A stretch of 46,835 nt of DNA from Patescibacteria group bacterium. GTDB lineage: Bacteria > Patescibacteriota > Minisyncoccia > UBA6257 > 02-FULL-45-10c. How positions within the stretch are numbered: the first letter of the stretch is position 1; each line of letters opens with the position of its first letter. The notes beneath the pieces are model-generated. The model saw nothing but the letters and a program-made list of their open reading frames with translations, ran no database searches and was not told where the DNA came from. This document shows positions 1 to 46,835 of this stretch, piece after piece. A program made the translations under genes and the position numbers. The DNA lies in the NCBI GenBank assembly GCA_028865335.1, contig JAGWKK010000001.1, positions 1-46,835 on the forward strand, given 5' to 3'.

Positions 1-1340
1 GTAAGGACGTCAACGATATCGCCTGATTTCAATTGGTAATCAAGGGAGACGATCTTGCCGTTCACTTTCGCGCCGGTGCATGCATCGCCGATGGCGGTGT
101 GGATCTGATAGGCGAAGTCGATCGGCGTGGCGCCGACGGGCAAATCGATGACTTCGCCTTTCGGGGTGATGGCGAAGATCCGGTCCTTGAAGAAGTCGAT
201 TTTGAGCGATTCCAGGAATTCTTCCGGCGTATTGAATTCCTTCTGCCAGTTGCGCAGCTGGTTCACCCACTGCAATTCCTTTTTGTCGGCATTGATCGCC
301 TTCTTTTCTATATATTCCTTACTGCCCTTCGCCTGTTCATATGCCCAGTGGGCGGCGATACCTGTTTCCGACTCATCATGCATTTCCTGCGTGCGGATCT
401 GCACTTCCAGAATCCGGTTATCCACGCAGAACACGGTGGTGTGGATGCTGCGATATCCGTTCGGTTTCGGCAAAGCGATATAATCCTTGATCCGGTTGGG
501 GAGCGGCGGCCAGAGATTGTGGACCACGCCGAGCGCGGCATAGCAGTCGGCGATGGTCGGGACGACGATGCGGAGCGCGACGAGGTCGTAGATCTTGTCC
601 ACGTCCATGTCGTAGCGGAGAAGTTTCTTGTACAGGCTGGCGTAGCGTTTCGCGCGCGAATCAACGAGCAGAACGGGGATGCCCGCTTTGCGCAGCGCTT
701 CGATGACCATCGGTTTTATCTTTTCGGTATAGCGTTCGCGTTCCTCGTATTTCTCCTTCACGGTGCTGAGCAGCCAGCGATATTCCTGCGGATAGATGAA
801 GGGGAACGCGAGGTCTTCCAATTCGCCGCTGATTTTCTGCATCCCGAGCCGGTAGGCGATCGGGGAATAGATTTCCATGGTTTCCAGGGCGATCCGCTTC
901 TGTTTCTGCGGCGGAAGCGCGCCGAGTGTTTCCATATTATGCAGCCGGTCGGCGAGCTTCACGATGACGACGCGGATATCCTGGCTGAGCGCGAGAATCA
1001 TCTTGCGGAGATTCTCCACCTGCCGCTCCACGCCGCGGTATTTGATCTTGCCGAGCTTGGTGACGCCGTCCACGAGGAAGGCGACCTCATCTCCGAATTC
1101 GCTCCGGATTTCCTCCAGGGAATAATCCGTATCTTCCACAATGTCGTGGAGAAGTCCCGCAATGATGCTGGTCGGCCCCAGGCCCCATTCCGCGATGTAC
1201 TCGGCCGTCATCAGCGCATGATTGAAATACGGCTCGCCGGTCTTGCGCTTCTGGCCCTGGTGCAGTTTTTGGGAAAGCTCATATGCCCGGCGAATGGATT
1301 CGTCGGTCTTGATCATCTGTTCTATCTTCGGAGCGCGCAT
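1..1340 (-). CDS. rel: bifunctional (p)ppGpp synthetase/hydrolase RelA/SpoT family, N-terminal ~446 aa. The C-terminus runs off the left edge.
   Basis: My reverse-strand translation from ATG (rc of cat at 1338-1340) reads MRAPKIEQMIKTDESIRRAYELSQKLHQGQKRKTGEPYFNHAL...HDIVEDT (HD hydrolase). It continues through the synthetase motif ...YRSIHTTV... and a TGS-like region. It is absent from the ORF track because the stop lies outside the window. The listed +strand ORF 33..1379 is its antisense shadow. Confidence 0.85.
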   Translation of the reverse strand, partial: MRAPKIEQMIKTDESIRRAYELSQKLHQGQKRKTGEPYFNHALMTAEYIAEWGLGPTSIIAGLLHDIVEDTDYSLEEIRSEFGDEVAFLVDGVTKLGKIKYRGVERQVENLRKMILALSQDIRVVIVKLADRLHNMETLGALPPQKQKRIALETMEIYSPIAYRLGMQKISGELEDLAFPFIYPQEYRWLLSTVKEKYEERERYTEKIKPMVIEALRKAGIPVLLVDSRAKRYASLYKKLLRYDMDVDKIYDLVALRIVVPTIADCYAALGVVHNLWPPLPNRIKDYIALPKPNGYRSIHTTVFCVDNRILEVQIRTQEMHDESETGIAAHWAYEQAKGSKEYIEKKAINADKKELQWVNQLRNWQKEFNTPEEFLESLKIDFFKDRIFAITPKGEVIDLPVGATPIDFAYQIHTAIGDACTGAKVNGKIVSLDYQLKSGDIVDVL

Positions 1341-1375
1341 ATTTTCAGTATATCCGAAGATATGCGGCAGCGATA

Positions 1376-3439
1376 CTAGGCGGAGTCGGGTTCTGATTCC
1401 GGACTTGGGGCTTTCTCCTGAGTCGGCTCAGCCGCGGATTCGGCTTCTTTCGGCTTCTTTTCTTCGGGGGGATTGAGCGGATTGGTCCAGCTTGCGTAAT
1501 CGCAGTCCGGGTAGCGGTTGCAGCCCCAGAATATCTTTCCGCGGGCGCGGCCGCGGGTGACGCGGCGTTCGATGACGTCGCCTTTTCCGCATTTCGGACA
1601 GACGAGGCCGATCTTTTTCTGCTCACTCGGGATCTTCTTGGTGTTTTTGCAGTCGGGAAATCCCGAGCATGCCATGAACCTTCCGAATCGGGAGAATTTG
1701 ATGATCATCGGCTTTCCGCACTTTTCGCATACCACGCCGGTCGGCTCCGGTTCCGGCTGCTGGGTCTTTTCCACGACTTTGTATTTCTCTTCCAGGTTTT
1801 TTTCGAACGGCCCGTAGAAATTCCGGATGATGTCGTGCCAGTCCTTGCTCCCTTCCGCGATTTCATCGAGTTCGTTTTCCATGGTCGCGGTGAAATTGAT
1901 GTCCACGATCTGCGGGAAGTGCTCTTTCAGGACGTTGGTCACGATGATGCCGATGTCGGTCGGCACGAAGCGGCCGCCTTCCTTGATGACGTAATTGCGG
2001 CTCTGGATGACCGACAGCGTCGGCGCATAGGTGGATGGCCGGCCGATGCCGTGTTCTTCGAGCGCCTTGATCAAGCTGGCTTCGTTGAAACGTGGCGGCG
2101 GTTCGGTGAAATGCTGCTCCGGAGCGAATGCCTGCAGGGAGAGTTTTTCGTCCGCGGCCACTTCCGGCAGTTCGGTTTCCACGAACTTCTGCTTCCATAC
2201 CTTGAGGAAGCCGTCGAATTTGAGCATAGTTCCGTTCGCGCGGAAAAGATAGTCGTGTCCGCCGCCGGAGGCGCTGATGTCGATCTGCGAGGAATGGAAT
2301 TCCGCCTGCGGCATCTGGGTTGCGGTGAATCGCGACCAGATCATGTTGTACAGTTTTTTCTCGCCCGGATCCTCCGCGGTGATAGAGTCGGGTTCGTTGG
2401 CGATATCGGTCGGTCGGATGGCTTCGTGCGCTTCCTGTGCGAGACGCGATTTGGTCGTAAAGGTGCGCGGGGTCGGAAGTGCGTATTCCTCACCGAGGTT
2501 CTTGGTCAGCCAGGTCTGCGCCGCGGCAAGCGATTCCTTGGAAAGATTGACCGAATCGGTACGCATGTAGGTGATCAAGCCGCGTTCATACAGGCGCTGG
2601 GCGAGCAGCATGGTCTTCTTCGCGGAAAAGCCGAGACGCTTGGATGAGGTCTGCTGGAGGGTGCTGGTCGTGAACGGCGGAAGCGGATTTCGCTTCAGCT
2701 CCTTTTTCTCGACGTTCGCCACGGTGAAATCCGCATGGGCGAGCGCGTCGGTGACTGCGCCGATATCCTTGTTCGCGCGGAAGGTGAACCGCTCGACGGA
2801 TTCGTTGTCGATCTTGCTGAGATTCGCCTGCAGCGGTTTTTGCGCCGGCGTAAGGAGGTTCGCTCCCAGCGTCCAGTATTCTTCAGGGACGAATTTCTTG
2901 ATCTCCTCTTCGCGTTCGACGACGAAACGGACGGCGACGGACTGCACGCGTCCGGCGGAAAGTCCGCGGGCGATCTTCTTCCAGAGGAACGGCGAGAGTT
3001 TGTAGCCGACCAACCGGTCGAGGACGCGGCGTCCCTGCTGGGCGTTTACGAGCGCGAGATTGATTGTGCGCGGATGTTCCAGCGCGGCTTTGATCGCCGA
3101 CTTGGTGATTTCATGGAAGACGATGCGTTCGGTTTTTGTCTCATCGATGCCGAGCGCATGCGCAAGATGCCAGGCGATCGCTTCTCCTTCGCGGTCCTCA
3201 TCAGTCGCCAGAATGACCTTGTCGGCCTTCTGGGCTAGTTTCTTCAGTTTGGTGACGTTCTTTTTCGCCTTGGTCGGGATGATGTATTGCGGTTCGAAAT
3301 TATGATCCACGTCGATGCCGAGTTTGCTCTTCGGAAGGTCGCGAATATGGCCGTACGATGATTCGATCGTATAGCCTTTTTTGACGAACTTCGATATGGT
3401 TTTTGCTTTTGTCGGTGATTCGACGATGACGAGTTCCAT
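1376..3439 (-). CDS. topA: DNA topoisomerase I
   Basis: 687 aa. N-terminal Toprim MELVIVESPTKAKTISKF, topo IA core, and C-terminal Cys4 zinc-ribbon repeats (CEKCGKPM...CSGFPDC, CPKCGKG...CNRYPDC). Confidence 0.95.
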   Translation of the reverse strand: MELVIVESPTKAKTISKFVKKGYTIESSYGHIRDLPKSKLGIDVDHNFEPQYIIPTKAKKNVTKLKKLAQKADKVILATDEDREGEAIAWHLAHALGIDETKTERIVFHEITKSAIKAALEHPRTINLALVNAQQGRRVLDRLVGYKLSPFLWKKIARGLSAGRVQSVAVRFVVEREEEIKKFVPEEYWTLGANLLTPAQKPLQANLSKIDNESVERFTFRANKDIGAVTDALAHADFTVANVEKKELKRNPLPPFTTSTLQQTSSKRLGFSAKKTMLLAQRLYERGLITYMRTDSVNLSKESLAAAQTWLTKNLGEEYALPTPRTFTTKSRLAQEAHEAIRPTDIANEPDSITAEDPGEKKLYNMIWSRFTATQMPQAEFHSSQIDISASGGGHDYLFRANGTMLKFDGFLKVWKQKFVETELPEVAADEKLSLQAFAPEQHFTEPPPRFNEASLIKALEEHGIGRPSTYAPTLSVIQSRNYVIKEGGRFVPTDIGIIVTNVLKEHFPQIVDINFTATMENELDEIAEGSKDWHDIIRNFYGPFEKNLEEKYKVVEKTQQPEPEPTGVVCEKCGKPMIIKFSRFGRFMACSGFPDCKNTKKIPSEQKKIGLVCPKCGKGDVIERRVTRGRARGKIFWGCNRYPDCDYASWTNPLNPPEEKKPKEAESAAEPTQEKAPSPESEPDSA

Positions 3440-3452
3440 AGGTCTGATATTA

Positions 3453-4466
3453 TTATGCGATGCAATACTGCTGGCCCAATTCTTTTATTATACCTTTAAT
3501 GCTCAGCAAGGCGAGCGCCTGGTTGACTTCCGTGATGTCCTTGCCGGTTTTTTCAGCGATGGCATCGGCGGTGGCGGATCCTCCGGCATCGCGGATGGCG
3601 ATGACGATGTCGCGCTCGTCTCCCGTGACCAGATCTTCCGGAGATGCGCCCTGATGTTCCGTCAGGCCGTAGTGTTCCAGGATGTCTTCCGGTTCGGTGA
3701 CCAGCATCGCGCCGCTTTTGATGAGCGCATGGGATCCTTTGTAATTCGTGAGCTGGGTACTTCCCGGGATGACGAAGATGTCGCGGTTCTGTTCCAGGGC
3801 GAAGCGCGCGGTGGCGAGAGAGCCGGACCGCTCGGGCGCTTCGATGATCAGCGCTCCGGTCGAGAGTCCGCTGATGATGCGGTTGCGGACCAGGAAGTTG
3901 GACGGATTGTATCCGTGGCCGAATGCGAATTCGGAAACAATCGCTCCGCCGCTCTTAAGGATTTCGTCCGCAAGCCGGACATGGGCGCGGGGATAGATAT
4001 AGTCGAGCGGCGTGCCGAGGATGGCGATGGTCTTGCCGCCGACATCCAGTGCACCGCGGTGCGCTTCGGCATCGACACCGAGCGCGAGTCCGCTGATGAT
4101 CGGCACGCCGGCTCCGGCGAGCGCCGTTGCGAATGATTTCGCGAGTGTTTTGCCATGCGGAGTCGCCGCGCGGGTTCCTACGACCGCGATGGCGGGCTGA
4201 GCATAGGCGATATCGCCAAGGACATAGAGGCCGTGGGGCGGAAAGGGGATTTCCCGCAGAAGCGCGGGATATTCCGGATCATCTTTCAGGATGAGCCGGA
4301 CGCCCAGCTTGGCGACAGGCGCGAATGACTGCTCTGGATCGGGCGCATCCTTGGTGGCCGCCCACGATTCCTTCCAGGATCTGTGTTTTTCAAAAAGCTT
4401 CGCGAGCTTGCCGTGGTTTCCCTTCAGCCCGATCGCGAGCGCATTATAATAGAAAGCTTCATGCAT
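3453..4466 (-). CDS. dprA: DNA-processing protein DprA (natural transformation)
   Basis: 337 aa. Rossmann-like DprA core with GLALGVDAEAHRGAL and IVSEFAFG motifs, plus a C-terminal winged-helix-like tail. Confidence 0.9.
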   Translation of the reverse strand: MHEAFYYNALAIGLKGNHGKLAKLFEKHRSWKESWAATKDAPDPEQSFAPVAKLGVRLILKDDPEYPALLREIPFPPHGLYVLGDIAYAQPAIAVVGTRAATPHGKTLAKSFATALAGAGVPIISGLALGVDAEAHRGALDVGGKTIAILGTPLDYIYPRAHVRLADEILKSGGAIVSEFAFGHGYNPSNFLVRNRIISGLSTGALIIEAPERSGSLATARFALEQNRDIFVIPGSTQLTNYKGSHALIKSGAMLVTEPEDILEHYGLTEHQGASPEDLVTGDERDIVIAIRDAGGSATADAIAEKTGKDITEVNQALALLSIKGIIKELGQQYCIA

Positions 4467-4577
4467 ACATGTGCCTGGCTACTGATAATGGATATTATAG
4501 TAGTCGGTTTGCGTCCGGAAGGCAAGCTGCGCGGGTTGCGGAGCGGAAAATCTGATACAATAAAGGAAAGGACTTCT

Positions 4578-5102
4578 ATGCAGGACGCAGATTTCAAAGA
4601 GTGGCTGATGTGGCATGCCGGCGGTGGCGCGGTTCTTTTGATTGTATTGGGTGTCATCATTCTTTGGGTCGGATCGGACATCGCGTCACGGGTGACCCAG
4701 ATCCAGGCCCAGCGCCAGCAGCTTGAAAATCGACTTGCCGCGCTCGATTCCCTGGTGGCGCTCCGTTCGGGCGAGGAACAGGCCGCGGCGATGCTTCCGC
4801 AGCTGCAGGCGGCGCTTCCGTCCAAGGATCAGCTGATCAATTTTTCCCAGTTCCTTCAATCTCTCGCTGCCGCCGATAAACTGACGCTCGGTTTTTCGTT
4901 CGGCGCGGAAACGGCATCAACGGCGCAAATGCCGGGATCGGCCAGCTTCACGGCGACCCTTTCCGGGTCGTACGCGAACTTTCTGAAATTTCTGAGCGCC
5001 GCGGAAACCGGTCCGTATTATATCGACACGCATTCGATTGATGTGACGAGCGAAAACGGAAAGACGGGCATCATCGTGCACGGGAGCGTGTACTCCCAAT
5101 AA
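4578..5102 (+). CDS. PilO-like single-pass membrane protein (paralog-like to 15706..16275)
   Basis: Trimmed from ORF 4383..5102, which would overlap the dprA start. ATG 4578 follows aaaggaaagg. The layout is TM helix, then coiled coil (QAQRQQLENRLAALD), then a C-terminal alpha/beta region, as in the pilO-like gene of the pilus operon. Confidence 0.4.
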   Translation: MQDADFKEWLMWHAGGGAVLLIVLGVIILWVGSDIASRVTQIQAQRQQLENRLAALDSLVALRSGEEQAAAMLPQLQAALPSKDQLINFSQFLQSLAAADKLTLGFSFGAETASTAQMPGSASFTATLSGSYANFLKFLSAAETGPYYIDTHSIDVTSENGKTGIIVHGSVYSQ

Positions 5103-5106
5103 TCAT

Positions 5107-5310
5107 ATGGAACTGAATTTCAAGAACAAACGAGAATTGACTTTTCTCAGCATTGGTATTTTAATGGTAATCATGGTTTCTTTGTCGGCTGCCGGAATGA
5201 TCTATTTCCTGCTTGCCAACGTCAACGGCGCGCTGACGAAACAGGCCGCGGCACCGCAGGGAACCGTGAGATTCGAACTCAATGCGGCTACGGCATTGAT
5301 TAAGAAATAG
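5107..5310 (+). CDS. small single-TM hypothetical protein (67 aa)
   Basis: ORF begins 4 nt after the previous stop. It has a hydrophobic helix LTFLSIGILMVIMVSLSAAGMIYFLL. No recognisable family. Confidence 0.4.
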   Translation: MELNFKNKRELTFLSIGILMVIMVSLSAAGMIYFLLANVNGALTKQAAAPQGTVRFELNAATALIKK

Positions 5311-5317
5311 AAATGAA

Positions 5318-5437
5318 GGGTGACTAGTTCCCGCCTGTGGCGAGGCTCGCCCATAGGGCGGCAGTGGTAGAACGCTGTCCTGATAAGACAGACCTGCCTG
5401 CCGGCAGGCAGGGGTCATAGGTTCGATCCTATTCCAT
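5318..5437 (+). pseudogene. decayed copy of tRNA-Ile(GAT) carrying two insertions
   Basis: gggtgactagtt...cagtggtagaacgctgtcctgataagacaga matches the intact tRNA at 5502, apart from a 32-nt hairpin insert (5330-5362) in the D stem and the 20-nt palindrome (5393-5412) after the anticodon stem. The T arm (ataggttcgatcctat) has a 1-nt shorter loop. The 3' acceptor strand is missing (ccatttt does not pair with gggtgac). Confidence 0.65.
5393..5412. repeat. 20-nt perfect palindrome CCTGCCTGCCGGCAGGCAGG, copy 1
   Basis: Exact self-complementary 20-mer. The corresponding position in intact tRNA-Ile (between 5544 and 5545) lacks it. Confidence 0.9.
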
Positions 5438-5501
5438 TTTTACGACAACGCGTCTAGAGTTAATATCAGGGTAGGGGTCGAGGTTCGATTCCTTTTAAAT
5501 C

Positions 5502-5573
5502 GGGTGACTAGTTCAGTGGTAGAACGCTGTCCTGATAAGACAGAGGTCGCAGGTTCGATTCCTGCGTCACCCA
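5502..5573 (+). tRNA. tRNA-Ile (anticodon GAT)
   Basis: Manual cloverleaf: acceptor gggtgac/gtcaccc, D stem gttc/gaac, anticodon stem ctgtc/gacag with loop ctGATaa, T arm gcagg-ttcgatt-cctgc, discriminator A. CCA is not encoded. Confidence 0.9.
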
Positions 5574-5580
5574 CAAATAT

Positions 5581-5607
5581 AAAAAACCGGACTTGTTCCG
5601 GTTTTTT
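5581..5607. terminator. rho-independent terminator, bidirectional shape
   Basis: aaaaaaccgga-cttgt-tccggtttttt: a 5-bp GC stem flanked by an A6 run and a T6 run. Confidence 0.7.
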
Positions 5608-5610
5608 ATA

Positions 5611-5761
5611 TTTTGCGCAGGAATCGAACCAGCCGCACCCCATATCAGGAAGGAATGGGAAACCGCAGGTGTCCCAGAAGGGGGTCGGGGTGCGGCGTGG
5701 TTCGAGTGAGCGAGCGGGCTATCCAGCCGCGAGTGAAACTTTCATTCCTGCGTCACCCACA
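5611..5761 (+). repeat. structured module bounded by inverted and direct copies of the tRNA-Ile 3' end
   Basis: 5615-5630 gcgcaggaatcgaacc is the reverse complement of the tRNA T arm (15/16 match). 5744-5761 attcctgcgtcacccaca repeats tRNA positions 5558-5575 exactly (18 nt). Inside, cgaaccagccgcacccc pairs with ggggtgcggcgtggttcg. A gggaaacc...gtccc hairpin is homologous to the module at 33436-33572. Confidence 0.7.
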
Positions 5762-5772
5762 GAAATGACGAT

Positions 5773-5801
5773 TTGACTTATAGCATATAATATGCTATAT
5801 T
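5773..5801 (+). promoter_or_regulatory. sigma70-type promoter of the orphan gene 5871..6359
   Basis: TTGACT (5773-5778), 17-nt spacer, TATATT (5796-5801). Confidence 0.6.
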
Positions 5802-5870
5802 CTACTCAGCAGTACATCACGGGCAACCGTGAAATCCTGGATGCCGAAAGGCACATGAAGGGAGGAAGTC

Positions 5871-6359
5871 ATGACGAACGAGAACGAGAAGGTCGTCAAC
5901 GGGCACCGCGTCAAGACGGGCGAGCCCGGCGAGAACGGGACGAAGTCCAACGAGCGGCACATCCTCAGGCAGATCCACGAGAAGCGCAAGCAGGACAAGC
6001 TGCAGCTCGTGAAGGTCAACGAGGCCGCGCGGGCGCTCCGGTCGCCGGCGGACCAGATGGCCGTCTTGGACGACCGGCTCGGCGAGGGCATGGGCGCGAA
6101 CAAGGAGCGGCTGCGTCTCGAGATCGCGAGGGCGGAGCTGAGCCTGAAGGGGCTCGACGGCCGCAAGGGTTCGATGGACCCTTCGTACCTCAAGAGGGAG
6201 ACCGCGTACCTCCAGGACTTCATCCGGCGCCGCAAGGCGGAGCTCGAGAAGGTCAAGCTGGAGAACCGCGGCTACCGCGAGATGCGGAAGTTCGGCCTCC
6301 GTCCGCGCGAGCACGCGTACGAGGAGATGCCGGCGACGGCCCTCGCCCAGGTCGCCTAA
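5871..6359 (+). CDS. hypothetical protein (162 aa, K/E/R-rich), orphan cassette C1
   Basis: Strong SD gaagggaggaagtc before the ATG. It has its own promoter and terminator. The segment is GC-rich, so three other long ORFs overlap it on both strands. This frame was chosen because of the SD and a plausible composition. Confidence 0.55.
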   Translation: MTNENEKVVNGHRVKTGEPGENGTKSNERHILRQIHEKRKQDKLQLVKVNEAARALRSPADQMAVLDDRLGEGMGANKERLRLEIARAELSLKGLDGRKGSMDPSYLKRETAYLQDFIRRRKAELEKVKLENRGYREMRKFGLRPREHAYEEMPATALAQVA

Positions 6360-6375
6360 GCAGTAAGGTTTTCCG

Positions 6376-6410
6376 GCCGGTTTTTCCTTAAAAACCGGCT
6401 TTTGTTTTTT
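6376..6410 (+). terminator. rho-independent terminator
   Basis: gccggttttt-cctt-aaaaaccggc (10-bp stem) followed by ttttgtttttt. Confidence 0.75.
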
Positions 6411-6464
6411 CATGTTGCCGAAAATATCCTTTTTTGATAAGCTGGATACAGGTTTTTCAAGCAT

Positions 6465-6565
6465 GCGCGTTTAGCCCCTGCCTTCGGTAGACAGGCCTGC
6501 CTGCCGGCAGGCAGGTCAGTAGGTAGAGCGGTCGCCGACGGCGACAGGTCGGAGAAAGGTTCTTT
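6465..6565 (+). pseudogene. decayed copy of tRNA-Val(GAC) with 40 nt of palindromic units in the D arm
   Basis: gcgcgtttagc + [6476-6515 insert] + tcagtaggtagagcg parallels gcgcccttagctcagtggtagagcg of the intact tRNA at 6584. An anticodon-like gtcg-ccGACgg-cgac follows. The T arm is degenerate and there is no 3' acceptor strand. Confidence 0.55.
6476..6515. repeat. tandem pair of palindromic units: degenerate unit (6476-6495) then perfect unit (6496-6515), copy 2
   Basis: 6496-6515 is exactly cctgcctgccggcaggcagg. 6476-6495 ccctgccttcggtagacagg resembles the variant at 11431. Confidence 0.85.
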
Positions 6566-6583
6566 TTATAGATAATAATGTTT

Positions 6584-6658
6584 GCGCCCTTAGCTCAGTG
6601 GTAGAGCGTTTCATTGACATTGAAAAGGTCGGAAGTTCGATCCTTCCAGGGCGCACCA
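6584..6658 (+). tRNA. tRNA-Val (anticodon GAC), CCA encoded
   Basis: Acceptor gcgccct/agggcgc, D stem gctc/gagc, anticodon stem tttca/tgaaa with loop ttGACat, T arm ggaag-ttcgatc-cttcc, then ACCA. Confidence 0.9.
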
Positions 6659-6685
6659 ATAACAAATAAAAATATAAAAGAATAT

Positions 6686-6714
6686 TTGACTTTCGTCTGA
6701 TATTTTCTTAAGCT
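6686..6714 (+). promoter_or_regulatory. sigma70-type promoter of orphan gene 6749..7009
   Basis: TTGACT (6686-6691), 17-nt spacer, TAAGCT (6709-6714). Confidence 0.45.
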
Positions 6715-6748
6715 AGCCCCAGGACATCGTTTCCAAAAAGGAGGGTGT

Positions 6749-7009
6749 ATGGCGGATATGCCGGATGATACCTGGCGAGATGGCTATGTGCACTATGCAG
6801 TTGAGTGTTATCAGTCTTCTCCGGACGCAGGCATGGCATGCGGGATCCGACTCTCAACATGGGCGACTCCTGAGCGAATGGCTTCCTGGCCAAAGCAAAA
6901 GACCAGCCCCAATTCAGAAACCGACCTCGGCTATACCTGGGCCAAGAAGAGAGTGACGTGTCCGAAGTGCCGTTCTGAGATCGAAAAGAACAAGTACCGC
7001 GGTCCCTAA
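6749..7009 (+). CDS. hypothetical protein (86 aa) with C-terminal CPKC motif, orphan cassette C2
   Basis: SD aaaggaggg 5 nt before the ATG. It has its own promoter, and its terminator overlaps the stop codon. Confidence 0.5.
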   Translation: MADMPDDTWRDGYVHYAVECYQSSPDAGMACGIRLSTWATPERMASWPKQKTSPNSETDLGYTWAKKRVTCPKCRSEIEKNKYRGP

Positions 7010-7024
7010 AGGGGCCGCTTTTTG
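6999..7024 (+). terminator. rho-independent terminator
   Basis: gcggtccc-taaa-ggggccgc followed by ttttt. Confidence 0.65.
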
Positions 7025-7064
7025 TTTGTTGCTATTAGTTTGAAAATGAAGCAAAATATATTTA

Positions 7065-7652
7065 ATGATGGACTCCCAACACGAAATGAAGGACGAAGAG
7101 GTTCTGCGGAAGGCGATGGAAGATCCGTCGTATTTTTCGCTGCTCGTCGACCGGTATGAGGACGCTTTTCTGCGGAAGGCGATGGGCGTCGTGCATAACC
7201 GGGAAGAATCCGAAGACATCGTCCAGGAGACGTTCACAAAGATCTACCGCTACGCGGGGAATTTCAAGAAACAGAAAGGGATAGAATTCAAAAGCTGGGC
7301 GTACAAGATCCTGATGAACACGTCGTTCACGCATTATCAGAAGCTGAAAAAGAGCAATGCGAATACGGAATATCTGGATCCGGTGCTGTATGAGGACAAA
7401 CCGGAGGAGGGAGGGCAGGATTTCGCGGTCATGCACGACGCGCGGCAGGCGGTGAACGAAGTGATCACGCAGATGCCGGAATATTTCGCCCGGGTGCTGA
7501 AGTTATATTATCTGGAAGACAAGTCCTATGCGGATATCTGCAAGACCGAGAAGATATCGCTGCCGACCCTGAAGATGCGCTTGTTCCGTGCCAAGCGGCT
7601 GTTCGAAAAATTAAGCGCGGAAACCGAAAATCAACATGGAAACACCCACTAA
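7065..7652 (+). CDS. RNA polymerase sigma factor, ECF (sigma-24) family
   Basis: 195 aa. Region 2 motif EDIVQETFTKIYRY...SWAYKILMN. Region 4 LYYLEDKSYADICKTEKISLPTLKMRLFRAKRLF. Confidence 0.85.
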   Translation: MMDSQHEMKDEEVLRKAMEDPSYFSLLVDRYEDAFLRKAMGVVHNREESEDIVQETFTKIYRYAGNFKKQKGIEFKSWAYKILMNTSFTHYQKLKKSNANTEYLDPVLYEDKPEEGGQDFAVMHDARQAVNEVITQMPEYFARVLKLYYLEDKSYADICKTEKISLPTLKMRLFRAKRLFEKLSAETENQHGNTH

Positions 7653-8004
7653 CCCGACCCTGCGCCAGTTTCTGAAGAACCGTATCTTATGGAAGGTCTA
7701 TACGATGTGGTTTTTGCGCCGCATCGTTCCGTTGATCGTCCTGCAGGTCGCGGCGATCGCGCTGGCCTTGCAGATTTTCGCGAAGAACGTGTTTGTGAGC
7801 ATGGTATTCAGGAACGCCGCCGTCGCTTCGGAACAGGGATACTGGGCGTTTCTCGGATATCTCTGGTACGCCTTTTTGAATACCCGTCCGCTCGTGCAGG
7901 TTACTGTCCTGGTGATCCTGGGCGTCGTGGCGTTGCTGATCCGGGACGTTGTCCGCATGGTCATGACGTATGCCACTCTGAAGGTCCGGGGTGACCGGGG
8001 GTAG
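7636..8004 (+). CDS. multi-pass membrane protein, possible anti-sigma partner
   Basis: 122 aa. It overlaps the sigma gene by 17 nt (translational coupling) and has hydrophobic helices. The anti-sigma role is inferred only from position. Confidence 0.5.
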   Translation: METPTNPTLRQFLKNRILWKVYTMWFLRRIVPLIVLQVAAIALALQIFAKNVFVSMVFRNAAVASEQGYWAFLGYLWYAFLNTRPLVQVTVLVILGVVALLIRDVVRMVMTYATLKVRGDRG

Positions 8005-8025
8005 GGTAACTGGCCTGCGGCCAAA

Positions 8026-8047
8026 TTCCTAATTACTAATAACTAAT
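8026..8047. repeat. degenerate heptamer array ttcctaa-ttactaa-taactaa
   Basis: 7-nt periodicity directly after the 7636..8004 stop. It is related to the tcctaat array at 31054-31090. Confidence 0.5.
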
Positions 8048-8056
8048 GTCGGGTGG

Positions 8057-8075
8057 CTAGTGACGGGGTGAAACC
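8057..8075 (+). repeat. repeat motif ctagtgacggggtgaaacc, copy a
   Basis: Identical 19-mer at 8222-8240. Reverse-complement copy at 20733-20751 with one mismatch. Confidence 0.8.
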
Positions 8076-8200
8076 CCGCACTGAGCCGAGCGCTTCGTTT
8101 TTCACACCGCTTCAGAAAAGCCCCGCGTTAGTGCCAGGCTGTTGCTTCTGCAAATCAAGCTGATAGGAGAAGAAAAACGGCAATGCGGTGCGGCGCTCGA

Positions 8201-8220
8201 CCTGCCTGCCGGCAGGCAGG
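8201..8220. repeat. 20-nt perfect palindrome, copy 3 (24-nt palindrome with flanks, 8199-8222)
   Basis: cggcgctcga|cctgcctgccggcaggcagg|tctagtgac. The paralogous sequence at 20733-20762 (reverse complement cggcgctcga|tctggtgac) lacks exactly these 20 nt. Confidence 0.9.
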
Positions 8221-8221
8221 T

Positions 8222-8240
8222 CTAGTGACGGGGTGAAACC
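8222..8240 (+). repeat. repeat motif ctagtgacggggtgaaacc, copy b
   Basis: See 8057-8075. Confidence 0.8.
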
Positions 8241-8379
8241 TTTCTGCTTAGTATCCAGTTACACTTAATAGATCCAGCGATTTTAGAGTAGACTGTCGGT
8301 GCTTCGACCGGTATCGACTACCTCATAGATACTCTAAAGTTTCCAGATCTCTATTTTACAGTTAGTTCATATCTTTCTT

Positions 8380-8401
8380 AAAAGCCCCGTCGGGGGCTTT
8401 T
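8380..8401. terminator. bidirectional rho-independent terminator, serves the minus-strand DUF4012 gene
   Basis: aaaagcccc-gtcg-ggggctttt. Confidence 0.75.
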
Positions 8402-8407
8402 AAGTAT

Positions 8408-10477
8408 CTATTGTTTCACGAGAGTGGCGGTGACGGTTTCACGGGCGGCGAGCTGTTCGGTGTCGTAGGTAAAAGTTGGCGACCCCGACTCTTTCCATTG
8501 GTACCCCGGCGGTGCGATGAGGGTATATTCCAGCGATCCGTCCACGCCGGATTGTTTTTCGAATACGAAGGTGTAGGTCATGCCGTCATGGATCGGAAGC
8601 GGGTTGCCGCTTTGGTATTGCACGGTGAGCGTCCGGGTCTTTTGCGGATCGGTAGTCAGCCACGCGCCGAATGATATCTTGTTCCATTCGGATCCGACGA
8701 GCGTCTGCATCGGCCGGTTAAGCGTTTCGGACGATTCGATGCGCGCGAGGTCGGGATCGATACTCAATTCCGGTGCCGGCGGAACCGGCGTGCGCGCCGC
8801 ATCATTGCCGGTCAGCGCCAGAAGCTTTGAGCCGGGCGGCGTGAGTATCGTTATGAAATCCTTGTTCGGAACCAGGTAATACCAGTCGGTCTGATTCGTG
8901 TCCTGGAAGTCGCGGGTGACCGCGAGCTGGTCGATGACATTGCCGTCCGCGTCGATCGTGCTGGTGAGCGCGACGTGCTGGTTGATCAGTGCGTCGGTTT
9001 TTCCGCCGGCAACATTGGCGTTCACGACGGCCAGGTAATCTCCGGTGAAGTCGTCGGGCAGTGCGTAGACGCTACCGGCCACATCGGCGGTATTGAGGAA
9101 TTCCTGCAGACGACTATCGCTCGCATAGGCCATGATGTCTTTGGTTTTCACGTGATCAGCGAGCGTTGCGACGAGCTGCGATTTTTGATCCGCGGTGAGC
9201 GTGTGGAGTTTCTGCATCAGAAGCGGCATCAGGACGGAAAGGATCTTTTTCGGATTCTGTCCCGGTTTCTTGTCGGGACCCAGCTCCACTTCGTGCTGGA
9301 GTTCGGGCAGGAAATTCTGTTCGGTGATGGTCAGGTTGTAATCGGGAAGATCGATCGGTCCGGTGATGCCGAGAATGGATTGGAGGACGTTGGTGTTGAT
9401 GCCGACGACGGCGCTGAAGAATATATGCGTCGGCTGATAGAGATTGGAGTCCTGGAGCAGGGACGCCACCTTTTTCGCCGAGGTCGGGAAATCGAAGAAC
9501 CAGTTCGCGTCGCGGGCGCCCCAGGTCGGCGTGATACCGCTGAGCTGTTCCGGCGGAGCGATCTTGAGATCGAGCTGACGGTCGGCGTTATAGATGTCAT
9601 CGACATTGATGGCGGTGATGTTGCCCTGATTGAGCACGACGTCGCCGTAACTTCCCAGGAATCCGCCCGCCGGGCGGATCTCGGTCGGGTTCTGGAAGAG
9701 GACGAGGATGTGCTGGTCGCCGGGGGCGGTCAGGAGCGTCCGGAGTCCGGCGATGCCCGAGCTTGCGGCGGCGAAATCAGGTTCGATGCGATTGTATTCC
9801 TGCGAGACGAGCTTTGCGGCGGATGCGAGCGGGCCGTTGCTCAATGCGATTCCTGATGCCTCGGCCGCGAGGTTGTCGGCGATCAGCTTCGCCGAAGAGA
9901 CGTTGTTGTCGATGCGCGTCACGGCTGCGACCAGTTCGTCGCCATGGCCCGAGGTCGCAAGTCCGAGCGCGTTGTTTTTAAGGAAATCCACATCTTTTGA
10001 AATGTCAGCTGCTTTCTGGTTGAGCGCTGCGCCCTGCGCGACTGCGTCGGGAAGCATGCCGGCGCCCGGAATGAAGGCGTTTGCGATGCCGGTCAGCAGG
10101 GATATGCCGGGTGCGTGCGCTTGCCGGTCCAGCGCGGTGAAGTCGGCGGAGAGTGATTGGAGCTCGGTACTGAGGTTGCCGGTATTCAGGGTCGTCGCCG
10201 CGGTTTTGAGTCCCGGCAGCTGTGCCTTGATGCGGGCGATGATAGCCAGGGCATTATGGGCGAAAAAGAAAAGCGAAAAGAAAATGAAAGAAACGCCTGC
10301 CGCGATGCCGATGGTGACCGGTTGGATGCGGGTCGGGGTATTCGGTTTCCGGTGAAGTACGCGCTCATGCTCCCGGGCCGCTTCCGCGCGCTTGAGTTCG
10401 GGCGCATAGCGCTTGCGGGGGAGCGGCTTGTGCACGTCGCGCATGGTTTTTCGGGGCTGGGGTGTCGGCTGATGCAT
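8408..10477 (-). CDS. DUF4012 domain-containing membrane-anchored protein
   Basis: 689 aa with an N-terminal TM helix. The motif FQNPTEIRPAGGFLGSYGDVVLNQGNI is, from memory, characteristic of the DUF4012 family that is common in CPR genomes. Confidence 0.75.
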   Translation of the reverse strand: MHQPTPQPRKTMRDVHKPLPRKRYAPELKRAEAAREHERVLHRKPNTPTRIQPVTIGIAAGVSFIFFSLFFFAHNALAIIARIKAQLPGLKTAATTLNTGNLSTELQSLSADFTALDRQAHAPGISLLTGIANAFIPGAGMLPDAVAQGAALNQKAADISKDVDFLKNNALGLATSGHGDELVAAVTRIDNNVSSAKLIADNLAAEASGIALSNGPLASAAKLVSQEYNRIEPDFAAASSGIAGLRTLLTAPGDQHILVLFQNPTEIRPAGGFLGSYGDVVLNQGNITAINVDDIYNADRQLDLKIAPPEQLSGITPTWGARDANWFFDFPTSAKKVASLLQDSNLYQPTHIFFSAVVGINTNVLQSILGITGPIDLPDYNLTITEQNFLPELQHEVELGPDKKPGQNPKKILSVLMPLLMQKLHTLTADQKSQLVATLADHVKTKDIMAYASDSRLQEFLNTADVAGSVYALPDDFTGDYLAVVNANVAGGKTDALINQHVALTSTIDADGNVIDQLAVTRDFQDTNQTDWYYLVPNKDFITILTPPGSKLLALTGNDAARTPVPPAPELSIDPDLARIESSETLNRPMQTLVGSEWNKISFGAWLTTDPQKTRTLTVQYQSGNPLPIHDGMTYTFVFEKQSGVDGSLEYTLIAPPGYQWKESGSPTFTYDTEQLAARETVTATLVKQ

Positions 10478-10677
10478 ACCACGTAGTGAGCCTGCGATAC
10501 TCTTCGCAGAATTTAATTTACTTTGAATTATAACTGATTACTGTTCGTACGATAAACATTTCTGCCAGGCAGACACGGGGCGAAGAGGATTAAATTCCCA
10601 TCGCAGGTCTACTACATGGCATATATATAAAAATACCATTTTTGTAGGACGCCCCCTAATGAGTATTTTTTTGAAAA

Positions 10678-10706
10678 TTGACAGAATCATATATAGATGA
10701 TAGTAT
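10678..10706 (+). promoter_or_regulatory. consensus sigma70-type promoter of orphan gene 10832..11419
   Basis: TTGACA (10678-10683), 17-nt spacer, TAGTAT (10701-10706). Confidence 0.65.
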
Positions 10707-10712
10707 GTTTCT

Positions 10713-10831
10713 AATCGTCGAGGGCTGCGAAGTCCCGACGGAGACGTACTTTGACGTTGGTTGCGGAAAGCAATCACCCTCAGCTCGCGGGCAGCGAGAA
10801 GTCGTCCGGCTAACAGCCGGAGGAGAGTGCC
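10713..10831 (+). promoter_or_regulatory. structured 5' leader (three hairpins), homologous to 29396-29494
   Basis: Stem 1 is cgtcg (10716-20) with cgacg (10736-40). Stem 2 is ctcgc (10784-88) with gcgag (10794-98). Stem 3 is tccggc (10805-10) with gccgga (10816-21) and overlaps the SD ggagg (10819-23). Compensatory changes relative to the second copy are described in the findings. Confidence 0.55.
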
Positions 10832-11419
10832 ATGAAATACGGAGACCTGACACTTGGAAAAGCGGAAGCGATCGTGAACAAGCTTGGCGGCATGGAGGGC
10901 GTGAAGCGCTTCCTGGCCGGGGAGTTGGAGTTGGTGGAAGCAGCTAAGCCAGCCTTCCCCACCTGGAGGACCGTCAAGCTCGGCACCGGCCTGAAGACCG
11001 CCACTGACTTCCGCAGCGCCCTCATGATGCACGGATACGAGGTGAGCGTCTACGCCAACAACCTTCTCGACAAGGTCGCGGTGGCGAACCAGGAGATCGA
11101 TGTGAACCTGGTGGATGTCTCGGCCGCGGAGCTCGGTTTTCCCAGGGGAGCCACCCGTGCGGAAATCTACCGTCGTGCCCACAAGCGTGGTCTGGAGCTT
11201 TGCCCTGCGGAAGTCGGTCCTCAGCTCCGTCTGCAGTACCCGGATCAACCGGATAACGAGTGGCGTCTGATCGCCATGAAGCCGCTGAACGGATCGGGCA
11301 GAGACTTCAGTACGTTCGTCGTCACTCGCATTGGCCCTAATCGATGGCTCAACGACTTCCTCATCGACCCCGCCCGTGTCTGGAACGCCGCCGCCCGGTT
11401 GGTGTTCGTCCGTCACTAG
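10832..11419 (+). CDS. hypothetical protein (195 aa), orphan cassette C3
   Basis: Own promoter, leader, SD and terminator. The N-terminal LGGMEGVKRFLAGELELVE resembles LGTAEGIKALLRGELVVRT of 29495..30058. From memory, the C-terminal LELCPAEVGPQLRLQY...RLVFVR resembles uncharacterised metagenomic proteins. Confidence 0.6.
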   Translation: MKYGDLTLGKAEAIVNKLGGMEGVKRFLAGELELVEAAKPAFPTWRTVKLGTGLKTATDFRSALMMHGYEVSVYANNLLDKVAVANQEIDVNLVDVSAAELGFPRGATRAEIYRRAHKRGLELCPAEVGPQLRLQYPDQPDNEWRLIAMKPLNGSGRDFSTFVVTRIGPNRWLNDFLIDPARVWNAAARLVFVRH

Positions 11420-11430
11420 AAGCGGACCAA

Positions 11431-11450
11431 CCTGCCTATCGGTAGGTAAA
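11431..11450. repeat. degenerate palindromic unit cctgcctatcggtaggtaaa
   Basis: Shares cctgcct..cggtag with the degenerate unit at 6476-6495. It lies between the stop codon and the terminator. The relationship is tentative. Confidence 0.4.
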
Positions 11451-11458
11451 CCTCGGTT

Positions 11459-11506
11459 CCTTCCGAGAAAGTGAAATCTTTCTCGGAAGGGCCGGGGTCT
11501 TTTTAT
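11459..11506 (+). terminator. terminator hairpin (13-bp stem) with a downstream T run
   Basis: ccttccgagaaag-tgaaat-ctttctcggaagg, then gccggggtcttttt. The loop and stem sequence resemble the terminator at 30066-30119. Confidence 0.6.
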
Positions 11507-11557
11507 TTATGTCGGGTGTTGACCGAAAAAGGGTTATACGCTATACTCATAATCACT

Positions 11558-11884
11558 ATGATCGCTGAAGCAATCTTGCCGAAAATCAAGCCGGGAGCCA
11601 TGGTGAAGGTTTTCGAAAAAGTGAAAGAAGGGGATAAGGAGCGCCTGTCGCAATTTTCCGGCCTGGTTTTGGCGCGGAAGCACGGATCCGAGACCGGAGC
11701 GTCCTTTACGGTCCGCTCGACGATCGCGGGTGTGAGCGTGGAGAAGGTATATCCGATCCATTCGCCGGTGATCGAGAAAGTTGAAGTGCTCAGCGCGCCG
11801 AAGAAGGTGCATCGCTCAAAACTGTACTATGTCCGCGAGCTGTCCCGTAAGCAGACCCGCCAGAAGATCGGAACGGTGAAGTAG
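11558..11884 (+). CDS. rplS: 50S ribosomal protein L19
   Basis: MIAEAILPKIKPGAMVKVFEKVKEGDKERLSQFSGLVLARKHG...KVYPIHSPVIEKVEVL. Trimmed from ORF 11471. TTGACC-17-TATACT (11519-11547) lies just upstream of ATG 11558. Confidence 0.9.
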   Translation: MIAEAILPKIKPGAMVKVFEKVKEGDKERLSQFSGLVLARKHGSETGASFTVRSTIAGVSVEKVYPIHSPVIEKVEVLSAPKKVHRSKLYYVRELSRKQTRQKIGTVK

Positions 11885-11974
11885 CGCATCGCATACAGCA
11901 AGAAGTGAACAGCTCCCTCGGGAGCTGTTTACTTTTCATGATTCTTTGGTCTACAATAGTGAAAGCAGTATTTG

Positions 11975-12035
11975 CAATGCGCAGGTGGCGAAACTGGCAG
12001 ACCTGCCTGCCGGCAGGCAGGCGCACTACCTGAGG
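11975..12035 (+). pseudogene. duplicated 5' half of tRNA-Leu (through the anticodon loop), interrupted by the 20-nt palindrome
   Basis: caatgcgcaggtggcgaaactggcaga[20-nt palindrome]cgcactacc-tgagg, compared with caatgcgcaggtggcgaaactggcagacgcactaccttgagg at 12289-12330. There is no 3' half. Confidence 0.8.
12002..12021. repeat. 20-nt perfect palindrome, copy 4
   Basis: Exact cctgcctgccggcaggcagg. The intact tRNA-Leu lacks it between 12315 and 12316. Confidence 0.9.
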
Positions 12036-12046
12036 CGACAGAATAT

Positions 12047-12328
12047 ATGTATTCTGATTACGTTCTCAAAAGTATCAAGCGCTCTTATTTGTATGTCGGA
12101 ATGACGAATAATATTAATCGTCGTTTTTTTCAACACCAGTATGGCCGCGAAAAAACTACCGCGCCCTATCGACCATTTAAACTGCTCATTGTTGAAAAAT
12201 ATGATACGCGTAAATCGGCACGAGTTCGTGAAAAGTATCTAAAATCAGGAGTTGGCAAAGAGTGGATAAAGAGGTATGATTTTGAGCACAATGCGCAGGT
12301 GGCGAAACTGGCAGACGCACTACCTTGA
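12047..12328 (+). CDS. small stand-alone GIY-YIG (URI-domain) nuclease family protein, 93 aa
   Basis: MYSDYVLKSIKRSYLYVGMTNNINRRFFQHQYG...PFKLLIVEKYDTRKSARVREKYLKSGVG fits the GIY..YIG..R..H..G...E pattern. The start was trimmed to the first ATG after the tRNA fragment. The last 12 codons and the stop lie inside the tRNA-Leu gene. The gene looks AT-richer than its neighbours by eye. Confidence 0.75.
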   Translation: MYSDYVLKSIKRSYLYVGMTNNINRRFFQHQYGREKTTAPYRPFKLLIVEKYDTRKSARVREKYLKSGVGKEWIKRYDFEHNAQVAKLADALP

Positions 12329-12376
12329 GGTGGTAGCGCCCGCAAGGGCTTGGAGGTTCGAATCCTCTCCTGCGCA
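12293..12376 (+). tRNA. tRNA-Leu (anticodon GAG), type II with a long variable arm
   Basis: Acceptor gcgcagg/cctgcgc, anticodon stem ctacc/ggtag with loop ttGAGgt, variable arm cgcccgcaagggct, T arm ggagg-ttcgaat-cctct, discriminator A. Confidence 0.9.
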
Positions 12377-12466
12377 CAAAGTATAAATGACCGAAGTCCG
12401 TCCGGTTGTGCAATTCATGGGCTTTATCAGAAACGAGCAGGAAAAAGGCTGATTGGGTCGCATGTT

Positions 12467-12495
12467 TTGACGCGCGGTTTTCTATTTGATACGCT
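12467..12495 (+). promoter_or_regulatory. sigma70-type promoter of 12523..13209
   Basis: TTGACG (12467-72), 17-nt spacer, TACGCT (12490-95). Confidence 0.45.
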
Positions 12496-12522
12496 AGACG
12501 CAGTACATCAGAAGGAGTGATC

Positions 12523-13209
12523 ATGTCCGATCGGAAATGGGCTCTGCTGATCGTGGGGAAGTCCTTTGCGATGATTTTCCTGCTGCTGGGGATAGTCGCG
12601 CTTGCCGGCCACTATCAGGGGCGCGCTCGCACCCGCCGCGTCCATATGGTCGTCTCGCTGCGCGAGCCGTGGGATGACGCAGTGAGCTGGGACCGGGAGA
12701 AGGGGACGCAGCGGAAATATCGGAATCCCTCGTCGGATCCGATGGGAGAGCTGATCATGGGCGATTCCCGTACCTATTACGGGATGCCCGACGTCCGGAC
12801 GTATTTCCGGTTCCATGTGGGATTTCCGCGGGATGCCCGCGTGGAGAATGCGTATCTGCTGCTGCGCTGTTCGGCGAGCGGCCAGACGCAACCGAAGCTG
12901 TCCATCGCCATGATCGAGCGTGATTCCTTCCGGCTGAACCACGTCCCGTGGTCGCTGCCGCTTTCGCGGATCCGCGTCGGATGGAAATACGACACGGCGG
13001 ACTGGAAGTGGGTGAAGTACGGCGCATATCGCACGCCGGATCTGGCCACGCTCATCCAGAATCATATCGAGCGGCATCCCGATTCGCAGATGATCGGTTT
13101 TGTCATCATCAATCGTCCCGAGAATCACGACGCCTTCAAAGGCATCTGGTCGTTCGACGACAAGCCCGGATACGCCGCCAAACTGATCGTGGTTTATTCC
13201 GCGCCCTGA
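12523..13209 (+). CDS. membrane-anchored hypothetical protein (228 aa), orphan cassette C4
   Basis: SD gaaggag 5 nt before ATG 12523. N-terminal TM helix ALLIVGKSFAMIFLLLGIVALAG. No family recognised. Confidence 0.55.
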   Translation: MSDRKWALLIVGKSFAMIFLLLGIVALAGHYQGRARTRRVHMVVSLREPWDDAVSWDREKGTQRKYRNPSSDPMGELIMGDSRTYYGMPDVRTYFRFHVGFPRDARVENAYLLLRCSASGQTQPKLSIAMIERDSFRLNHVPWSLPLSRIRVGWKYDTADWKWVKYGAYRTPDLATLIQNHIERHPDSQMIGFVIINRPENHDAFKGIWSFDDKPGYAAKLIVVYSAP

Positions 13210-13228
13210 CCGGGCGCTTTTTGTTTTT
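13201..13228. terminator. bidirectional terminator between convergent genes
   Basis: gcgccc-tgacc-gggcgc followed by tttttgttttt. Confidence 0.6.
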
Positions 13229-13937
13229 ATGCCTTCGCAACAGTGAAGGCGACAATCTTTTTTGCACCGGCTGCGCGCAGGGCGCGGACGGCATCGGTCA
13301 TGGTGGCGCCGGAAGTGAAGACGTCATCCACGAGCAGGACATTCTTTCCCGCTAGTCCATGGCCGTCGTGCACCGCAAATGCATCGGCGACATTCTGTCT
13401 TCGCGCGGAGCGGTCGCGCAGTTCTGCCTGCGACTTCGTTTTTTTGATACGCACAAGCGCGCCGGCGTCGATCGGCAGCGAAAGGATATCGGCGACATTG
13501 CGGGCGATGAGCTCCGCCTGATTGAATCCGCGTTCACGTTTGCGCGCCGGATGGAGCGGAACGGGGACGACGACAAGATTTTCGGTTGAAAGCGGCAGGG
13601 AGCGGAGCGTGACGGCGAGAAACGGACGGAGCGTGTCCGCGACCGAAGTCCATCCGCGGTATTTGAGCTGGTGGATCAGCGGTTTCACCGGTTCGTCATA
13701 GGCGACGCAGGCGGCCAGGATATATGGAACGCTTTGGTGGCACATTTTCCGCGCATCGGGGATGCGTGCCTTGCAGGAAGGACAGAAGAAGGTGGTCAGC
13801 GGCCGGATCGACGCCGCGCACGCGGCGCACAGATGCGGGTTGGCATCTCCGGCGCCGATGAGTGCGCCGCAATTCAGGCACGATTGCGGAAAGAAGAGAT
13901 CGAGCAGGATATTTTTTAGGGCAGTGAAGTATTGCAT
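13227..13937 (-). CDS. comFC: ComF family protein (phosphoribosyltransferase-like competence protein)
   Basis: 236 aa. N-terminal Cys-rich zinc-finger region (CLNCG...CAAC...CPSC) and PRTase motif VLLVDDVFTSGATM. Confidence 0.85.
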   Translation of the reverse strand: MQYFTALKNILLDLFFPQSCLNCGALIGAGDANPHLCAACAASIRPLTTFFCPSCKARIPDARKMCHQSVPYILAACVAYDEPVKPLIHQLKYRGWTSVADTLRPFLAVTLRSLPLSTENLVVVPVPLHPARKRERGFNQAELIARNVADILSLPIDAGALVRIKKTKSQAELRDRSARRQNVADAFAVHDGHGLAGKNVLLVDDVFTSGATMTDAVRALRAAGAKKIVAFTVAKA

Positions 13938-14048
13938 ACAATACCTGAATTCACCGGCCCGGCGGTTCGCGCCGGAAACCGGGAAGCGATATCAGCATAC
14001 CAGAAAGGTGTGATATAATAAAGCTAAGAAAAGAGGGCTTGTCAAAGA

Positions 14049-15146
14049 ATGGAAGCCCCGATGCGTCCTATGCTCGATATTCTGAAAAAAATCTTTCCCA
14101 AGAAAACCTACCTAGGTGTGGATATCGGAACCACTTCGATCAAGGTGGCCGAATTGCGCCGGGAAAATGCGATCCTGGAGCTGATCAACTACGGATTCCT
14201 GGAGAGTTACGGACACCTGGAGCGCCTGAATAACGCGCTGCAGACCAGTACGCTCAAAATGCTCGATCAGGACATCATCGAGCTGCTGAAGATCCTCGTG
14301 AAGGATAGCGGCCTGAAGAGTACCGACGCCGTCGCTTCCATTCCCGCCTTTTCCGCATTCACGACGCTCCTGGAAATTCCCATCATGTCGCAGGCGGACA
14401 CGGCGCGCGCGATGCAGTTCCAGGCGAAGCAGTATATCCCGCTGCCCATCGCCGCGGTGACCATCGATTGGCTGAAGGTGGGGGAGCGTACCGATCCGCA
14501 GGGCAATAAGATCCAGCAGGTGCTGCTGGTATCCGTGCCGAATGAGCAGATCCAGAAATACAAGACCATTTTCAAAGCCGCAGGCCTGAATCTGATGTCG
14601 CTCGAGATCGAAGGACTGAGCTCGGCCCGCATCCTGACCGATGGCAACAAGGAGACGACGCTGATCCTGGATATCGGGTCGCGTTCCACCAGCATCTCCA
14701 TCGCCAAGGACGGGTACCTGAAGTTCGTCGGACAGACTGATTTCGCCGGCGGATCGCTGACGCAGACCATCGCTTCGGGACTCAATATCCGCGTGCGCCG
14801 GGCCGAAGACCTGAAGAAGCTCCGCGGCCTGCAGGGGACGGGCGGGGAATATGAACTGTCCACCCTCATGCTGCCGATCATGGATGTTATAATAAATGAA
14901 GCCCAGCGGGTTCGAAATAATTATGAAAAGGGGTATACTGATAAGGTAGGTCGGGTGGTGGTTTCGGGCGGCGGTGCGAATCTGATCGGGGTCATCCCGT
15001 ATATCCAGGACCAGATGGGTCTTCCGACGACGAAGGCCGATCCTTTCTCCCGGATCCGGTATCCTTCGACCATGCAGCCGCTGGTGAGCGAGCTTGGCCC
15101 TGAATTCACCGTCGCGATCGGACTCGGGGTGAAACTTTTGAGTTAA
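14049..15146 (+). CDS. pilM: type IV pilus assembly protein PilM (actin-like ATPase fold)
   Basis: 365 aa with the GVDIGTTSIKVAEL phosphate-1 motif. First gene of the pilus operon. The start codon choice among three nearby ATGs is uncertain. Confidence 0.85.
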   Translation: MEAPMRPMLDILKKIFPKKTYLGVDIGTTSIKVAELRRENAILELINYGFLESYGHLERLNNALQTSTLKMLDQDIIELLKILVKDSGLKSTDAVASIPAFSAFTTLLEIPIMSQADTARAMQFQAKQYIPLPIAAVTIDWLKVGERTDPQGNKIQQVLLVSVPNEQIQKYKTIFKAAGLNLMSLEIEGLSSARILTDGNKETTLILDIGSRSTSISIAKDGYLKFVGQTDFAGGSLTQTIASGLNIRVRRAEDLKKLRGLQGTGGEYELSTLMLPIMDVIINEAQRVRNNYEKGYTDKVGRVVVSGGGANLIGVIPYIQDQMGLPTTKADPFSRIRYPSTMQPLVSELGPEFTVAIGLGVKLLS

Positions 15147-15154
15147 TTGGCGAC

Positions 15155-15709
15155 ATGCCTCAGCAATTTGTACAAAATCCGATGAATCAGTTTGAGTCCG
15201 AGCGGCTGCCGGTAGGCTGGCCGTGGCGGTTTTTCATGGTCTCATTCGTGATTTTTCTGGTGAGCATCCTCGGCTACGTCGGATTGGCGTTCGGCTACGA
15301 GCCGTTTTTGAATACGAAAGTCGCTTCGCTGGATCAGAACATCACGCAGGGGGCGGCCGAGGTTTCCTCCACCCAGCAGCAGCAATTCATCCAGGTGTAT
15401 TCGCAGATCGTGAACCTGAAGAGCCTGGTCGGCGATCACGTGTTCTCATCCAACGTTCTCTTCCTGTTGCAGAGCGTCACGTATCCGCAGATTTATTACA
15501 CGCATGCGGATCTGAAGACGGCCGAACGCACGCTGACGCTGGACGGCGTCGCGCCGACGTTCGACATCCTTTCGCAGCAGCTGGCTGTTTTCTCCCAGAC
15601 GTCCGCCGTCACGGGTTACACGCTTGATCAGTCCCAGCTTAACAACAATCAGGTGCAATTCCGCGTGACACTGAAATTAGCCCCGTCGGTTTTTTCACTC
15701 TCTTCATGA
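15155..15709 (+). CDS. pilN: PilN-like pilus assembly membrane protein
   Basis: 184 aa with a single TM helix after a short cytoplasmic N-terminus. It lies between the pilM and pilO-like genes. Confidence 0.55.
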   Translation: MPQQFVQNPMNQFESERLPVGWPWRFFMVSFVIFLVSILGYVGLAFGYEPFLNTKVASLDQNITQGAAEVSSTQQQQFIQVYSQIVNLKSLVGDHVFSSNVLFLLQSVTYPQIYYTHADLKTAERTLTLDGVAPTFDILSQQLAVFSQTSAVTGYTLDQSQLNNNQVQFRVTLKLAPSVFSLSS

Positions 15710-16275
15710 AATCCTCAACCAAACGCGCATTAAGCCTGCTGCTCTCCGCCGCGCTGCTCATAGCCGCGCTGGCGATTTATGCGACGCTCATCGTGCCGGA
15801 ATACGACGTGATCCAGGGATTGCGCGGGACGATCGAAGCGAAAACCCAGGTGCTTGATCTGGAAACGAAAGCGGTCCAGCAGGTGAAGAGCCTGATCGTG
15901 AATCTGAAGAATATCAGCAACATCAGCGCTTCGCTCTCATCCGCGCTTCCTTCCGATCAGCAATTGGCGACCGCGGTGGCGCAGCTGAACGCGTTGGCGC
16001 AGGTGCATGGCCTGGCGGTGCAGGGAATCGGTGTGACGTTGCCGCCGGTGATGCCGTCGCCGGTCAGCCAGTCGTTCGCGAAGAACATCGGCACGCTCCG
16101 TTTTGACGTGAAATTCGCCGGCACCTACTCGGGCATGCGGGATTTCCTGTACGATGTCGAGCGCAATCTGCGGATCATGGACGTGCAGGGCCTGACCGTC
16201 GATTCCTCCACAAAATCGGGACAAGATCTGGTGACGTTCTCGGCCGTCATCGATACCTATTATCAAACTCCTTAA
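15706..16275 (+). CDS. pilO: PilO-like pilus assembly membrane protein
   Basis: 189 aa with TM helix, coiled coil and a C-terminal alpha/beta domain. It overlaps pilN by 4 nt. Confidence 0.55.
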   Translation: MKSSTKRALSLLLSAALLIAALAIYATLIVPEYDVIQGLRGTIEAKTQVLDLETKAVQQVKSLIVNLKNISNISASLSSALPSDQQLATAVAQLNALAQVHGLAVQGIGVTLPPVMPSPVSQSFAKNIGTLRFDVKFAGTYSGMRDFLYDVERNLRIMDVQGLTVDSSTKSGQDLVTFSAVIDTYYQTP

Positions 16276-16278
16276 TCT

Positions 16279-16569
16279 ATGGCCATCGTGCTTGAAGAAA
16301 AACAACCGTTTCACTGGGGCGCACTGCTGGTTTTCCTCGCCGCCATCATCGTCGTGGTCGGCGCGGCCTATTTCCTGTTCTTCTCCCCGTCGCCGGCGGC
16401 GGAAGAGATCATTCCGCTGAATGTGAAATCCACGACGGAACTTTCCACAGTGGTGCTGAGTCCGAACGACGTGCTCCAGAACAAGACGTTCCAGATTCTG
16501 AAACCGTACGGCGCTCCGGCCGCCGCGGCGAATCCGGGAGCGAATCTGAATCCGTTTCTTAAACCCTAA
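16279..16569 (+). CDS. small membrane protein of the pilus operon (96 aa)
   Basis: TM helix ALLVFLAAIIVVVGAAYFLFF. Tightly packed between the pilO-like gene and pilB. Confidence 0.5.
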   Translation: MAIVLEEKQPFHWGALLVFLAAIIVVVGAAYFLFFSPSPAAEEIIPLNVKSTTELSTVVLSPNDVLQNKTFQILKPYGAPAAAANPGANLNPFLKP

Positions 16570-16580
16570 CCCTCCCACCG

Positions 16581-18311
16581 ATGGACGAGAAGAAATTATT
16601 CGAAAACCTGGTCGCTGACGGACTGCTGACTGACGCCGTGGCGCAGAAACTCCTTTCCGAAGCTTCCTCCTCCGGCCGCCGCGCGGAGGATTTGCTGTAT
16701 GACCGCCATCTCGTCCCGGAAGAGGACATCGCCCGCGCGAAAAGCGCGCTGATGAAGATCCCGTTCAAGAAAGTGGCGCTCGCCGATCTGACGAAGGACC
16801 TGATCGCCAGCATTCCGGAGGAAACCGCACGGAACTACAAAGTGATCCCGCTGTCGCGCACGAAGGACATGCTGGTGGTGGGCATGGTGAATCCGACCGA
16901 TCCGCAGGCGCAGGAGGCGCTGCGGTTCGTCGCCAAACAGCAGAAGATCAATCTCGGCGTCTATCTGATCACGCCGGGCGATTTCGATCTCGCGCTCCAG
17001 AAATATTCCCCGTACAAGGACGTCGTGGACGCCGCGATCCGCGGACTGAACATCCGTCCCGGCCAGAAAAAAGGCGACTCCGGCGAAAAGCTGGTCCAGC
17101 TGGAAGCGGGCGTCGCGGTTTCCGAGGAGGCGCCGATCATCAAGCTGGTCGCCTCCACGCTGAAAGAGGCGGTGAACCAGCGCGCATCCGATATCCATAT
17201 CGAACCTCAGCGCTCCTCGCTCCGCATCCGGTTCCGCGTTGACGGCGATCTCAAGGAAGTCAGCAAGATGCCGATCGAACTCCACCAGCCGATCGTCTCC
17301 CGCGTCAAAGTGCTCGCGAACCTGAAGCTGGATGAGAACCGCATTCCGCAGGACGGACGGTTCCGCACGATCATTTTCGGACGCGACATCGATTTCCGCG
17401 TCGCGACGTTTCCGACGCCGGCAGGGGAGAAGGTCGCGATCCGCGTATTGGATCCGACCACCGGCCTGCGCACGCTGAACGATCTCGGACTGGTGGGCAC
17501 GAACCTCGCCACCGTCAAGGAAGCGATCGAGAAGCCGTACGGCTTGGTGCTGATCAGCGGACCGACCGGTTCCGGTAAGACGACGACGCTCTATGCGCTG
17601 CTGCAGCTTTTGAATAACGAGGCATCCAACATCGTCAGCCTGGAGGATCCGGTGGAGTACTATATAGACGGCATCAACCAGTCGCAGGTGCAGCCGGAAA
17701 TCGGCTACGACTTCGCGTCCGGCTTGCGCCAGATCCTGCGGCAGGACCCCGATGTGATCATGGTGGGTGAAATCCGCGATTCCGAAACGGCGCAGCTGAC
17801 GATCCACGCGGCGCTGACCGGTCACGTCGTGCTTTCCACGCTCCACACCAACGATGCGGTCGGCGTCATTCCGCGCCTGATCGATATGAAAGTGGACAGC
17901 TTCCTGATCCCTGCATCCGTGAACGTCATGATGGCGCAGCGGCTCGTATCCAAGATCTGCCAGAGCTGCCGCAAACCGGAACCGCTTCCGGCGAAGATCG
18001 CGGATCTCGTGAAAAAGGAATTGGAGCATGTGCCCGAGGGCATGCTGCCGAAAGACCGGACAAAACTCTGGCATGCGCCGGGTTGCGAGGTATGCAAGGG
18101 CCGCGGCATCACGGGCCGCGTCGCCGTCTTCGAAGTGTTGCGGATGACGCCGCAATTGGAGGGCGTCATTTCGGCCGGCGTCACGGAACAGAAGATCATC
18201 GAGGAGGCGCGCCGGCAGGGGATGATCACGATGCGCCAGGACGGCATCATCAAAGCATTGAACGGCCTGGTCAGCATGGAGGAAGTGCTGCGCGAGACAT
18301 CGGAGATATAG
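16581..18311 (+). CDS. pilB: type IV pilus assembly ATPase PilB (GspE family)
   Basis: 576 aa. Walker A GPTGSGKTTT, Asp and His boxes, tetracysteine CQSC...CEVC, N-terminal GspII_E-like domain. Confidence 0.95.
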   Translation: MDEKKLFENLVADGLLTDAVAQKLLSEASSSGRRAEDLLYDRHLVPEEDIARAKSALMKIPFKKVALADLTKDLIASIPEETARNYKVIPLSRTKDMLVVGMVNPTDPQAQEALRFVAKQQKINLGVYLITPGDFDLALQKYSPYKDVVDAAIRGLNIRPGQKKGDSGEKLVQLEAGVAVSEEAPIIKLVASTLKEAVNQRASDIHIEPQRSSLRIRFRVDGDLKEVSKMPIELHQPIVSRVKVLANLKLDENRIPQDGRFRTIIFGRDIDFRVATFPTPAGEKVAIRVLDPTTGLRTLNDLGLVGTNLATVKEAIEKPYGLVLISGPTGSGKTTTLYALLQLLNNEASNIVSLEDPVEYYIDGINQSQVQPEIGYDFASGLRQILRQDPDVIMVGEIRDSETAQLTIHAALTGHVVLSTLHTNDAVGVIPRLIDMKVDSFLIPASVNVMMAQRLVSKICQSCRKPEPLPAKIADLVKKELEHVPEGMLPKDRTKLWHAPGCEVCKGRGITGRVAVFEVLRMTPQLEGVISAGVTEQKIIEEARRQGMITMRQDGIIKALNGLVSMEEVLRETSEI

Positions 18312-18356
18312 CGGTGTTCGTTGGCTATTCAGCGCGGGAAATTCTATAATAAAGAC

Positions 18357-19439
18357 ATGGCGGAAAACGCTTCTTATAAAACAAAACTGGAGGACCTGCT
18401 TTTGACGACGGCGAAACAGAACGCGTCCGACCTGCATCTGGCGGTCGGCCGACGCCCGACGCTCCGTTTGGACGGCGTGCTGATCGGTCTCCAGAAAGAA
18501 CCGATCCTGACGCCGGAAGCGATGGAGGGGCTGGTTACGGCATTGCTGACTTCGGAACAGAAAGAGCGATTTTTAAAGGACAAACAGCTGGACTTCGCGT
18601 TCGCGTATGAAGACAAGGCGCGGTTCCGCGTGAACGTTTTCTATCAGCGCGGGTATATGGCCGCGGCGCTCCGTCTGATTCCGGCCCAGGTGAAGACGAT
18701 CGAGGAACTCGGACTTCCGCCGATTCTGCATGACTTCGCCCGCTTGTCGCAGGGATTCGTGCTGGTGGTGGGTCCGGCAGGCCACGGAAAATCGACCACG
18801 CTTGCGGCGATTCTGGATGAGGTGAACCATCAGCGTACCGACCACGTGATCACCATCGAAGACCCGATCGAATATCTGTTCGTGCAGGACCGCTGCATCA
18901 TCTCCCAGCGCGAAGTGGGGAATGATACGCCGAGTTTTCACGATGCGCTGAAGACATTGCTCCGCCAGGACCCGGACGTCGTGATGATCGGTGAAATGCG
19001 CGACCGCGAATCCATCTCCACGGCCATGACCGCCGCGGAAACCGGCCACCTGGTCTTTTCCACCCTGCACACCAACTCCGCTTCCCAGACCATCGACCGT
19101 ATCATCGACAGTTTTCCCGCCGATCAGCAGGGCCAGATCGTTTCCCAGCTCTCCGCGACGCTGGTGGGTATCGTCTCCGAACGTCTCATTCCGAAAATCG
19201 ACGGCGGCCGCGCTCCGGCGTGTGAAATCATGCTGGTGAATTCCGCGATCCGCAACCTGATCCGCGAACGGAAAACCTATCAGATCGACCTGGTGATCGA
19301 AACGAGCATGCAGGAAGGCATGGTCACGCTGAACCGCTCGCTCGCCGAGCTGATCCGCAAGAAACAGATCTCGCTGGAGAACGCGGAACTCTATTCGCTC
19401 AATCCGTCGGAGTTGAGAATATTATTGGAGCGCGGTTAA
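18357..19439 (+). CDS. pilT: twitching-motility/retraction ATPase PilT
   Basis: 360 aa from ATG 18357 (the ORF track starts at a TTG at 18321). Walker A GPAGHGKSTT and AIRNLIRE motif. TATAAT at 18345-18350 lies 6 nt before the ATG. Confidence 0.9.
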   Translation: MAENASYKTKLEDLLLTTAKQNASDLHLAVGRRPTLRLDGVLIGLQKEPILTPEAMEGLVTALLTSEQKERFLKDKQLDFAFAYEDKARFRVNVFYQRGYMAAALRLIPAQVKTIEELGLPPILHDFARLSQGFVLVVGPAGHGKSTTLAAILDEVNHQRTDHVITIEDPIEYLFVQDRCIISQREVGNDTPSFHDALKTLLRQDPDVVMIGEMRDRESISTAMTAAETGHLVFSTLHTNSASQTIDRIIDSFPADQQGQIVSQLSATLVGIVSERLIPKIDGGRAPACEIMLVNSAIRNLIRERKTYQIDLVIETSMQEGMVTLNRSLAELIRKKQISLENAELYSLNPSELRILLERG

Positions 19440-19442
19440 ACG

Positions 19443-20651
19443 ATGAAATTCCAATACACGGCGCGAACGAAACAAGGGGAGCTGCAGACGGGATTCGTGG
19501 AATCGGTCAATCGGGAAGCGGCGGTGAACATTCTGGTCGGACACGACCTTTTTGTGTTATCAGTGACGGCTGCCGAGGCGCCGAAGTGGTACGAGCCGTT
19601 CGTGAATCTGCTCAACCGGGTGAAGCCGAATGACCTGATGATATTCACGCGGCAGTTCGCGACACTGCTGGAGGCGAAGATCTCGCTCGGCGATTCGCTG
19701 CGCAACCTGTACCGGCAGACCCATAATTCGATCCTGAAGGAAGTCATCTCCGACATCACGTCGGATGTGGACTCGGGCCTGCTGCTGTCGCAGGCGCTGG
19801 AGAAGCACTCCAATATCTTTTCGCAGTTCTATGTGAGCATGGTCCGTTCGGCGGAGGTGACCGGGCGTCTGGAGGAAGTCGTCGGCTTCATGGCCGATTA
19901 TCTGGAAAAGGAAGTCGGCCTGCTCGGCCGCGTCCGCGCGGCGCTGATCTATCCGGCGGTGATCGTCGCCCTTTTCGTCGTCGTCGTCGGCATCATGATC
20001 GGCGTGGTGTTTCCGCAGCTGGAACCGGTGTTCGCGGAATCCAATGTCCAGCTTCCGCTGGTGACGCAGATCCTGCTCGGGACCGGAAATTTCGTGGCGC
20101 AGTGGTGGCTGGCGCTCCTGATCGTCCTCGTCGTCTTCGCGATGATCCTGTATGACTATCTGCAGACCGCCGAAGGGAAGATCGTGGTGGATGAATTGCG
20201 CGTGCGGATGCCGGTGCTGGGTGAACTGTATAAGAAGGTGTATGTCGCCCGGTTTGCGGAATCGTCCGCGGTATTGATCCGCGGCGGCATTCCGATCGCC
20301 CAGGCGCTGGAGATTTCGGGCCATACGATCGGCAGCATCATCTACCGCGACGTGCTCCACGAAGTAGCCGAGGCGGTGCGCGGCGGACAGCTCATGTCGC
20401 AGGCGCTTGCCGAACACGAGGAATATTTCCCGCCGCTGGTCCATCAGATGGTGTCGGTGGGGGAATCGACCGGAAAATTGGAAGCGCTGCTTTCCCGCAT
20501 CGGAGCATTCTATACGCGCGATGTGGATACCATGGTGGGGAATCTGGTTGACCTCATCCAGCCGGCGCTGATGGTGGTCATCGGCATACTCGTCGGCCTG
20601 CTCTTCGCCGCGGTGCTTCTGCCGATCTACAACTTGGCGCAGTCGTTCTAA
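19443..20651 (+). CDS. pilC: type IV pilus inner-membrane platform protein PilC (GspF family)
   Basis: 402 aa with a duplicated T2SS-F domain architecture and three TM segments. Confidence 0.9.
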   Translation: MKFQYTARTKQGELQTGFVESVNREAAVNILVGHDLFVLSVTAAEAPKWYEPFVNLLNRVKPNDLMIFTRQFATLLEAKISLGDSLRNLYRQTHNSILKEVISDITSDVDSGLLLSQALEKHSNIFSQFYVSMVRSAEVTGRLEEVVGFMADYLEKEVGLLGRVRAALIYPAVIVALFVVVVGIMIGVVFPQLEPVFAESNVQLPLVTQILLGTGNFVAQWWLALLIVLVVFAMILYDYLQTAEGKIVVDELRVRMPVLGELYKKVYVARFAESSAVLIRGGIPIAQALEISGHTIGSIIYRDVLHEVAEAVRGGQLMSQALAEHEEYFPPLVHQMVSVGESTGKLEALLSRIGAFYTRDVDTMVGNLVDLIQPALMVVIGILVGLLFAAVLLPIYNLAQSF

Positions 20652-20732
20652 AGGGTCCGCCCGGGCGAGTATGGTATACTAAAGGTATTATCGGTTATAA
20701 TCACTATTATGCATAAAAAAGGATCTAAATCG

Positions 20733-20762
20733 GGTTTCACCCCGTCACCAGATCGAGCGCCG
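20733..20762 (-). repeat. repeat motif copy c with the adjoining cggcgctcga segment (empty site for the palindrome)
   Basis: The reverse complement cggcgctcgatctggtgacggggtgaaacc equals 8191-8240 minus the 20-nt palindrome, with one mismatch. Confidence 0.8.
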
Positions 20763-20818
20763 AAACGCCCCCTCGATGTCGACGATAGTAATCCTTTCGA
20801 GTAATAATTATATATTTT

Positions 20819-21301
20819 ATGACAAAACAATCATTACGAGATAAGCGTTTAAAAAATCGCAGCGCTCGGCTCGGTGCGGGGTTCACCCTTATTGAAGTTC
20901 TCGTCGTCGTTTCCATCATCGGCTTGCTTTCAGCCATCATCCTGGTCGGCTTGAGCGGATTCCGCGCGCGCGGCCGCGACACCCGGCGCATCGCCGATCT
21001 GAAGCAGGTCCAGAACGGCCTTGAGCTTTTCTATGCGAAGAACGGCAACTATCCGGCGTCCCTGAGCGACATGCTGACTGCGAATATCGGCGTCACCCAG
21101 CTGCCGAAGGATCCGTCCACGACGCAGGATTATTTCTACAGCTACCAGACATCCGACAAGCAGGGATATGTTCTTGCCGCGAAACTGGATGCAAGCAGCG
21201 GCGACGCCATCTTCAATGACAGTGCGACTTCGGTTACCATCGGGAACTACACGGGATCGGTGACCAGCTGTGCCCAGCCCTACTACTGCGTTACGTTTTA
21301 A
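20819..21301 (+). CDS. pilA: type IV pilin (prepilin-type N-terminal cleavage/methylation domain), likely major pilin
   Basis: 160 aa. Class III signal ...RLGAG|FTLIEVLVVVSIIGLLSAIIL with Glu+5. Confidence 0.85.
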   Translation: MTKQSLRDKRLKNRSARLGAGFTLIEVLVVVSIIGLLSAIILVGLSGFRARGRDTRRIADLKQVQNGLELFYAKNGNYPASLSDMLTANIGVTQLPKDPSTTQDYFYSYQTSDKQGYVLAAKLDASSGDAIFNDSATSVTIGNYTGSVTSCAQPYYCVTF

Positions 21302-21313
21302 TCCGGTATTGCG

Positions 21314-22180
21314 ATGATGACCGCTTTCATTTCGGTCCTCCTTTTCGCCTTCGGCCTCATTTTCGGCAGTTTTCTGAACGTCGTCATTTTCCGATATCAT
21401 CCTGACCGGTCATTATTTGCGGCGGGTCCGCTGGGCGGGCGTTCGCATTGCCGGTCCTGTAACGCGCAGCTCGCATGGTATGAGCTGATTCCGGTGGTGA
21501 GTTTCGCGATCCAGCGCGCGCGGTGCCGCCATTGCGGAGCGCCGCTGTCCTGGCAATATCCGTTGGTGGAGCTGCTGACCGGATTCATTTTCCTGACCCC
21601 GCTTTATTTCTATGACGCGCATGCGACCGTCTTTTCTTTGTGGACCGGCGGTATCTGGACCGTCGCCTTCGCGTCATTCCTGGTGCTCGCGGCGATCGAC
21701 TACTACTGGTTCATCATTCCCGACGAACTGAACATCTTCATCGCGGCTCTCGGCGCGGTCCGCATCGCGGTTGAATATTATTTCCATACCTTCGGCGCTT
21801 TCGCGGGATCGTTCATCGGGAGTTATGCGGAACTGTTCGGATTACGCGGAGATGTTCTCACGAACCATATCGCCGGCGCGCTGTTCGGCTTGGCGCTGAT
21901 CGGCGTGATCATCGCCGTGACGCGCGGCCGCGGGATGGGAGTGGGCGATCTGAAACTCGCCGGCGCGCTCGGCGTCCTGTTCGGCTGGCCCGATGTCATA
22001 TTCGTTCTCGCATTCGGATTCGTTCTCGGGTCCCTGTATGCGGTCGGCGTCCTGGTACGGCGGAGCAAGGGGATGAAAGATTCCGTTCCGTTCGGTCCGT
22101 TCCTGGTCGCGGGCGCGACCGCGCTGGTGTTCTACGGACATGCGATTTTGACCTGGTATTTCGGCATTTTCCTCTCATAA
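21314..22180 (+). CDS. pilD: prepilin peptidase (A24 family) PilD
   Basis: 288 aa polytopic membrane protein. N-terminal CxxC...CxxC zinc motif (CRSC...CRHC) and GMGVGDLKL catalytic Asp motif. Confidence 0.9.
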   Translation: MMTAFISVLLFAFGLIFGSFLNVVIFRYHPDRSLFAAGPLGGRSHCRSCNAQLAWYELIPVVSFAIQRARCRHCGAPLSWQYPLVELLTGFIFLTPLYFYDAHATVFSLWTGGIWTVAFASFLVLAAIDYYWFIIPDELNIFIAALGAVRIAVEYYFHTFGAFAGSFIGSYAELFGLRGDVLTNHIAGALFGLALIGVIIAVTRGRGMGVGDLKLAGALGVLFGWPDVIFVLAFGFVLGSLYAVGVLVRRSKGMKDSVPFGPFLVAGATALVFYGHAILTWYFGIFLS

Positions 22181-22210
22181 CCGCGTTCATTTTGTGGTAC
22201 GATAGAGATA

Positions 22211-22726
22211 ATGAAGACTCGGCAGTTCTCTCAACGGGGGTTCACGCTTGTGGAAACGCTGGTTGCCATCAGTGTTTTGGTGATGTTGAGCGGAGTCATG
22301 GTGGTGTATAACCGGTCCAGCGAGCAGGAAATCGTGATGCTGCGCGAACAGGCGAAACTTATTTCGTTCGTGTCGCGGGCGAAATCATTCGCGCTCCAGA
22401 CCTATCTCTCGGGAACGCCGGCGTGCGGCTACGGCATCCACGTGGATCAGGCGCAGAACTCCGTCATCCTTTTCCGCGATCTCGCGGCGAAGTGCCCGGG
22501 TGACAATAAATATACCGACTCCAGCGAGCTGGTCGACAGTTACCAGCTTCCGGCGACGGTCCATATCGCGTCGGCGTCGTTGACTGACGTCCTGTTTGTG
22601 CCGCCGGATCCGGACGTGATATTTACGCCGTCTCAAAATCAGGGGACTGTCACGCTGCAGACCTTAAGCGGCGGCATGGAGACCTCGATCACGATCAGTA
22701 ACGCGGGGCAGATAACGACCCGCTAA
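22211..22726 (+). CDS. minor pilin / pseudopilin (GspH/FimT-like)
   Basis: 171 aa. Leader MKTRQFSQRG|FTLVETLVAISVLVML. Confidence 0.75.
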   Translation: MKTRQFSQRGFTLVETLVAISVLVMLSGVMVVYNRSSEQEIVMLREQAKLISFVSRAKSFALQTYLSGTPACGYGIHVDQAQNSVILFRDLAAKCPGDNKYTDSSELVDSYQLPATVHIASASLTDVLFVPPDPDVIFTPSQNQGTVTLQTLSGGMETSITISNAGQITTR

Positions 22727-22731
22727 TATAT

Positions 22732-23214
22732 ATGCGACATTCCTCCCGCTGCGGACAAATGATGATTGAAGCCATGGTGGCGCTTTCGATCGTACTCGTC
22801 GGTCTTTTGGGCATCTTCTCGCTGGTGTCGCGCTCGCTCAGTCTGAACCGGGTGGCGACGGAGCAGTATACCGGCGCGAACCTTGCCGCGGAGGGCATTG
22901 AGATCGTCAAGAATATTCTGGATGCGAACGCGCTGCAAAAGAACGCATGGAACATGGGAGTGGCGCCGGGGGAGTACCAGGTGGATTATACTTCCGCCTC
23001 GCTGGCGCAATATGGCGGAGTGCCGCTTCATTATGATCCCGCGACCGGCATGTATTCCTATGCCGGCCCCGAGACCACTTCCTACAACAGGAAAATAACC
23101 GTCAGCCAGCCGTCGCCTGATGAGATCGTCGTGGATTCCACGGTCAGCTGGACCACGCGCGACAGCGGGCAGTTCCAAGTCGATCTGGAAGATCATTTCT
23201 TTAATTGGCGATAG
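22732..23214 (+). CDS. minor pilin (PilV-like)
   Basis: 160 aa. CGQMMIEAMVALSIVLVGLLGIFSL resembles a class III signal plus hydrophobic helix with Glu+5. Confidence 0.6.
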   Translation: MRHSSRCGQMMIEAMVALSIVLVGLLGIFSLVSRSLSLNRVATEQYTGANLAAEGIEIVKNILDANALQKNAWNMGVAPGEYQVDYTSASLAQYGGVPLHYDPATGMYSYAGPETTSYNRKITVSQPSPDEIVVDSTVSWTTRDSGQFQVDLEDHFFNWR

Positions 23215-23227
23215 ATGGGGAGCGCGC

Positions 23228-23255
23228 AGCGGTTAGCGTAAAGCGGTTAGTGCTA
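23228..23255. repeat. heptamer array agcggtt-agcgtaa-agcggtt-agtgcta (4 x 7 nt)
   Basis: An inverted, imperfect counterpart of the array at 23631-23658 (the reverse complement of taacgct is agcgtta). Confidence 0.65.
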
Positions 23256-23268
23256 AAACACAAAGCAT

Positions 23269-24147
23269 ATGTATATAGAATCCTATAAGAAATTCATTGT
23301 CTGGCAGAGGTCAATGGAGTTGGCGAAAGAAATCTATGGCGTTACTGAAAAATTACCCGGGCACGAGCTATATGCTTTTGTGTCCCAAATGCGCCGCGCC
23401 GCAATATCCATACCGTCCAACATTGCCGAGGGATACAAAAGAAGCGGTATCGGAGAATTCCTGCATTTTTTGAGCATTGCCGATGCTTCGGCGGCTGAGC
23501 TGGAAACGCAACTGCTCTTGGTGAAGGATATATACCGTAAAATTGATTTTACGAAGTGCGAGGAATTGCTCCTGGAAGTTCAAAAGATGCTCATCGTAAT
23601 GATAAAGAAATTGAGAGATAAGAAGTCGCTCAACGCTCAACGCTTAACGCTTAACGCTCGAAAAGGTTTCACCTTAGTCGAGCTTTTGGTGACCATGACG
23701 TTATTCCTGGTGGTCGTAAGCATCGCCACGAGCGTATTCATCAGCACGCTCCGCACGCAGCGGGAAACTGTCGCGCTGATTGCGGCGAACAGCAATGCGT
23801 CGCTGACGCTGGAACAGATGTCGCGTGAAATTCGCACCGGCACCGGCTTTGTCATGAAAGGGTCCGATCTCGCATTCACGAACGCGAAAAGCGAAAGCGT
23901 GGAATATCATCTGGATTCCGGAACCCATACGCTGCAGCGCAGTACTGACGGGGGAGCGACGTTCCTGCCGCTGACCGCGGATAATGTTAGCGTGCAGCGG
24001 GCGACGTTCCGTCTGTGGAACGGCGATCCGGCGGTGCCGTATCCGCCGCGCATCACAATCGCGCTGGGCGTCGGGGCTGTCGGCGTTCCGTTTACGACTT
24101 CAGTCGCGAACCTGGAGGTGTCGGTCAGCGCGCGGTCATTGCAGTAA
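23269..24147 (+). CDS. in-frame fusion: four-helix-bundle protein (23S rRNA intervening-sequence protein family) joined to a PilW-like minor pilin
   Basis: 292 aa. Residues 1-115 (FIVWQRSMELAKEIY...QMRRAAISIPSNIAEGYKRSGIGEFLHFLSIADASAAELETQLLL) fit the TIGR02436-type four-helix-bundle family, from memory. Residues about 131 onward (KG|FTLVELLVTMTLFLVVVSIA) are a class III pilin signal. No stop codon separates the two parts. Confidence 0.7.
   Translation: MYIESYKKFIVWQRSMELAKEIYGVTEKLPGHELYAFVSQMRRAAISIPSNIAEGYKRSGIGEFLHFLSIADASAAELETQLLLVKDIYRKIDFTKCEELLLEVQKMLIVMIKKLRDKKSLNAQRLTLNARKGFTLVELLVTMTLFLVVVSIATSVFISTLRTQRETVALIAANSNASLTLEQMSREIRTGTGFVMKGSDLAFTNAKSESVEYHLDSGTHTLQRSTDGGATFLPLTADNVSVQRATFRLWNGDPAVPYPPRITIALGVGAVGVPFTTSVANLEVSVSARSLQ
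23631..23658. repeat. heptamer array caacgct-caacgct-taacgct-taacgct (4 x 7 nt) inside the CDS at the fusion junction
   Basis: Perfect 7-nt periodicity. TAA triplets are out of frame in the current register. Confidence 0.85.
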
Positions 24148-24181
24148 GGTCGCGGGGCGTTTGTGATATACTGGAAGTATT

Positions 24182-24463
24182 ATGATGCGCGTACGGGATT
24201 TTCTGAAAAAACGGTGGGTCAAAGCGATTCTCGTCGCTTTCGGCGTTGCAGTACTGGCGGCGCTGCTTTGGAATCGGTATCAGGATGCGACCACGAGTTC
24301 CTTCTACGGCGCCCTAACTGTTGCGCAGAGGGACTGCATCGTGTCAAAGACGAGCCAGCAGTTTCTTGACCGCCTGAAGGTCCGCGGAGAACATTTCACC
24401 GATTCGGATCAGTCGATGATCAGGGCCATGACCGGCTGCATTTCAGGTCAATTCTACCAATAA
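24182..24463 (+). CDS. membrane-anchored hypothetical protein (93 aa)
   Basis: N-terminal TM helix AILVAFGVAVLAALLW. Lies within the pilus operon. Confidence 0.5.
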   Translation: MMRVRDFLKKRWVKAILVAFGVAVLAALLWNRYQDATTSSFYGALTVAQRDCIVSKTSQQFLDRLKVRGEHFTDSDQSMIRAMTGCISGQFYQ

Positions 24464-24464
24464 C

Positions 24465-26216
24465 ATGAAACGAACTCTTCTCAGCATCCTTGTTATCGCG
24501 GGGACGGGCGTCGCGCTATACGCGGCGCAGGCGGCGTATGTTGATGTCGCCGGTGCGTGTAATTATGTTTCCTTCACCGCCGCATCGGGATCGTTAGGCA
24601 TGGATCAGGTCGCCAAAGATGATCCGGGCGCATTCATATATAATTCCGCGGTGGTATACGGCAATCCGCGGATCGGCAGCCTGCTGGATTACGGATATAA
24701 CAATCCAAACTACAATCCGTATTATTACGGACAGGCGTTTCCCGAACCGATCATTCCGAACAATACCTATTCATATACCGTGACCAGCGAAGTCCCGGGC
24801 AGCAGCCGGACCTGTATTCTTTCCTACTGTTTCGGCACTCCCGATGTGGTCACCGAGCAGTACCAGGCGAAGAGCGTCTGTCAGGCGAATGTTTCGGTGA
24901 CGAGTAACGCGGTCAGTACCGCCCCGGTTCCGAGCGTGAACACCAGCAACGATACGAACCTGGTCAGCGTCACCTCGCCGAAGCAGACGAATACGAGCAT
25001 TTCATTGGGTATCGACGTGAGTAAGCTGAATCTGGGACACTACCAGACTTTCAATGATGTGAAGGAAGGGGTGCTGACGGTGACATATCAGGATTGGTGG
25101 GGATGGACGACGGGATGGCAGAGCCAGATCTGGGACTCCTCATTCAGCTGTTCCCTGACGTCGTGCGATACGAGCGCGAGCCAATTGCTGTCGCTTGCTC
25201 CGGCCGGCGATCCGAATCTCGGTTCAAGCGGCGCGTTCTGGCAATACAGCTACAACACGCTTTCCTTTGATGTGTACAAACTCTCTTCTTCAAATCAGGT
25301 GGCGATTCCGACAGACGCGACCTATGACCTTCTGCGCAATGGACAGGAGATTGCGACTAATCTCCCCGCAACGCAGACGTCCTATACTGACAGCGGACTT
25401 GAGCAGGGCGTTTCGTATGCATACACAGTCCGCGCGCCGAGCATCTATGCCCGAAATAATGCCACGAATATTCCTACCGCGGTAACGGGGGCATATCAGC
25501 CGGGCTTCTATCTCTTCCCGCAGGGATCGGCGCCTTCGTTCGCGACCGCTCCGATTCCGCTCGCTCCGTCGCAGTTCAAGAGCGCGATATTCGGCACGAA
25601 CGGAGTGTATGTTCCGAAAGCATCGATCGGCCTGCAGATCAGCATCCCGGATAACGCCGTCGGCGAATATCGGACGCCGGGCGTCTTCTCTCAGCAGGCA
25701 AGCGGAGGCGTGGCGTGCGTCGCCGTCAACCACAATTCGAGTTCCTGTATTTGGAATTGGAATACGCCGACGGTTGCCACGGTTTCGTATGACAAGACCT
25801 ACGACATTCTGCGCCAGGTCGGCAGCAGCACGCCGCAGGAAATCGCAAGCAAGATTTCCATCACCCAGCAATCATATTACGATACAAATCTGACGCCGGG
25901 TACGACCTATACCTATACCATCCGGATGCCGAGCATCCACAGCCGCGATGGCATCAGCGGAGGGACATTCATTCCGCTGGGCTCAAGCACTCCGCAGCCG
26001 CTTCCGGCGCTCGCTTCTCCGACTGACACGACGCTGACGGTCACGACTGTCGGGGTCCAGCCGAAGCCGCAGCCTCAACCGCAGCCGCAGCAACCGCCGC
26101 AGACAGGAACCGGACTCGGACCAGGGAGCGGGAGCGGATCGGGAGGCGCTTCCGGATCCACTTCCACGCAGCCTGGCTTCACGCCGGGTGGCGTGCAGGA
26201 GGTATTGCCTCAATAG
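24465..26216 (+). CDS. large secreted/surface protein with two FN3-like repeats and a PQ/GS-rich tail, possibly pilus-associated
   Basis: 583 aa with a signal/anchor LLSILVIAGTGVALYAAQA. Repeats YDLLRNGQEIATNLPATQTSYTDSGLEQGVSYAYTVRA and YDILRQVG...ITQQSYYDTNLTPGTTYTYTIRM. Tail PKPQPQPQPQQPPQTGTGLGPGSGSGSGG. Confidence 0.6.
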   Translation: MKRTLLSILVIAGTGVALYAAQAAYVDVAGACNYVSFTAASGSLGMDQVAKDDPGAFIYNSAVVYGNPRIGSLLDYGYNNPNYNPYYYGQAFPEPIIPNNTYSYTVTSEVPGSSRTCILSYCFGTPDVVTEQYQAKSVCQANVSVTSNAVSTAPVPSVNTSNDTNLVSVTSPKQTNTSISLGIDVSKLNLGHYQTFNDVKEGVLTVTYQDWWGWTTGWQSQIWDSSFSCSLTSCDTSASQLLSLAPAGDPNLGSSGAFWQYSYNTLSFDVYKLSSSNQVAIPTDATYDLLRNGQEIATNLPATQTSYTDSGLEQGVSYAYTVRAPSIYARNNATNIPTAVTGAYQPGFYLFPQGSAPSFATAPIPLAPSQFKSAIFGTNGVYVPKASIGLQISIPDNAVGEYRTPGVFSQQASGGVACVAVNHNSSSCIWNWNTPTVATVSYDKTYDILRQVGSSTPQEIASKISITQQSYYDTNLTPGTTYTYTIRMPSIHSRDGISGGTFIPLGSSTPQPLPALASPTDTTLTVTTVGVQPKPQPQPQPQQPPQTGTGLGPGSGSGSGGASGSTSTQPGFTPGGVQEVLPQ

Positions 26217-26223
26217 AAATGAG

Positions 26224-26252
26224 AAGAACCGGGCTCGTGCCCGGTTCTTTTG
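26224..26252 (+). terminator. rho-independent terminator
   Basis: aagaaccgggc-tcgt-gcccggttctt followed by tt. Confidence 0.7.
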
Positions 26253-26279
26253 TTGAGGCATTTCATCTATAATGAAGGT

Positions 26280-28739
<2,460 letters not shown>

Positions 28740-28773
28740 ACCCCTAGCATCTAAGACGTTCACAGGAGGGGAT

Positions 28774-29220
28774 ATGAAGAAGCTCGCACTGGCGTTCGCC
28801 GCGTTCATCGCGTGCGCGTTGCCGGCTCAGGCGCTGCATCTCGACGAAGCGGTCAAGCTGCTGCCGATGACGAACGAGCAGGTGGTCACGCAGATCGACG
28901 ACGATCAGTTCGCCGCGGCCGTGGTCGCGAAGATCAGGGCGGGGCAGAGCGTCTCGCAGGATGATCGCGCCCGCGCGGTCGGGTACTGCGCCGGGGAGTA
29001 CGCCCTGCTCCGGACGAACCGGATGCGCCGGAAGGAGGTTCGCAAGCTCATGAAGCCGATCAACCGTCAGATCCTCTACCTGATCGGCGAGCACTACGTT
29101 CACTTCGACGAGTTCACGGGGCGGCTCCTCTCGATGAGGATCGCCAACCGGCTCAGCTCCTACCTGGACTTCAAGGCGGAGCGCTACCGCGCTTTCCTGG
29201 CGGTCCTGGGGAGCGGTTGA
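28774..29220 (+). CDS. secreted hypothetical protein (148 aa), orphan cassette C5
   Basis: SD caggagggg. Signal peptide MKKLALAFAAFIACALPAQA. Own promoter and terminator. Confidence 0.55.
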   Translation: MKKLALAFAAFIACALPAQALHLDEAVKLLPMTNEQVVTQIDDDQFAAAVVAKIRAGQSVSQDDRARAVGYCAGEYALLRTNRMRRKEVRKLMKPINRQILYLIGEHYVHFDEFTGRLLSMRIANRLSSYLDFKAERYRAFLAVLGSG

Positions 29221-29229
29221 TCCGCATGG

Positions 29230-29265
29230 CGCCTACGCAGACAGCATCGCGTAGGCGTCTTTTTA
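29230..29265 (+). terminator. rho-independent terminator
   Basis: cgcctacgc-(10-nt loop)-gcgtaggcg followed by tcttttt. Confidence 0.7.
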
Positions 29266-29360
29266 TTTCTTCTCCATAAGGAGAAGAAATTATCCTCCAT
29301 AGCTCAGCCGATAGGGACTGAGCGACGGCGGATTTCATTGCGTTATAATCCCCTTATAGT

Positions 29361-29389
29361 TTGACACCGAAATGGATATATGATATATT
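29361..29389 (+). promoter_or_regulatory. consensus sigma70-type promoter of 29495..30058
   Basis: TTGACA (29361-66), 17-nt spacer, TATATT (29384-89). Confidence 0.65.
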
Positions 29390-29395
29390 ACCTCC

Positions 29396-29494
29396 AACCA
29401 TCGAGGGTCACGAGATCCCGATGTTTGTACCTTGAGTACCCTTACTCGCGGATAGCGGGGAAGGATGTTCGGCGACTAGCCGAAGGGGTGTGTC
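29396..29494 (+). promoter_or_regulatory. structured 5' leader, second copy of the motif at 10713-10831
   Basis: Stem 1 is catcg (29399-403) with cgatg (29419-23). Stem 2 is ctcgc (29445-49) with gcggg (29455-59). Stem 3 is ttcggc (29468-73) with gccgaa (29479-84) and overlaps the SD gaagggg. Confidence 0.55.
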
Positions 29495-30058
29495 ATGGGT
29501 CAGGTCAATGCGTTGAAGGACTTCAAGCGCGGGCAGTTGGATGCCGCGCTGATGAAGATCGGTCAGGAGGCGGGGCTAGGAACCGCTGAAGGAATCAAGG
29601 CTCTTCTCCGCGGTGAGCTCGTCGTGAGGACGCTGGCGAGGTCTTTCAAGCATGACAAGACCTTGGTCGGCTGGAGTCTTCTTATCCCTGGTCCGAAGGT
29701 CGAAGAAGATTTCAGACCCGGCATTGTGGAGTTCCTCGATGGCGAAAATTCCATTTGCGACGAGGAGCTGAGGAAGCGGGCTCGGAATTTGGGAGCGAAT
29801 CTGGGCCAGGCCCACGCCGAGTATCTTCTGGAACGCCAGAACCGGATTCCGTGGGAGTACCGGGGGGATGACCTGGTTTTTCCGGCAACGGTTTGGAATC
29901 CGTCGGGCGGCGACCGTTACACCTCTGATTGCTACAGCCCGATCCTCGTTTGGAACGGTAGTTTTTGGGATTTGGGCTTTAATCGACTCGGGAACGGCTG
30001 GAATCATCACGCCCGCCTGGTCAAGGCTATGCAGCCTTTTCGTCGGAAGGCGAAATAA
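29495..30058 (+). CDS. hypothetical protein (187 aa), orphan cassette C6
   Basis: Its N-terminal segment is similar to 10832..11419, and it shares that gene's leader and terminator style. The C-terminal domain differs (W/G-rich ...VWNPSGGDRY...VWNGSFWDLGFNRLGNGWNHHARLV). Confidence 0.6.
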   Translation: MGQVNALKDFKRGQLDAALMKIGQEAGLGTAEGIKALLRGELVVRTLARSFKHDKTLVGWSLLIPGPKVEEDFRPGIVEFLDGENSICDEELRKRARNLGANLGQAHAEYLLERQNRIPWEYRGDDLVFPATVWNPSGGDRYTSDCYSPILVWNGSFWDLGFNRLGNGWNHHARLVKAMQPFRRKAK

Positions 30059-30065
30059 TCAACTC

Positions 30066-30119
30066 CCGGATCCCCTCAAGGAAGAGAAATCTTTCTTGGA
30101 GGGATCCGGCCCCTTTTTA
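30066..30119 (+). terminator. long-stem rho-independent terminator
   Basis: ccggatcccctcaaggaag-agaaat-cttccttggagggatccgg-type hairpin with 19 paired positions (1 mismatch, some G-U), then cccctttttat. Confidence 0.7.
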
Positions 30120-30190
30120 TTTCATGAGTAAATATTGGAATTATTCGTAAAGATTGAAAGACTCCTTTTCGTATTTGGTATACTCATTAT

Positions 30191-30715
30191 ATGGATGGAA
30201 GAATCATTATAAATATTTCCGGCAAATCAACATCTGGCAAAACGACTTTAATGAGAGAATTGGCGTCAAGGAATATTGGCTGGTATTCACTTTTTCGGGA
30301 TAGGGTGAAAAAACAGTTTTCAGGATACAGCAGGGAACGTGATCGAGAAGTTATAGAGAAGGTGGTATTCGGGTTTTATTGCGTGCTTTGCGAAAAAGGA
30401 CTTCCTATCCTACTTGATGCGTCTATTGATACGAGAGATGCCTATTCAGAGTATTTAAAAGTTGCAGAAAAGAATCATTATAAATTTTTATCGATCAATC
30501 TTGATATTCCTCAAGGCGTGGCGCTTAAAAGGTTTCGCGAAAGAGTGAGGAGGGCAAAGGATCAAGGTGATAAGATTTCAGTAACGGACGAAGACACTTT
30601 TTTAAGGAATCAAAATAAAGAGCACTTCTATCCCTCTGACGCGCTTAGCTTTGACACATCCAGGTTAACTGTAGAAGAAATTGCCAGTGATATTATGGAT
30701 AAGATTGTTTTATAG
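30191..30715 (+). CDS. P-loop NTPase/kinase (AAA_33 / zeta-toxin-like fold), 174 aa
   Basis: Walker A GKSTSGKTT and Walker B-like ILLDAS. Conspicuously AT-rich compared with its neighbours, by eye. TATACT at 30179-84 lies 6 nt before the ATG. Confidence 0.6.
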   Translation: MDGRIIINISGKSTSGKTTLMRELASRNIGWYSLFRDRVKKQFSGYSRERDREVIEKVVFGFYCVLCEKGLPILLDASIDTRDAYSEYLKVAEKNHYKFLSINLDIPQGVALKRFRERVRRAKDQGDKISVTDEDTFLRNQNKEHFYPSDALSFDTSRLTVEEIASDIMDKIVL

Positions 30716-30770
30716 ACAAGCGGTTATTTTGCCCCTTTTTTTATATTCAGATTCGCTTTATAATTTGCAT

Positions 30771-31052
30771 ATGCTTTCAAAGAAAGAACTTGAACACCTC
30801 GCGGAACTTGCGCGCATTGAACTGAAGGAAGGGGAAGAGGAAAAGCTTGAGAAAGACCTCGGGGCCATTTTGGATTACTTCAAGGAACTGCAGGCGGTGG
30901 ATACGGAGAAGGTTGCGCCCATGACCGGCGGTACGCAGCTGATGAACGCGCTGCGTGAAGATGTGACGGGATCGACCGATGATACCGGCAAAGGCGCCGC
31001 GGGTTTTCCGGACAAACAGGACGGCTACCTGAAAGTACCTCCTGTCTTCTAA
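30771..31052 (+). CDS. gatC: Asp/Glu-tRNA amidotransferase subunit C
   Basis: 93 aa from ATG 30771: MLSKKELEHLAELARIELKEGEEEKLEKDLGAILDYFKELQAVDT. TATAAT at 30759-64 lies 6 nt before the ATG. ORF 30681 would overlap the previous gene. Confidence 0.85.
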   Translation: MLSKKELEHLAELARIELKEGEEEKLEKDLGAILDYFKELQAVDTEKVAPMTGGTQLMNALREDVTGSTDDTGKGAAGFPDKQDGYLKVPPVF

Positions 31053-31053
31053 T

Positions 31054-31090
31054 TTCCAATTCCTAATTCCTAATTCCTAATTCCTAATTC
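31054..31090. repeat. heptamer tandem array (tcctaat x4 perfect, with degenerate flanking units)
   Basis: ttccaat tcctaat tcctaat tcctaat tcctaat tcacac fills the whole gatC-gatA spacer and gives TAA in all three frames. Confidence 0.9.
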
Positions 31091-31096
31091 ACACCC

Positions 31097-32560
31097 ATGT
31101 CATCTCCATTACACTTTCTCACGCTGAAGCGTTTCCACGAAGGACTTCTGAACAAGGAATTCTCCGCGCTCGAAATGGCGCAGGAGCATTTCACATACAT
31201 CGAATCCCGGGATCCGGAGATCGGGGCGTATCTGGCACTCCATCGCGATGAGGCGATGCGGCAGGCGGAGGCGGCCGATCTTGCGGTTGCGCAGGATAAG
31301 GAGATGAGCGCATTGGCCGGAGCTCCGCTCGCGATCAAGGACAACATCCTGATCGAGGGGACGCGGACGACATCAGCCGCGCAGATTCTCAAGGACTATA
31401 TCGCGAACTATGACGCATCGGTGATCACGAAGCTGAAAAAAGCAGGCGCGGTGTTTCTGGGGAAGACGAACATGGACGAATTCGCGATGGGTTCTTCCAC
31501 CGAGAATTCTTCGTTCCAGAAAACGAAAAACCCGCATAGCACTGCGCATGTCCCCGGAGGTTCCTCCGGCGGTTCAGCTGCGGCGGTCGCGGCGCATATG
31601 GCGGTCGCGTCATTGGGGTCCGATACCGGCGGTTCCATCCGCCAGCCGGCGGCATTCTGCGGCGTCGTGGGCTTGAAGCCGACGTACGGTTCGGTATCGC
31701 GTTCAGGCCTGATGGCGATGGCGTCCAGTTTGGATCAGATCGGTCCGTTCGCGAAAACCGTCGAGGATGCGGCGATTCTGTACAATGAAATCAAAGGATA
31801 CGATCCCTTGGACGCGACCAGCGATCCGCGGGCGGATGCTGATGTATCAAAAGCATTGCTCAATCCGACATTGGGCCAGATCAAGAAATTACGCGTCGGC
31901 ATTCCGGAGGAATATTTCATCGACGGCCTTGATCCGCGCGTCCGGACGAAAGTGGAAGAGGCGATCGGGGTTCTGAAGAGTCTCGGCGTCGAGGTGAAAC
32001 CGGTAAGCCTGCCGCACACCAAGTACGCGCTCTCCTGCTATTACATCGTCATGCCGGCGGAAGTCAGCTCGAACCTGGAACGGTTCGACGGAATCCGATA
32101 TGGGACGCGTCATCCCGCGGACACTTTGCTGGAACTCTATAAGAAAGACCGCGAATCAGGATTCGGTCCTGAAACGAAACGCCGCATCCTGCTCGGCACC
32201 TTCGTGCTCTCGTCCGGCTACTATGATGCGTATTACGCGAAGGCGCAGAAGGTGCGTCGGCTGATCGCGCAGGATTTCGATGAAGCGTTCAAACAGGTTG
32301 ATGTATTGGTGACGCCGGTGACTCCGACGCCCGCATTCAGGATCGGGGAGAAGATGAGCGATCCGCTTTCCATGTATCTTTCGGATATCTTCACGATTCC
32401 GGTGAATCTTGCCGGTCTGCCGGCGGTGTCCATTCCGGCGAAAGGATTCGTGGACGCGGACGGCGCGTCATTGCCGGTCGGATTCCAACTGATCGGCCGG
32501 AGGTGGGGCGAGGCGGATATTCTGGGACTCGGACAATATTACGAAAAGGCGGTACAATAG
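31097..32560 (+). CDS. gatA: Asp/Glu-tRNA amidotransferase subunit A
   Basis: 487 aa. Amidase signature GGSSGGSAAAVAA...GSDTGGSIRQPA. Confidence 0.95.
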   Translation: MSSPLHFLTLKRFHEGLLNKEFSALEMAQEHFTYIESRDPEIGAYLALHRDEAMRQAEAADLAVAQDKEMSALAGAPLAIKDNILIEGTRTTSAAQILKDYIANYDASVITKLKKAGAVFLGKTNMDEFAMGSSTENSSFQKTKNPHSTAHVPGGSSGGSAAAVAAHMAVASLGSDTGGSIRQPAAFCGVVGLKPTYGSVSRSGLMAMASSLDQIGPFAKTVEDAAILYNEIKGYDPLDATSDPRADADVSKALLNPTLGQIKKLRVGIPEEYFIDGLDPRVRTKVEEAIGVLKSLGVEVKPVSLPHTKYALSCYYIVMPAEVSSNLERFDGIRYGTRHPADTLLELYKKDRESGFGPETKRRILLGTFVLSSGYYDAYYAKAQKVRRLIAQDFDEAFKQVDVLVTPVTPTPAFRIGEKMSDPLSMYLSDIFTIPVNLAGLPAVSIPAKGFVDADGASLPVGFQLIGRRWGEADILGLGQYYEKAVQ

Positions 32561-32607
32561 GAGTAAAGATATCTTTTGTTTTTATATTTTTACTTTTTAA
32601 TTCTTTC

Positions 32608-33258
32608 ATGGCCGACAAGAAGCCCGCAAAGGGAGGCGGAGGGACGAACAACAGCGCTTTGGAGCTGCTGGTCTTCGGCGCGCTCGCGCTGGTGGTTCTG
32701 ACCTGGCTCAGCAGCTATCTCAAGCTGTTTTTCGACCCGATCGGATTTCTGTTGGGCATCCGGAATTATTTCGCGCCGTGGTTTCTGCATAACATCTGGT
32801 GGGTTGAGGTGGTCTCAGCCCTGATTTCCGCGATTCTCCTGTACAGCACGATTTCCATGATGCGCCGGACGCATTATTCGACGCTGAAGCGGGAGCAGGT
32901 GATGGAGTATCTCGCGAAAGAGAAAGTGCCGCATCATCGGTCGCTCAAGCTGTGGAATCAGATCCGGCGCCGGCTTGATTCTGAAAATCAGAACGATCTC
33001 CGCCTTGCGATCCTGGAGTGCGATCATTTATTGAACGAAATTCTGAAAATGTCCGGTTATCTGGGGCGCATGGACGAAAAGCTCAAGCTTCTCGATCCTT
33101 CCCAGCTTTCCAACATCGAAGACGTGAAGCGCGCCCACGCCTTGCGGGATAAGATCGCGCAGGATCCGACGTACGCGATCACGCAGGAAGAGGCCCGTGC
33201 GGCGGCGGATATTTACGGACAGGCATTCAAGGAATTCAACCTGATCCGCGAGGATTAG
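32608..33258 (+). CDS. membrane hypothetical protein (216 aa)
   Basis: Trimmed from ORF 32503, which overlaps gatA. Two to three TM helices followed by a helical soluble domain. Confidence 0.5.
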   Translation: MADKKPAKGGGGTNNSALELLVFGALALVVLTWLSSYLKLFFDPIGFLLGIRNYFAPWFLHNIWWVEVVSALISAILLYSTISMMRRTHYSTLKREQVMEYLAKEKVPHHRSLKLWNQIRRRLDSENQNDLRLAILECDHLLNEILKMSGYLGRMDEKLKLLDPSQLSNIEDVKRAHALRDKIAQDPTYAITQEEARAAADIYGQAFKEFNLIRED

Positions 33259-33321
33259 ACCGCCGAGCGATTGCGGAAAAAAGAGGTTTCTGATAAATTG
33301 ATACTAGTCATTTTTGACGAT

Positions 33322-33396
33322 GCGGTAGTAGCTTAGCTGGCCTAAAGCGCCTCCCTGTCACGGAGGAGACCGTGGGTTCAAATCCCATCTACCGCG
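33322..33396 (+). tRNA. tRNA-Asp (anticodon GTC)
   Basis: Acceptor gcggtag/ctaccgc, anticodon stem cctcc/ggagg with loop ctGTCac, T arm gtggg-ttcaaat-cccat, discriminator G. Confidence 0.9.
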
Positions 33397-33397
33397 C

Positions 33398-33434
33398 AAA
33401 TTTAAAACACCTCTTTGGGGGTGTTTTAAATTTT
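33398..33434 (+). terminator. rho-independent terminator (14-bp AT-rich stem)
   Basis: aaatttaaaacacc-tctttgg-ggtgttttaaattt. Confidence 0.6.
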
Positions 33435-33435
33435 A

Positions 33436-33572
33436 TGTCCGCGATGGGATTTGAACAGAAGGGGAAGGGGTCGGGAAACGGGAGTTTCCCGTGTCGGAAG
33501 GATTGGGAAAACCGAGCCTGCCTACCGACAGGCAGGGGTTTCCCAGTGTTCTTACTCCCATCTACCGCGCAC
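33436..33572 (+). repeat. structured module bounded by inverted and direct copies of the tRNA-Asp 3' end
   Basis: 33441-33456 gcgatgggatttgaac contains the reverse complement of 14 nt of the T arm. 33556-33571 tcccatctaccgcgca repeats tRNA positions 33383-33398 exactly (16 nt). The interior has gggaaac-ggga-gtttccc and gggaaaacc...ggtttccc hairpins homologous to 5611-5761. The second hairpin's loop carries a palindromic unit. Confidence 0.7.
33517..33536. repeat. palindromic unit variant cctgcctaccgacaggcagg (18/20 match to the perfect unit)
   Basis: Located in the loop between gggaaaaccgag and ggtttccc. Confidence 0.7.
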
Positions 33573-33642
33573 TACTTCGCCTATGCAAACTGCCGCATCT
33601 GGGCTGATTTGAATTTCTTCCTCTTTAGGTTTATAGTGAACA

Positions 33643-33717
33643 CGCGGGGAAGAGTACCGGTTGCTCGCAAGGCTCATAACCTTGAGGTAGTGGGTTCGAC
33701 TCCCACCCCCGCAACCA
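33643..33717 (+). tRNA. initiator tRNA-fMet (anticodon CAT), CCA encoded
   Basis: Starts CGCGGGG and ends CCCCGCAACCA, giving the C1-A72 mismatch typical of bacterial initiators. Anticodon loop ctCATaa, T arm gtggg-ttcgact-cccac. TTGAAT-17-TATAGT lies upstream (33610-33638). Confidence 0.85.
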
Positions 33718-33723
33718 CTATTC

Positions 33724-33847
33724 GCATTCTTCTGTCGGGCACCGGGTCCGCCTCTCCTGCGGTCTGCGGACTCTACGCTCTGCTTCAAAATTCCGATACT
33801 CGGAACCGTGCATTTTGAAGCTCCGCAGTTGCCCGGCAAAAGAATGC
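33724..33847 (+). ncRNA. candidate structured RNA: about 124-nt multi-tier hairpin directly after tRNA-fMet
   Basis: The outer stem 33724-33741 pairs with 33830-33847 (18 positions, 1 mismatch, 1 G-U). The middle stem is ctgcgg (33757-62) with ccgcag (33823-28). The inner stem is gcttcaaaat (33782-91) with attttgaagc (33812-21). The tip is tccga-tac-tcgga. Both bulges lie on the 5' side. The class is unknown. Confidence 0.4.
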
Positions 33848-33919
33848 TCATATAAAAGAGGATGCCGCCGGGCTTTTTGCTTTTTCGGATTCTTTTGTAT
33901 ACTATAGTCAGAAGGTTTC

Positions 33920-33991
33920 GCCTCTGTAGTTCAACGGTTAGAACGGAGCATTCATAACGCTCAGAAGATGGTTCGACTCCATCCAGAGGCA
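33920..33991 (+). tRNA. tRNA with CAT anticodon (elongator Met or lysidine-modified Ile2)
   Basis: Acceptor gcctctg/cagaggc, D stem gttc/gaac, anticodon loop ttCATaa, T arm gatgg-ttcgact-ccatc, discriminator A. Met and Ile2 identity cannot be separated by eye. Confidence 0.8.
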
Positions 33992-34031
33992 CAACAAATA
34001 AAAATCCCCAATCGGGGATCTGGTTGGGGAT

Positions 34032-34193
34032 TTACTGCTCGTAGAGCGAGACGACAAGTATGATGGCGCCTGATTGATTTATAGTGCACCAGATCACATC
34101 CTTGAGGTCGTAGACGCCCAAGAGCATCGCGACAAGGCTGCATATCATGAGAAGAATCCATACCGATAACCCGATCTTTTCAAGACGCGTCAT
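34032..34193 (-). CDS. small two-TM membrane protein (53 aa), not in the ORF track
   Basis: My translation is MTRLEKIGLSVWILLMICSLVAMLLGVYDLKDVIWCTINQSGAIILVVSLYEQ. SD ggaggg lies 4 nt upstream of the ATG (rc of 34191-34193). It is followed on its strand by the hairpin aaatccccaa...ttggggattt plus a T run. Confidence 0.5.
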   Translation of the reverse strand: MTRLEKIGLSVWILLMICSLVAMLLGVYDLKDVIWCTINQSGAIILVVSLYEQ

Positions 34194-34350
34194 TCGCCCT
34201 CCGGGCTTTTCTCAGATTGATGTTCTGACACAACTATATAGCATATATCTTCATAAGTCGATATATCGAGATCAACTTTCCATGCTTGCTTGCGCCAATG
34301 GATCCAAATTGAATCTTCCCTCGGGATTTCGTATACTCAATACATCGGTC

Positions 34351-34968
34351 ATGCGACAGTATTTTGGAATCATAGCAATTATCGTTATCGGAGGCATCGC
34401 GGTCTATATGGCGCTGGCCGCCGGTTCTTCCTCCGGCCATCCGGCGCCTTTCAGTTTCGGCTCGGTTAATGTGCAGAATCGGATTGCCAGCACCACTGCA
34501 GCCGCCGGCAAGCTGTTGACGGATCAGGCATCCACGACGATGCAGCACGTTACCCAGCAGGTGAATGATGCGGTAGGAACCGTGGTGAATGATGCGCAAA
34601 CCGCTGTGACGAACGCGATCAAGGATGCAGTCGCCCAGAAGCTGACGCAGGTCGCCCAGAGCATCAGTCCTTCGGCTCCGGCCGAAACAGGATCCCCGGT
34701 ATCGGCGACAACCGCCGCTCCGGACCCGGTTTCGATTGCGGTTCACTCAGGCACCTTCGCATTCTTCACGATCAAGAACGCTGAGTCGGTTGATGAATCG
34801 TATGTGATCGACTGGAAGGATGGAACTGCGGAGAAGGGAACAATCGCAGCGGGCACTACCAAGACCGTTTCGCATTCCTGGAATACCGCCGGTGAATATC
34901 CGATCTCGTTCACATTGACCTCCTCAAAAGGAACCACGCAAAACACCGTAACCATTTCCATATTATAA
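34351..34968 (+). CDS. membrane-anchored protein with a C-terminal PKD-like Ig domain (205 aa)
   Basis: Trimmed from ORF 34147, which would overlap the small minus-strand gene. TM helix FGIIAIIVIGGIAVYMALAA. C-terminus YVIDWKDGT...TVSHSWNTAGEYPISFTLTS is PKD-like. Confidence 0.6.
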   Translation: MRQYFGIIAIIVIGGIAVYMALAAGSSSGHPAPFSFGSVNVQNRIASTTAAAGKLLTDQASTTMQHVTQQVNDAVGTVVNDAQTAVTNAIKDAVAQKLTQVAQSISPSAPAETGSPVSATTAAPDPVSIAVHSGTFAFFTIKNAESVDESYVIDWKDGTAEKGTIAAGTTKTVSHSWNTAGEYPISFTLTSSKGTTQNTVTISIL

Positions 34969-34970
34969 TC

Positions 34971-36038
34971 ATGCAAAAGCAGGACATCGCGCATCTCGCG
35001 CAGGAAGCGAAAAAATCCATCCAATCCGCGAAGACCGCGGCTGAATTGGAGGCCTTGCGCGTGCGGTTCATCGGCCGGAAGGATGGTGAGGTCACGAAGC
35101 TGATGAAACAGCTGCCGGCGCTGTCGGTGGAGGATCGGCGGACGGTAGGTCCTGCGCTCAATGCGCTGAAGAACGAAGTGGAACAGCTCCTGACTGCGCG
35201 CGTGAAGGATCTCGCCGATGAGGCGGATCGGCGCCAGGCGATCGATGTGACGATGCCGGGCAAGAAAGTGGCGACCGGTCATTTGCATCCGCTGACGCTG
35301 GTGGAACGGGAGATCCGCGACGTGTTCAAGGCGATGAACTTTTCGGTGGTGGAGGGTCCCGAAGTGGAATCCGAACACTATAATTTTGACGCGCTCAATA
35401 TTCCGGCGAATCATCCGGCGCGGGATATGTGGGATACGTTTTGGTTAGCGACAAGTGACAAGCGACAAGCGACAAGTAAGAAAAATAACATGTCCCATGT
35501 CGCTGACCGCCTTTTACTAAGGACGCACACGAGTCCGGTACAGATCCGCTATATGGAACAGCACCAGCCGCCGTTTCAGATCGTGGTTCCGGGACGCGTG
35601 TTCCGGTACGAGGCGACCGACGCTTCCCATGAGATCAATTTCTATCAGGTGGAAGGGCTGATGGTGGGGAAGGATGTGACGCTCGCGAATTTCAAGTTCG
35701 TCATCGGCGAGTTTTTCAAACGGCTGTTCAAAAAGGACGTTTCGATCCGGCTGCGCCCGAGCTATTTCCCGTTCGTGGAACCGGGACTGGACGTGGATGT
35801 GGAGTGCGTGAAATGCGGCGGCAAAGGATGCAATATCTGCAAAGACAGCGGCTGGCTGGAAGTGATGGGCGCCGGCATGGTGCATCCGCATGTGTTCGAA
35901 GCGGCGGGATACGGACCGCATGAATACCAGGGATTCGCGTTCGGACTGGGCCTGGAACGCATTGCCATGATCAAATACAACATTCCCGACATCCGGCTGT
36001 TCTACTCCGGCGATTTGCGGTTCATTAAACAATTCTAA
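34971..36038 (+). CDS. pheS: phenylalanine--tRNA ligase alpha subunit
   Basis: 355 aa. HPARDMWDTFW, LLRTHTSPVQIRYM and class II motif 3 GAGMVHPHV...GFAFGLGLERIAM. Confidence 0.95.
   Translation: MQKQDIAHLAQEAKKSIQSAKTAAELEALRVRFIGRKDGEVTKLMKQLPALSVEDRRTVGPALNALKNEVEQLLTARVKDLADEADRRQAIDVTMPGKKVATGHLHPLTLVEREIRDVFKAMNFSVVEGPEVESEHYNFDALNIPANHPARDMWDTFWLATSDKRQATSKKNNMSHVADRLLLRTHTSPVQIRYMEQHQPPFQIVVPGRVFRYEATDASHEINFYQVEGLMVGKDVTLANFKFVIGEFFKRLFKKDVSIRLRPSYFPFVEPGLDVDVECVKCGGKGCNICKDSGWLEVMGAGMVHPHVFEAAGYGPHEYQGFAFGLGLERIAMIKYNIPDIRLFYSGDLRFIKQF
35450..35477. repeat. heptamer array gacaagt-gacaagc-gacaagc-gacaagt (4 x 7 nt) inside pheS
   Basis: Encodes part of ATSDKRQATSKK in the variable loop between the FWL and LLRTHTS motifs. 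Confidence 0.85.
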
Positions 36039-36340
36039 TCCCACACATAACTTACACTGCTTTCCATTATGTTCCACGTATATTTATTACAATCTTTGAA
36101 GAACAAATCCTTATATGTAGGCTATACTTCCGACTCGGAAAGACGCCTTAAGGAACATAATGGAAACGAGTCCGGCTATACGAAGAAATATAGCCCGTGG
36201 GAATTGGTATATTGTGAAGGATATAAATCGGAAAAAGATGCTCGGGGTCGCGAGCAGAAATTAAAACTGCACGCACAGGGATTGCGAAGGTTGAAAGAAA
36301 GACTTCGCGAGAGCCTTACGGTGTAAGTTATGTGTGGGAT
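36038..36340 (+). mobile_element. 303-bp cassette: GIY-YIG ORF enclosed by perfect 20-bp terminal inverted repeats
   Basis: 36038-36057 atcccacacataacttacac is the exact reverse complement of 36321-36340 gtgtaagttatgtgtgggat. The left repeat starts at the last base of the pheS stop codon. The right repeat ends at the second base of ATG 36339 of the next ORF, overlapping that start codon by 2 nt. Confidence 0.6.
36069..36326 (+). CDS. small stand-alone GIY-YIG nuclease family protein, 85 aa
   Basis: MFHVYLLQSLKNKSLYVGYTSDSERRLKEHNGNESGYTKKYSPWELVYCEGYKSEKDARGREQKLK fits the GIY-YIG/URI pattern. AT-richer than pheS and pheT by eye. Confidence 0.75.
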   Translation: MFHVYLLQSLKNKSLYVGYTSDSERRLKEHNGNESGYTKKYSPWELVYCEGYKSEKDARGREQKLKLHAQGLRRLKERLRESLTV

Positions 36341-36788
36341 GGAAACTCCGGAGAAAAAAATACCGATGCAGGAACATACTGAGTCGGAACACGAAGCTCA
36401 CCTGATTGAGCAGGCGCGGAATGATATGGCCGCTTTACAGGAGAAATCCCTTCATGCGATTGATGAAAAGAAAACAACGAAAGAAGAGCCGTTGCTTCTG
36501 TATCATCTCGACCGCATCCGTTTGGATACCGTTGATGCCGCCCTGGCTCATCTTTACGATCTCGCGAAGAATGCGACCGGGGAAGTTGCGTACAGAATCT
36601 TTATGAACGACCTTAAGAATTACCGCTTGAGTAAACTTGCGGGAAGGACTGAAGGGGCAACGAGAAGCGAGACTACTGATGAAGAAAAATCAATCGGAGC
36701 CATTCTTGATTATCTGAGCAATCTCGGGGCGGGGATCATAGCCCGGACATACGCGCAAGAAGACGCCGAAAAAGCAAAAAAGAACTAA
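36339..36788 (+). CDS. hypothetical acidic protein (149 aa) between pheS and pheT
   Basis: Open frame with no recognisable family. The start is uncertain (36339 or ATG 36366). Confidence 0.45.
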   Translation: METPEKKIPMQEHTESEHEAHLIEQARNDMAALQEKSLHAIDEKKTTKEEPLLLYHLDRIRLDTVDAALAHLYDLAKNATGEVAYRIFMNDLKNYRLSKLAGRTEGATRSETTDEEKSIGAILDYLSNLGAGIIARTYAQEDAEKAKKN

Positions 36789-36791
36789 CCT

Positions 36792-38759
36792 ATGAAATTC
36801 AGTTTTTCACTCATCAAACGGATAGCTCCCGGATCGTACGGGAAGGAGGAATTGGTGGAGCGGCTGAACCTGCATTCCTTTGAGGCGGTTGATCTGGGCG
36901 GCGACGTGCTGGAAATCGCGGTGACGCCGAACCGGTTCGCCGATGCGGCATCGCATATCGGTATCGCGCGCGAAGCGGCGGCGATTTTCAACCTGCCGTT
37001 TTCCGATCCTGCCGAGAAAGCCCCGAAGTATGCCTATCGCGACCAGGGCGTGTTCCGCGTGAATATCAAAAACAGCAAGCTGTGCCGGCGCTATATGGCG
37101 GCATATGTGGACGGCGTATCGGTGAAGAAGACGCCGGAGTGGATGAAGGGCGTTCTGGAGTCCTGCGGCCTCCGTTCCATCAACGCGGTGGTGGATATCA
37201 TGAACTACGTCATGCTGGAAGTCGGACAGCCGCTCCATGCGTTCGATGCCGAGAAGGTGAGCGGCGGACTGACGGTCCGGAACGCGAAGAAAGGGGAGAA
37301 GATCGAAACAATCGACAATCAGAAATTCACGCTTGATTCTGACGTGCTGGTGATCGCTGATGCCGATAAGCCGCTCGCCATTGCCGGTATCAAAGGAGGA
37401 AAATCAAGCGAAGTCACGCTGGGGACGAAGCACCTGCTGGTTGAGGCGGCGCATTTTGACAGTACGCATATCTATGCGACGTCGCGCCGGCTGGGATTGC
37501 AGACGGACGCTTCCGCGCGCTTTGCGCATGCATTGAGTCCGGCGCTCGTGGAACGCGGCATGAACCGCGCACTGCAGCTGCTGCAGGAGATCGTCGGAGC
37601 GAAGGCGCACCGGCCGGCGGATGACTATCCGCGGCCGCAGTCCAAGGAAATCCTGCCGTTCTCGGCGACCGCGATGCAGCGGCTTCTCGGAGAACATGTC
37701 ACGGCCGACGGCGCTGCGCGCCTGCTGAAGAAACTGGGGTTCGCAATCCGCGGAAAGAAGATCGAGGTGCCCCTGGTCCGTACGGACGTCAGCGACGTCG
37801 AGGACATCGCGGAGGAAGTCGCCCGTATGAAGGGGTATGCCGCATTGACCGCGCAGCCGCCGCACGTGGCGCTGGGGGTCGCGTCCGAAGACGAACTCAT
37901 AGAATTCAAGGATCAGATCCGTGATTTTCTGACCGGTGTCGGTTACAGCGAAACATACAATTACTCACTCGTCGCCGAATCCGACTGCAGCCGCTCGCCG
38001 GCCATCATCCGGAGCCGCGACGGAAAAGTGATCCATCTCGCGAATCCGATGAGCGCCGAGATCGCCGTGCTCCGCGACAGTCTGGCGGCAGGCCTGGTGA
38101 AAAATCTCAAGAGCAACAAACGCTTCTTTGACGCGGTCCGCGTATTTGAAATCGGCCACGTGTTCCAGGAACTGCAGGGGAAGGTGTCCGAAAAGACGGT
38201 TCTCGGCATGGCGATCGCCGCGCCGGAGGGCTTCTTTGAAGTGAAAGGGATTGTGGATATGCTGCTGAAGCGCCTGGGGGTGACGGATTATACATTGGCA
38301 CCGTTTGATAATGCCGACGGCTATCTGAAGCCGCTTGGCGCGCTGACCATCGAAATCGGCAGGAAATCCGTCGGATATATCGGATCGCTGGCATCGCTGG
38401 AAGGCGGACTGATGGAATTGGACCTTGGGATGCTGCTTGCGGAGACCGACGAAGAGCGCGAATACGCGCCGATCGCGAAGTATCCGGCGATTGAACGCGA
38501 CCTGTCGTTCTTAGTGGACCAGAGCGTCCGCGTCGGCGAGATTCTGGCGCTGATGCAGGGTGCAGGCGTTCATCTGGTTGAAGATGTCGACCTGGTGGAC
38601 TGGTATCAGGATGAAAAACTGGGCGACCACATGAAGAGTCTGACGTTTAGGATCGTGTTCCGCGCCGATGACCGGACGCTGACAGATGCGGAAGTGGACA
38701 AGGAAATGGCGGCGATCACGAAGGCGGTTGTCGACAAATTTGATGTCGAATTGAGGTAA
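36792..38759 (+). CDS. pheT: phenylalanine--tRNA ligase beta subunit (short form)
   Basis: 655 aa with B3/4, B5 and FDX-ACB-like C-terminal regions (…DLSFLVD…SLTFRIVFRADDRTLTDAEV). Confidence 0.9.
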   Translation: MKFSFSLIKRIAPGSYGKEELVERLNLHSFEAVDLGGDVLEIAVTPNRFADAASHIGIAREAAAIFNLPFSDPAEKAPKYAYRDQGVFRVNIKNSKLCRRYMAAYVDGVSVKKTPEWMKGVLESCGLRSINAVVDIMNYVMLEVGQPLHAFDAEKVSGGLTVRNAKKGEKIETIDNQKFTLDSDVLVIADADKPLAIAGIKGGKSSEVTLGTKHLLVEAAHFDSTHIYATSRRLGLQTDASARFAHALSPALVERGMNRALQLLQEIVGAKAHRPADDYPRPQSKEILPFSATAMQRLLGEHVTADGAARLLKKLGFAIRGKKIEVPLVRTDVSDVEDIAEEVARMKGYAALTAQPPHVALGVASEDELIEFKDQIRDFLTGVGYSETYNYSLVAESDCSRSPAIIRSRDGKVIHLANPMSAEIAVLRDSLAAGLVKNLKSNKRFFDAVRVFEIGHVFQELQGKVSEKTVLGMAIAAPEGFFEVKGIVDMLLKRLGVTDYTLAPFDNADGYLKPLGALTIEIGRKSVGYIGSLASLEGGLMELDLGMLLAETDEEREYAPIAKYPAIERDLSFLVDQSVRVGEILALMQGAGVHLVEDVDLVDWYQDEKLGDHMKSLTFRIVFRADDRTLTDAEVDKEMAAITKAVVDKFDVELR

Positions 38760-38907
38760 AAATGACCCTGAAAAACCGTCCACAGGAGGCGGTTTTTTTG
38801 TTTGCGTTGAGGTGCTGTTTTTGCTATACTGATAGGGTACAAAAAGAGGGAAAAGGCGTGGCCTTTTTTAGGTTGAGGCGCATAATCTTACTTATTTTTT
38901 TATCACC

Positions 38908-40887
38908 ATGGCAAAAGAAAAAGAGGAACAGAAGTCATCATATTCGGCGAAAGATATTTACGTATTGGAAGGGTTGGATCCGGTCCGCAAGCGTCCGGGC
39001 ATGTACATCGGTACGACCGATTCCGCGGGTTTGCACCACCTGATCTGGGAAGTCGTGGACAACTCCATCGATGAAGCGATGGGCGGTTACGCGCATAATA
39101 TCCGCGTGGATCTGTTGCCGGGCAATAAAGTGAGCGTGACTGACGACGGCCGCGGTATTCCGGTGGAAACGCACAAGCAGACCAAGAAATCGGCATTGGA
39201 AACGGTTCTGACGACGCTGCACGCCGGCGGTAAGTTCGGCGGCGGTTCGTACAAGGTATCCGGTGGTCTGCACGGCGTCGGTGTTTCCGTGGTCAACGCG
39301 CTTTCCGAATGGGTGGAAGTGCAGGTTTCACGCGACGGATATGTCTGGGTCCAGGAGTACAAGCGCGGAAAGCCGCAGTACAAGGTGAAGAAGACGACGA
39401 AGACGGATCGCACGGGCACGAAGGTCTCGTTTCTTCCGGATGCGGAGATCTTCGCCAAGATCGAATGGGATCTGAAGCGCATCGTGGATCATTTGCGCCA
39501 GCAGGCGTTTCTGACCAAGGGCGTGAAGATCGAGATCGTCGATCAGCGTAAATTGCCGGCCGCATACCAGGGATTCTATTTCGACGGCGGGCTGCTTTCA
39601 TTCATCAAATATGTGACGCGCGGCGAAAAGCTGATCCAGGATGATCCGTTCTATGTCCACAAAGAACTGGACGAGATCGAAGCCGAAGTTTCCTTCCTGT
39701 ACAACGAAGACATCGAAACGCGCGAGCTGAGTTTCGCGAACAATATCTATACGCCTGACGGCGGCATGCACCTGACCGGTTTCCGTTCCGCCCTGACGCG
39801 TACGCTGAACGACTATGCAAGCGGTGAGGGGTATATCAAAGGGAAAGATGAGAATCTGACCGGTGATGACGTCCGGGAAGGATTGACGGCGATCGTGTCG
39901 GTCCGTTTGCGCGAACCGCAATTCGAAGGCCAGACCAAGGCGCGTCTCGGCAATCCGCCTGCGCGTACCGCGGTGGAATCGATCGTGGGCGAAGCCATGA
40001 AGGATTGGCTGGAGCGGCATCCTGCAGACGCGCGGCATATCATCGAGAAGTGTCTGTTGGCCGTGAAGGCGCGCAAGGCCGCAAAGGCGGCGAAGGATAC
40101 GATCCTCCGCAAAGGTGTGTTGGAAGGACTGACCTTGCCGGGGAAGCTCGCCGACTGCAGTTCCCGCAATCCGGAGGAATCGGAACTTTTCATCGTTGAG
40201 GGAGACAGTGCAGGCGGCAGCGCGAAACAGGGACGCGATCGCCGGACGCAGGCCATTCTTCCGCTCAAGGGGAAGATTCTGAACGTGGAAAAGTCCCGCA
40301 TCGACAAGATGCTGGTGAACAAGGAAATCAAGGCGCTGGTGGTCGCATTGGGAACCGCGATCGCGGATTCATTCTCGCTTGAAAATCTGCGGTATCACAA
40401 GATCGTGATCATGACCGATGCCGATGTGGACGGCGCGCATATCCGGACGCTGCTACTGACGCTTTTCTACCGCTACTTCCAGCCGCTGATCACAAACGGC
40501 TACGTCTATATCGCGCAGCCGCCGCTGTATAAGGTGCAGCGCGGGAAGGAATTCCGCTATGTGTTCAGCGACGCGGAAAAGGAAGCGGCCGTGAAGGCGC
40601 TTTCCAAGGGCGGAGCGGTCGTTGAGGCGGCTGAGGAAGGGGATGAAAAGACAGCCGAGAAGAAATCCGGCGTAAGCATCCAGCGCTATAAGGGTCTCGG
40701 TGAAATGAATCCCGAACAGCTCTGGGAAACGACCATGAATCCGGCATATCGCGTCCTGAAACAGGTCACGGTGGATGATGCGGTCGCGGCGGACAAACTG
40801 TTCGATGTCCTGATGGGATCGGAAGTGGAACCGCGCAAGAACTTCATCCAGGCGCGTGCGCAGTATGTGAAAAACCTGGATATCTAG
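38908..40887 (+). CDS. gyrB: DNA gyrase subunit B
   Basis: 659 aa. GLDPVRKRPGMYIG, GHKL ATPase, Toprim EGDSAGGSAKQGRDR, PLKGKILNVE, and C-terminal QRYKGLGEMNPEQLWETTMNP. Confidence 0.95.
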   Translation: MAKEKEEQKSSYSAKDIYVLEGLDPVRKRPGMYIGTTDSAGLHHLIWEVVDNSIDEAMGGYAHNIRVDLLPGNKVSVTDDGRGIPVETHKQTKKSALETVLTTLHAGGKFGGGSYKVSGGLHGVGVSVVNALSEWVEVQVSRDGYVWVQEYKRGKPQYKVKKTTKTDRTGTKVSFLPDAEIFAKIEWDLKRIVDHLRQQAFLTKGVKIEIVDQRKLPAAYQGFYFDGGLLSFIKYVTRGEKLIQDDPFYVHKELDEIEAEVSFLYNEDIETRELSFANNIYTPDGGMHLTGFRSALTRTLNDYASGEGYIKGKDENLTGDDVREGLTAIVSVRLREPQFEGQTKARLGNPPARTAVESIVGEAMKDWLERHPADARHIIEKCLLAVKARKAAKAAKDTILRKGVLEGLTLPGKLADCSSRNPEESELFIVEGDSAGGSAKQGRDRRTQAILPLKGKILNVEKSRIDKMLVNKEIKALVVALGTAIADSFSLENLRYHKIVIMTDADVDGAHIRTLLLTLFYRYFQPLITNGYVYIAQPPLYKVQRGKEFRYVFSDAEKEAAVKALSKGGAVVEAAEEGDEKTAEKKSGVSIQRYKGLGEMNPEQLWETTMNPAYRVLKQVTVDDAVAADKLFDVLMGSEVEPRKNFIQARAQYVKNLDI

Positions 40888-40903
40888 GGCAGTGCGGAAG
40901 TGA

Positions 40904-40932
40904 TTGACAGGGGTAAATTAATCGTATATACT
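40904..40932 (+). promoter_or_regulatory. consensus promoter of secE-nusG, 7 nt before the secE ATG
   Basis: TTGACA (40904-09), 17-nt spacer, TATACT (40927-32), ATG at 40940. Confidence 0.65.
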
Positions 40933-40939
40933 ATAAACC

Positions 40940-41128
40940 ATGTTTGAGAAACTCAATTCATTTTTACAGGAATCGCGTCAGGAGCTTTCGCACGTGAACT
41001 GGCCGACGCGCCAGGAGACCGTACGGCTGACAATCGTGGTAATCATCATTTCGCTGGCGATTGCCGCGCTTTTGGGCGCTTTTGACGGTCTTTTTTCGTA
41101 TCTCTTAAAATTAGTCATCCTGCGATAA
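40940..41128 (+). CDS. secE: preprotein translocase subunit SecE
   Basis: 62 aa. ESRQELSHVNWPTRQETVRLTIVVIIISLAIAALLG. Located immediately upstream of nusG. Confidence 0.85.
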   Translation: MFEKLNSFLQESRQELSHVNWPTRQETVRLTIVVIIISLAIAALLGAFDGLFSYLLKLVILR

Positions 41129-41131
41129 CCT

Positions 41132-41719
41132 ATGGCGGACACGAACCATAACAACGAGGAGAAAAAAAAGATGGTGGAAGTCAAGAACAAGGAGCGGCAT
41201 TGGTATGCGGTGCATACCTATTCCGGCTATGAAGACGCGGTTGCGCGATACCTCCGCCAGCGCGTGGATTCACTGTCCATGAACGACAAGATTTTCAATG
41301 TTCTGGTTCCGAAGGAGACGAAAATCAAGATCAAAAACGGCAAACGCCGCACCGCCCAGGAAAAGATCTACCCGGGTTATGTGCTGGTGGATATGATGCT
41401 GACGGAAGATTCCTGGTATGTCGTGCGCAATACGCCGCGCGTGACCGGATTCGTCGGTCCTGACTCGACCACTCCGGTACCGCTTTCCACGGAAGAGATC
41501 GACATGCTGATGGCGCGCATGGGCACCGGCGAGGAAAAGAAATTCAAGGTGGATGTTGCGGTGGGCGATATGGTCAAGGTCATCGACGGTCCGTTCAAGG
41601 ACTACGATGCGAAAGTTTCCGAAGTGGACAACGAAAAGGCGAAAGTGAAGGTGCTGGTGCCGATCTTCGGCCGTGACACTGTCGTGGAGCTCGATTCGTT
41701 GCAAATTCAGAAGATGTAG
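41132..41719 (+). CDS. nusG: transcription termination/antitermination factor NusG
   Basis: 195 aa. NGN domain WYAVHTYSGYE and KOW motif GDMVKVIDGPFKDYDAKV. Confidence 0.95.
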   Translation: MADTNHNNEEKKKMVEVKNKERHWYAVHTYSGYEDAVARYLRQRVDSLSMNDKIFNVLVPKETKIKIKNGKRRTAQEKIYPGYVLVDMMLTEDSWYVVRNTPRVTGFVGPDSTTPVPLSTEEIDMLMARMGTGEEKKFKVDVAVGDMVKVIDGPFKDYDAKVSEVDNEKAKVKVLVPIFGRDTVVELDSLQIQKM

Positions 41720-41728
41720 GATACCATA

Positions 41729-41800
41729 ATACGAACGGATAAAATCATACGAACACCACAAACAAGCCTCTTTGTTCGTAGTGTTCGTGTCAGTTCGTAT
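41729..41800 (+). promoter_or_regulatory. structured rplK leader built from acgaac/gttcgt repeats
   Basis: The outer stem is atacgaacgg (41729-38) with cagttcgtat (41791-800), 9 of 10 paired. The inner stem is atacgaacac (41747-56) with gtgttcgtgt (41781-90). The tip is aacaa/ttgtt. Confidence 0.45.
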
Positions 41801-41823
41801 ATTCGTATTAGCATATAAAACAT

Positions 41824-42249
41824 ATGGCAAAACCAATCAAAACAGTACTCAAATTGCAGATTGAAGCGGGGAAGGCGAATCCGGCTCCGCCGATCGGTCC
41901 GGCGCTCGGTCAGCATGGCGTGAACATCCAGGACTTCTGCAAGAAGTTCAATGACGCGACCAAAGACATGATCGGCGACGTCGTTCCGGCGGAAATCACC
42001 ATTTACGAGGACCGCAGTTTCGATTTCAAACTCAAAACCCCTCCGGCATCGGCATTGCTCAAGAAAGCGGCCGGCATCGAAAAGGGAGCGGCTGATCCGC
42101 TGAAGCAGAAAGTCGGGAAGGTGACGAAGGCCGACCTGCGCGCGATCGCCGAGAAGAAGATGGTTGACCTGAATGCCTATGATGTGGACGCGGCGATGAA
42201 GATCATTGCCGGCACCGCGCGGAACATGGGTATCGAAGTGACCGACTAA
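41824..42249 (+). CDS. rplK: 50S ribosomal protein L11
   Basis: 141 aa. [34 protein letters not shown]. Confidence 0.95.
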
Positions 42250-42253
42250 CGAA

Positions 42254-42276
42254 GCGCCCCTCACGGGGCGTTTTTG
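42254..42276 (+). terminator. rho-independent terminator directly after rplK
   Basis: cgcccc-tcac-ggggcg followed by ttttt. Confidence 0.75.
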
Positions 42277-42287
42277 GTTGCGCGAAA

Positions 42288-42316
42288 TTGACGCGGAGGA
42301 GCGTGTCGCCTATACT
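42288..42316 (+). promoter_or_regulatory. sigma70-type promoter of 42353..42832
   Basis: TTGACG (42288-93), 17-nt spacer, TATACT (42311-16). Confidence 0.6.
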
Positions 42317-42352
42317 TAATATCGGAACTTCGTATAAATGGAGGGGGCATAC

Positions 42353-42832
42353 ATGGAAGACTCGAGGATGTGGATTCTTTTGGGGACGGCGCGAGTGCAC
42401 GCCGAGACGCTGAAGCGCTATCTGCAGAAGGCACATTATTGGATCGCGTACGACCGTAAGACCGCCCAGCTGTCTCTGTGGGCGAACCATGGCGATGGAG
42501 GAGGAGTCATCCTGGAAGCCGATCAGGTTCCGTTCGAGACGGCGGAGAGATTCGCCAAAGAACTGGGCCTGTATCAGAAAATATCCGATGGTTGGTCGAA
42601 ATGGAACCCGTCGGTGCGGCTCTATTCCGATGGCAGCCGGGATGCGCTGGAGCTCAAGAGAACGATCCTTGAGCTTGGAATTCCGCTGAATTTCCATGAA
42701 GGGGCAGCGCAGTGGGAATTCAGCGATGGTCATTTCGCATATCATCCACCTACGTGGACTAAGAATAAGGTCGTGGAAATTATCCGCGAGATCGCCCTTC
42801 GGTATCAGAAAGATCTGTCCACGCTTCCGTAG
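42353..42832 (+). CDS. hypothetical protein (159 aa), orphan cassette C7, where rplA would normally sit
   Basis: SD ggaggggg 5 nt before ATG 42353. The ATG at 42338 is embedded in the SD. Own promoter, and a terminator at 42840-42863 (aacggctc-acc-gagccgtt tttt). Confidence 0.55.
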   Translation: MEDSRMWILLGTARVHAETLKRYLQKAHYWIAYDRKTAQLSLWANHGDGGGVILEADQVPFETAERFAKELGLYQKISDGWSKWNPSVRLYSDGSRDALELKRTILELGIPLNFHEGAAQWEFSDGHFAYHPPTWTKNKVVEIIREIALRYQKDLSTLP

Positions 42833-42923
42833 TGGAGAGAACGGCTCACCGAGCCGTTTTTTATTTGCGAAGACCGGGAATAATGCGATACACTTATGCG
42901 AAGACATTAATCTCTGAGAAATC

Positions 42924-43604
42924 ATGAAAAAGGGAAAACTTATCATCATCGAAGGGACTGACGGCACGGGCAAGGGTACGCAATTTGCGAAACTCATCGA
43001 GCGTATCAAGCGCTCGGGCAAGAAGGTTGCAACTTTTGATTTCCCGCAGTACGGGAAGCCATCCGCATTTTTTGTCGAGCAGTATTTGAACGGCAAATAT
43101 GGAACCGCCAAGCAGGTGGGCCCGTACAAGGCATCGCTTTTTTATGCGATGGATCGGTTCGATATCGCGCCGAAAGTGGCCGAGGCGCTGCGTGAGGGGA
43201 AGATGGTCGTCTCCAATCGGTATGTGGAATCCAATATGGGCCATCAGGGCGCGAAAATCGCCGACCGCGCGAAGCGGATGCGGTTTTTCAGATGGGTGAA
43301 AGATACCGAATACGGACTTCTGGATATTCCGAAACCCGACCTCTGCATCATTCTGCATATCCCCGCCGAAATCGCGCAGCAACTCGTGGATAAAAAGGCG
43401 AGCCGGAAATACATCCATGGCCGCAAGCGCGACATTCACGAGGCCGATCTCGGTCACCTGAAGCTTGCCGAGCGCGTATATCTTGAGATCGCACGGCTCT
43501 TCCCGAAGACGCACGTCGTGATCGAGTGCGTGGAGAAGGGAAGATTGCTTTCGATTGACGAAGTGCATGAGAAAATCTGGCGTGCCGTTAAAAACAGGAT
43601 ATAG
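42924..43604 (+). CDS. tmk: thymidylate kinase
   Basis: 226 aa. P-loop IIIEGTDGTGKGTQ, DRF motif and lid region. Confidence 0.9.
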   Translation: MKKGKLIIIEGTDGTGKGTQFAKLIERIKRSGKKVATFDFPQYGKPSAFFVEQYLNGKYGTAKQVGPYKASLFYAMDRFDIAPKVAEALREGKMVVSNRYVESNMGHQGAKIADRAKRMRFFRWVKDTEYGLLDIPKPDLCIILHIPAEIAQQLVDKKASRKYIHGRKRDIHEADLGHLKLAERVYLEIARLFPKTHVVIECVEKGRLLSIDEVHEKIWRAVKNRI

Positions 43605-43627
43605 AGCCGCTTTCCAGCGGCTTTTTC
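43605..43627 (+). terminator. rho-independent terminator
   Basis: agccgc-tttcca-gcggct followed by tttt. Confidence 0.7.
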
Positions 43628-43667
43628 GTCTCTAGGAAAGCCCTGCAAAATTATCTATACTATATAT

Positions 43668-44972
43668 ATGAGCGCAAAATTACCTCATCAGAAGATCGTC
43701 TCCGACCCGATTCTGGGTCTGATCGACATCAGCAAGGTTCTGCCGATGATCGATACGCAGCAGTTCCAGTCGATGGCGTACAAATACCAGCTGGGCCTGG
43801 CATTCCTTCTGTTCCCGTCCGCGACCCATACGCGCAAACAGCATTGTCTGGGCGCCTATCAGCGGACGAAAGATCTGATGCGACGCTGGGTGGAGGCCGG
43901 CATGGTGACGCGCGAAGAGGCGGACGCGACAACAGCGTTCGCGCTGTACCACGATATCGGCCACGGACCGTTTTCGCATACCGTGGAGCCGCTGTTCGAT
44001 CTGATTCCGGGCGCGAAGAAGAGCAAATTGCGCGCGGACGATGCGATGGGAATCGATATCGCGCGGAACATGAAGAAGGAGATCGAGGCATCCGGCGTGA
44101 ACTATGAACTGATGATGTCCATTTTCGAGCACAAGAATCCGCTGTATCTCGCGGTCCATGACAAAAACCTGGGCATGGAGAAGTTCGACTACCTGACGCG
44201 CGACGCATTCTATACCCTCCGTGAAATGCCGGGCGTGGAATACCTGTCCCGCTATATCTATTTCGTGGACAAACAGTCGGTGGTGGACGAGCGCGTGCTG
44301 GACCAGGCGAAGGCGATCCAGGATTTCTATATCAAGATGTCCAAGCACGTGTATCTCCGCAAGAAATCGGCGATCCTCCAGCGGATGATCCAGAAGATGG
44401 CATACGCGCTGGTGCTGGACGGCGTTTCGGTGCACGACATCTGGAAGTTGACCGATTTCGGATTGCTGGGCAGGTTTGAAGTATCCGAGAATCCGCTCAT
44501 CAGGCATTATTACGACCGGCTCATGGCGGGGAACTATCCCAAGATGGCGATCGAGATCAAGTATGAGCAGTTCGTCCAGGGCGACCGTGTCCACGAGGAC
44601 AAGGCGCTGAAGACCTTTGGCCTGCCGGAGAAGACGCTGGATGCGATTTTGGAGCAGGAGGACGTTTCCAGCGTGAAGCGCCTTGCCGAATTCGAAGACG
44701 GCATTGCGAAGCTTGCCGGCATCCCGAAAGAAAGCGTGGTGGTGGTCCCGCAGATTTCACATCATCGGTTCGTGCCGGAGGACGTGAAGGTGTACGGCAA
44801 GAATGGCGCTATCGTGAAGCTCAGCGATTTCTATCCGAACCACTTCGCATCGCTCGTGGAATACGGCCGCTCGCATCAGGTGCTGCGCATCTGTGCGTTC
44901 CCGGAATATCGTGATAAACTGAGCCAGCATGCCGAGAGCATCAGGGATTATCTGGTCCGTTCGGTATCCTAA
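43668..44972 (+). CDS. HD-domain phosphohydrolase (dNTP triphosphohydrolase-like)
   Basis: 434 aa. HTRKQHCLGAY...ALYHDIGHGPFSH...D.L.RD pattern. TATACT at 43656-61 lies 6 nt before the ATG. Confidence 0.8.
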   Translation: MSAKLPHQKIVSDPILGLIDISKVLPMIDTQQFQSMAYKYQLGLAFLLFPSATHTRKQHCLGAYQRTKDLMRRWVEAGMVTREEADATTAFALYHDIGHGPFSHTVEPLFDLIPGAKKSKLRADDAMGIDIARNMKKEIEASGVNYELMMSIFEHKNPLYLAVHDKNLGMEKFDYLTRDAFYTLREMPGVEYLSRYIYFVDKQSVVDERVLDQAKAIQDFYIKMSKHVYLRKKSAILQRMIQKMAYALVLDGVSVHDIWKLTDFGLLGRFEVSENPLIRHYYDRLMAGNYPKMAIEIKYEQFVQGDRVHEDKALKTFGLPEKTLDAILEQEDVSSVKRLAEFEDGIAKLAGIPKESVVVVPQISHHRFVPEDVKVYGKNGAIVKLSDFYPNHFASLVEYGRSHQVLRICAFPEYRDKLSQHAESIRDYLVRSVS

Positions 44973-44975
44973 CGT

Positions 44976-46433
44976 ATGAAATACCATCCTACCATCGGTC
45001 TTGAAGTCCATGCGGAGCTGAAAACGGCGACGAAGATGTTTTGCGATTGCCCGAATGATCCGTCCGAAGAGCATCCGAACGTGAACACCTGCCCTATCTG
45101 CCTCGGCCATCCGGGCGCGCTGCCGACCATCAACAAAAAGGCGGTGGAATCCATGATCAAGATCGGTTTCGCGATCGGCGGAACGATCAACAAGCGCTTC
45201 AAGTTCGACCGGAAGAACTATTTCTATCCGGACCTTCCGAAAGGATACCAGATCTCCCAGTTCGATGAACCGGTGGTGGCCGGCGGTTCGCTGGATGTTT
45301 CCGCGCGGATCGGAGAGCCGAAAATGGTCCAGATCGACCATGTCCATTTGGAAGAGGATGCGGGCAAGCTGGCGCATGCAAGTGATGGCACGTCATCGCT
45401 TGTGGATTTCAATCGCGGCGGCGTGCCGTTGATGGAGCTGGTGACCAAGCCGGACATGCATAGCGTGAAAGAGGCGGTGGCATTCGCGCGGGAGTTGCAG
45501 CTTATCCTGCGGTACCTGGGCGTTTCCGATGCCGACCTGGAGCATGGCCAGATGCGCGCGGATGCGAACATTTCCATGAGTCCCGATGATTCACTCGGTA
45601 CGAAGGTGGAAATCAAGAACCTGAACTCGTTCAGCGCAATCGAGGCGGCTATTCTGCATGAAATGGAGCGGCAGACGGAAATGCTGGAAGCGGGCGAGCG
45701 GGTGAAGCAGGAAACGCGCGGCTGGGACGACATCAAACAGAAGACCGTCAGCCAGCGCTCCAAGGAGGAGGCGCAGGATTACCGTTATTTCCCCGAACCG
45801 GATCTTCCGCCGCTGGATCAGTCGGCATTCGACATGGAGGTACTCAGATCGGCGGTTCCCGAACTTCCGCAGGCGAAGCGGGAGCGGTTGGCGAAGCAGT
45901 ATGAACTTAACAGCGATCAGGTCAACCTGCTGATCGAGGATCGCGACATGGCGGAATATTTCGAGGAGGCGGTTTCGGAGTGGGAAGCGGATCTGCAGCA
46001 TCCGACCGATGCCAAGCAGCGGACGACATTGTTCAATTACCTGAATACGGACCTGCGCGGCCTGATGGCGAACTACGGCGTCGGGTTCAAGGGGCTTCGC
46101 ATCGCGGCGGAGAACTTCGCTGATCTGATGGATATGCTGACGAAGAACGAGATTTCCAGCCGGACCGGAAAGGATCTGCTGGTGCGGATGTATGAGCGCG
46201 GAATCGATCCGCGGGATATCGTCAAAGACGAGGGTCTCGGACAGGTTTCGGACGAATCAGGCCTGGTGGAGACGGTCCGGAAGGTGATCGCCGAAAATCC
46301 GAAGGCGGTGGAGGACTTCAGAAAAGGAAAGACGAACGCGCTCCAGTTCATGGTGGGTAAATCCATGGCGGCTCTGAAGGGGCGAGGGAACCCGGGCGTT
46401 TTGCAGGACCTCTTCAAAAAAGAACTCGGATAA
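44976..46433 (+). CDS. gatB: Asp/Glu-tRNA amidotransferase subunit B
   Basis: 485 aa. IGLEVHAELKTATKMFC, CPICLGHPGALP, FDRKNYFYPDLPKGYQISQ and a C-terminal GatB/YqeY domain. Confidence 0.95.
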   Translation: MKYHPTIGLEVHAELKTATKMFCDCPNDPSEEHPNVNTCPICLGHPGALPTINKKAVESMIKIGFAIGGTINKRFKFDRKNYFYPDLPKGYQISQFDEPVVAGGSLDVSARIGEPKMVQIDHVHLEEDAGKLAHASDGTSSLVDFNRGGVPLMELVTKPDMHSVKEAVAFARELQLILRYLGVSDADLEHGQMRADANISMSPDDSLGTKVEIKNLNSFSAIEAAILHEMERQTEMLEAGERVKQETRGWDDIKQKTVSQRSKEEAQDYRYFPEPDLPPLDQSAFDMEVLRSAVPELPQAKRERLAKQYELNSDQVNLLIEDRDMAEYFEEAVSEWEADLQHPTDAKQRTTLFNYLNTDLRGLMANYGVGFKGLRIAAENFADLMDMLTKNEISSRTGKDLLVRMYERGIDPRDIVKDEGLGQVSDESGLVETVRKVIAENPKAVEDFRKGKTNALQFMVGKSMAALKGRGNPGVLQDLFKKELG

Positions 46434-46448
46434 TATAGGATAGTATTT

Positions 46449-46730
46449 ATGAGCAAGGAATCATTTGAATTCAAGAAAATAACAAAACCGACGCCGGAGG
46501 AGATACTTGCTGCTCAGCGCGCAGCCGATATTGCAGCGCGGGAAAAAGCCGAGGTGCGGAGACAGTATCAGGAGGAAGTCGCTGAAACCGAGCGTCTGGT
46601 GCGTCTGCAGCAGGACGCCCAGGATGAAGCTGAAGGAAAGAAAAAAGGAGGTAAATACGTCATTGGCGATCAGGCGAAAAAGGACCTGAAAGAAGTGCTC
46701 GATTTCGAAAAGAAGAAAGGCCGGAAATAA
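46449..46730 (+). CDS. hypothetical K/E-rich coiled-coil protein (93 aa)
   Basis: Open frame packed tightly after gatB. No family recognised. Confidence 0.4.
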   Translation: MSKESFEFKKITKPTPEEILAAQRAADIAAREKAEVRRQYQEEVAETERLVRLQQDAQDEAEGKKKGGKYVIGDQAKKDLKEVLDFEKKKGRK

Positions 46731-46731
46731 T

Positions 46732-46835
46732 ATGGAGCAGTTCAAGAAAGAACCGCCGAAAGAACTCGCGGAAATAAAAGCATTGCATGAACGGCATATG
46801 GCTCGCTTGCGCGAACAGGCGATCCGCGAAACGGA
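46732..46835 (+). CDS. hypothetical protein, N-terminal fragment (runs off the right edge)
   Basis: ATG 46732 lies 1 nt after the previous stop. MEQFKKEPPKELAEIKALHERHMARLREQAIRET... stays open to the window end. Confidence 0.3.
   Translation, partial: MEQFKKEPPKELAEIKALHERHMARLREQAIRET

Follow-up and report, generated by a model that had tools for sequence, protein, structure and literature searches.

The window analysed here, a stretch of 46,835 nt from a Patescibacteria metagenome-assembled genome (MAG), contains four exact copies of a 20-nt perfect palindrome, CCTGCCTGCCGGCAGGCAGG, hereafter termed PAL (5393-5412, 6496-6515, 8201-8220 and 12002-12021; no strand assigned). Its layout is (CCTG)2-CCGG-(CAGG)2, and it folds into an 8-bp stem with a 4-nt loop. 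A copy with two mismatches (18/20), CCTGCCTACCGACAGGCAGG, lies on the plus strand at 33517-33536. The chance expectation for the window is zero, and 0 of 100 dinucleotide-preserving shuffles gave a match. The exact copies and the 18/20 variant had been listed in an earlier reading made from the sequence alone (the sequence-only reading), and all were found again. Its weaker candidates, at 6476-6495 and 11431-11450, are not of equal standing. The sequence at 6477-6495 (CCTGCCTTCGGTAGACAGG) is one deletion and one mismatch away from a recurrent variant, CCTGCCTGTCGGCAGACAGG, which keeps a 6-bp hairpin in a shifted register with a two-sided change from C9-G16 to T9-A16. It is probably a real PAL variant, because the doublet of variant and PAL found at 6477-6515 recurs at two other loci (L189 and L237). 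The sequence at 11431-11450 (CCTGCCTATCGGTAGGTAAA, no strand assigned), with four mismatches to a known variant, may plausibly be a decayed copy.

Each exact copy has a paralogous counterpart in the window from which PAL is absent. Copy 1 interrupts the variable loop of a pseudo-tRNA-Ile (5318-5436, plus strand) after tRNA nucleotide 43: 5362-5392 and the sequence from 5413 onwards correspond to 5514-5544 and the sequence from 5545 onwards in the intact tRNA-Ile(GAT) (5502-5574, plus strand), the empty site being 5544/5545. The 5' two-thirds of this pseudo-tRNA are identical to tRNA-Ile, its T arm differs and it has no acceptor 3' strand that matches; besides PAL it carries a second, GC hairpin of 31 nt in the D loop (5331-5361). 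Copy 2 lies after the equivalent of tRNA nucleotide 11 in a pseudo-tRNA-Val (6465-6553, plus strand), where a 40-nt insert in the D loop (6476-6515) consists of the degenerate variant followed by the exact PAL. The flanks of this insert, 6465-6475 and 6516-6530, are contiguous at 6594/6595 in the intact tRNA-Val(GAC) (6584-6658, plus strand), 6465-6475 corresponding to 6584-6594. A palindrome, GTCGCCGACGGCGAC (6531-6545), takes the place of the anticodon arm in this pseudo-tRNA, which also gave a weak YrlA-like match. Copy 3 resides in a repeat (8058-8240) whose minus-strand paralogue at 20730-20890 lacks just these 20 nt: 8187-8200 and 8221-8240 align around 20752/20753, and PAL is the sole gap in the block. 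Copy 4 is located after tRNA nucleotide 23, at the junction of the D loop and the 3' strand of the D stem, in a partial tRNA-Leu duplicate (11975-12035, plus strand; tRNA positions -3 to 38). Here, 11975-12001 and 12022-12035 correspond to 12289-12315 and the sequence from 12316 onwards at the intact tRNA-Leu(GAG) (12293-12377, plus strand; empty site 12315/12316), with 41/41 identity once PAL is removed. Downstream of tRNA-Asp, a tRNA-derived element (33436-33572) contains a hairpin (gggaaaaccgag|...|ggtttccc) with the 18/20 variant in its loop; in the related element 5606-5765, the counterpart of this hairpin, at about 5657-5675, is devoid of PAL.

Three of these filled/empty pairs had been proposed before and hold in alignments; the tRNA-Val pair is an addition. 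The accompanying claims that three insertion points follow GA and that no target-site duplication is visible at the window copies were borne out, and the description of a discrete 20-nt unit in tRNA- or repeat-derived non-coding DNA extends to unrelated genomes. All empty sites in the window are paralogues, not orthologues; a close relative of the source MAG was sought for presence or absence at orthologous sites, and none was found. A function as terminator was rejected, now as before, since the re-checked flanks contain no T tract 3' of any copy.

A gene for a minimal GIY-YIG nuclease (12047-12328, plus strand) starts 25 nt downstream of copy 4, and its last codons and stop codon lie within tRNA-Leu. 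The protein has 93 residues here, the core of the family about 78. It matches the Pfam GIY-YIG family, the residues Y5, Y16, G18, R26, H30 and E62 are invariant and the AlphaFold model has a pLDDT of 95. Its nearest solved relatives are the UPF0213 proteins BH0048/EF2693 and the SLX1 structure-specific endonucleases, with I-TevI behind these. It consists of the catalytic core alone, without a DNA-binding domain. Promoter-like sites, judged by consensus match only, are present directly upstream of the tRNA-Leu 5' fragment (11928-11957, plus strand) and in the 3' end of the nuclease ORF (12252-12280). No transposase or integrase was detected among the 40 window ORFs scanned, in agreement with the sequence-only reading. 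A second GIY-YIG gene (36069-36326) falls into another clade, and its cassette lacks PAL.

PAL is linked to a single clade of genes for Slx1/UPF0213-like GIY-YIG proteins of about 78 residues. When the 80 closest metagenomic relatives of 12047-12328 were inspected, 70 (88%) had a PAL-like sequence (at most three mismatches) nearby. The upstream sequence was long enough at 73 loci, and 57 of these have the PAL-like sequence no more than 300 nt ahead of the start codon, the gap to the ORF typically being 12-90 nt. A tRNA gene, almost always tRNA-Leu, follows the nuclease gene directly at 55 of the 80 loci. The order of a PAL-interrupted partial tRNA copy, nuclease ORF and intact tRNA recurs in named genomes from three phyla, namely the source MAG, a member of the Cyclobacteriaceae (L235) and one of the Omnitrophota (L236). 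Some tRNA fragments contain two or three PALs, three loci are tandem cassette arrays in which PAL is duplicated with the ORF (L156, L185 and L193), and ORF remnants adjoin PAL at two others (L013 and L063). Seen from the PAL side, among the matches listed, a member of the clade lies within 160 nt at seven of 119 loci, and the fetched stretch contains no gene of the clade in 112 of 119 genomic cases and in 34 of 35 viral ones; only four IMG/VR contigs encode the clade. Of the three mechanisms left open in the sequence-only reading, the one linked to GIY-YIG nucleases receives strong support, given the PAL-like sequences at 70 of the 80 loci with close relatives of 12047-12328. The nuclease cassette at tRNA-Leu, the lack of PAL beside the second nuclease, the conservation across phyla and the stem/loop-junction sites had not been noted in that reading.

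In tRNA coordinates, PAL follows nucleotide 11-15, 22-24, 31-32, 39, 43, 64 or 68. These positions vary among loci and are junctions of three arms (D, anticodon and T) and of the variable loop. The site classes interleave on the nuclease protein tree, yet are partly clade-specific. Overall, the data argue for independent insertions at different loci, although the gene association may largely reflect inheritance of one ancestral arrangement because PAL positions are partly clade-specific. The -1 flank is a purine for 51 of the 52 PALs of nuclease loci. Relative to the direction of transcription, the variants A8 and T13 are about equally frequent, and no G-U bias is visible.

A scan of species-representative genomes revealed PAL in at least 119 stretches with unrelated flanks, and at least 72 copies among the stretches listed are the exact 20-mer; by our own arithmetic, about 0.5 exact occurrences and about 17 matches to a pattern with 18 specified bases would be expected by chance in 596 Gb. 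According to record titles, the hosts are Patescibacteria, Bacteroidota, Ignavibacteria, Omnitrophota, Planctomycetota, Nitrospirota, Chloroflexi and several proteobacterial groups, and they include isolates (Winogradskyella, Olivibacter and Flagellimonas) as well as assemblies from many projects. PAL is thus identical across phyla. It is also discrete: at least ten filled/empty pairs besides those of the window occur within single loci, paralogous sites in unrelated genomes differing by exactly 20 nt at L011, L028, L033, L036, L049, L061, L065, L066, L083, L108, L140 and L148, and PAL is inserted into its own centre in four cases (L022, L029, L068 and L074). Copies are mostly intergenic, 24% falling in long ORFs versus 75% of random positions, and most are far from tRNAs (14 of 125 within 500 nt, among the matches listed). 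Stems of 6 bp or more are enriched in the flanks of solo PALs (8.5% versus 2.8%). Direct repeats of 6-14 nt flank about 12% of solo PALs and none of the tRNA sites, which hints at more than one insertion route. PAL was also found in 35 IMG/VR stretches. Phage copies are situated between structural genes and, at L144, form the long variable arm of a complete tRNA-Met; a 16-nt form with a PstI core, CCTGCCTGCAGGCAGG, occurs at one phage locus. A tandem array of PAL-like units is located at a contig end in L153, and GC hairpins other than PAL occupy the same D loops at 5331-5361 in the window and in L063, L178, L182 and L188. We found no description of PAL in the literature searched, and the statement that it belongs to no recognised repeat family survived our checks.

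We lean, with modest confidence, towards PAL being a miniature mobile hairpin element with the minimal GIY-YIG nuclease as its cis partner and probable mobiliser; the discreteness of PAL, its identity across phyla, its pattern of sites and its association with the gene are observed, whereas the mover and its way of moving are what we infer here. PAL would be a self-contained 20-nt hairpin module and the cis partner of very small selfish cassettes, which comprise little more than a Slx1/UPF0213-type gene of about 78 codons set against a tRNA gene, usually tRNA-Leu and occasionally Arg or Lys, present as one intact copy and one partial duplicate. In type A, a 5' tRNA piece lies upstream, as at 11975-12377, and in type B a 3' piece downstream. 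In the redundant tRNA copy, the element is inserted precisely where stem and loop meet, and no target duplication accompanies it; it also lands in other dispensable DNA that is hairpin-forming or made of intergenic repeats. Insertions in working tRNAs would presumably be removed by selection. The Ile and Val pseudo-tRNAs and the copies at 8201 and 33517 could be such landing sites or relics of cassettes after loss of the ORF. Because the nuclease is a catalytic core whose nearest solved relatives are structure-specific, we propose that it cuts where single strand and duplex meet at the foot of an extruded hairpin. Such cutting may free PAL with exactly its 20 nt and may also open hairpins in the target at a junction of this type, host ligation or repair finishing the transfer. 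Solo PALs would then be non-autonomous and mobilised in trans, comparable to REP sequences by RAYT transposases. More speculatively, the cassette might gain from PAL breaking the homology and folding of the redundant tRNA piece, or capping the nuclease mRNA with a stable hairpin. To our knowledge, GIY-YIG enzymes are hydrolytic nucleases, and we know of no strand-transfer or ligation chemistry among them; precise insertion without target duplication therefore needs an unproven host step. Furthermore, PAL resides inside the redundant tRNA copy and not at the cassette boundary, an arrangement that simple cut-and-paste models do not predict.

An explanation that we consider rather improbable sees PAL as a cis component that is fixed in a GIY-YIG homing cassette and moves only with it, solo copies being ORF-less relics; its role could be to label or destroy the site of cleavage in the redundant copy, to block recombination between copies or to stabilise the mRNA. 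The regular presence and spacing of PAL at cassette loci, the partial clade specificity of its sites, its duplication with the ORF in arrays, the ORF remnants and the resemblance of the window's Ile and Val pseudo-tRNAs to cassette relics all fit. It is hard to reconcile with solo PALs in families unrelated to tRNA or ORF whose paralogues are short by exactly 20 nt, with nesting, with varying positions in the same tRNA, with the phage copies and with the lack of any ORF remnant in 112 of the 119 genome stretches, among the matches listed. Somewhat less probable still is movement by another enzyme or host process, such as template switching when palindromes are replicated or a HUH-type transposase that targets hairpins, the redundant tRNA copies beside GIY-YIG genes being neutral DNA where insertions survive. 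Most PALs indeed lack a nearby GIY-YIG gene, duplication-free insertion beside hairpins is a hallmark of single-strand HUH transposition, and other GC hairpins land in the same D loops. However, the 40 window ORFs scanned yielded no such enzyme, and the second GIY-YIG cassette is free of PAL; neutrality alone accounts poorly for the 88% association, since it would apply just as well to other pseudo-tRNAs and to intergenic DNA. We regard it as very unlikely that PAL acts at the RNA level, as an additional arm or an intron-like insert that tRNA-like transcripts tolerate or process, in the manner of archaeal tRNA introns at non-canonical positions. The insertion points are loops where tRNAs tolerate extra structure, the phage tRNA-Met is complete and CCTGCCTGTCGGCAGACAGG contains a compensatory change, but the copies beside the nuclease are truncated and cannot form a tRNA, most PALs are remote from tRNAs, the A8 and T13 frequencies show no G-U bias and no bacterial splicing enzyme is implicated. 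A chance, assembly or adapter artefact, for which the contig-end array in L153 could speak as assembly trouble at repeats, is practically negligible given the zero expectation in the window, the occurrence in isolates and many projects and the biologically coherent positions.

A mobile hairpin partnered by a GIY-YIG nuclease, the reading we prefer, resembles REP/BIME sequences and their RAYT (TnpA-REP) in several respects: short GC-rich extragenic palindromes with many solo copies, mostly between genes, that form single-strand hairpins, a nuclease gene in single copy with the palindrome beside it or on both sides, and presumed mobilisation in trans. However, RAYT is a HUH/Y1 enzyme and the PAL partner a GIY-YIG core of about 78 residues; REPs are imperfect, about 20-40 nt long, species-specific and carry a GTAG head, whereas the 20 nt of PAL form a perfect palindrome and are the same in different phyla, and REP systems have no tie to tRNA genes or partial tRNA duplicates. 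In IS200/IS605 and REP/RAYT systems, insertion without target duplication next to hairpins reflects single-strand HUH transposition. PAL shares with the 'peel and paste' of IS200/IS605 the lack of target duplication and hairpins as recognition elements, but those elements use a HUH transposase, insert 3' of a fixed tetra- or pentanucleotide and span hundreds of bases.

In Neurospora mitochondria, PstI palindromes flank tRNA genes. The GC clusters of yeast mitochondria are short GC-rich palindromic mobile units (PMC4478555). Both resemble PAL as mobile palindromes near tRNA genes, with mutual nesting, in GIY-YIG-rich genomes, and the PstI core of the 16-nt phage form is a further parallel, but they are organellar and unrelated in sequence, no dedicated enzyme is assigned to them and GC clusters, unlike PAL, have short target duplications.

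SegB of phage T4 is a free-standing GIY-YIG homing endonuclease in a tRNA gene cluster (PMC2330249). As with SegB and I-TevI, the PAL-associated gene adjoins tRNA genes and follows a selfish logic, with spread expected via breaks and repair, and the distance between PAL and ORF is similar to the approximately 23-25 nt by which I-TevI cuts upstream of its insertion site. The Seg and Tev enzymes differ in possessing DNA-binding domains and belonging to the UvrC/HEase lineage, the PAL nuclease being no more than a core and a member of the Slx1 lineage, a lineage not counted as selfish in a 2006 phylogenomic survey of clades (PMC1564403); their systems have neither a companion palindrome nor a partial duplication of the target gene. 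As a general rule, a complete and a partial tRNA copy flank the inserted DNA of integrase-borne islands and prophages in tRNA genes (bioRxiv 10.1101/2022.07.05.498093). The PAL cassette likewise has one complete and one partial tRNA, but it lacks an integrase, its insert is just about 0.3 kb and the partial tRNA, in most cases a 5' portion, is interrupted by PAL. Archaeal tRNA introns at non-canonical positions are also small inserts in D, anticodon, variable and T loops, but they are spliced from functional tRNAs via bulge-helix-bulge motifs. Rickettsia palindromic elements, although 100-150 bp long and lineage-restricted, share with PAL the tolerated insertion into RNA genes.

The 20-nt perfect palindrome CCTGCCTGCCGGCAGGCAGG (PAL) is present in the window as exact copies at 5393, 6496, 8201 and 12002 and, with two mismatches, at 33517. 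All five had been listed by the sequence-only reading and were re-found here, while none of 100 dinucleotide-preserving shuffles of the window gave a match, even with up to three mismatches allowed. Among the proposed variants, that at 33517 stands and a degenerate PAL in the insert of the tRNA-Val pseudo-copy is probably real; the one at 11431 is still doubtful. The filled/empty pairs, i.e. two paralogous sites of which only one carries PAL, proved exact at tRNA-Ile, at tRNA-Leu and at 20752/20753, the empty member lacking precisely the inserted bases. Since, moreover, no target duplication is visible at the window copies and a T run follows none of the five (nor did terminator prediction over 11850-12450 place one at PAL), the earlier description of PAL is correct. 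It had also been thought to fall outside known repeat families, and indeed PAL has no Rfam match and no description of it was found in the literature searched; at gathering score, Rfam recognized six tRNAs in the window and nothing else. The window is the entire 46,835-nt contig of the Patescibacteria MAG and carries ordinary chromosomal genes (topA, dprA, rplS, comF-like, type IV pilus genes, ligA, gatA/B, pheS/T, gyrB and nusG). In line with what had been noticed from the bare sequence, the 40 ORFs scanned include neither a transposase or integrase nor an HUH Y1 (TnpA-REP) transposase domain. The protein encoded at 5871-6356, a neighbor used in the search for close relatives of the MAG, is an orphan.

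Three of the six tRNA genes in the window are preceded by a pseudo-copy bearing PAL, and the intact Ile, Val and Leu genes each lack exactly the bases inserted in their own pseudo-copy. For tRNA-Ile (5502-5574) the pseudo-copy (5318-5436) has its variable loop interrupted by PAL after nt 43, and its D loop holds a 31-nt GC hairpin unrelated to PAL (5331-5361). The pseudo-copy of tRNA-Val (6584-6658) has a 40-nt insert after nt 11 that consists of the degenerate variant plus PAL, and upstream of tRNA-Leu (12293-12377) a second copy of its 5' part (positions -3 to 38), split by PAL after nt 23, occupies 11975-12035. The copy at 8201 resides in a repeat (8058-8240, plus strand) with a paralogue on the minus strand (20730-20890), and PAL is the sole gap in the conserved block.

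Several features were observed in the same regions. A 15-nt palindrome, GTCGCCGACGGCGAC, stands in for the whole anticodon arm of pseudo-tRNA-Val (6531-6545), and the stretch 6452-6561 around it gives a YrlA-like Rfam match of 21 bits, far under the 69-bit threshold. A second family of GC hairpins, of the CCCGCC...GGCGGG type, occupies D loops of the same pseudo-tRNAs (5331-5361 and loci L063, L178, L182 and L188; L-numbers denote PAL- or nuclease-bearing loci from our genome, metagenome and IMG/VR scans), so that PAL is not the only hairpin landing there. tRNA-Ile and tRNA-Asp are each followed downstream by an element of about 150 nt (5606-5765 and 33436-33572, respectively). It comprises, in this order, a terminator, the T arm of the tRNA in inverted copy, a GC-rich body and the ~15 final tRNA nucleotides in direct copy. 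Similar elements occur in L063 (1097-1270) and in L236 after its own tRNA-Leu; in an unrelated genome this design follows tRNA-Val and contains an exact PAL. They have no Rfam match, and a MAFFT alignment of three of them was too poor to define a single family. The paralogue at 20730-20890 overlaps the 5' end of a pilin gene (20819-21301) encoding the prepilin leader, a segment also partially copied directly upstream of that gene. In the ORF at 23269-24147, Pfam detects both a '23S rRNA intervening sequence protein' domain and a pilin N-terminal methylation motif; the ORF may represent two fused genes or a gene inserted in another.

PAL is a discrete unit that has been inserted many times in unrelated DNA. 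When one genome per species (596 Gb) was scanned with the pattern CCTGCCTNCCGNCAGGCAGG, in which the two central positions are left free, at least 119 stretches were retrieved. The exact palindrome makes up 72 of the 125 copies among the matches listed, and the others mostly differ just at the two free positions; if all bases were equally frequent, chance would by our arithmetic yield about 0.5 copies of the exact form and about 17 of the pattern. Assigned by record title, the hosts among these matches include Patescibacteria (Saccharibacteria, WWE3, Parcubacteria, Uhr-, Davies-, Doudna- and Wolfebacteria), Bacteroidota including the cultured Winogradskyella, Olivibacter and Flagellimonas, Ignavibacteria, Omnitrophota, Planctomycetota, Nitrospirota, Chloroflexi and several proteobacterial and Bdellovibrio-like groups. 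The flanks of the listed copies are not related between genomes, and long ORFs contain 24% of them versus 75% of random positions. We infer that PAL copies persist solely in dispensable DNA. Filled/empty pairs with a precise 20-nt difference recur outside the window (L011, L028, L033, L036, L049, L061, L065, L066, L083, L108, L140 and L148), and in L022, L029, L068 and L074 one PAL is nested in the center of another.

A further 35 PAL-bearing stretches stem from IMG/VR. One of these viral sequences (L144, 2239-2330) encodes a complete tRNA-Met(CAT) with PAL in the variable loop, which creates a long extra arm resembling that of class II tRNAs and is accepted as a tRNA by ARAGORN. Another (L153, 3915-4142) carries at least ten tandem copies of the 21-nt unit CCATGCCTACCGGCAGGCAGG, reaching the end of the stored contig. 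Two paralogous intergenic sites on a phage contig (L126, 3829-3950) hold the 20-nt PAL and the 16-nt CCTGCCTGCAGGCAGG, which lacks the central CCGG, respectively.

In the tRNA-Leu locus of the window, PAL is accompanied by a minimal GIY-YIG gene (12047-12328) that starts 25 nt after the palindrome and ends with its stop codon inside tRNA-Leu. This ORF stands alone in the insert between partial and intact tRNA (12036-12292), which encodes neither a tyrosine nor a serine recombinase. A local profile search detected the same nuclease family within 160 nt of PAL at seven of the 119 genome loci among the matches listed, most of which have no nuclease gene nearby within the stretch. The common layout, a tRNA 5' fragment split by PAL followed by the ORF and an intact tRNA (type A), was found in WWE3 (tRNA-Lys), a Bacteroidetes MAG (tRNA-Arg) and at another locus (tRNA-Leu), and it recurs in the named assemblies of Cyclobacteriaceae, Bacteroidota (L235), and Omnitrophota (L236). 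From the gene side, a metagenome scan based on an alignment of 30 family members (A1) was evaluated for its best 80 loci, 70 of which contain a PAL-like sequence (up to three mismatches). Where at least 100 nt upstream are present, PAL lies within 300 nt upstream of the start codon in 57 of 73 of these loci, its end typically 12-90 nt before the start. A tRNA begins between -40 and +150 nt from the ORF end in 55 of the 80; it is almost always tRNA-Leu, with any anticodon, and rarely tRNA-Arg. About 12 of the 80 loci show the mirrored arrangement (type B), with intact tRNA-Leu first, the ORF next and a PAL-split 3' tRNA fragment last. Tandem arrays of fragment, PAL and ORF occur in L156, L193 and L185. 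This tRNA-Leu-associated mini-cassette has PAL as an integral companion. In the main rival explanation, PAL is no more than a fixed cis element of a homing cassette. This agrees with the gene-side statistics but is at odds with the filled/empty pairs of solo copies, with the nesting of PAL in PAL and with the phage contexts, and we consider it improbable.

Gene callers commonly read through PAL, which results in spurious N-terminal 'LPAGRQA' extensions. In L104 (2751-4892), the 20 nt of PAL shift the frame such that the upstream reading frame enters the nuclease, and PAL and the GIY-YIG domain are part of one ORF that goes on to encode a Methylase_S domain (type I restriction-modification specificity). 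A match to a sigma-70-like promoter (TTGGCA-17-TATGAT, 12252-12280) lies within the conserved C-terminal coding region of the window nuclease, 12 nt upstream of tRNA-Leu, and on this basis the cassette may supply a promoter to the displaced tRNA.

Type A fragments usually start near tRNA position +1, some of them as many as 29 nt further upstream, and end at nt 25-41. Without PAL they are nearly identical to the neighboring tRNA (e.g. 41/41, 35/35 and 60/60). A circularly permuted cassette that brings its own tRNA piece and enters at the PAL site is disfavored, because the redundant copy is ~100% identical to the resident tRNA and at several loci also includes 10-29 nt of the local sequence upstream.

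The protein encoded at 12047-12328 scores 52.9 bits against PF01541 (GIY-YIG; cutoff 22.6). Family members are about 78 residues long, and Y5, Y16, G18, R26, H30 and E62 are invariant in all 30 sequences of alignment A1, which contain no conserved Asn in the C-terminal part. There is no DNA-binding or auxiliary domain in these ~78 residues, and the structural model (pLDDT 95) predicts the alpha/beta core fold with a three-stranded sheet and helices. The nearest solved proteins are bacterial UPF0213 members BH0048 and EF2693 and SLX1 structure-specific endonucleases, with I-TevI and UvrC behind: profile searches retrieved 1zg2 and 1ywl at E ~1e-8, SLX1 at ~1e-6 and I-TevI at 6e-3, and Foldseek also ranks UPF0213 and SLX1 ahead of I-TevI. 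Judged from its sequence by published criteria, the nuclease is predicted to belong to the Slx1/UPF0213 (prokaryotic minimal) branch and not to the UvrC/HEase lineage (PMC1564403). In the 2006 superfamily survey, prokaryotic Slx1-like proteins represent the minimal form, and selfish homing and restriction clades derive from the other GIY-YIG lineage (PMC1564403). Searches of PHROGs, PADLOC and NCBIfam returned nothing for either GIY-YIG protein of the window except a sub-threshold group-I-intron-endonuclease match for the second. This second ORF (36069-36326), of a different clade and ~35% identical to the first, is situated between pheS and the ORF preceding pheT. A perfect 20-nt inverted repeat (ATCCCACACATAACTTACAC / GTGTAAGTTATGTGTGGGAT, 36038-36340) encloses it and PAL is absent; the locus resembles a compact nuclease cassette of a different kind. 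The inverted repeats around this gene were the source of the idea that PAL arose from collapsed terminal inverted repeats of a nuclease cassette, which is not supported since PAL-clade ORFs are not flanked by half-sites. PAL itself is conserved base for base across phyla, even though the partner protein diverges to ~50% identity.

Within tRNA sequences, PAL is found after nt 11-15 (D-stem 5' strand/D loop), nt 22-24 (D loop/D-stem 3' strand), nt 31-32 and 39 (either end of the anticodon loop), nt 43 (variable loop) and nt 64 and 68 (T arm). On a neighbor-joining protein tree these site classes are partly clade-specific yet interleaved, so both inheritance and repeated insertion contribute. A purine directly precedes PAL at nearly all nuclease loci (51 of 52) and at 49 of the 71 genome loci; A directly after it is rare. 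Flanking stems of at least 6 bp, often abutting PAL, accompany 8.5% of solo copies (those without a nuclease cassette alongside) versus 2.8%, and as this enrichment is just modest, hairpin-loop targeting was dropped as a universal rule for solo PALs. Flanking direct repeats of at least 6 nt occur at 11.5% of solo PALs and 1.4% of control positions. Many solo copies in Bacteroidota, Ignavibacteria and Planctomycetota sit inside degenerate short tandem repeats with flanking direct repeats of 6-14 nt (L011, L075, L080, L084, L094, L122, L128, L138 and others). PAL folds into an 8-bp stem with a 4-nt loop, and a recurrent variant with a two-sided substitution in shifted register retains the hairpin. 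The reading of this GC hairpin as an intrinsic terminator is ruled out by the absence of T tracts at all five window copies.

By analogy with its relatives, the nuclease probably recognizes the hairpin and cuts at junctions of single strand and duplex. Junction cutting would account for the preference for junctions as well as for a unit of exactly 20 nt that enters without target duplication. Solo copies would be mobilized in trans. We further put forward tentatively, as a possibility that falls somewhat short of an even chance, that PAL and the ~78-aa Slx1-like GIY-YIG protein constitute a type of bacterial mobile DNA not recognized before, a transposable element that may be called a 'hairpin transposon'. 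In it, the bare structure-specific enzyme would excise the 20-nt DNA hairpin at its base and open other hairpins (tRNA-gene arms, REP-like stems or PAL itself) at stem/loop junctions for reinsertion. The nuclease gene would ride on tRNA-Leu genes over at least seven phyla and into phages.

If the hairpin transposon proves true, a ~240-nt gene and a 20-nt element would form the smallest autonomous/non-autonomous mobile pair in bacteria; we know of no smaller one. Prokaryotic Slx1-like GIY-YIG proteins have so far been treated as repair factors without a known function, and a selfish role would be the first for them. The element would also explain a class of enigmatic pseudo-tRNAs and tRNA fragments, which disturb the annotation of tRNAs in Patescibacteria, Bacteroidota and further phyla, and a nuclease recognizing a defined 20-bp hairpin could serve as a tool. 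It would furthermore provide a tractable model for the spread of GC-rich palindromes, a question that, to our knowledge, is still open for mitochondrial GC clusters.

In behavior, the REP/RAYT system comes closest to PAL and its nuclease. However, both of its defining features are missing here: the associated gene is GIY-YIG and not an HUH enzyme, and REPs are imperfect, species-specific and headed by 5' GTAG/GTGG, whereas PAL is perfect, starts with CCTG and is identical across phyla. T4 SegB shares with the cassette just the GIY-YIG gene beside tRNA genes. Free-standing homing endonuclease genes lie beside or inside a conserved host gene and come with filled and empty alleles; here tRNA-Leu adjacency is seen in 55 of the best 80 loci, and the empty sites in the window are all paralogues. 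Integrase islands have only the signature of a complete plus a partial tRNA in common with the cassette, whose insert is free of a recombinase. Mitochondrial GC clusters resemble PAL in palindrome behavior, but no enzyme is assigned to them. Literature searches for the sequence itself, for GIY-YIG with tRNA or palindromes, for UPF0213/COG2827/YhbQ and for tRNA fragments yielded no description of PAL or the cassette. On these grounds we place PAL and its nuclease among the 'palindromic repeat plus dedicated nuclease' systems, with a real chance that they represent a new class of element.

Follow-up and report, generated by a model that had tools for sequence, protein, structure and literature searches.

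A structured, gene-less module behind tRNA-Ile in a Patescibacteria chromosome, and the element family to which it appears to belong

Downstream of a tRNA-Ile gene in a Patescibacteria genome lies a short, G-rich stretch of DNA that opens with an inverted copy of the T arm of the tRNA and closes with a direct copy of its 3' end. What is this module: the scar of an integrated element, debris from a local tRNA duplication, a structured RNA, or one copy of something that spreads? Our preferred reading, to which we assign a probability of about 0.5, is that the tRNA-Ile module is a rearranged copy of a non-autonomous element, specific to Patescibacteria, that multiplies by duplication at the level of DNA, spreading within genomes, and between genomes by homologous recombination.

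The tRNA-Ile module and its sister behind tRNA-Asp

The window, i.e. the whole stretch of DNA analysed here (46,835 nucleotides of contig JAGWKK010000001.1), is part of a Patescibacteria chromosome. Its proteins include topoisomerase I (TopA), DprA and an ECF sigma factor, and the best relatives of its DprA are found in Patescibacteria/Saccharibacteria MAGs at 45-69% identity. A phage origin of the window is out: TopA, DprA and the ECF sigma factor are encoded, the nearest relatives are Patescibacteria, and the matches from the phage search are tRNAs alone.

In their canonical form, the elements described below run from 5' to 3' as the functional gene's own end (copy A), a spacer that is usually a hairpin, the inverted copy X', joiner J1, hairpin hpA, joiner J2, hairpin hpB, an optional hairpin hpC, and copy B. 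With these labels, the tRNA-Ile locus has the following parts:

5502-5574, + strand: intact tRNA-Ile(GAT) (ARAGORN; Rfam tRNA model, 74.3 bits)
5558-5575, + strand: 3'-terminal 18 nt of tRNA-Ile (copy A of the direct repeat)
5575-5591 / 5597-5613, no strand assigned: spacer, a perfect 17-bp palindrome flanked by A/T (inverted repeat)
5615-5633, + strand: X', inverted copy of the T loop and the 3' strand of the T-stem of tRNA-Ile (inverted repeat)
5625-5641, + strand: 5' arm of a 17-bp bulged stem, ending in ...CACCCC (folds; aligns with GTTTCCC plus J2 of the Asp module)
5642-5655, + strand: J2-like joiner ATATCAGGAAGGAA, canonically GUGKMGGAAGGAU (aligns locally with the Asp module and with canonical copies on other contigs)
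5656-5676, + strand: hpB hairpin UGGGAAACC-GCAG-GUGUCCCA, with the apex AACCG..GG as in the family and a recurrent A.G mismatch
5678-5686, + strand: J1 motif AAGGGGGUC, here 3' of hpB, in canonical copies 5' of hpA
5687-5704, + strand: 3' arm of the 17-bp stem (GGGGUGCGGC...), then T-loop-like GGUUCGAG (inverted repeat; folds)
5705-5743, + strand: hpC-like 3' region (GAGCGAGCGGGCUAUCCAGCCGCGAGUGA...), a small hairpin in the fold
5744-5761, + strand: copy B, direct repeat of the tRNA-Ile 3' end (18/18 exact match to 5558-5575)

Most of this anatomy had been recognized in the original prediction, and it is confirmed here for the terminator hairpin after the tRNA (the perfect 17-bp palindrome), the 17-bp bulged stem with its G-rich core (5625-5641 / 5687-5704) and the exact 18-nt repeat of the tRNA 3' end. 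The inverted copy of the T arm is also present, slightly shifted (5616-5633 as against 5615-5630) and 18 nt long; it pairs with 5549-5566 at 94% complementarity. The upstream tRNA is complete by the Rfam tRNA model, so there is no intron-like insertion inside the gene. The spacer palindrome at 5575-5613 has the look of a bidirectional terminator. It lies in the middle of a long hairpin between the tRNA 3' end and X', and tRNA 3' end, spacer and X' fold together as one such hairpin (z = -8.3). Counted from the tRNA end through copy B, the module is 187 nt long, and its fold has an MFE of -70.5 kcal/mol (z = -4.96), a value reached by none of 200 shuffles. The region 5705-5743 resembles, as judged by eye alone, canonical 3' regions of the type GAGCG..hairpin..GAGC.GUGAGAU. 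A single ORF spans the module (5504-5776, 90 aa); it starts inside tRNA-Ile, and there is no plausible gene between the repeats. Degenerate tRNA-Ile fragments are also found upstream of tRNA-Ile.

A second, canonical module lies behind tRNA-Asp in the same window:

33322-33397, + strand: tRNA-Asp(GTC), the target of the canonical sister module
33439-33572, + strand: canonical sister module (covariance model R1, 44.2 bits, E 3.9e-9; repeat; fold)
33439-33456: X'
33457-33472: J1
33473-33490: hpA
33491-33503: J2
33504-33548: hpB, with an inserted 20-nt palindrome at 33517-33536
33557-33572, + strand: copy B, a 16-nt repeat

At 175 nt, the Asp module has the same layout as the Ile module, and sequence blocks common to the two, as originally claimed, each occur twice in the window. 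The sequence GGAAGGAWTGGGAAAMC has exactly two occurrences in the 46.8 kb, one per module, and GGGGTCGGG also has two, at 5681 and 33467 (it is found in 0.6% of Ile-core shuffles). The block motifs of the Ile copy are GGAAGGAWUGGGAAA and GGGGUCGGG. The best local alignment of the Ile and Asp cores scores 27, compared with 15.9 +/- 2.5 for dinucleotide shuffles, none of 1000 of which reaches it. In the alignment of the two modules, proposed earlier as a check, the similarity is thus above that of shuffles, and the common blocks are not due to chance. The two blocks stand in opposite order in the Ile and Asp modules and, because they are permuted, a linear alignment catches one of them alone.

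Extent, targets and fold of the family

The tRNA-Ile locus of the window is syntenic with a locus in Patescibacteria REEB48 (L001), where the tRNA-Ile sequence is identical and is followed by 43 nt and then by tRNA-Val, with no module between the two genes. A module is found 3' of the tRNA-Val gene, with an inverted T-loop copy and a 17-nt repeat of the tRNA-Val 3' end. Its core, GGGAAGGGGGTCGGGGAAACGGGAGTTTCCCC, is near-identical to that of the Asp module, and the 13-mer J1 block of both window modules is present in it. Since the presence of modules differs between the window and the relative, they are insertions that vary among related genomes. The CAG that follows copy B in the window matches the flank of tRNA-Ile in the relative, which is weak evidence.

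A 24-nt core motif common to the Asp module and the tRNA-Val module of REEB48 was used to query metagenome contigs, and at least 120 of them carry it exactly; their sample labels are largely groundwater or sediment. A tRNA gene on the same strand lies at most 400 nt upstream in 74 of 127 core matches, with 36 anticodon types represented, and two core copies are found behind tmRNA genes. Copies at protein genes occur at sense 3' ends (L7/L12, L020; the ribonucleotide reductase RNR, L047; the pyrophosphatase PPase, L110) and at antisense 5' ends (DnaK, L013; also L037, L065 and L082). In every one of them the body of the gene lies on the X' side, and the stretches targeted are highly conserved. 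In a Saccharibacteria MAG (L004), one divergent copy follows tRNA-Met. Related genomes differ in whether a module is present at orthologous tRNA genes. With at least 120 contigs, 36 anticodon types and this variable presence among relatives, the proposal of a family of tRNA-linked elements, as opposed to a one-off scar, was well founded.

Repeat and length statistics were obtained from 49 non-redundant tRNA-linked copies. The direct repeat has a median length of 18 nt (10th-90th percentile 14-20) and corresponds to the 3' end of the tRNA from the 3' edge of the T loop onward. Measured from the last base of the tRNA to that of the repeat, the modules are 171 nt long at the median (142-201). Across the family as a whole the duplication length ranges from about 11 to 95 nt, and some copies, here referred to as type 2, are without an obvious copy B. 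A search of both window modules against Rfam 15 returned the tRNA alone at the gathering score and nothing relevant at E <= 10, small ribozymes and Intron_gpI included. Viral contigs, annotated phages and plasmids gave no family match, and a full-text literature search that included exact motif strings gave nothing relevant. We have high confidence in the family and its anatomy: these are widespread, gene-less, structured elements of some 140-200 nt in Patescibacteria (CPR bacteria), apparently undescribed as far as the Rfam, phage, viral, plasmid and literature searches go.

The canonical core is made up of J1 (GGGAAGGGGUC), hpA (GGG(G)AAAC-GGGA-GUUUCCC(C)), J2 (GUGGMGGAA...) and hpB, in which the stem is variable and the apex AACCG(N)NGGGUU is kept. 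Copy B is preceded by ..CGACG or by T-loop-like GUUCGAU or GUGAGAU. A structure derived by RNAalifold from a MAFFT alignment of 46 cores proved spurious, as hpB loop lengths shift the register. The covariance model R1 was built from J1-hpA-J2-hpB with a hand-specified structure and a length-homogeneous alignment; a search of 100 loci (L001-L100) with it yielded 102 copies. In the R1 alignment 96.9% of cells are paired, compared with 82% in shuffles. All 8 pairs of hpB show changes on both sides; none of 500 shuffles reaches the observed values and slid controls collapse. In the motif-selected set hpA is invariant by construction; divergent copies carry compensatory variants of hpA (GGGAAAAC/GTTTTCCC and GGGGAACCG/CGGTTCCCC) as well as hairpin insertions in its loop. 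The covariation of hpB and the compensatory variants of hpA show the core to be a conserved fold of a single strand. G.U and A.C combinations number 20 and 10 in hpA/hpB and 22 and 23 in P1, and GNRA-like loops (GGGA, GAGA, GCAA) occur on the + strand only. A GCGAAGC motif recurs in hpC; as DNA, this sequence forms a very stable mini-hairpin. A G-quadruplex in J1/hpA was considered and rejected: although the motif is compatible with one, the fourth G tract is missing from divergent copies that still keep the hairpin.

How does the Ile module relate to this canonical core? Its order is X' - stem 5' arm (...CACCCC) - J2 - hpB - G - J1 - stem 3' arm (GGGG...), which reads as the canonical core in circularly permuted form, in which an opened hpA has grown to 17 bp and the closing stem has gone. 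In this permuted core, the 5' arm of the stem stands where hpA has its 3' strand. The covariance model that had been suggested as a check detects the Asp module, the only one that it finds in the window, and misses the Ile module (4.7 bits, E 9.4, at 5675-5706). An nhmmer profile of the canonical core scores 1.6 bits on the native and 3.7 bits on the rotated Ile core, and shuffles reach 5.5; the rotated score is not significant, so that the circular permutation is read solely from the block-wise comparison. In this comparison, J2 and hpB of the Ile module match a foreign canonical copy (L132) at 27 of 31 positions (score 39 vs 16 +/- 3.2 for shuffles), a score reached by none of 500 shuffles. 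The permuted arrangement was seen once, in the Ile module, and the set used for comparison was selected for intact hpA, so permuted copies would be missed. The Ile module is an atypical member in that its blocks are permuted and neither the covariance model nor the profile HMM detects it. It keeps J2 and hpB with the A.G mismatch, the J1 motif, the hpC-like tail, X', copy B and the size of the family. From these blocks and this architecture, it reads as a rearranged and possibly decaying member.

Origin of the arms, spread and rival explanations

The arms of the element are derived from the gene that it adjoins. The reverse complement of X' is closer to the functional copy A than to copy B in 54 of 63 loci, equally close in 8 and less close in one. 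Copy B equals copy A in its distal part, and the 4-8 nt beside the core are diverged or element-like (e.g., GATTCC vs GAATCC). In 41 of the 49 tRNA-linked copies, the T loop and 3' end of the tRNA, the spacer and X' fold as a single unbranched hairpin, in which approximately 75% of bases are paired and the tRNA end and X' form 17 bp with each other at the median. By this geometry, X' is the far arm of a long quasi-palindrome that is centred on the terminator loop and ends at the T loop, the core of which, TTCGAA, is itself palindromic. A hairpin plus T-run separates the tRNA from X' in 30 of the 49 copies.

Copies on different contigs have a median identity of 0.61 (99th percentile 0.75), and on two contigs the variable parts of copies at different tRNAs are 0.86 and 0.91 identical. 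Tandem arrays occur in three loci (L028, L059, L102), and an insertion in L120 has a perfect 69-nt duplication, spacer included. At the PPase locus, copies A and B share 36 identical nt and then differ in 14 codons, 13 of them synonymously; because they differ mostly in this way, they represent two alleles, each shaped by selection in a separate lineage, which is evidence for a cassette that would have entered by homologous recombination within the conserved stretch. An empty allele was not encountered among PPase-bearing contigs: all 8 places inspected, out of 11 contigs with a PPase identical to that of L110, are filled. Nor was an empty/filled pair within one species, an intermediate or a junction read seen. 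Clustering of the ORFs within approximately 3 kb of 125 cores, with clusters named from sequence and not by profile search, gave no recurrent family other than housekeeping ones; a small GIY-YIG protein occurs in 4 loci. No gene is linked to the element, and there is no integrase nearby. Small GIY-YIG genes with analogous duplicated tRNA 5' ends were observed in the window (12047-12328) and in L096. The family, then, is multicopy and polymorphic for insertion; it has spread within genomes to new targets, its arms are templated by the target, and it displays the palindrome geometry and allelic A and B copies.

How might such copies arise? We hold with moderate confidence that the element is mobile at the level of DNA, and infer with low confidence that template switching is the mechanism. 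The element would land just outside the ends of highly conserved genes and in this way keep the gene intact. A new copy would be born in replication or repair: the growing strand would double back on itself at the terminator hairpin and retrace the gene end in reverse until the T loop is reached. At the palindromic TTCGAA of the T loop, synthesis would switch to an existing element and copy its core, after which it would switch back and recopy the gene end. Later, the cassette may move between genomes by homologous recombination with the conserved gene end as an arm. Selection may keep the core as a folded single strand (DNA or RNA), either because it promotes the switches, or because it is bound by a trans factor or acts as an RNA. 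Against this reading, a purely passive mechanism leaves the strong conservation of the core unexplained, the protein-gene targets are without the T-loop microhomology that the model uses, and the + strand GNRA-like loops and the co-orientation with tRNA fit an RNA function too.

The latter is the subject of a rival explanation, in which the core is a structured RNA, selfish or beneficial to the host (a ribozyme, a processing or stability module, or an intron-like RNA), that is co-transcribed with the tRNA, is processed by the enzymes of tRNA maturation and uses X' in the manner of an internal guide to pair with the gene end. The strong covariation of hpB and the compensatory changes of hpA would be expected of such an RNA, as would the restriction of GNRA-type loops to the + strand, the position of every tRNA-linked copy on the tRNA strand and the excess of G.U over A.C in hpA/hpB (20 vs 10). 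The order of X' and core also recalls that of a guide and a catalytic core; in group I introns, the guide precedes the catalytic core. However, the hairpin and T-run between tRNA and X' in 30 of 49 copies should end transcription before the core is reached, several protein-gene copies are antisense and at the 5' end of the gene, and P1 has no G.U bias (22 vs 23). Presence and absence vary among relatives, so the module is not essential, and there is no Rfam match at E <= 10, including known small ribozymes and group I introns. We consider the RNA explanation unlikely. Less likely still is a guide and scaffold, of RNA or DNA, for an effector encoded elsewhere (an RNA-guided nuclease, recombinase or transposase, e.g., one of the small stand-alone GIY-YIG proteins that are common in these genomes), with X' or copy B as the guide that would steer insertion to a place beside the matching gene end. 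It would account for arms that match the target beside a conserved scaffold and for easy retargeting within a genome, and the small GIY-YIG genes with analogous tRNA 5'-end duplications in the window and in L096 lend it some appeal. Yet no protein family recurs near the modules (GIY-YIG in 4 loci only), copy B of up to approximately 95 nt is unlike a guide, the intact copy A that adjoins the element would be self-targeting, and X' is more simply part of the terminator palindrome.

The original prediction had framed the direct repeats as attL/attR; in this reading they would be remnants of ordinary integrase islands after loss of cargo. As in many tRNA-integrating elements, the repeat runs from the 3' side of the T loop to the tRNA end, and the different alleles at PPase A and B are what an element that brings a replacement gene end should leave behind. 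As a general explanation, the integrase scar is contradicted: one conserved core is found at 36 tRNA types, at tmRNA and at unrelated protein genes, and thus at dozens of targets; neither an integrase nor another ORF is found inside or recurrently nearby; the size is held tightly within 142-201 nt; phage, viral and plasmid collections gave no match; and X' is accounted for as part of the palindrome. We regard att remnants as very improbable. For the Ile module by itself, a chance similarity or debris of local tRNA duplication with no tie to the family would agree with the degenerate tRNA-Ile fragments upstream and with the failure of both covariance model and HMM to find the module, but is scarcely credible in view of block similarity far above shuffles, an architecture and size typical of the family, and the conservation of the hpB apex and the A.G mismatch.

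Significance and comparison with known systems

If the preferred reading of a mobile, DNA-level element is true, Patescibacteria carry an abundant and conserved gene-less structured element that has no catalogue entry in the sources searched. Copies of it stand at the ends of tRNA, tmRNA and core protein genes, reshape tRNA loci and make pseudo gene ends able to mislead annotation. Retargeting seemingly proceeds without a dedicated enzyme, and the element would be either a new mode of selfish DNA or a new small functional RNA, and would help in the study of recombination and gene flow in uncultivable organisms. Target-templated arms beside a constant scaffold may be of engineering interest, provided that there is a trans-acting factor. 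Tentatively, and as a possibility that falls short of probable, the family could represent a new class of mobile element without a gene of its own, in which a folded core of approximately 70-130 nt (ssDNA or RNA) is copied by host replication or repair beside any conserved gene end and the arms X' and B are templated afresh at each target; the RNA version of this would be a minimal intron-like ribozyme with a guide.

Several known small systems were considered and set aside. A miniature IS200/IS605 element or an omega-RNA of TnpB/IscB is at odds with the long duplications and with the lack of a recurrent ORF family within approximately 3 kb. Retrons and diversity-generating retroelements (DGRs) were rejected as there is no recurrent ORF or reverse transcriptase nearby, and the PPase A/B differences are synonymous changes of all kinds, not adenine-specific. 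Integron attC sites were rejected because the copies outside tRNA genes are without AAC/GTT core sites, and homing crRNAs of the CAST type because no gene recurs nearby.

Other systems are nearer to it. The element resembles tRNA islands and their non-autonomous, att-flanked derivatives (such as CIMEs) in the repeat of the tRNA 3' end from the T loop, in a gene kept intact through a replacement end and in variable presence; it differs in that it has no integrase, is only approximately 170 nt long, places one core at dozens of targets, carries an inverted copy of the target and also occupies the 5' ends of protein genes. GIY-YIG homing cassettes at tRNAs, such as those in the window (12047-12328) and in L096, likewise sit beside a tRNA with a duplicated gene end and an intact functional copy. 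These cassettes carry a protein gene and duplicate the 5' end, whereas the module is free of ORFs and repeats the 3' end. MITEs and the small bacterial repeats (REP/REPIN, Correia, RPE, BOX) are similarly short, multicopy, hairpin-rich, non-autonomous and free of ORFs. Their likeness ends at the arms, which here copy the local target and so differ at every one; there are no fixed terminal inverted repeats, the duplication is not of fixed length, the conserved core covaries, and conserved-gene ends are strongly preferred.

With group I introns (internal guide) and group II introns (EBS/IBS), the element shares a target-complementary segment 5' of a folded core, proximity to tRNA and homology-dependent spread. 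It has no match to an intron in Rfam (neither module matches Intron_gpI at E <= 10, and the same search finds a match in L078), its core is far smaller, it lies outside the functional gene copy, antisense copies exist and splicing is not needed. Finally, quasi-palindrome or fold-back template switches of the inverted duplication-triplication type produce the same direct-inverted-direct arrangement of a segment, centred on a hairpin and with joins at microhomology. Such switches are sporadic mutations, whereas the element described here carries the same conserved cargo, kept across lineages.

A 20-nt palindrome and degenerate tRNA copies

The window holds five copies of a GC-rich 20-nt palindrome, CCTGCCTGCCGGCAGGCAGG, against 0 expected, inserted in pseudo-tRNA fragments and in hpB, the covarying core hairpin, of the module that follows tRNA-Asp.

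Copies of the palindrome CCTGCCTGCCGGCAGGCAGG in the window
5393-5412, palindrome
6496-6515, palindrome
8201-8220, palindrome
12002-12021, palindrome
33517-33536, palindrome

The 20-nt palindrome is also contained in the modules of the comparison loci L039, L078, L108/L121 and L111, and unrelated contigs from metagenomes carry variants of it. It has the look of a miniature hairpin insertion element in its own right.

The stretches 5318-5436 and 5464-5500, upstream of the real tRNA-Ile, hold a degenerate copy of this gene and, after it, a fragment, TATCAGGGTAGGGGTCGAGGTTCGATTCC, similar to the inner part of the module after tRNA-Ile. The degenerate copy has exact blocks of 13 nt and 31 nt in common with the gene, and both the 20-nt palindrome and a hairpin of 31 nt break into it. 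A degenerate 5´ part of tRNA-Val (6465-6560), with palindrome insertions and GTCGCCGACGGCGAC in place of the anticodon arm, is found directly upstream of the real tRNA-Val (6584-6658).

Extra DNA and repeats in non-coding regions

Relative to L001, a syntenic relative in which the gap between tRNA-Ile and tRNA-Val is 43 nt, the window carries ~1 kb of extra DNA at 5762-6583, including an ORF for which no match was found in Pfam.

Features within the extra DNA between tRNA-Ile and tRNA-Val
5779-5799, palindromic promoter-like site
5871-6359, Lys/Arg/Glu-rich ORF of 162 aa

In a 400-nt non-coding region without a match in Rfam, the 19-nt CTAGTGACGGGGTGAAACC is duplicated (8058-8076 and 8222-8240), flanking a stretch that has the 20-nt palindrome at its end; this may be another interrupted RNA gene. 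An AT-rich repeat at 8021-8047 is related to CCTAATT tandem repeats (31048-31088) situated at the end of a kilobase of low GC (30001-31100; 0.425 vs ~0.56).

Other forms and targets of the module

Modules are also present 3´ of tmRNA genes (L044, 927-1310; L090, 953-1270), and in L078 (5936-6238) a module is preceded, at ~100 nt, by a group I intron that possibly lies within a putative interrupted tRNA gene. "Type 2" copies of the core are intergenic (L031, L052, L069, L103, L109, L111 and L113), and an obvious direct repeat is absent from them. Their core is preceded by a short stem-hairpin-stem, often ..CCGCAGAAU..GAAUGCGG.., and followed by a conserved 3´ domain, GGGGATAGGACGAGCGGATTTT, with a terminator-like hairpin. 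They may represent a free-standing or ancestral form.

GIY-YIG cassettes at tRNA 5´ ends

A 5´ fragment of tRNA-Leu (11975-12035), comprising 28 nt of exact identity and then the 20-nt palindrome, is followed on its 3´ side by a 93-aa GIY-YIG ORF (12047-12328; Pfam E 4.5e-14) that runs into the intact tRNA-Leu gene (12293-12377). The equivalent pattern is seen at tRNA-Ala in L096 (~1700-2440), with GGGCCCTTAG in three copies. Both loci hold homing-endonuclease-like cassettes, by which the 5´ end of a tRNA is duplicated.

Follow-up and report, generated by a model that had tools for sequence, protein, structure and literature searches.

A previously uncatalogued family of structured mRNA leaders beside the ribosome-binding site in Patescibacteria

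Two genes in one stretch of Patescibacteria DNA are each preceded by a leader that folds into the same three hairpins. What are these leaders, and what might they do to the messages that carry them? The stretch analysed, hereafter the window, is 46,835 nucleotides long. It encodes ribosomal protein L19, an NAD-dependent DNA ligase, a DUF4012 protein and six tRNAs, and is cellular DNA of a Patescibacteria (CPR) metagenome-assembled genome. To our knowledge, gene regulation in the ultra-small Patescibacteria is almost unexplored, and we know of few CPR-specific elements in RNA catalogues. The initial annotation of the window had placed the shared hairpins at 10713-10831 and 29396-29494, and this was borne out: both stretches lie where claimed and contain the same three hairpins. 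A review of these bacteria considers translational control to be probably central to their life cycle, with its mechanisms unknown (PMC11665869).

We examined the two leaders in their transcriptional context. All promoter, leader, gene and terminator features given here are on the plus strand. The promoter of copy A lies at 10678..10706 and consists of TTGACA starting at 10678, 17 nt, and TAGTAT ending at 10706, with TG preceding the -10 element (10 of 12 consensus matches). The promoter of copy B lies at 29361..29389, with TTGACA at 29361, 17 nt, and TATATT ending at 29389 (11 of 12 consensus matches). Both are near-consensus sigma-70 promoters (TTGACA-17-TAnnnT). The leaders begin about 7 nt downstream of them, and transcripts are predicted to start near 10713 and near 29396, respectively. 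As 10713-10831 and 29396-29494 lie between a promoter and a start codon (10832 for gene A, 29495 for gene B), they are therefore 5' UTRs of ~119 and ~99 nt. Gene A (10832..11419) is followed at 11450..11504 by a terminator formed of a ~20 bp hairpin and a U run (-36.6 kcal/mol, z = -5.8), and gene B (29495..30058) by one at 30066..30118 formed of a ~19 bp hairpin and a U run (-31.4 kcal/mol, z = -4.6). Each gene thus has a promoter and a terminator hairpin to itself and forms a self-contained, monocistronic cassette.

Both leaders fold well, with z = -4.2 for copy A and -3.2 for copy B, and none of 200 shuffles folded equally well. Copy A begins with hairpin 1 at 10716..10740 (CGUCG-A-GGGCU GCGA AGUCC-CGACG; -15.7 kcal/mol, z = -3.0). 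Next comes an extra small hairpin at 10743..10758 (GACGU..ACGUU), predicted by local folding and without counterpart in copy B. A hairpin that we call P0 follows at 10759..10775 (GGUUGC GGAAA GCAAUC) and ends 1 nt 5' of a CCC block at 10777..10779. Hairpin 2 lies at 10784..10798 (CUCGC GGGCA GCGAG) and hairpin 3 at 10805..10821 (UCCGGC UAACA GCCGGA), the latter with a predicted extension, UCGUCCGGC/GCCGGAGGA. The Shine-Dalgarno (SD) sequence GGAGGAG occupies 10819..10825. In copy B, hairpin 1 is at 29399..29423 (CAUCG-A-GGGUC ACGA GAUCC-CGAUG) and P0 is at 29427..29439 (GUAC CUUGA GUAC), where it abuts a CCC block at 29439..29441 and is the counterpart of the P0 of the wider family described below. 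Hairpin 2 of copy B is at 29445..29459 (CUCGC GGAUA GCGGG, with one U.G pair), hairpin 3 is at 29468..29484 (UUCGGC GACUA GCCGAA) and an SD-like AAGGGG is at 29483..29488. The predicted shape of hairpin 1 is identical in the two copies (5 bp, A bulge, 5 bp, 4-nt loop), and in both it stands within ~3 nt of the predicted 5' end.

Comparison of the two copies showed that the substitutions reported at the outset are all correct. Stem 1 reads CGUCG/CGACG in copy A and CAUCG/CGAUG in copy B, and stem 3 reads UCCGGC/GCCGGA and UUCGGC/GCCGAA; both differences are compensatory. In stem 2, a U-A pair of copy A is U.G in copy B (A-T to G-T at the DNA level). The inner part of hairpin 1 holds two further compensatory pairs (GGGCU/AGUCC vs GGGUC/GAUCC), giving three in hairpin 1 overall. 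Identity between A and B is 72% in the promoter, exceeding 200 of 200 shuffles, and is likewise above all 200 shuffles in hairpin 1 (72%), the core (70%) and the terminator hairpin (70%). By contrast, identity in the coding sequences (51-53%) does not rise above that of shuffles. The similarity of A and B is thus confirmed to be above chance and is confined to the non-coding parts. Coding sequences at shuffle level between retained non-coding parts are not the pattern expected from a recent duplication.

To place the leaders among their relatives, two models were used. Model R1 was built from 35 leaders, the two window copies included, and in the window it matches these two copies only. Across 160 fetched loci it matched essentially every full-length homolog, always ending at the ATG, and its few misses are divergent versions recognisable by eye; these loci were drawn from a pool of at least 550 metagenome and 266 genome matches. 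Leader matches at E < 1e-4 number ~95, and each of them ends at the ATG. For model R2, 34 leaders were taken, all from other genomes and none from the window. It found copy A with 47.7 bits (E = 3e-15, 10775-10836) and copy B with 24.6 bits (E = 8e-7, 29436-29497), whilst its next best site in the window scored 8.3 bits, so that only the two window leaders were found. Both window copies belong to a Patescibacteria-wide family of structured leaders that was previously uncatalogued. At the gathering threshold, Rfam 15 reported six tRNAs only in the window, and a search of 20 homologous loci with Rfam gave tRNAs only. With E relaxed to 10, the region 10600-10900 produced one spurious snoRNA match of 13.6 bits. 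The motif had not been recognised from the sequence and is indeed in no Rfam 15 family; our literature searches found no description of it either.

Two other sites in the window that had been put forward as relatives do not belong to the family. The supposed shorter relative at 5815-5843 matches neither R1 nor R2. The minus-strand hairpin at 20752-20778 also matches neither model and folds like its shuffles (z = -0.9). By hand arithmetic, chance alone would place the shared 8-mer ATCGAGGG in the window ~1.4 times. A phage or mobile origin of the leader was rejected as well: a scan of viral contigs with the commonest core gave 2 matches, both at chance level, one in a high-G+C phage without a model match and the other to hairpin 2 alone.

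The leaders of other genomes share the core with the window copies but differ from them at the 5' end. Window-type hairpin 1 was absent from 166 of 166 fetched loci, and the evidence for its conservation therefore comes from two sequences. The window, for its part, lacks the canonical hairpin 1 sequence (GUCAUAGCCAAAAG). The core itself runs, 5' to 3', from P0 through a C-rich block, an A-rich spacer, hairpin 2, an A-rich linker and hairpin 3 to the SD. The spacer between C block and hairpin 2 measures 1-5 nt and the linker between the two hairpins 7-9 nt. Hairpin 2 has 4-5 bp and a G-G-R-N-A loop. Hairpin 3 has 5-6 bp and an N-A-N-N-A loop, closed by a C-G pair in 71 of 73 leaders. In a subclass of ~12 leaders, the C block and hairpin 2 are replaced by a hairpin of 8-10 bp, with a loop (UAAUA, UAGCA or UAGUA) similar to the hairpin 3 loop.

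Covariation supports the two core stems. In 73 distinct leaders, 86.5% of the cells of hairpins 2 and 3 are paired, vs 28-43% after the 3' partners had been shifted by 1-3 columns. Compensatory changes were found in 10 of the 11 stem pairs, including all five pairs of hairpin 2 as drawn in copy A. Double-change cells numbered 163, vs 60.7 +/- 5.6 in column shuffles, with 0 of 500 shuffles reaching 163; these counts come from a model-fitted alignment, and the shuffle controls are inflated because the sequences are related. The same two stems came out of RNAalifold when a plain MAFFT alignment was used. As more homologs are compared, then, the paired positions vary with compensation, in line with what the initial annotation had expected of a structured RNA. 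The inner stem pairs contain 15 G.U cells vs 3 A.C cells, an excess that is expected for sense-strand RNA and not for DNA palindromes.

Upstream of hairpin 2, the C block covaries with the first three loop bases of that hairpin, and the two probably pair to form a pseudoknot. Loop triplet and upstream block read GGG/CCC in 49 leaders, GGA/UCC in 5 and GAG/CUC in 1, and one leader carries the G.U intermediate GGG/CUC. A second GGA/UCC lineage (L129 and L157) has a 6-nt loop. On an alignment not fitted to structure, the helix between C block and loop is 90.7% paired, and one of its pairs switches from C-G to U-A in five sequences. In copy A, the CCC block is the proposed 5' strand and faces the loop GGG at 10789-10791, so that three pairs are possible. 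Exceptions are copy B, where CCC faces the GGA of the loop GGAUA and two of three pairs are possible, L109 (AGG) and L101, which is without a C block. Since the covariation amounts to 2-3 independent compensatory events, the pseudoknot is probable, not proven.

The G-N-R-N-A pattern of the loop could instead reflect a GNRA-like pentaloop. With its short G+C-rich stem, hairpin 2 is in this respect like the boxB hairpin of phages lambda and P22 (GNRNA pentaloop, N protein). Unlike boxB, position 2 of the loop is almost always G, and the leader has no antitermination context and no terminator inside it. The first three loop bases also covary with the upstream block, and the boxB-like pattern is therefore better explained by C block pairing.

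A P0 hairpin ends 0-1 nt 5' of the C block in 45 of 59 class I leaders, its sequences being very different. The geometry (a 3-bp stem, a spacer of 1-5 nt, a stem of 4-5 bp and a 2-nt connector ending in A) is compatible with a compact H-type fold that stacks on P0. Further upstream, most other genomes have a long hairpin of 22-25 bp that shares a strand with P0, which makes two mutually exclusive folds. This long hairpin is not terminal, standing 25-35 nt away from the predicted 5' end. At the opposite end of the message, the 3' UTR of most orthologs carries an array of 8-nt-periodic CUUGGA repeats. A pairing of the hairpin 3 loop with the 3' UTR sequence CUGUUUG was considered and dropped, as by eye it fits some sequences only.

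We also checked the relation of hairpin 3 to the SD, which the initial annotation had described as overlapped and sequestered. An overlap of 2-3 nt is present in both window copies but is not conserved across the family. In most leaders 0-5 nt separate the end of hairpin 3 from the SD, and in about a third the two overlap by 1-4 nt. Of 73 leaders, 27 have a first SD-like 4-mer that starts within the hairpin 3 stem, and in 43 it starts at the stem end or later. Predicted SD accessibility for the family was modestly lower than in upstream-shuffled controls (0.40 vs 0.49, p = 0.005). Sequestration is marked in the two window copies. The SD of copy A has P(unpaired) 0.20, with the extended hairpin 3 (UCGUCCGGC/GCCGGAGGA) predicted to cover most of GGAGG. 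That of copy B has P(unpaired) 0.08, and its predicted MFE fold pairs the C block ACCCUU with AAGGGG. According to these predicted folds, hairpin 3 abuts the SD, mostly without burying it, and marked sequestration belongs to the two window copies and is not a feature of the leader family. Conserved anti-SD pairing by the 5' strand of hairpin 2 or by the C block was rejected. The window copies have such pairing, but the family as a whole does not keep it, since its stem sequences covary away from CCUC. No U tract follows any of the leader hairpins, which makes transcription attenuation unlikely.

Next, the proteins encoded behind the leaders were studied. The two genes had been called paralogous orphans, and neither word holds as stated. 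Protein A (195 aa), recorded as KGI60_00060, 'Patescibacteria group bacterium', has more than 1,291 relatives, a strongly conserved family of ~198 aa that is spread over many CPR lineages (Nealson-, Niyogi-, Azam-, Wolfe-, Harrison-, Komeili-, Uhr- and Nomurabacteria, Paceibacterota and others). Protein B (187 aa) has 597 relatives in an exhaustive HMMER search, whereas a word-indexed search returned protein B alone. A and B are detectably related over their N-terminal 35-45 residues only. This N-terminal module reads MKYGELTLGQ..NKLGG..GEL in protein A and MGQVNxLKDF..EGIxAxLRGEL in protein B. The C-terminal domain of B is unlike that of A, and homology between the two was rejected, as profile-profile comparison aligned the N-terminal module only.

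Chimeric relatives combine the same parts in other ways. P0124 has an A-type N-terminus (MKYGKLTMGQ..NKLGG) and a B-type C-terminal domain, whilst P0245 and P0254 carry a B-type N-terminus (MGQVNxLKDF..) followed by two other C-terminal domains. The protein family is thus modular, and it is also widespread and multi-copy. Proteins A and B and the chimeras have no match in Pfam, PHROGs, NCBIfam or PADLOC. The AlphaFold model of protein A is good (pLDDT 87) and that of protein B poor (pLDDT 48). In a fold search with the protein A model, the best PDB match was a weak C-type-lectin resemblance (E = 0.057, TM 0.27-0.41), and a viral structure library gave no match. No RNA-binding domain is recognisable in the encoded proteins, and the N-terminal module, read off the protein A family alignment, is not basic. 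Enzyme or transporter signatures and conserved neighbour genes were looked for among the genes behind the leader, and none was found.

The leader is tied to one end of these proteins. We found the core in front of all genes that carry one or the other N-terminal module (A, B and the three chimeras tested), whatever the C-terminal domain. The leaders of the three chimeras scored 50.8, 36.5 and 34.3 bits with R1. The core is absent upstream of paralogs that have the A-type C-terminal domain but other N-termini. Within the window, gene A starts with the MKYGxLTxGQ..NKLGG type of module and gene B with the MGQVNxLKDF type. As a sequence pattern, this co-occurrence fits a functional link such as autoregulation; it fits simple co-inheritance of the 5' end of the gene equally well. 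A constraint at the RNA level on the NKLGG codons, a candidate partner for CUUGG, was rejected because Leu codon usage there equals background.

Taken together, the conserved fold abutting the SD, the conserved loops and the tight link to one protein module support a reading of the leader as a new cis-acting translational operator set against the ribosome-binding site and probably bound by a protein. We hold this reading with about even confidence. The initial annotation had proposed a cis-regulatory RNA, either riboswitch-like or protein-binding. What stands of that proposal is a conserved, structured, sense-strand element of the 5' UTR; its regulatory action is what we infer from it, and nothing in it is specifically that of a riboswitch. 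The folded module would serve as an operator, and its conserved loops or the pseudoknot would be recognised by a trans-acting factor, most likely a protein and possibly the N-terminal module of the product itself. Binding of this factor would change the access of the 30S subunit to the adjacent, partly occluded SD and so determine how well the downstream gene is translated. In the window copies, the 5'-proximal hairpin 1 would probably also shield the message from decay that depends on the 5' end.

Translational operators of this kind are known. The E. coli thrS leader has two anticodon-arm-like hairpins upstream of the SD, and the rpsO leader forms a pseudoknot. By analogy, the leader described here would work most like the operators of thrS or of ribosomal-protein genes. 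In both cases hairpins or a pseudoknot lie immediately 5' of the ribosome-binding site or overlap it, and the loops are conserved whilst the stems covary. The subclass in which both hairpins have similar loops adds a further likeness to thrS. The leader has, however, no sequence or Rfam similarity to these operators, and its genes encode proteins that are not known RNA binders.

It is less likely, though the best of the other explanations, that the leader is constitutive, its hairpins stabilising the mRNA and fixing the context of the ribosome-binding site at a constant rate of translation. Hairpin 1 of both window copies, ~3 nt from the predicted 5' end, is in the classical position of a stabiliser and is in this like the 5'-terminal hairpin of ompA, and the SD lies mostly outside the hairpin 3 helix. 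The likeness to ompA accounts for hairpin 1 only and not for the conserved core beside the SD. In most genomes, moreover, the long hairpin is set back from the 5' end, and predicted SD accessibility is below that of shuffled controls, not above it. Stems would suffice for a constitutive role, yet the loops, the closing C-G pair, the C block and the spacers are all conserved across distant lineages.

A riboswitch is a more doubtful explanation. Here P0, the pseudoknot and hairpin 2 would form a small aptamer that binds a metabolite or an ion, and ligand binding would act by way of hairpin 3 to shift the accessibility of the SD. The proposed compact H-type pseudoknot with conserved unpaired A-rich spacers beside the SD is reminiscent of small pseudoknot riboswitches. 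The mutually exclusive folds of the long hairpin and P0 in most other genomes recall expression platforms, and sequence is strongly conserved between very distant lineages. Against this, the genes encode modular small proteins without an enzyme or transporter signature or conserved neighbours, unlike typical riboswitch regulons. A sizeable subclass exchanges hairpin 2 and the C block for a long hairpin, which a fixed ligand pocket would not tolerate. The conserved bases lie mainly in hairpin loops, as at protein sites, and no Rfam riboswitch matched even at E = 10.

Comparison with individual riboswitch classes gave a similar picture. Like preQ1-I, SAM-II/SAM-V and guanidine-III, the leader has a short hairpin near the SD whose loop would pair with a neighbouring strand, with A-rich connectors. 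Its proposed pairing strand is 5' of the hairpin, however, not 3' as in these classes, and the conserved nucleotides differ. The non-metabolic genes, the subclass without a pseudoknot and the absence of any Rfam match at E = 10 also set it apart from H-type pseudoknot riboswitches in general. With guanidine-II (mini-ykkC), which it resembles in shape in the two-hairpin subclass, it shares a tandem of two small hairpins that have conserved loops and lie directly upstream of the SD. The ACGR tetraloops of guanidine-II are absent, the leader loops being GGRNA and NANNA; again there is no Rfam match, and the genes are unrelated.

It is very improbable that the elements are inverted repeats acting at the DNA level, as repressor operators or recombination sites, in place of RNA structure. 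They are short and close to the promoter, and palindromes likewise keep their symmetry through paired changes. The asymmetry between G.U and A.C cells is nevertheless expected for sense-strand RNA only, and stems that vary freely around conserved loops are the reverse of a protein-DNA operator. The elements also lie 70-110 nt downstream of the -10 box, beside the SD, and the proposed pseudoknot has no DNA counterpart. That the leaders are mere remnants of a recent duplication or gene conversion, free of structural constraint, is scarcely credible: promoter, leader and terminator are indeed ~70% identical between two copies in one genome, but the coding sequences between these flanks have diverged to noise whilst the leader was kept, the A/B differences fall mainly in compensatory pairs, the fold recurs, extensively covarying, in more than 70 distinct leaders of other, distant genomes, and plain MAFFT alignments give the same result, which argues against an artefact of the search model.

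Two further known systems were tried as identities for the element and rejected. A CsrA/RsmA leader does not fit, as ~40% of the hairpin 2 loops have no GGA (24 of 73 read GGGCA and 5 read GGGUA). A type III toxin-antitoxin of the ToxI kind does not fit either, as the leader is without tandem repeats and without a U tract after its hairpins. Because the defining loops or sequences are absent and there is no Rfam match, the leader is a member of none of the systems compared here. It is a new family among structured cis-acting mRNA leaders.

Returning to the translational operator, we consider it possible, though only as a tentative extension, that Patescibacteria have a lineage-wide RNA control system of their own. 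Such a system would combine the pseudoknotted operator, the two-state upstream hairpin of most genomes, the dedicated N-terminal module with its interchangeable C-terminal domains, and the CUUGGA array of most orthologs. If so, an mRNA would sense a protein or a small molecule, and this would be a new riboswitch class or a new autoregulatory RNA-protein pair. In these host-dependent bacteria, the leader would thereby govern how well a large, multi-copy protein family is translated. The family would be an addition to RNA catalogues, and it offers a route to the function of the widespread modular proteins that it precedes. As a strongly covarying, lineage-wide leader next to the ribosome-binding site, it provides a testable handle on the control of translation in CPR bacteria.

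In the leaders of most homologous loci fetched from other genomes and metagenomes (L001-L163), hairpin 1, which lies upstream of the conserved core, is of another kind than in the two window leaders, copy A (10713-10831) and copy B (29396-29494). This long hairpin 1 is found about 60-130 nt 5' of the ATG, for example at 345-410 in L019 and at 340-392 in L161, the locus of a chimeric relative. Its outer stem of 12 bp (GUNGUCAUAGCC / GGCUAUGACNAC) shows covariation at four positions; a small AA/CU mismatch separates it from the inner stem, which varies and measures about 9 bp. The resulting duplex of about 22-25 bp resembles an RNase III substrate. The 3' strand of long hairpin 1 doubles as the 5' strand of P0, the small hairpin just 5' of the C block, here often with a UACG closing loop. 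Because one strand is common to both, the two folds are mutually exclusive, and their alternation is a possible switch. This strand-sharing arrangement is absent from window copies A and B.

The same long hairpin 1 also opens a second leader type, located 5' of paralogs with other N-termini in L037, L046 (two genes), L055, L057, L062 and L063. There it is followed by an AUGGCG/CGCCAUG hairpin which holds the SD in its loop and pairs the start codon. This hairpin covaries, reading AUGGUG/CACCAUG in L062. Irrespective of leader type, nearly all genes of the protein superfamily in a set of fetched loci carry a conserved AGUUCYUUNA just 3' of the -10 box, at the position of the predicted transcript start. 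The window copies show the motif only faintly (GUUUCUAA in copy A). It may be either a general CPR promoter feature or particular to these superfamily genes.

We also checked the leader of gene 5871-6359 (within 5776-5876), in which the initial annotation had placed a shorter relative. It is about 65 nt long and structured (z = -2.3), with a predicted fold that pairs the start codon and leaves the SD in a loop. It does not belong to the leader family. The gene is served by a TTGACT-17-TATATT promoter of its own; its product, a charged protein of 162 aa, matches no known family. Just 5' of this promoter are fragments of tRNA-Ile (5502-5574). The last 19 nt of the tRNA are repeated 186 bp downstream, the 3'-end repeat at 5744-5766 matching at 91% over 23 nt. 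The T arm recurs in inverted orientation at 5616-5633, and a further T-arm fragment lies at 5481-5493. These could be att-like integration scars or tRNA gene remnants.

Both window cassettes end in terminators (11450-11504 and 30066-30118), long hairpins of about 19-20 bp with a common GAGAAAG..AAAU..CUUUCUC centre. The terminators are 70% identical, and the 3' ends are thus conserved along with the 5' ends, unlike the coding sequences.

The AlphaFold model of protein A (10832-11419) is confident (pLDDT 87); its best resemblance, to C-type lectin domains (mincle), is weak (E = 0.057, TM 0.27-0.41), and the fold is otherwise unassigned. Long contigs binned as Bryobacterales and Verrucomicrobiota also encode relatives of the A-type domain. 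Among relatives of protein B (P0128, P0146, P0232), the B-type C-terminal domain is also found as 2-4 tandem copies. One occurrence ends a PAS-PAS-HAMP sensor protein, a position that hints at an output or binding role for the domain.

In the 80 nt 3' of the stop codon, most gene A orthologs (L001-L160; for example, L001 3098-3180) repeat a (C/U)UUGG(A/U) motif 3-7 times. Its period is sharp, with 61 spacings of exactly 8 nt, and the mean number of UUGG per 80 nt is 2.73 vs 0.38 in shuffles. The 8-nt-periodic array is absent 3' of window genes A and B, and is partly present 3' of the chimeric gene in L161. A multimeric RNA-binding protein might use the array as its platform.

Follow-up and report, generated by a model that had tools for sequence, protein, structure and literature searches.

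The window, the whole stretch of 46,835 nucleotides that was analysed, carries a 93-aa GIY-YIG nuclease ORF bracketed by two copies of a direct repeat, with rplS and, downstream, a ComF-like phosphoribosyltransferase gene as neighbours. Positions 11975-12002 and 12289-12316 are identical over 28/28 nt (4 nt of flank, caat, plus tRNA positions 1-24), and the repeat extends on to the tRNA anticodon loop, which confirms the ~40-nt repeat described in an earlier sequence-only reading of this DNA. A direct repeat of such length is far beyond chance. The two copies are 314 bp apart, and the only ORF between them with a protein-family match is the GIY-YIG gene. The features of the locus are listed below.

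11901..11936, + strand: intrinsic terminator hairpin of rplS, the upstream boundary of the locus (terminator scan; inverted repeat 11903-11934; relatives L082 and L084 have equivalent hairpins after rplS)
11928..11957, + strand: promoter-like site TTTACT, 18-nt spacer, TACAAT (9/12; empty-site relatives read TTTACAAT at the same position)
11975..12001, + strand: partial tRNA-Leu copy, left arm, caat plus tRNA positions 1-23 (identical to 12289-12315)
12002..12021, no strand: perfect 20-nt palindrome CCTGCCTGCCGGCAGGCAGG, a clean insertion between tRNA positions 23 and 24 (D-loop end)
12022..12035, + strand: partial tRNA-Leu copy, right arm, positions 24-38 with one T missing, ending in the anticodon loop
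12047..12328, + strand: GIY-YIG nuclease ORF, 93 aa, catalytic core at about residues 1-77 (12047-12277)
12252..12280, + strand: promoter-like site TTGGCA, 17-nt spacer, TATGAT, in the 3' end of the ORF (10/12, the best of the region)
12289..12330, + strand: downstream copy of the direct repeat, caat plus tRNA positions 1-38
12293..12376, + strand: intact tRNA-Leu(GAG), class II, no encoded CCA (ARAGORN; Rfam RF00005, 49.4 bits)

The downstream repeat copy belongs to an intact tRNA-Leu(GAG) gene, as had been read from the letters; both ARAGORN (12293-12377) and Rfam (12293-12376, cutoff 29 bits) identify it. The tRNA is the only Rfam match at the locus, and a group I intron or a riboswitch was rejected on this basis. 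After the palindrome, the upstream copy resumes as CGCACTACC-TGAGG; it agrees with the tRNA as far as the anticodon loop except for one missing T, and there is no 3' half. All three defects previously ascribed to this copy, i.e., the palindrome insertion, the 1-nt deletion, and the missing 3' half, are present in the sequence. The palindrome lies 26 nt upstream of the nuclease ATG, and its insertion entailed neither target duplication nor deletion. The TGAGG of the right arm precedes the ATG by 11 nt and may serve as a weak ribosome-binding site. The end of the nuclease ORF is indeed tRNA sequence: codon 83 begins exactly at tRNA +1, and AQVAKLADALP plus the TGA stop derive from the tRNA, which makes 11 sense codons and not the 12 first counted. 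The stop itself consists of U33 and the first two anticodon bases of tRNA-Leu(GAG).

The site at 11928..11957 is presumably the original tRNA-Leu promoter, now placed 5' of the partial copy and the nuclease ORF; it is probably orthologous to the promoter of the relatives because position and sequence agree. The site at 12252..12280 ends 12 nt before tRNA +1 and is a possible second tRNA promoter, but the evidence is weak because such a site is not general in the nuclease family. A conserved tRNA promoter within the 3' end of the ORF was accordingly rejected (family mean 7.3 compared to 6.9-7.0 in controls; 10/12 in the window).

The closest relatives by RplS (L082 and L084) have rplS, the terminator, the TTTACAAT promoter, and tRNA-Leu(GAG) in place, with no nuclease gene, partial copy, or palindrome, and no palindrome was found anywhere in the ~5 kb compared per relative. 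The window locus is thus an insertion, because both relatives have the rplS-tRNA-Leu(GAG) arrangement without the insert, and the suggested comparison of genomes with and without it bears out the earlier proposal on this point. Relative to the L082 and L084 orthologues, the acceptor stem of the window tRNA-Leu(GAG) carries a compensated pair, G3-C70 instead of C3-G70.

The nuclease and its family

The 93-aa ORF matches the Pfam GIY-YIG profile PF01541 at residues 5-70 (E=4.5e-14, 52.9 bits, cutoff 22.6). Among NCBIfam profiles, the sole match was TIGR01453 (intron endonuclease) at 15 bits, against a cutoff of 56, and searches of PHROGs and of plasmids (the latter by tblastn) with the nuclease returned no match. 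Residues Y5, Y14, Y16, G18, R26, H30, and E62, among others, are invariant in 32 family members and, by analogy with known GIY-YIG enzymes, would form the catalytic motifs (two Tyr motifs, an Arg, and a metal-binding Glu). The AlphaFold model (mean pLDDT 94.7) shows a three-stranded sheet with helices, and its Foldseek matches are the GIY-YIG domains of Slx1, UPF0213, I-TevI, and UvrC. The best fold matches are Slx1 nuclease domains (Slx1 chains at probability 1.0, query TM-score ~0.6) and UPF0213, so that the predicted fold is closer to Slx1/UPF0213 than to I-TevI; the nearest solved relatives are likewise UPF0213 and Slx1, with 1ywl and 1zg2 as sequence matches at E ~3e-6. The GIY-YIG domain is the only domain found, and family relatives are typically 77-84 aa with a core of ~77 aa. 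The protein consists of a catalytic domain of Slx1/UPF0213 type alone and has no DNA-binding domain. It shares its catalytic residues with the YhbQ-like UPF0213 proteins and with Slx1, but Slx1 needs Slx4 and carries a RING domain. We know of no link between UPF0213 proteins and tRNA genes or a cognate palindrome.

The ORF has a GC content of 0.38 compared to 0.555 for the window, which is below the first percentile of same-size windows and substantiates an AT-richness first judged by eye. Purifying selection acts on the ORF at the protein level: dN/dS between family relatives is mostly 0.1-0.25, and only one of 81 family ORFs (L071) has a premature stop. Decay across relatives, which would have spoken against the earlier proposal, is thus not what the family displays. 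The ORFs of a Paceibacterota MAG (L032) and of Flavobacterium (L067) are as much as 77% identical at the nucleotide level, and this cross-phylum similarity points to transfer.

The 80 closest protein relatives in species-representative genomes were surveyed. All 80 are on the same strand as, and adjoin, tRNA-Leu genes, which answers the suggested search for other GIY-YIG genes beside tRNA halves. The carriers include Patescibacteria, Bacteroidota, Ignavibacteria, Omnitrophota, and others, and every one of the 80 genes has an intact tRNA on one side and a partial or spare copy on the other. Three arrangements occur, in which the additional copy is a 5' part of the tRNA, a 3' part, or a full spare. 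Automatic classification covered 72/80 loci: 54 with a palindrome-split 5' partial copy followed by the ORF and the intact tRNA-Leu, and 18 in the mirror form, where the intact tRNA comes first and is followed by a spare copy that is either full or a 3' part. The other 8 proved on inspection to be tandem or nested versions of the same theme. Isolate genomes with the same architecture include Flavobacterium orientale CGMCC 1.12506 (L043) and Daejeonella sp. H1SJ63 (L073), and units have been amplified in tandem and have decayed in L043, L045, L062, and L065. The protein is too short for its tree to tell shared descent from independent hits at recurrent insertion sites, and the Chitinophagaceae 69/70 group is the only clearly single lineage in it.

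The survey also changes how the window locus is read. The anticodon loop had been taken as the point of insertion, but the inner end of the partial tRNA copy ranges from about position 24 to 71, and mirror layouts exist. An incoming replacement 5' half had been proposed as well. The partial copy usually agrees with the local isoacceptor on both of its sides, and because of this there is no showing of an imported foreign half. The spacer between palindrome and ATG mostly follows the local isoacceptor too, with exceptions in L018, L022, and L010. In most loci of configuration A, the shared sequence upstream of tRNA +1 is only 0-2 nt, and the three with a long shared flank lie at scaffold gaps, contig ends, or tandem units. 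Such short flanks led us to reject a target duplication from staggered cuts. A duplication that starts mostly from tRNA +1 and not in the flank fits a cassette travelling with tRNA-derived arms. In configuration B, the duplication takes in the downstream terminator flank.

Distribution and insertion of the palindrome

The same 20-mer CCTGCCTGCCGGCAGGCAGG splits the spare copy in nearly every locus of the family, across several phyla, and in most of the 80 it lies no more than ~100 nt from the ORF. The window holds four exact copies and one degenerate copy; for comparison, 0.12 matches to its 15-nt core are expected there by chance. Those outside the nuclease locus are as follows.

5393..5412, no strand: copy 2, exact, inside the variable loop of pseudo-tRNA-Ile 5318-5436; the real tRNA-Ile follows at 5502-5574
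6496..6515, no strand: copy 3, exact, inside a pseudo-tRNA-Val fragment (D-loop region); tRNA-Val follows at 6584-6658
8201..8220, no strand: copy 4, exact, intergenic, abutting the direct repeat CTAGTGACGGGGTGAAACC (8058-8076 and 8222-8240)
33517..33536, no strand: degenerate palindrome CCTGCCTACCGACAGGCAGG, among tRNA-Asp 3'-end fragments

A degenerate copy also adjoins copy 3, and Rfam gave no match at the 8.2-kb site. The spare copies of tRNA-Ile and tRNA-Val are thus palindrome-split with no nuclease gene between spare and real copy. The sequence-only reading had listed the palindrome insertion among the defects of a dead tRNA copy; its recurrence at nearly every family locus and in spare copies of other tRNAs shows that it is no incidental lesion.

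Related loci display the same clean insertion, with the palindrome between tRNA positions n and n+1 and exactly contiguous tRNA sequence on both sides. Sites 15/16, 22-23/24, 39/40, and 69/70 recur, and every insertion point in tRNA copies maps to a loop or a stem-loop border. Several spare copies carry 2-4 palindromes. In L039 and L061, the palindrome holds a further copy of itself at its centre; in L053 and L022, the exact centre is occupied by other short inserts, and a deletion end falls exactly there when L020 is compared with L051.

The palindrome is dispersed through carrier genomes and accumulates in spare tRNA copies. Neither a nuclease gene nor a tRNA is close to most metagenomic copies. 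Family members are present on 9/120 random metagenomic palindrome contigs, and on several of these nine the gene lies beside other tRNAs (Asn, Ser, Lys, and Arg) in the same layout. Phages were rejected as the main home of the element, since only 2 viral contigs carry the nuclease gene and 35 the palindrome. Insertion into local hairpin loops was rejected as a general rule, as 16.5% of 121 metagenomic palindrome sites lie in such loops compared to 14.6% of 1200 control positions (random sample; Fisher p=0.59). The palindrome sites have only a weak sequence preference (T depleted at -1, A depleted at +1), and no target duplication was found at them.

A proposed nuclease-plus-palindrome cassette and its alternatives

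The locus looks like a widespread, largely undescribed selfish DNA element. We propose that a selfish cassette of ~310 bp was inserted 5' of the rplS-linked tRNA-Leu(GAG) and that tRNA genes serve it as landing pad and promoter, a reading that we consider about evenly poised between right and wrong. The cassette would consist of a single-domain GIY-YIG gene (Slx1/UPF0213/Ssn-like), a partial tandem tRNA duplicate, and the palindrome CCTGCCTGCCGGCAGGCAGG. The tandem duplicate would keep one tRNA copy intact, while the palindrome interrupts the spare one. By analogy with SsnA, which binds an ssDNA hairpin repeat and cuts beside it, the palindrome may be the cognate site of the nuclease. The nuclease gene would be expressed from the tRNA promoter within the tRNA-Leu leader, and RNase P processing in the window would then remove its stop codon. 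The flanking tRNA sequence may provide homology for recombination into the tRNA-Leu genes of new hosts, with no dedicated recombinase. Breaks at the palindrome may drive the local rearrangements, i.e., nested insertions, deletions ending at the centre, and tandem units, and the nuclease may spread the palindrome in trans.

The closest known system, judged by its published description, is the Ssn family (CDD cd10448), which includes SsnA of Neisseria meningitidis (PMC11893778). With a single GIY-YIG domain and a length of 94 aa, Ssn nucleases cut ssDNA beside hairpin repeats (NTS/SRM), which flank the gene and are dispersed in the genome; the system was described as resembling an insertion sequence in appearance and as occurring across phyla (Chenal et al. 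2025, PMC11893778). The window nuclease resembles them as a single-domain GIY-YIG protein below 100 aa without a DNA-binding domain (the family criterion is <150 aa; 93 aa here) and in the short hairpin-forming repeat beside the gene, with many copies dispersed in the genome. In contrast to the Ssn repeats, the repeat here is a perfect 20-nt palindrome, unrelated to the NTS/SRM motif and without a conserved asymmetric flank. It lies inside the spare tRNA copy, and the nuclease gene is embedded in a partial tRNA duplication. The SRM pattern HGTCWY...RNCYNB is absent within ~500-650 nt of either GIY-YIG gene in the window, and the whole window contains 1 match compared to 0.3 expected. The Ssn paper mentions neither tRNA, Patescibacteria, nor Bacteroidota, and neither the tRNA embedding nor this palindrome (PMC11893778). 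Our literature search found no paper with the 20-mer or one joining GIY-YIG genes to partial tRNA genes.

REP/RAYT and IS200/IS605 systems likewise combine a small nuclease gene with scattered short palindromic repeats and insertions without target-site duplication, and in both cases an ssDNA hairpin is the likely substrate. They differ in using an HUH/Y1 transposase with a covalent intermediate where the window has a GIY-YIG hydrolase, and the repeat here is only 20 nt, with the gene inside a tRNA duplication.

Several observations weigh against the cassette. A hydrolytic nuclease alone cannot insert a 20-mer, and host functions must be invoked. The terminator-flank duplication of configuration B is not predicted by simple homology-arm recombination from a foreign donor. 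Most metagenomic palindromes lie near neither the nuclease gene nor a tRNA, the internal promoter of the window is not general in the family, and the SRM motif of the Ssn repeats is absent near the GIY-YIG genes of the window. Neither hairpin loops nor the weak sequence preference of the palindrome sites accounts for target choice. More tentatively still, and with doubt outweighing belief, we suggest that the 20-bp palindrome may rank with the smallest of known mobile DNA units and that a ~78-aa GIY-YIG nuclease would move it in trans through its action on ssDNA or hairpin DNA. Lodged inside duplicated tRNA genes, the nuclease gene would persist and pass between phyla; these tRNA genes would act as promoter, as homology arms, and, in the spare copy, as a harmless palindrome sink.

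If the cassette reading is true, Ssn-type nucleases would belong to a minimal selfish element in many environmental and uncultivated bacteria. Small GIY-YIG nucleases of the Ssn type were characterised only recently, and Ssn enzymes are being developed as ssDNA tools. The element would represent a new, integrase-free mode of tRNA gene occupation via partial duplication, and it would account for numerous tRNA fragments and spurious extensions of ORFs annotated in Patescibacteria and Bacteroidota, such as LPAGRQA (translated palindrome) and AQVAKLADA (translated tRNA half). It would also supply a candidate enzyme-site pair, a protein of <100 aa with a defined 20-nt site, and a marker for transfer between Patescibacteria and Bacteroidota.

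The sequence-only reading favoured a homing-endonuclease strategy. A classical free-standing enzyme would cut an uninterrupted tRNA-Leu, and double-strand break repair would copy the gene together with a replacement tRNA half. The locus shares with GIY-YIG homing genes (I-TevI and the T4 Seg enzymes, including SegB in a tRNA gene region) a small, compact, AT-rich gene, patchy across phyla, beside a highly conserved gene, and it is occupied in the window and empty in L082 and L084, as a homing gene would be among close relatives. The strict tie of the family to tRNA-Leu, a highly conserved target, and a duplication mostly confined to tRNA sequence fit as well, and phage T4 SegB, a GIY-YIG homing enzyme acting in a tRNA gene cluster, offers a precedent. 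Nevertheless, we regard homing as unlikely. The catalytic domain stands alone, without the linker or DNA-binding domain that I-TevI and Seg enzymes need for target recognition (the C-terminal tail here is tRNA-encoded, and there is no intron), and the fold is nearer to Slx1/UPF0213 than to I-TevI. The target gene is partially duplicated and not left single, unlike that of a classical homing gene. Classical homing also fits badly with the intact tRNA-Leu that adjoins the gene in every locus: it retains any tRNA-borne target, so that insertion might not block cleavage and the occupied allele might not be immune. Homing also leaves the conserved palindrome without a role and the palindrome-split tRNA-Ile and tRNA-Val spare copies, with no nuclease gene, unexplained.

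Alternatively, the protein may be a domesticated host nuclease that restricts or modulates incoming palindrome-bearing ssDNA, with the tRNA site as a borrowed strong promoter and the duplicates as by-products of recombination. SsnA has been proposed to restrict or modulate incoming ssDNA in Neisseria (PMC11893778), and SsnA with its NTS repeats would be the precedent. Strong purifying selection on the ORF, its constant orientation with the tRNA, and the dispersal of the palindrome in the genome are in line with such a role. The closest relatives do not have the gene at the same locus, the composition of the ORF is foreign to the host, its cross-phylum nucleotide similarity points to transfer, and the units amplify in tandem and decay; on these grounds we assign domestication a low probability. 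Host-benefit and selfish readings of the nuclease are not mutually exclusive.

Integrations are common at tRNA genes and leave partial duplicates of them. An integrase-mediated island or prophage reduced to its att-type direct repeat would share with the window a tRNA landing site, flanking partial tRNA repeats, and a preserved intact tRNA. Such a remnant is highly improbable here: the repeats enclose nothing but the 93-aa ORF, no integrase gene lies nearby or among the matched ORFs between the repeats, the duplicated part in the window is the 5' part where the 3' part is usual (5', 3', or whole tRNA in the family), and the same minimal unit recurs in 80 species. An artefact of assembly or library preparation, i.e., a chimeric repeat or an adapter-like palindrome, is more improbable still; the window is a MAG contig and scaffold gaps lie at the repeats in L002, L016, and L065, but the architecture is found in many independent projects and in the isolates L043 and L073, the palindrome is flanked by exactly contiguous tRNA sequence, and its degenerate and nested copies show evolutionary divergence.

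The tRNA-Leu(GAG) locus and its empty counterparts

The sequence of the region confirms the arrangement picked out by the sequence-only reading, i.e., a GIY-YIG nuclease gene flanked by two copies of a tRNA-Leu 5' half. The direct repeat reaches, as claimed, from just before tRNA +1 to the anticodon loop, first as an identical stretch and then as a palindrome-split continuation. The palindrome insertion and 1-nt deletion of the upstream copy were both recovered, and the downstream copy is indeed part of an intact gene.

Features of the nuclease locus (forward strand)
11975-12002 and 12289-12316: direct repeat, 28/28 nt, starting 4 nt 5' of tRNA +1
12002-12021: perfect palindrome CCTGCCTGCCGGCAGGCAGG, splitting the upstream tRNA copy between positions 23 and 24
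After the palindrome to 12035: upstream copy resumed as CGCACTACC-TGAGG, one T absent, ending in the anticodon loop
12047-12328: ORF of 93 aa between the two tRNA copies, GIY-YIG domain match E=4.5e-14
12293-12376: intact class II tRNA-Leu(GAG) (ARAGORN; Rfam 49.4 bits)

The terminal codons of the ORF are tRNA sequence, as had been noticed, with a small correction to their number: tRNA +1 is the start of codon 83, and therefore 11 sense codons rather than 12, plus the TGA stop, belong to the tRNA. The stop itself consists of U33 and the first two anticodon bases. The AT-richness previously judged by eye is borne out by a GC content of 0.38 for the ORF vs 0.555 for the window, which is under the first percentile.

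The comparison of related tRNA-Leu(GAG) loci with and without the insert, proposed earlier, was run on the contigs of the closest RplS relatives (81-84% identical), which are syntenic with the window (DUF4012 gene, rplS, ComF-like gene, pilM). In two of them (L082 and L084), rplS is followed by a terminator hairpin, a TTTACAAT promoter and tRNA-Leu(GAG); nuclease gene, partial copy and palindrome are all absent from this locus, and the nuclease insertion is derived. The window has CTACAAT (-10 hexamer TACAAT ending at 11957) at the position equivalent to the relatives' promoter, but upstream of the partial copy, which would place the ORF in the tRNA-Leu leader. A second promoter-like site within the 3' end of the ORF (12252-12280, 10/12 matches) could also drive the tRNA; it is not a feature of the nuclease family. 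If ORF and tRNA were co-transcribed, an RNase P cut at 12292/12293 would sever the stop codon from the message. In another syntenic relative (L081), the rplS-proximal site (2930-2975) holds a mere anticodon-arm fragment of tRNA-Leu(GAG), and the intact gene lies ~870 nt further at 3697-3779, beyond a 218-aa ORF; the locus has thus been rearranged in other ways too.

Recurrence of the nuclease gene beside tRNA genes

A protein search returned 318 clusters of relatives, mostly 77-84 aa long and covering ~81% of the query, that is, all but its tRNA-encoded tail. N-terminal extensions in the relatives' gene calls read ..ELVD-LPAGRQA.., the translated tRNA D-arm and palindrome, and C-terminal extensions read ..AQVAKLADA.. 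or ..ARVAELVDA.., the translated tRNA-Leu 5' half. When the family was sought in a single genome of each species, 532 encoding sites were confirmed; the best 80 of these were analysed. The suggested check for other GIY-YIG genes abutting tRNA halves was positive: a tRNA-Leu gene directly adjoins the nuclease gene on the same strand in 72 of these 80 loci, and every anticodon (CAA, TAG, GAG, CAG, TAA) is represented.

Arrangements among the best 80 of 532 loci (L numbers denote loci of relatives)
A, 54 loci (the window's layout): palindrome-split 5' partial tRNA copy, ORF, intact tRNA
A without the 5' copy (L002, L004, L005, L011): second near-complete tRNA-Leu copy downstream of the intact one
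B, 18 loci, mostly Bacteroidota (mirror layout): intact tRNA and terminator, ORF, palindrome-split 3' partial or nearly full copy, duplicated terminator
Initially unclassified, 8 loci: tandem units or nested palindromes of the kind found in other loci

The intact tRNA of arrangement A starts between -43 and +23 relative to the ORF stop codon. The ORF extends into the tRNA, as in the window, in 12 of these loci, and with GAG tRNAs it often ends at a TGA equivalent to the window's. The downstream near-complete copies hold one to four palindromes, and L017 carries such a palindrome-bearing copy in addition to its 5' copy. Tandem arrays of tRNA piece plus nuclease ORF occur in L043, L045, L062, L065 and L071, the isolate Flavobacterium orientale being among the carriers, and one array, that of L071, includes a nuclease pseudogene. 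Some arrays lie at scaffold gaps, so the repeats probably break assemblies.

Hosts of the best 80 loci are labelled Patescibacteria (several classes), Bacteroidota (including the isolates Flavobacterium orientale and Daejeonella sp.), Ignavibacteria, Omnitrophota, Nitrospiraceae, Planctomycetales and "Gammaproteobacteria". ORF nucleotide identity is as high as 77% between a Paceibacterota MAG and Flavobacterium; together with the foreign composition of the ORF, this cross-phylum identity points to horizontal spread. The catalytic residues are invariant across the family; of 81 ORFs, only that of L071 is cut short by a premature stop, and most dN/dS values fall at 0.1-0.25. The AlphaFold model of the nuclease is confident (pLDDT 94.7). 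Its closest relatives of known structure are UPF0213 proteins (E about 3e-6) and the Slx1 nuclease domain, with a weaker match to I-TevI and no second domain in the protein.

Insertion of the palindrome

The palindrome is inserted cleanly into tRNA copies and adds exactly 20 nt: the tRNA sequence runs to position n on its left and continues from n+1 on its right, with 0 nt duplicated and 0 nt lost. Its sequence is the same in different phyla. A few sites other than the recurrent ones lie at stem-loop borders.

Recurrent palindrome sites in tRNA copies
15/16: D-loop
22-23/24: end of D-loop, site of the window's copy
39/40: 3' end of anticodon loop
69/70: T-loop

Three additional exact copies and one degenerate copy in the window
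5393-5412: exact, in pseudo-tRNA-Ile
6496-6515: exact, in pseudo-tRNA-Val
8201-8220: exact, abutting a 19-nt direct repeat (8058-8076, 8222-8240)
33517-33536: degenerate, among tRNA-Asp 3' fragments

Palindromes in these other tRNA fragments mean that palindrome-split spare tRNAs also form where no nuclease gene separates the copies. In the pseudo-tRNA-Ile (region 5318-5501, upstream of the real tRNA-Ile), the palindrome sits in the variable loop, the D-loop holds an insert of its own, an imperfect hairpin of 31 nt (5331-5361), and an additional T-arm-like fragment follows. The pseudo-tRNA-Val fragment (6465-6560, upstream of tRNA-Val) has its exact palindrome beside a degenerate copy, CCTGCCTTCGGTAGACAGG, which suggests repeated insertion at one spot. 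The copy at 8201-8220 lies in a ~400-nt intergenic region (8004-8408) with no known RNA family match and no long ORF.

An exact-match scan of metagenomes found the palindrome on at least 120 contigs from many independent projects. Among the 120 contigs listed, most palindromes are intergenic and distant from any tRNA or family gene; a family member is present on 9, several of which show the arrangement of the window's locus at a tRNA-Asn, Ser, Lys or Arg gene. Nuclease gene and palindrome are both rare on viral contigs. Two GC-rich contigs labelled viral (L209, 8560-8680; L232, 2230-2400) carry a full tRNA-fMet-like copy with the palindrome in the variable loop; the split copy of L232 is followed, after 46 nt, by an intact tRNA-Met. 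In a random sample of palindrome sites there was no target duplication and no enrichment in predicted hairpin loops, and the sole base preference was avoidance of T before and A after the insert. The palindrome centre is a hot spot: palindromes are nested inside palindromes in L039 and L061 (upstream of 3001), ~19-nt inserts (GGTTTACC..CCG.AGG..) lie exactly between palindrome halves in L053 (1571-1721) and L022 (upstream of 3001), and a deletion in L020 (vs L051) stops exactly at the centre.

A candidate selfish cassette and its known relatives

The locus is best read as a selfish cassette of a nuclease gene and its putative cognate palindrome. Such a cassette would land in the tRNA gene and draw on it for a promoter and for homology. 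The duplication leaves a working tRNA in place, and it is in the spare copy that palindromes persist, because a hit on the functional gene would be lethal. In most loci of arrangement A the duplication begins at tRNA +1, so the shared part is the tRNA sequence itself and not its flank, a pattern that fits recombination via tRNA homology. The terminator duplication of arrangement B and the tandem units show duplication at a local scale as well.

Among described systems, the Ssn family comes closest: its members are GIY-YIG enzymes of about 94 aa with a single domain, which bind single-stranded DNA at a hairpin repeat and cleave next to the hairpin (PMC11893778). Ssn genes are flanked by their own repeat, which is dispersed in hundreds of copies, and the authors pointed out the likeness to insertion sequences and to REP/RAYT pairing (PMC11893778). 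Judged from sequence, the tRNA-linked family would work like Ssn; the published Ssn repeat motif has no match within about 500-650 nt of either GIY-YIG gene of the window, and tRNA, Patescibacteria and Bacteroidota do not come up in the paper (PMC11893778). A domesticated role, as proposed for SsnA of Neisseria, is a live alternative and is compatible with the selfish reading. The earlier interpretation, a homing-like strategy without an intron, stands in part: like classical homing endonucleases, this element is present at a conserved target gene in some relatives and missing in others, but it departs from them in its domain structure, in keeping an intact target and in its palindrome. An integrase-borne island is excluded by the content of the element. 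Our literature search found no paper with the 20-mer and none linking GIY-YIG genes to partial tRNA genes; the element has a wide distribution and, in the form embedded in tRNA genes, seems not to have been described before.

Two further kinds of element were noticed. A second small GIY-YIG ORF (36069-36326, 85 aa, GC 0.42, 39% identity to the first) directly follows pheS and is enclosed by the arms (36040-36057 and 36321-36338) of a perfect 18-bp inverted repeat, CCCACACATAACTTACAC, its stop codon falling within the right arm; the repeat has no further occurrence in the window, and 36040-36338 resembles a second minimal nuclease cassette, accompanied by a different repeat. A different element of ~125-130 nt, with no Rfam match, lies 3' of tRNA-Ile (5614-5766), of tRNA-Asp (33437-33571) and of tRNA-Leu in L084 (2986-3190); it starts with an inverted tRNA T-arm copy, has a conserved G-rich core and ends by repeating the 3' end of the tRNA in direct orientation.

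Follow-up and report, generated by a model that had tools for sequence, protein, structure and literature searches.

The window, by which we mean the whole 46,835-nt stretch of DNA that was analyzed, carries a type IV pilus operon. Genes for PilM, PilO, PilB, PilT, PilC, and PilD lie at 14049–22180 and include both assembly genes and an A24 peptidase. The latter, the prepilin peptidase PilD (21314–22180, on the plus strand like every feature described below), matches PF06750 (A24_N_bact, E 5e-28) and PF01478 (Peptidase_A24, E 3e-9). At 22732–23214 lies an intact minor pilin gene of the GQMMIEAMV type, whose product ends in FFNWR, a C terminus shared with loci L001, L002, L055, L057, and L058. 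Directly after its TAG stop codon (23212–23214), an orphan ATG at 23215 opens a mini-ORF (ATGGGGAGCGCGCAGCGGTTAGCGTAA, 23215–23241), in which ATG GGG is followed by sequence of a repeat array and which reaches a TAA (23239–23241) after eight codons. A much longer ORF (23269–24147) begins 54 nt downstream of this ATG and in the same frame.

This ORF encodes 292 residues and is open throughout, running, as had been claimed from the sequence alone, from a four-helix-bundle (4HB) domain into the prepilin motif KG/FTLVELL (the slash marks the cleavage site) with no stop codon in between. Its first 119 codons (23269–23625), identified by profile matches, AlphaFold2, and Foldseek, form the 4HB part, which has the full length of free-standing family members and is preceded by an A-rich spacer (23256–23268) that, like most genes in the window, lacks a Shine-Dalgarno motif. 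The proposed membership in the four-helix-bundle family is borne out by a TIGR02436 profile search, which matches model positions 1–109 of 109 (E 1e-33, 113–116 bits for a cutoff of 24), and by PF05635, which matches residues 7–117 (E 3.8e-32, 111 bits for a cutoff of 33.8). Both are whole-domain matches above the curated cutoffs, and the predicted fold agrees with them. The 4HB part is 71% identical to free-standing 119-residue proteins and 60–73% identical to free-standing Patescibacteria relatives overall, and tblastn detects no further 4HB copy in the window besides the one in the fusion ORF.

In the AlphaFold2 model of the fusion (mean pLDDT 87), a four-helix domain, with helices at residues 10–26, 31–57, 61–88, and 95–121 (pLDDT above 90), is followed by a disordered linker (residues 122–129, pLDDT below 50) and a pilin fold composed of a helix (136–189) and seven strands. 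Foldseek places the 4HB part close to 2GSC (TM 0.90, RMSD 1.2 Å) and 2RLD (TM 0.84), each of which contains five chains. The fold is also shared with Avd of diversity-generating retroelements (4DWL, TM 0.79). Such a retroelement is ruled out, since the Avd model NF033474 (DivGenRetAVD) scores below its cutoff (E 0.003), direct repeats of 35 nt or more, which could represent template and variable repeats, are absent from positions 14000–30000, and no reverse transcriptase is found among the ORFs scanned in the window.

As for the pilin part, its N terminus (about residues 129–154) matches PF07963 (N_methyl, E 2.8e-7) and TIGR02532 (E 2.7e-6). The leader ends with CGA AAA GGT (R131, K132, and G133; 23659–23667), and cleavage by prepilin peptidase is predicted after G133, leaving a mature minor pilin of residues F134–Q292 (23668–24147 including the stop codon), with a long N-terminal helix followed by a β-sheet. 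This mature pilin aligns with its orthologs at a mean column identity of 55% (alignment A1) and its fold weakly resembles that of the minor pseudopilin XcpW (5BW0_G). As in type IV pilin class III signal peptides, there is a glycine at position −1, a hydrophobic helix, and a glutamate at position +5, together with an A24 peptidase encoded in the operon; the glycine and the glutamate are conserved in fused and unfused orthologs alike. Class III leaders, including the long ones of type IVb pilins, reach up to about 30 residues. In contrast, the leader in the window, counted from M1, has 132–133 residues and includes a folded domain, so that the sequence-only reading was right to call a leader of about 130 residues unusual, known prepilin leaders having 6–26 residues (PMC4471445). 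Counted from an internal methionine it would be short (23–27 residues), as is the norm.

Heptamer arms and limits of the insert

The 4HB ORF is flanked by two arms made of heptamers. The left arm (23221–23255) consists of five degenerate units, AGCGCGC, AGCGGTT, AGCGTAA, AGCGGTT, and AGTGCTA, which match the left arm of L004, the closest cassette, unit for unit. It yields no TRF call, and a general repeat search shows one 14-nt pair at 79%. The right arm (23627–23661) consists of CGCTCAA twice, CGCTTAA twice, and CGCTCGA, and is detected by TRF at 23627–23659 with a period of 7, 4.7 copies, and 92% matches. AGCGGTTAGCGTAAAGCGGTTAG and the reverse complement of CTCAACGCTTAACGCTTAACGCT agree at 18 positions and differ at 5 (z = 6.4 relative to shuffles), and this repeat was missed by a seed-based inverted-repeat finder. 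The inverted relation of the two arms is thus real but imperfect: of the inverted heptamer arrays described in the sequence-only reading, the right one is clear and the inversion holds, but the left one is degenerate. The two arms pair in the minimum-energy fold. Folds of the whole region (z −0.56) and of each arm alone are no better than those of shuffled sequences, Rfam recognizes no known RNA family in the arms, and consensus scans for a promoter or terminator belonging to the cassette return nothing beyond shuffle expectation.

The right arm is translated as a linker, LNAQRLTLNAR. Its CAA at 23638–23640 occupies the position of the in-frame TAA stop codon of free-standing cassettes, and the numbers of stop codons in its three frames are 0, 3, and 2. 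The frame-0 units read CAA and CGA, and TAA is kept out of frame.

The insert also stands out by its base composition, its GC content being 43.4% and its GC3 54.6%, versus a GC3 of 71–81% in neighboring genes, in agreement with the earlier description of an AT-richer ORF. Only 1.7% of 357-nt windows lie as low. The cassette is therefore foreign in composition relative to host genes. From the ends of the arms, the composition dip, and comparison with 30 related cassettes, we place the limits of the whole cassette at 23221–23658, which amounts to 438 nt, or 146 codons. Deleting this segment in silico yields ATG GGG CGA AAA GGT TTC, that is, MGRKG/FTLVE, a pilin start with a normal short leader. 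The ATG GGG of the orphan mini-ORF may consequently be the old start of the pilin. As a conserved feature it was rejected, because the corresponding "ATG" in L001 and L003b is an A preceding the upstream TGA and is out of frame, and L002, L003a, L004, L069, and L121 have no such ATG. Hence, the orphan start is present right after the upstream pilin's stop codon as described but is not conserved among relatives. Together, these observations support the view that an IVS-type cassette, with an S23p-family ORF enclosed by inverted arms and read in frame, is inserted within the leader-coding start of the minor pilin, which is what had been proposed.

The cassette family and its recurrence in pilin leaders

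The window copy belongs to a very large and abundant family of Patescibacteria cassettes with a common plan: a left heptamer arm and a right arm enclose a 119-residue 4HB ORF, whose TAA stop codon as a rule falls within the right arm, the free-standing relatives ending in KKLNAKR and a stop codon within the right array. Free-standing copies lie between co-oriented genes. In 21 of 27 loci, a same-strand ORF ends no more than about 65 nt before the 4HB ATG; the usual niche is one in which the left arm starts from the stop codon of the upstream gene and the next ATG follows in most cases about 0–60 nt after the cassette. None of the 40 closest cassettes is located in rRNA. Arm inversion, scored as the left arm against the reverse complement of the right, exceeds a z of 4 in 26 of 32 cassettes, which gives the family the ORF-enclosing terminal inverted repeats of intervening sequences (IVS). 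The left arms each pair more stably with the right arm of the same cassette (mean −35.8 kcal/mol) than with those of other cassettes (−29.9) or with shuffles (−22.3; permutation p < 1e-4), and the heptamer types co-vary between arms (AGCGTTA with TAACGCT, GGGTTTA with TAAACCC, and GGGCTAA with TTAGCCC). An RNA signature was sought in the arm mismatches, 33 of which are G-U compatible and 31 of the A-C type. Since there is no G-U excess, a terminal inverted repeat acting at the DNA level explains the arms equally well. The suggestion that the arms pair as in stems processed by RNase III is plausible in view of their complementarity and co-variation, but the G-U excess is missing.

The right arms differ according to context. 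In 14 of 18 free-standing cassettes all three frames are blocked, and L001–L004 repeat the pattern of the window, with frame 0 open and TAA out of frame. As judged from their sequences, this shows that the right arms of fusions are under selection for read-through, i.e., for an open frame.

How common are such fusions? With the fused protein as query, about 65 of the best 120 protein clusters are 4HB-pilin fusions, a search whose top matches are biased toward fusions. Two unbiased censuses, both of them small (14 proteins and five loci), agree with it. When 1.84 billion representatives were searched with only the 4HB and proteins of at least 200 residues with an N-terminal 4HB were counted, all 14 of these long proteins continued into a glycine and a pilin-type hydrophobic N terminus. 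When only the pilin served as query, a 4HB was present at 5 of 68 orthologous loci, in frame in all five and as an open fusion in four. Across diverged species, the fusions keep arms of 4–5 units and an N-terminal part of 127–135 residues. Among them, identity in the pilin is not correlated with identity in the 4HB (Spearman −0.15): P0011 and P0028 have 84% pilin identity and 48% 4HB identity, compared with 41% and 85%, respectively, for P0002 and P0007. At the identical pilin site, P0021 has a GxxExxY/PF13366 cassette, which is unrelated and has 40-nt inverted repeats of its own, and P0055, P0031, P0314, and L109 retain in-frame deletion remnants of the 4HB. A single ancestral fusion, which the sequence-only reading had named as the outcome that would speak against an insertion, is ruled out by the uncorrelated similarities and by the P0021 cassette. 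Since, in addition, 63 of the 68 orthologous loci have no 4HB, the fusion is recurrent rather than ancestral.

These comparisons show the identity, architecture, and turnover of the cassette. The turnover in turn suggests that it is mobile, and we infer both its selfish nature and a mechanism of mobility. No transposase associated with the cassette was found, nor any pair of filled and empty sites between close strains. In JGI and NCBI annotations, several of the fused pilins are named simply "four helix bundle protein."

Among known systems, the closest is the 23S rRNA IVS of Coxiella burnetii and Leptospira, with which the window cassette has in common the ORF family (PF05635, "23S rRNA-intervening sequence protein") and the location of the ORF in the loop of a long stem of terminal inverted repeats. 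The Coxiella IVS, regarded as selfish, has a decay-prone ORF with adjoining heptameric repeats and a poor ribosome-binding site (PMC4990558); the cassette likewise has heptameric repeats next to its ORF and no good ribosome-binding site. S23p-type ORFs have also been reported from rRNA insertions of CPR bacteria (PMC11270868). The window cassette differs from these rRNA elements in that its host is a protein-coding gene of the pilus operon, where it is bordered on either side by pilin coding sequence, tRNAs being the sole Rfam matches in the window. In addition, each of its arms is a heptamer array, and the right one is translated. Free-standing TIGR02436 genes of Patescibacteria have arms, spacer, and position between co-oriented genes as in the window. 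They end at a TAA or TGA within the right arm, and the gene that follows retains its ATG, while the window copy has CAA at the stop position and no start codon before the pilin. As for the GxxExxY family, the literature found states no link to rRNA IVS, and we claim none. A full-text literature search of incomplete coverage turned up no account of pilin leaders that contain IVS-type ORFs; the 4HB-pilin leader arrangement, recurrent in many uncultured Patescibacteria, thus appears to be previously undescribed.

Possible routes to the mature pilin

We consider it probable that the insert is a selfish cassette in the pilin leader, tolerated through removal of the leader by prepilin peptidase. The cassette would have been placed after the ATG GGG in the leader-coding start of the minor pilin, thereby leaving the pilin without a start of its own. 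Because CAA replaces the in-frame TAA of the right arm, translation would run through the arm into the pilin: a ribosome starting at the ATG at 23269 would produce the four-helix bundle, then the disordered linker SLNAQRLTLNARKG, and finally the prepilin. The transmembrane helix would enter the membrane with the N terminus in the cytoplasm, where prepilin leaders are cleaved (PMC4471445), and the PilD of the operon would cut after G133 on the cytoplasmic face, releasing a normal mature pilin and leaving the 4HB protein in the cytoplasm. The prepilin leader would in this manner offer a safe harbor to an in-frame selfish insert, which would be harmless to the host protein because the host removes the leader. 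We know of no peptidase shown to accept a folded leader of 130 residues. Moreover, the 4HB family crystallizes as a pentamer (2GSC, five chains), and a 4HB pentamer could interfere with membrane insertion of the fused precursor.

Alternatively, the pilin might be translated from the methionines of the segment QKMLIVMIKK (about 23587–23601) with a 23- to 27-residue leader, MLIVMIKKLRDKKSLNAQRLTLNARKG/F, the long fusion then being of little or no importance as a product and the 4HB an upstream overlapping frame. In L104, a nonsense codon (Gln to stop) lies directly before the conserved QKML methionine and the pilin is intact, which means that at least one relative can do with an internal start. 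Throughout the fusion alignment M107 is unchanged, with a second methionine at about M111, and the segment resembles the unfused leader MIKIINKKSLSARRG of P0036. Since most genes of this genome lack a Shine-Dalgarno motif, the choice of start is not constrained by one, and loss of the TAA in the right arm would be needed with an internal start as well. However, free-standing 4HB proteins conserve the same methionine to an equal degree, and it is consequently no evidence of a start. Internal initiation would allow codons 1–106 to decay, but they are open and family-matching in four of five loci and in about 65 clusters, and the remnants in P0055, P0031, and P0314 retain the 4HB's own start in frame. 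Internal initiation, already raised in the sequence-only reading, therefore stays a live option, which L104 must use and on which M107 is uninformative, but for the window we regard it as rather unlikely. Retention of the 4HB as a functional, uncleaved cytoplasmic domain of the pilin, e.g., for regulation or docking, would fit the fact that it is intact and well folded in many fusions. It is hardly credible given that 63 of the 68 orthologs do without a 4HB, that the 4HB does not co-evolve with the pilin and can be replaced at the same site by an unrelated GxxExxY cassette, that in-frame decay remnants are common and the codon composition foreign, and that an uncleaved pilin cannot assemble into a filament (PMC4471445).

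Two further readings concern the arms themselves. Removal at the RNA level would have the paired arms excised as in rRNA IVS, thus restoring an MGRKG/FTLVE message or regulating the pilin mRNA. In its favor, complementarity and co-variation of the arms are observed, exact removal of 438 nt gives a textbook leader from the in-frame orphan ATG, and the Coxiella IVS, with an ORF of the same family and heptameric repeats, has a 28-bp terminal stem cut by RNase III (PMC4990558). These points are outweighed by others, which make such removal very improbable: the orphan ATG is missing or out of frame in relatives, the right arm is free of in-frame stops, which is relevant only when it is translated, G-U pairs are not in excess (33 against 31), and the whole region folds like shuffles. 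Because RNase III does not religate, cutting the stem would leave the pilin coding sequence detached from every start codon. The sequence-only reading had also proposed a slipped-strand switch. If there is such a switch, one 7-nt unit more or fewer in the right array would bring a TAA into frame, turning the pilin off and yielding a free-standing 4HB again. A period of 7 nt does displace the reading frame by one, the array contains TAAs out of frame, and the copy number of heptamers adjoining the S23p ORF varies among Coxiella strains (PMC4990558). Nevertheless, identical neighboring units occur only as two pairs, which makes for a poor slippage substrate, and the lengths of the arm (4–5 units) and of the N-terminal part (127–135 residues) are similar across diverged fusions. 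We give the switch very little credence. A scan of metagenome contigs with exact anchors 9–39 nt apart gave no match and is uninformative, since those contigs include no second copy of this strain.

Implications of the proposed leader removal for the cassette and its hosts

Removal of the cassette by prepilin peptidase would be a protein-level counterpart of the removal of an rRNA intervening sequence, the proposed peptidase acting on protein where RNase III acts on RNA. By analogy, it may also be likened to an intein, as an in-frame selfish coding insert that would be harmless through removal from the protein. Unlike inteins, the window insert is N-terminal, does not self-splice or religate, would depend on a host signal-peptide peptidase, and shows no homology to them. 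Our wider proposition, which we put forward tentatively and at not quite even confidence, is that prepilin leaders in Patescibacteria serve as safe harbors for a large class, not recognized before, of hairpin-flanked small-gene cassettes (4HB and the nuclease-fold GxxExxY), whose proteins would be made as folded passengers of more than 100 residues ahead of the prepilin and set free in the cytoplasm by the peptidase.

If true, this would be the first selfish element neutralized in frame by a host signal peptidase, and rRNA intervening sequences would represent just one of the niches of a general element, with heptamer arms that stop all three frames. It predicts that a prepilin peptidase processes a leader five times longer than any known, with a folded domain, which might be put to use as a cleavable N-terminal fusion system. 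The name "four helix bundle protein" is an annotation trap under which 4HB-fused pilins are hidden. The many filled, decayed, and replaced natural sites provide a basis for working out how the cassette moves. The findings place the rRNA-IVS ORF family in a new and far commoner setting, namely the operon spacers and pilin leaders of Patescibacteria, and would account for the odd length and repeat-derived sequence of the leaders found on many pilins of Patescibacteria.

The fusion ORF and its heptamer arms

The type IV pilus operon of the window lies on the + strand and encodes PilM (starting at 14049), PilO (15706), PilB (16581), PilT (18321), PilC (19443), the major pilin (20819), a prepilin peptidase (21314-22180, three genes upstream of the fusion) and two minor pilins (22211 and 22732). 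The next ORF downstream is the fusion (23269-24147), which has 292 residues and no internal stop. Its residues 7-117 match the four-helix-bundle (4HB) profiles PF05635 (E 3.8e-32) and TIGR02436 (E 1e-33), while the prepilin N-methylation motif lies at residues 129-153 and reads KG|FTLVELL. The 4HB part has a GC content of 43% and a GC3 of 55%, compared with a GC3 of 71-81% in neighboring genes. Two heptamer arrays, or arms, flank the 4HB ORF. The right array (23627-23659) has a period of 7, 4.7 copies and 92% matches by TRF, and the left (23221-23255) is made up of five degenerate units of the form AGCGNNN. The arrays are inverted relative to each other (18 matches/5 mismatches, z 6.4 vs shuffles) and are paired in the minimum-energy fold; the entire cassette region does not fold better than shuffles. 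The domain matches, inverted arrays and low GC3 therefore confirm the observation, made in the sequence-only reading, of a 4HB ORF between arms that is read through into a minor pilin. Since a Shine-Dalgarno motif is recognizable upstream of almost no gene in or near the operon (16 gene starts checked), its absence before the 4HB ATG is uninformative.

How the stops are avoided is visible in the right arm, where the YAA/CGA triplets in frame 0 are CAA (23638-23640, Q124) and CGA (R131), and TAA is kept in out-of-frame units (0, 3 and 2 stops per frame). The fused relatives at loci L001-L004 likewise have no stop in the frame-0 unit, which reads TCT, TAC or CAA, and their linkers include LNPKPSTLNPK and LNAKRSTLNA; by nucleotide alignment, the fusion junctions are homologous DNA. 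If 23221-23658 (438 nt) is taken out, the remaining sequence reads ATG GGG CGA AAA GGT TTC, i.e., MGRKG|FTLVE. This is similar to leaders of unfused orthologs, which are short (e.g., MNKG|, MRKG| and MRGG|), and fits insertion after codon 2. The proposal that the orphan ATG ahead of the cassette is the old pilin start holds, at best, for the window. Its counterpart in L001 and L003b is merely the A before the TGA stop of the upstream gene, out of frame, and other fused loci lack it. In the closest cassette, at L004 (2880-2900), AATGGGGGTCAAGCC comes after the right arm, with an ATG one base out of the pilin (GGQAIAE) frame; changing the G run by one base would toggle between independent start and fusion.

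Elsewhere in the window, the sequence immediately 5' of the pilB start codon (16555-16580, TTAAACCCTAACCCTCCCACCG), at whose TAA a small upstream ORF terminates, look like a degenerate TAAACCC-type right arm. Downstream of the minor pilins, a 583-residue protein (24465-26216) may be a pilus-associated surface protein; its N-terminus is signal-like, its C-terminal tail is PQ-/GS-rich, and it matches fn3 weakly. The strongest low-GC island (29950-30720, GC 0.36-0.40 vs a window mean of 0.555) is probably another foreign gene. It contains an ORF (30191-30715) with an AAA_33 kinase-like domain (E 1e-9), preceded by a G+C-rich hairpin and T-run (~30068-30115), and has no heptamer arms.

A cassette family with matched arms

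The 4HB part alone matches ~8000 proteins, the closest 120 of which are free-standing, ~119 residues long and 60-71% identical to the 4HB of the window; among 1.84 billion representatives searched without filters, there were 18,094 matches. Scanning one genome per species yielded 51 cassette loci, for the most part in Patescibacteria MAGs, the closest being a Ca. Paceibacter cassette (73% identity). The 40 closest cassettes are all outside rRNA genes. Across the ~30 loci from which flank anatomy was drawn, the left array (AGCGTTT, AGGGTTT or AGGGCTA heptamers) begins at or inside the stop codon with which a co-oriented gene upstream ends, and is separated from the 4HB ATG by a short A/T spacer. 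Free-standing 4HB ORFs end at a TAA/TGA inside the first right-array units, typically ...KKLNAKR* (CTAAACGCTAAACGCTAA), and right arrays (TAAACGC, TAAACCC or TTAGCCC types) stop close to where the next gene has its start codon, in many cases ~0-15 nt away. In 14/18 free-standing cassettes, the arrays have stop triplets in every reading frame.

The arms of the same cassette match in 26/32 cassettes (z > 4) and pair more stably with each other than with arms of other cassettes (-35.8 vs -29.9 kcal/mol, permutation p < 1e-4). Cassette arms therefore co-vary. Mismatches are chiefly transversions, with 33 G-U-compatible and 31 of A-C type, data that are compatible with constraint at either the RNA or the DNA level and do not say which.

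Recurrence, replacement and decay at pilin N-termini

Of the 120 best protein clusters for the full fusion as query, ~65 have PF05635 preceding pilin-like sequence; among the partners are further pilin paralogs as well as long proteins resembling pilins. The 4HB alone, a query with no bias towards fusions, retrieved 14 proteins of at least 200 residues with an N-terminal 4HB among the best 150 representatives. All 14 run on into a G and a pilin-type hydrophobic segment, with a canonical GxxxxE in 11. When the mature pilin alone was used as query, 68 orthologous metagenome loci had sufficient upstream DNA; the 4HB is absent at 63 and present at five, in the pilin frame in each case and as an open fusion at four. 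These comparisons indicate that 4HB fusion is recurrent and specific for pilin-type N-termini. Together with the cassette family, the recurrent fusions support and generalize the earlier idea of an IVS-type cassette in a pilin leader, read in frame. In L003 (5085-6200), two adjacent minor pilins of one operon carry cassettes: in the first (GQIMVEA), the 4HB is intact and the arms are of GGGTTTA type; in the second, which is orthologous to the fused pilin of the window, the cassette is a remnant left by deletion, with arms of AGCGTTA type.

Two findings speak against a single ancestral fusion. Pilin-part and 4HB-part identities are uncorrelated among 20 fusions (Spearman -0.15), with extreme pairs of 84%/48% and 41%/85% (pilin/4HB). 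Moreover, in pilin cluster P0021 (pilin 65% identical), the position of the 4HB is occupied by an unrelated GxxExxY/PF13366 ORF (L055, 1000-1445), which has its own ~40-nt terminal inverted repeats (ACCGATCC...GGATCGGT) and is also translated through into KG|FTLVE of the pilin.

Decay products of cassettes are frequent. Pilin clusters P0055, P0031 and P0314 have in-frame internal deletions, L109 retains an arm pair without ORF that still provides the start codon, and translated repeat units make up many unfused leaders, such as MKLKTKNLKLKTKG| and FVDSDKxFVxSDRSxG|. The latter, a remnant of the translated right arm of the GxxExxY cassette, is found in the otherwise unfused leaders of P0092 and P0098. 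The 37-residue leader of P0038 (L058, 2495-2615), whose DNA hairpin beats all 200 shuffles (z -2.5), may be an arm pair without ORF, like ORF-less rRNA IVSs. In the window, the 21-residue leader of the major pilin (20819-20881, MTKQSLRDKRLKNRSARLGAG|FTLIE) resembles the 4HB C-terminus and linker of the fusion (KKLRDKKSLNAQRLTLNARKG|F), with weak similarity also in the DNA (TTACGAGATAAGCG vs TTGAGAGATAAGAAG), and may be an old cassette remnant.

Proposed processing of the fusion and relation to rRNA intervening sequences

In the AlphaFold2 model of the fusion (mean pLDDT 87), a four-helix bundle predicted with confidence is joined by a disordered linker (122-129) to a typical pilin helix (136-189) with a β-sheet. 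In Foldseek searches, the N-domain matches 2GSC (TM 0.90), 2RLD and, more distantly, Avd (4DWL), and the C-domain weakly matches the minor pseudopilin XcpW. G-1 and E+5 are conserved across fusions. In the simplest reading, the cassette protein would be made as the front part of the prepilin and cut off together with the pilin leader, a cleavage step that we infer. This would account for the observed restriction of in-frame 4HB ORF fusions to pilin-type proteins; known prepilin leaders have only 6-26 residues. The main rival is pilin translation from the methionines of QKML(I)VM, which are conserved. At L104 (~1030-1490), the 4HB is in the pilin frame, and a nonsense codon (EEV*KML) breaks it immediately 5' of the conserved methionine, which makes an internal start obligatory there. 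Removal with the leader and internal start are compatible with each other.

Among known systems, ORF-containing 23S rRNA IVSs come closest, and the window element has the ORF family and the stem-plus-ORF design in common with them. By location, which defines IVSs, the element differs because it is not in rRNA. The Coxiella IVS has an S23p ORF, in decay and lacking an effective ribosome-binding site, a 28-bp terminal stem that RNase III cuts, and heptameric repeats that precede the ORF and differ in number between strains (PMC4990558). S23p/4HB-family ORFs are also reported in rRNA insertions of CPR bacteria (PMC11270868). The arms of the window element might be processed by RNase III and its right array might act as a slipped-strand switch, both suggested earlier; the element is not a DGR component. 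A full-text literature search, which did not cover all journals, found no description of cassettes in pilin leaders or operon spacers. The finding is clearly relevant to specialist work on mobile elements, on pilus biogenesis and on the biology of CPR bacteria.
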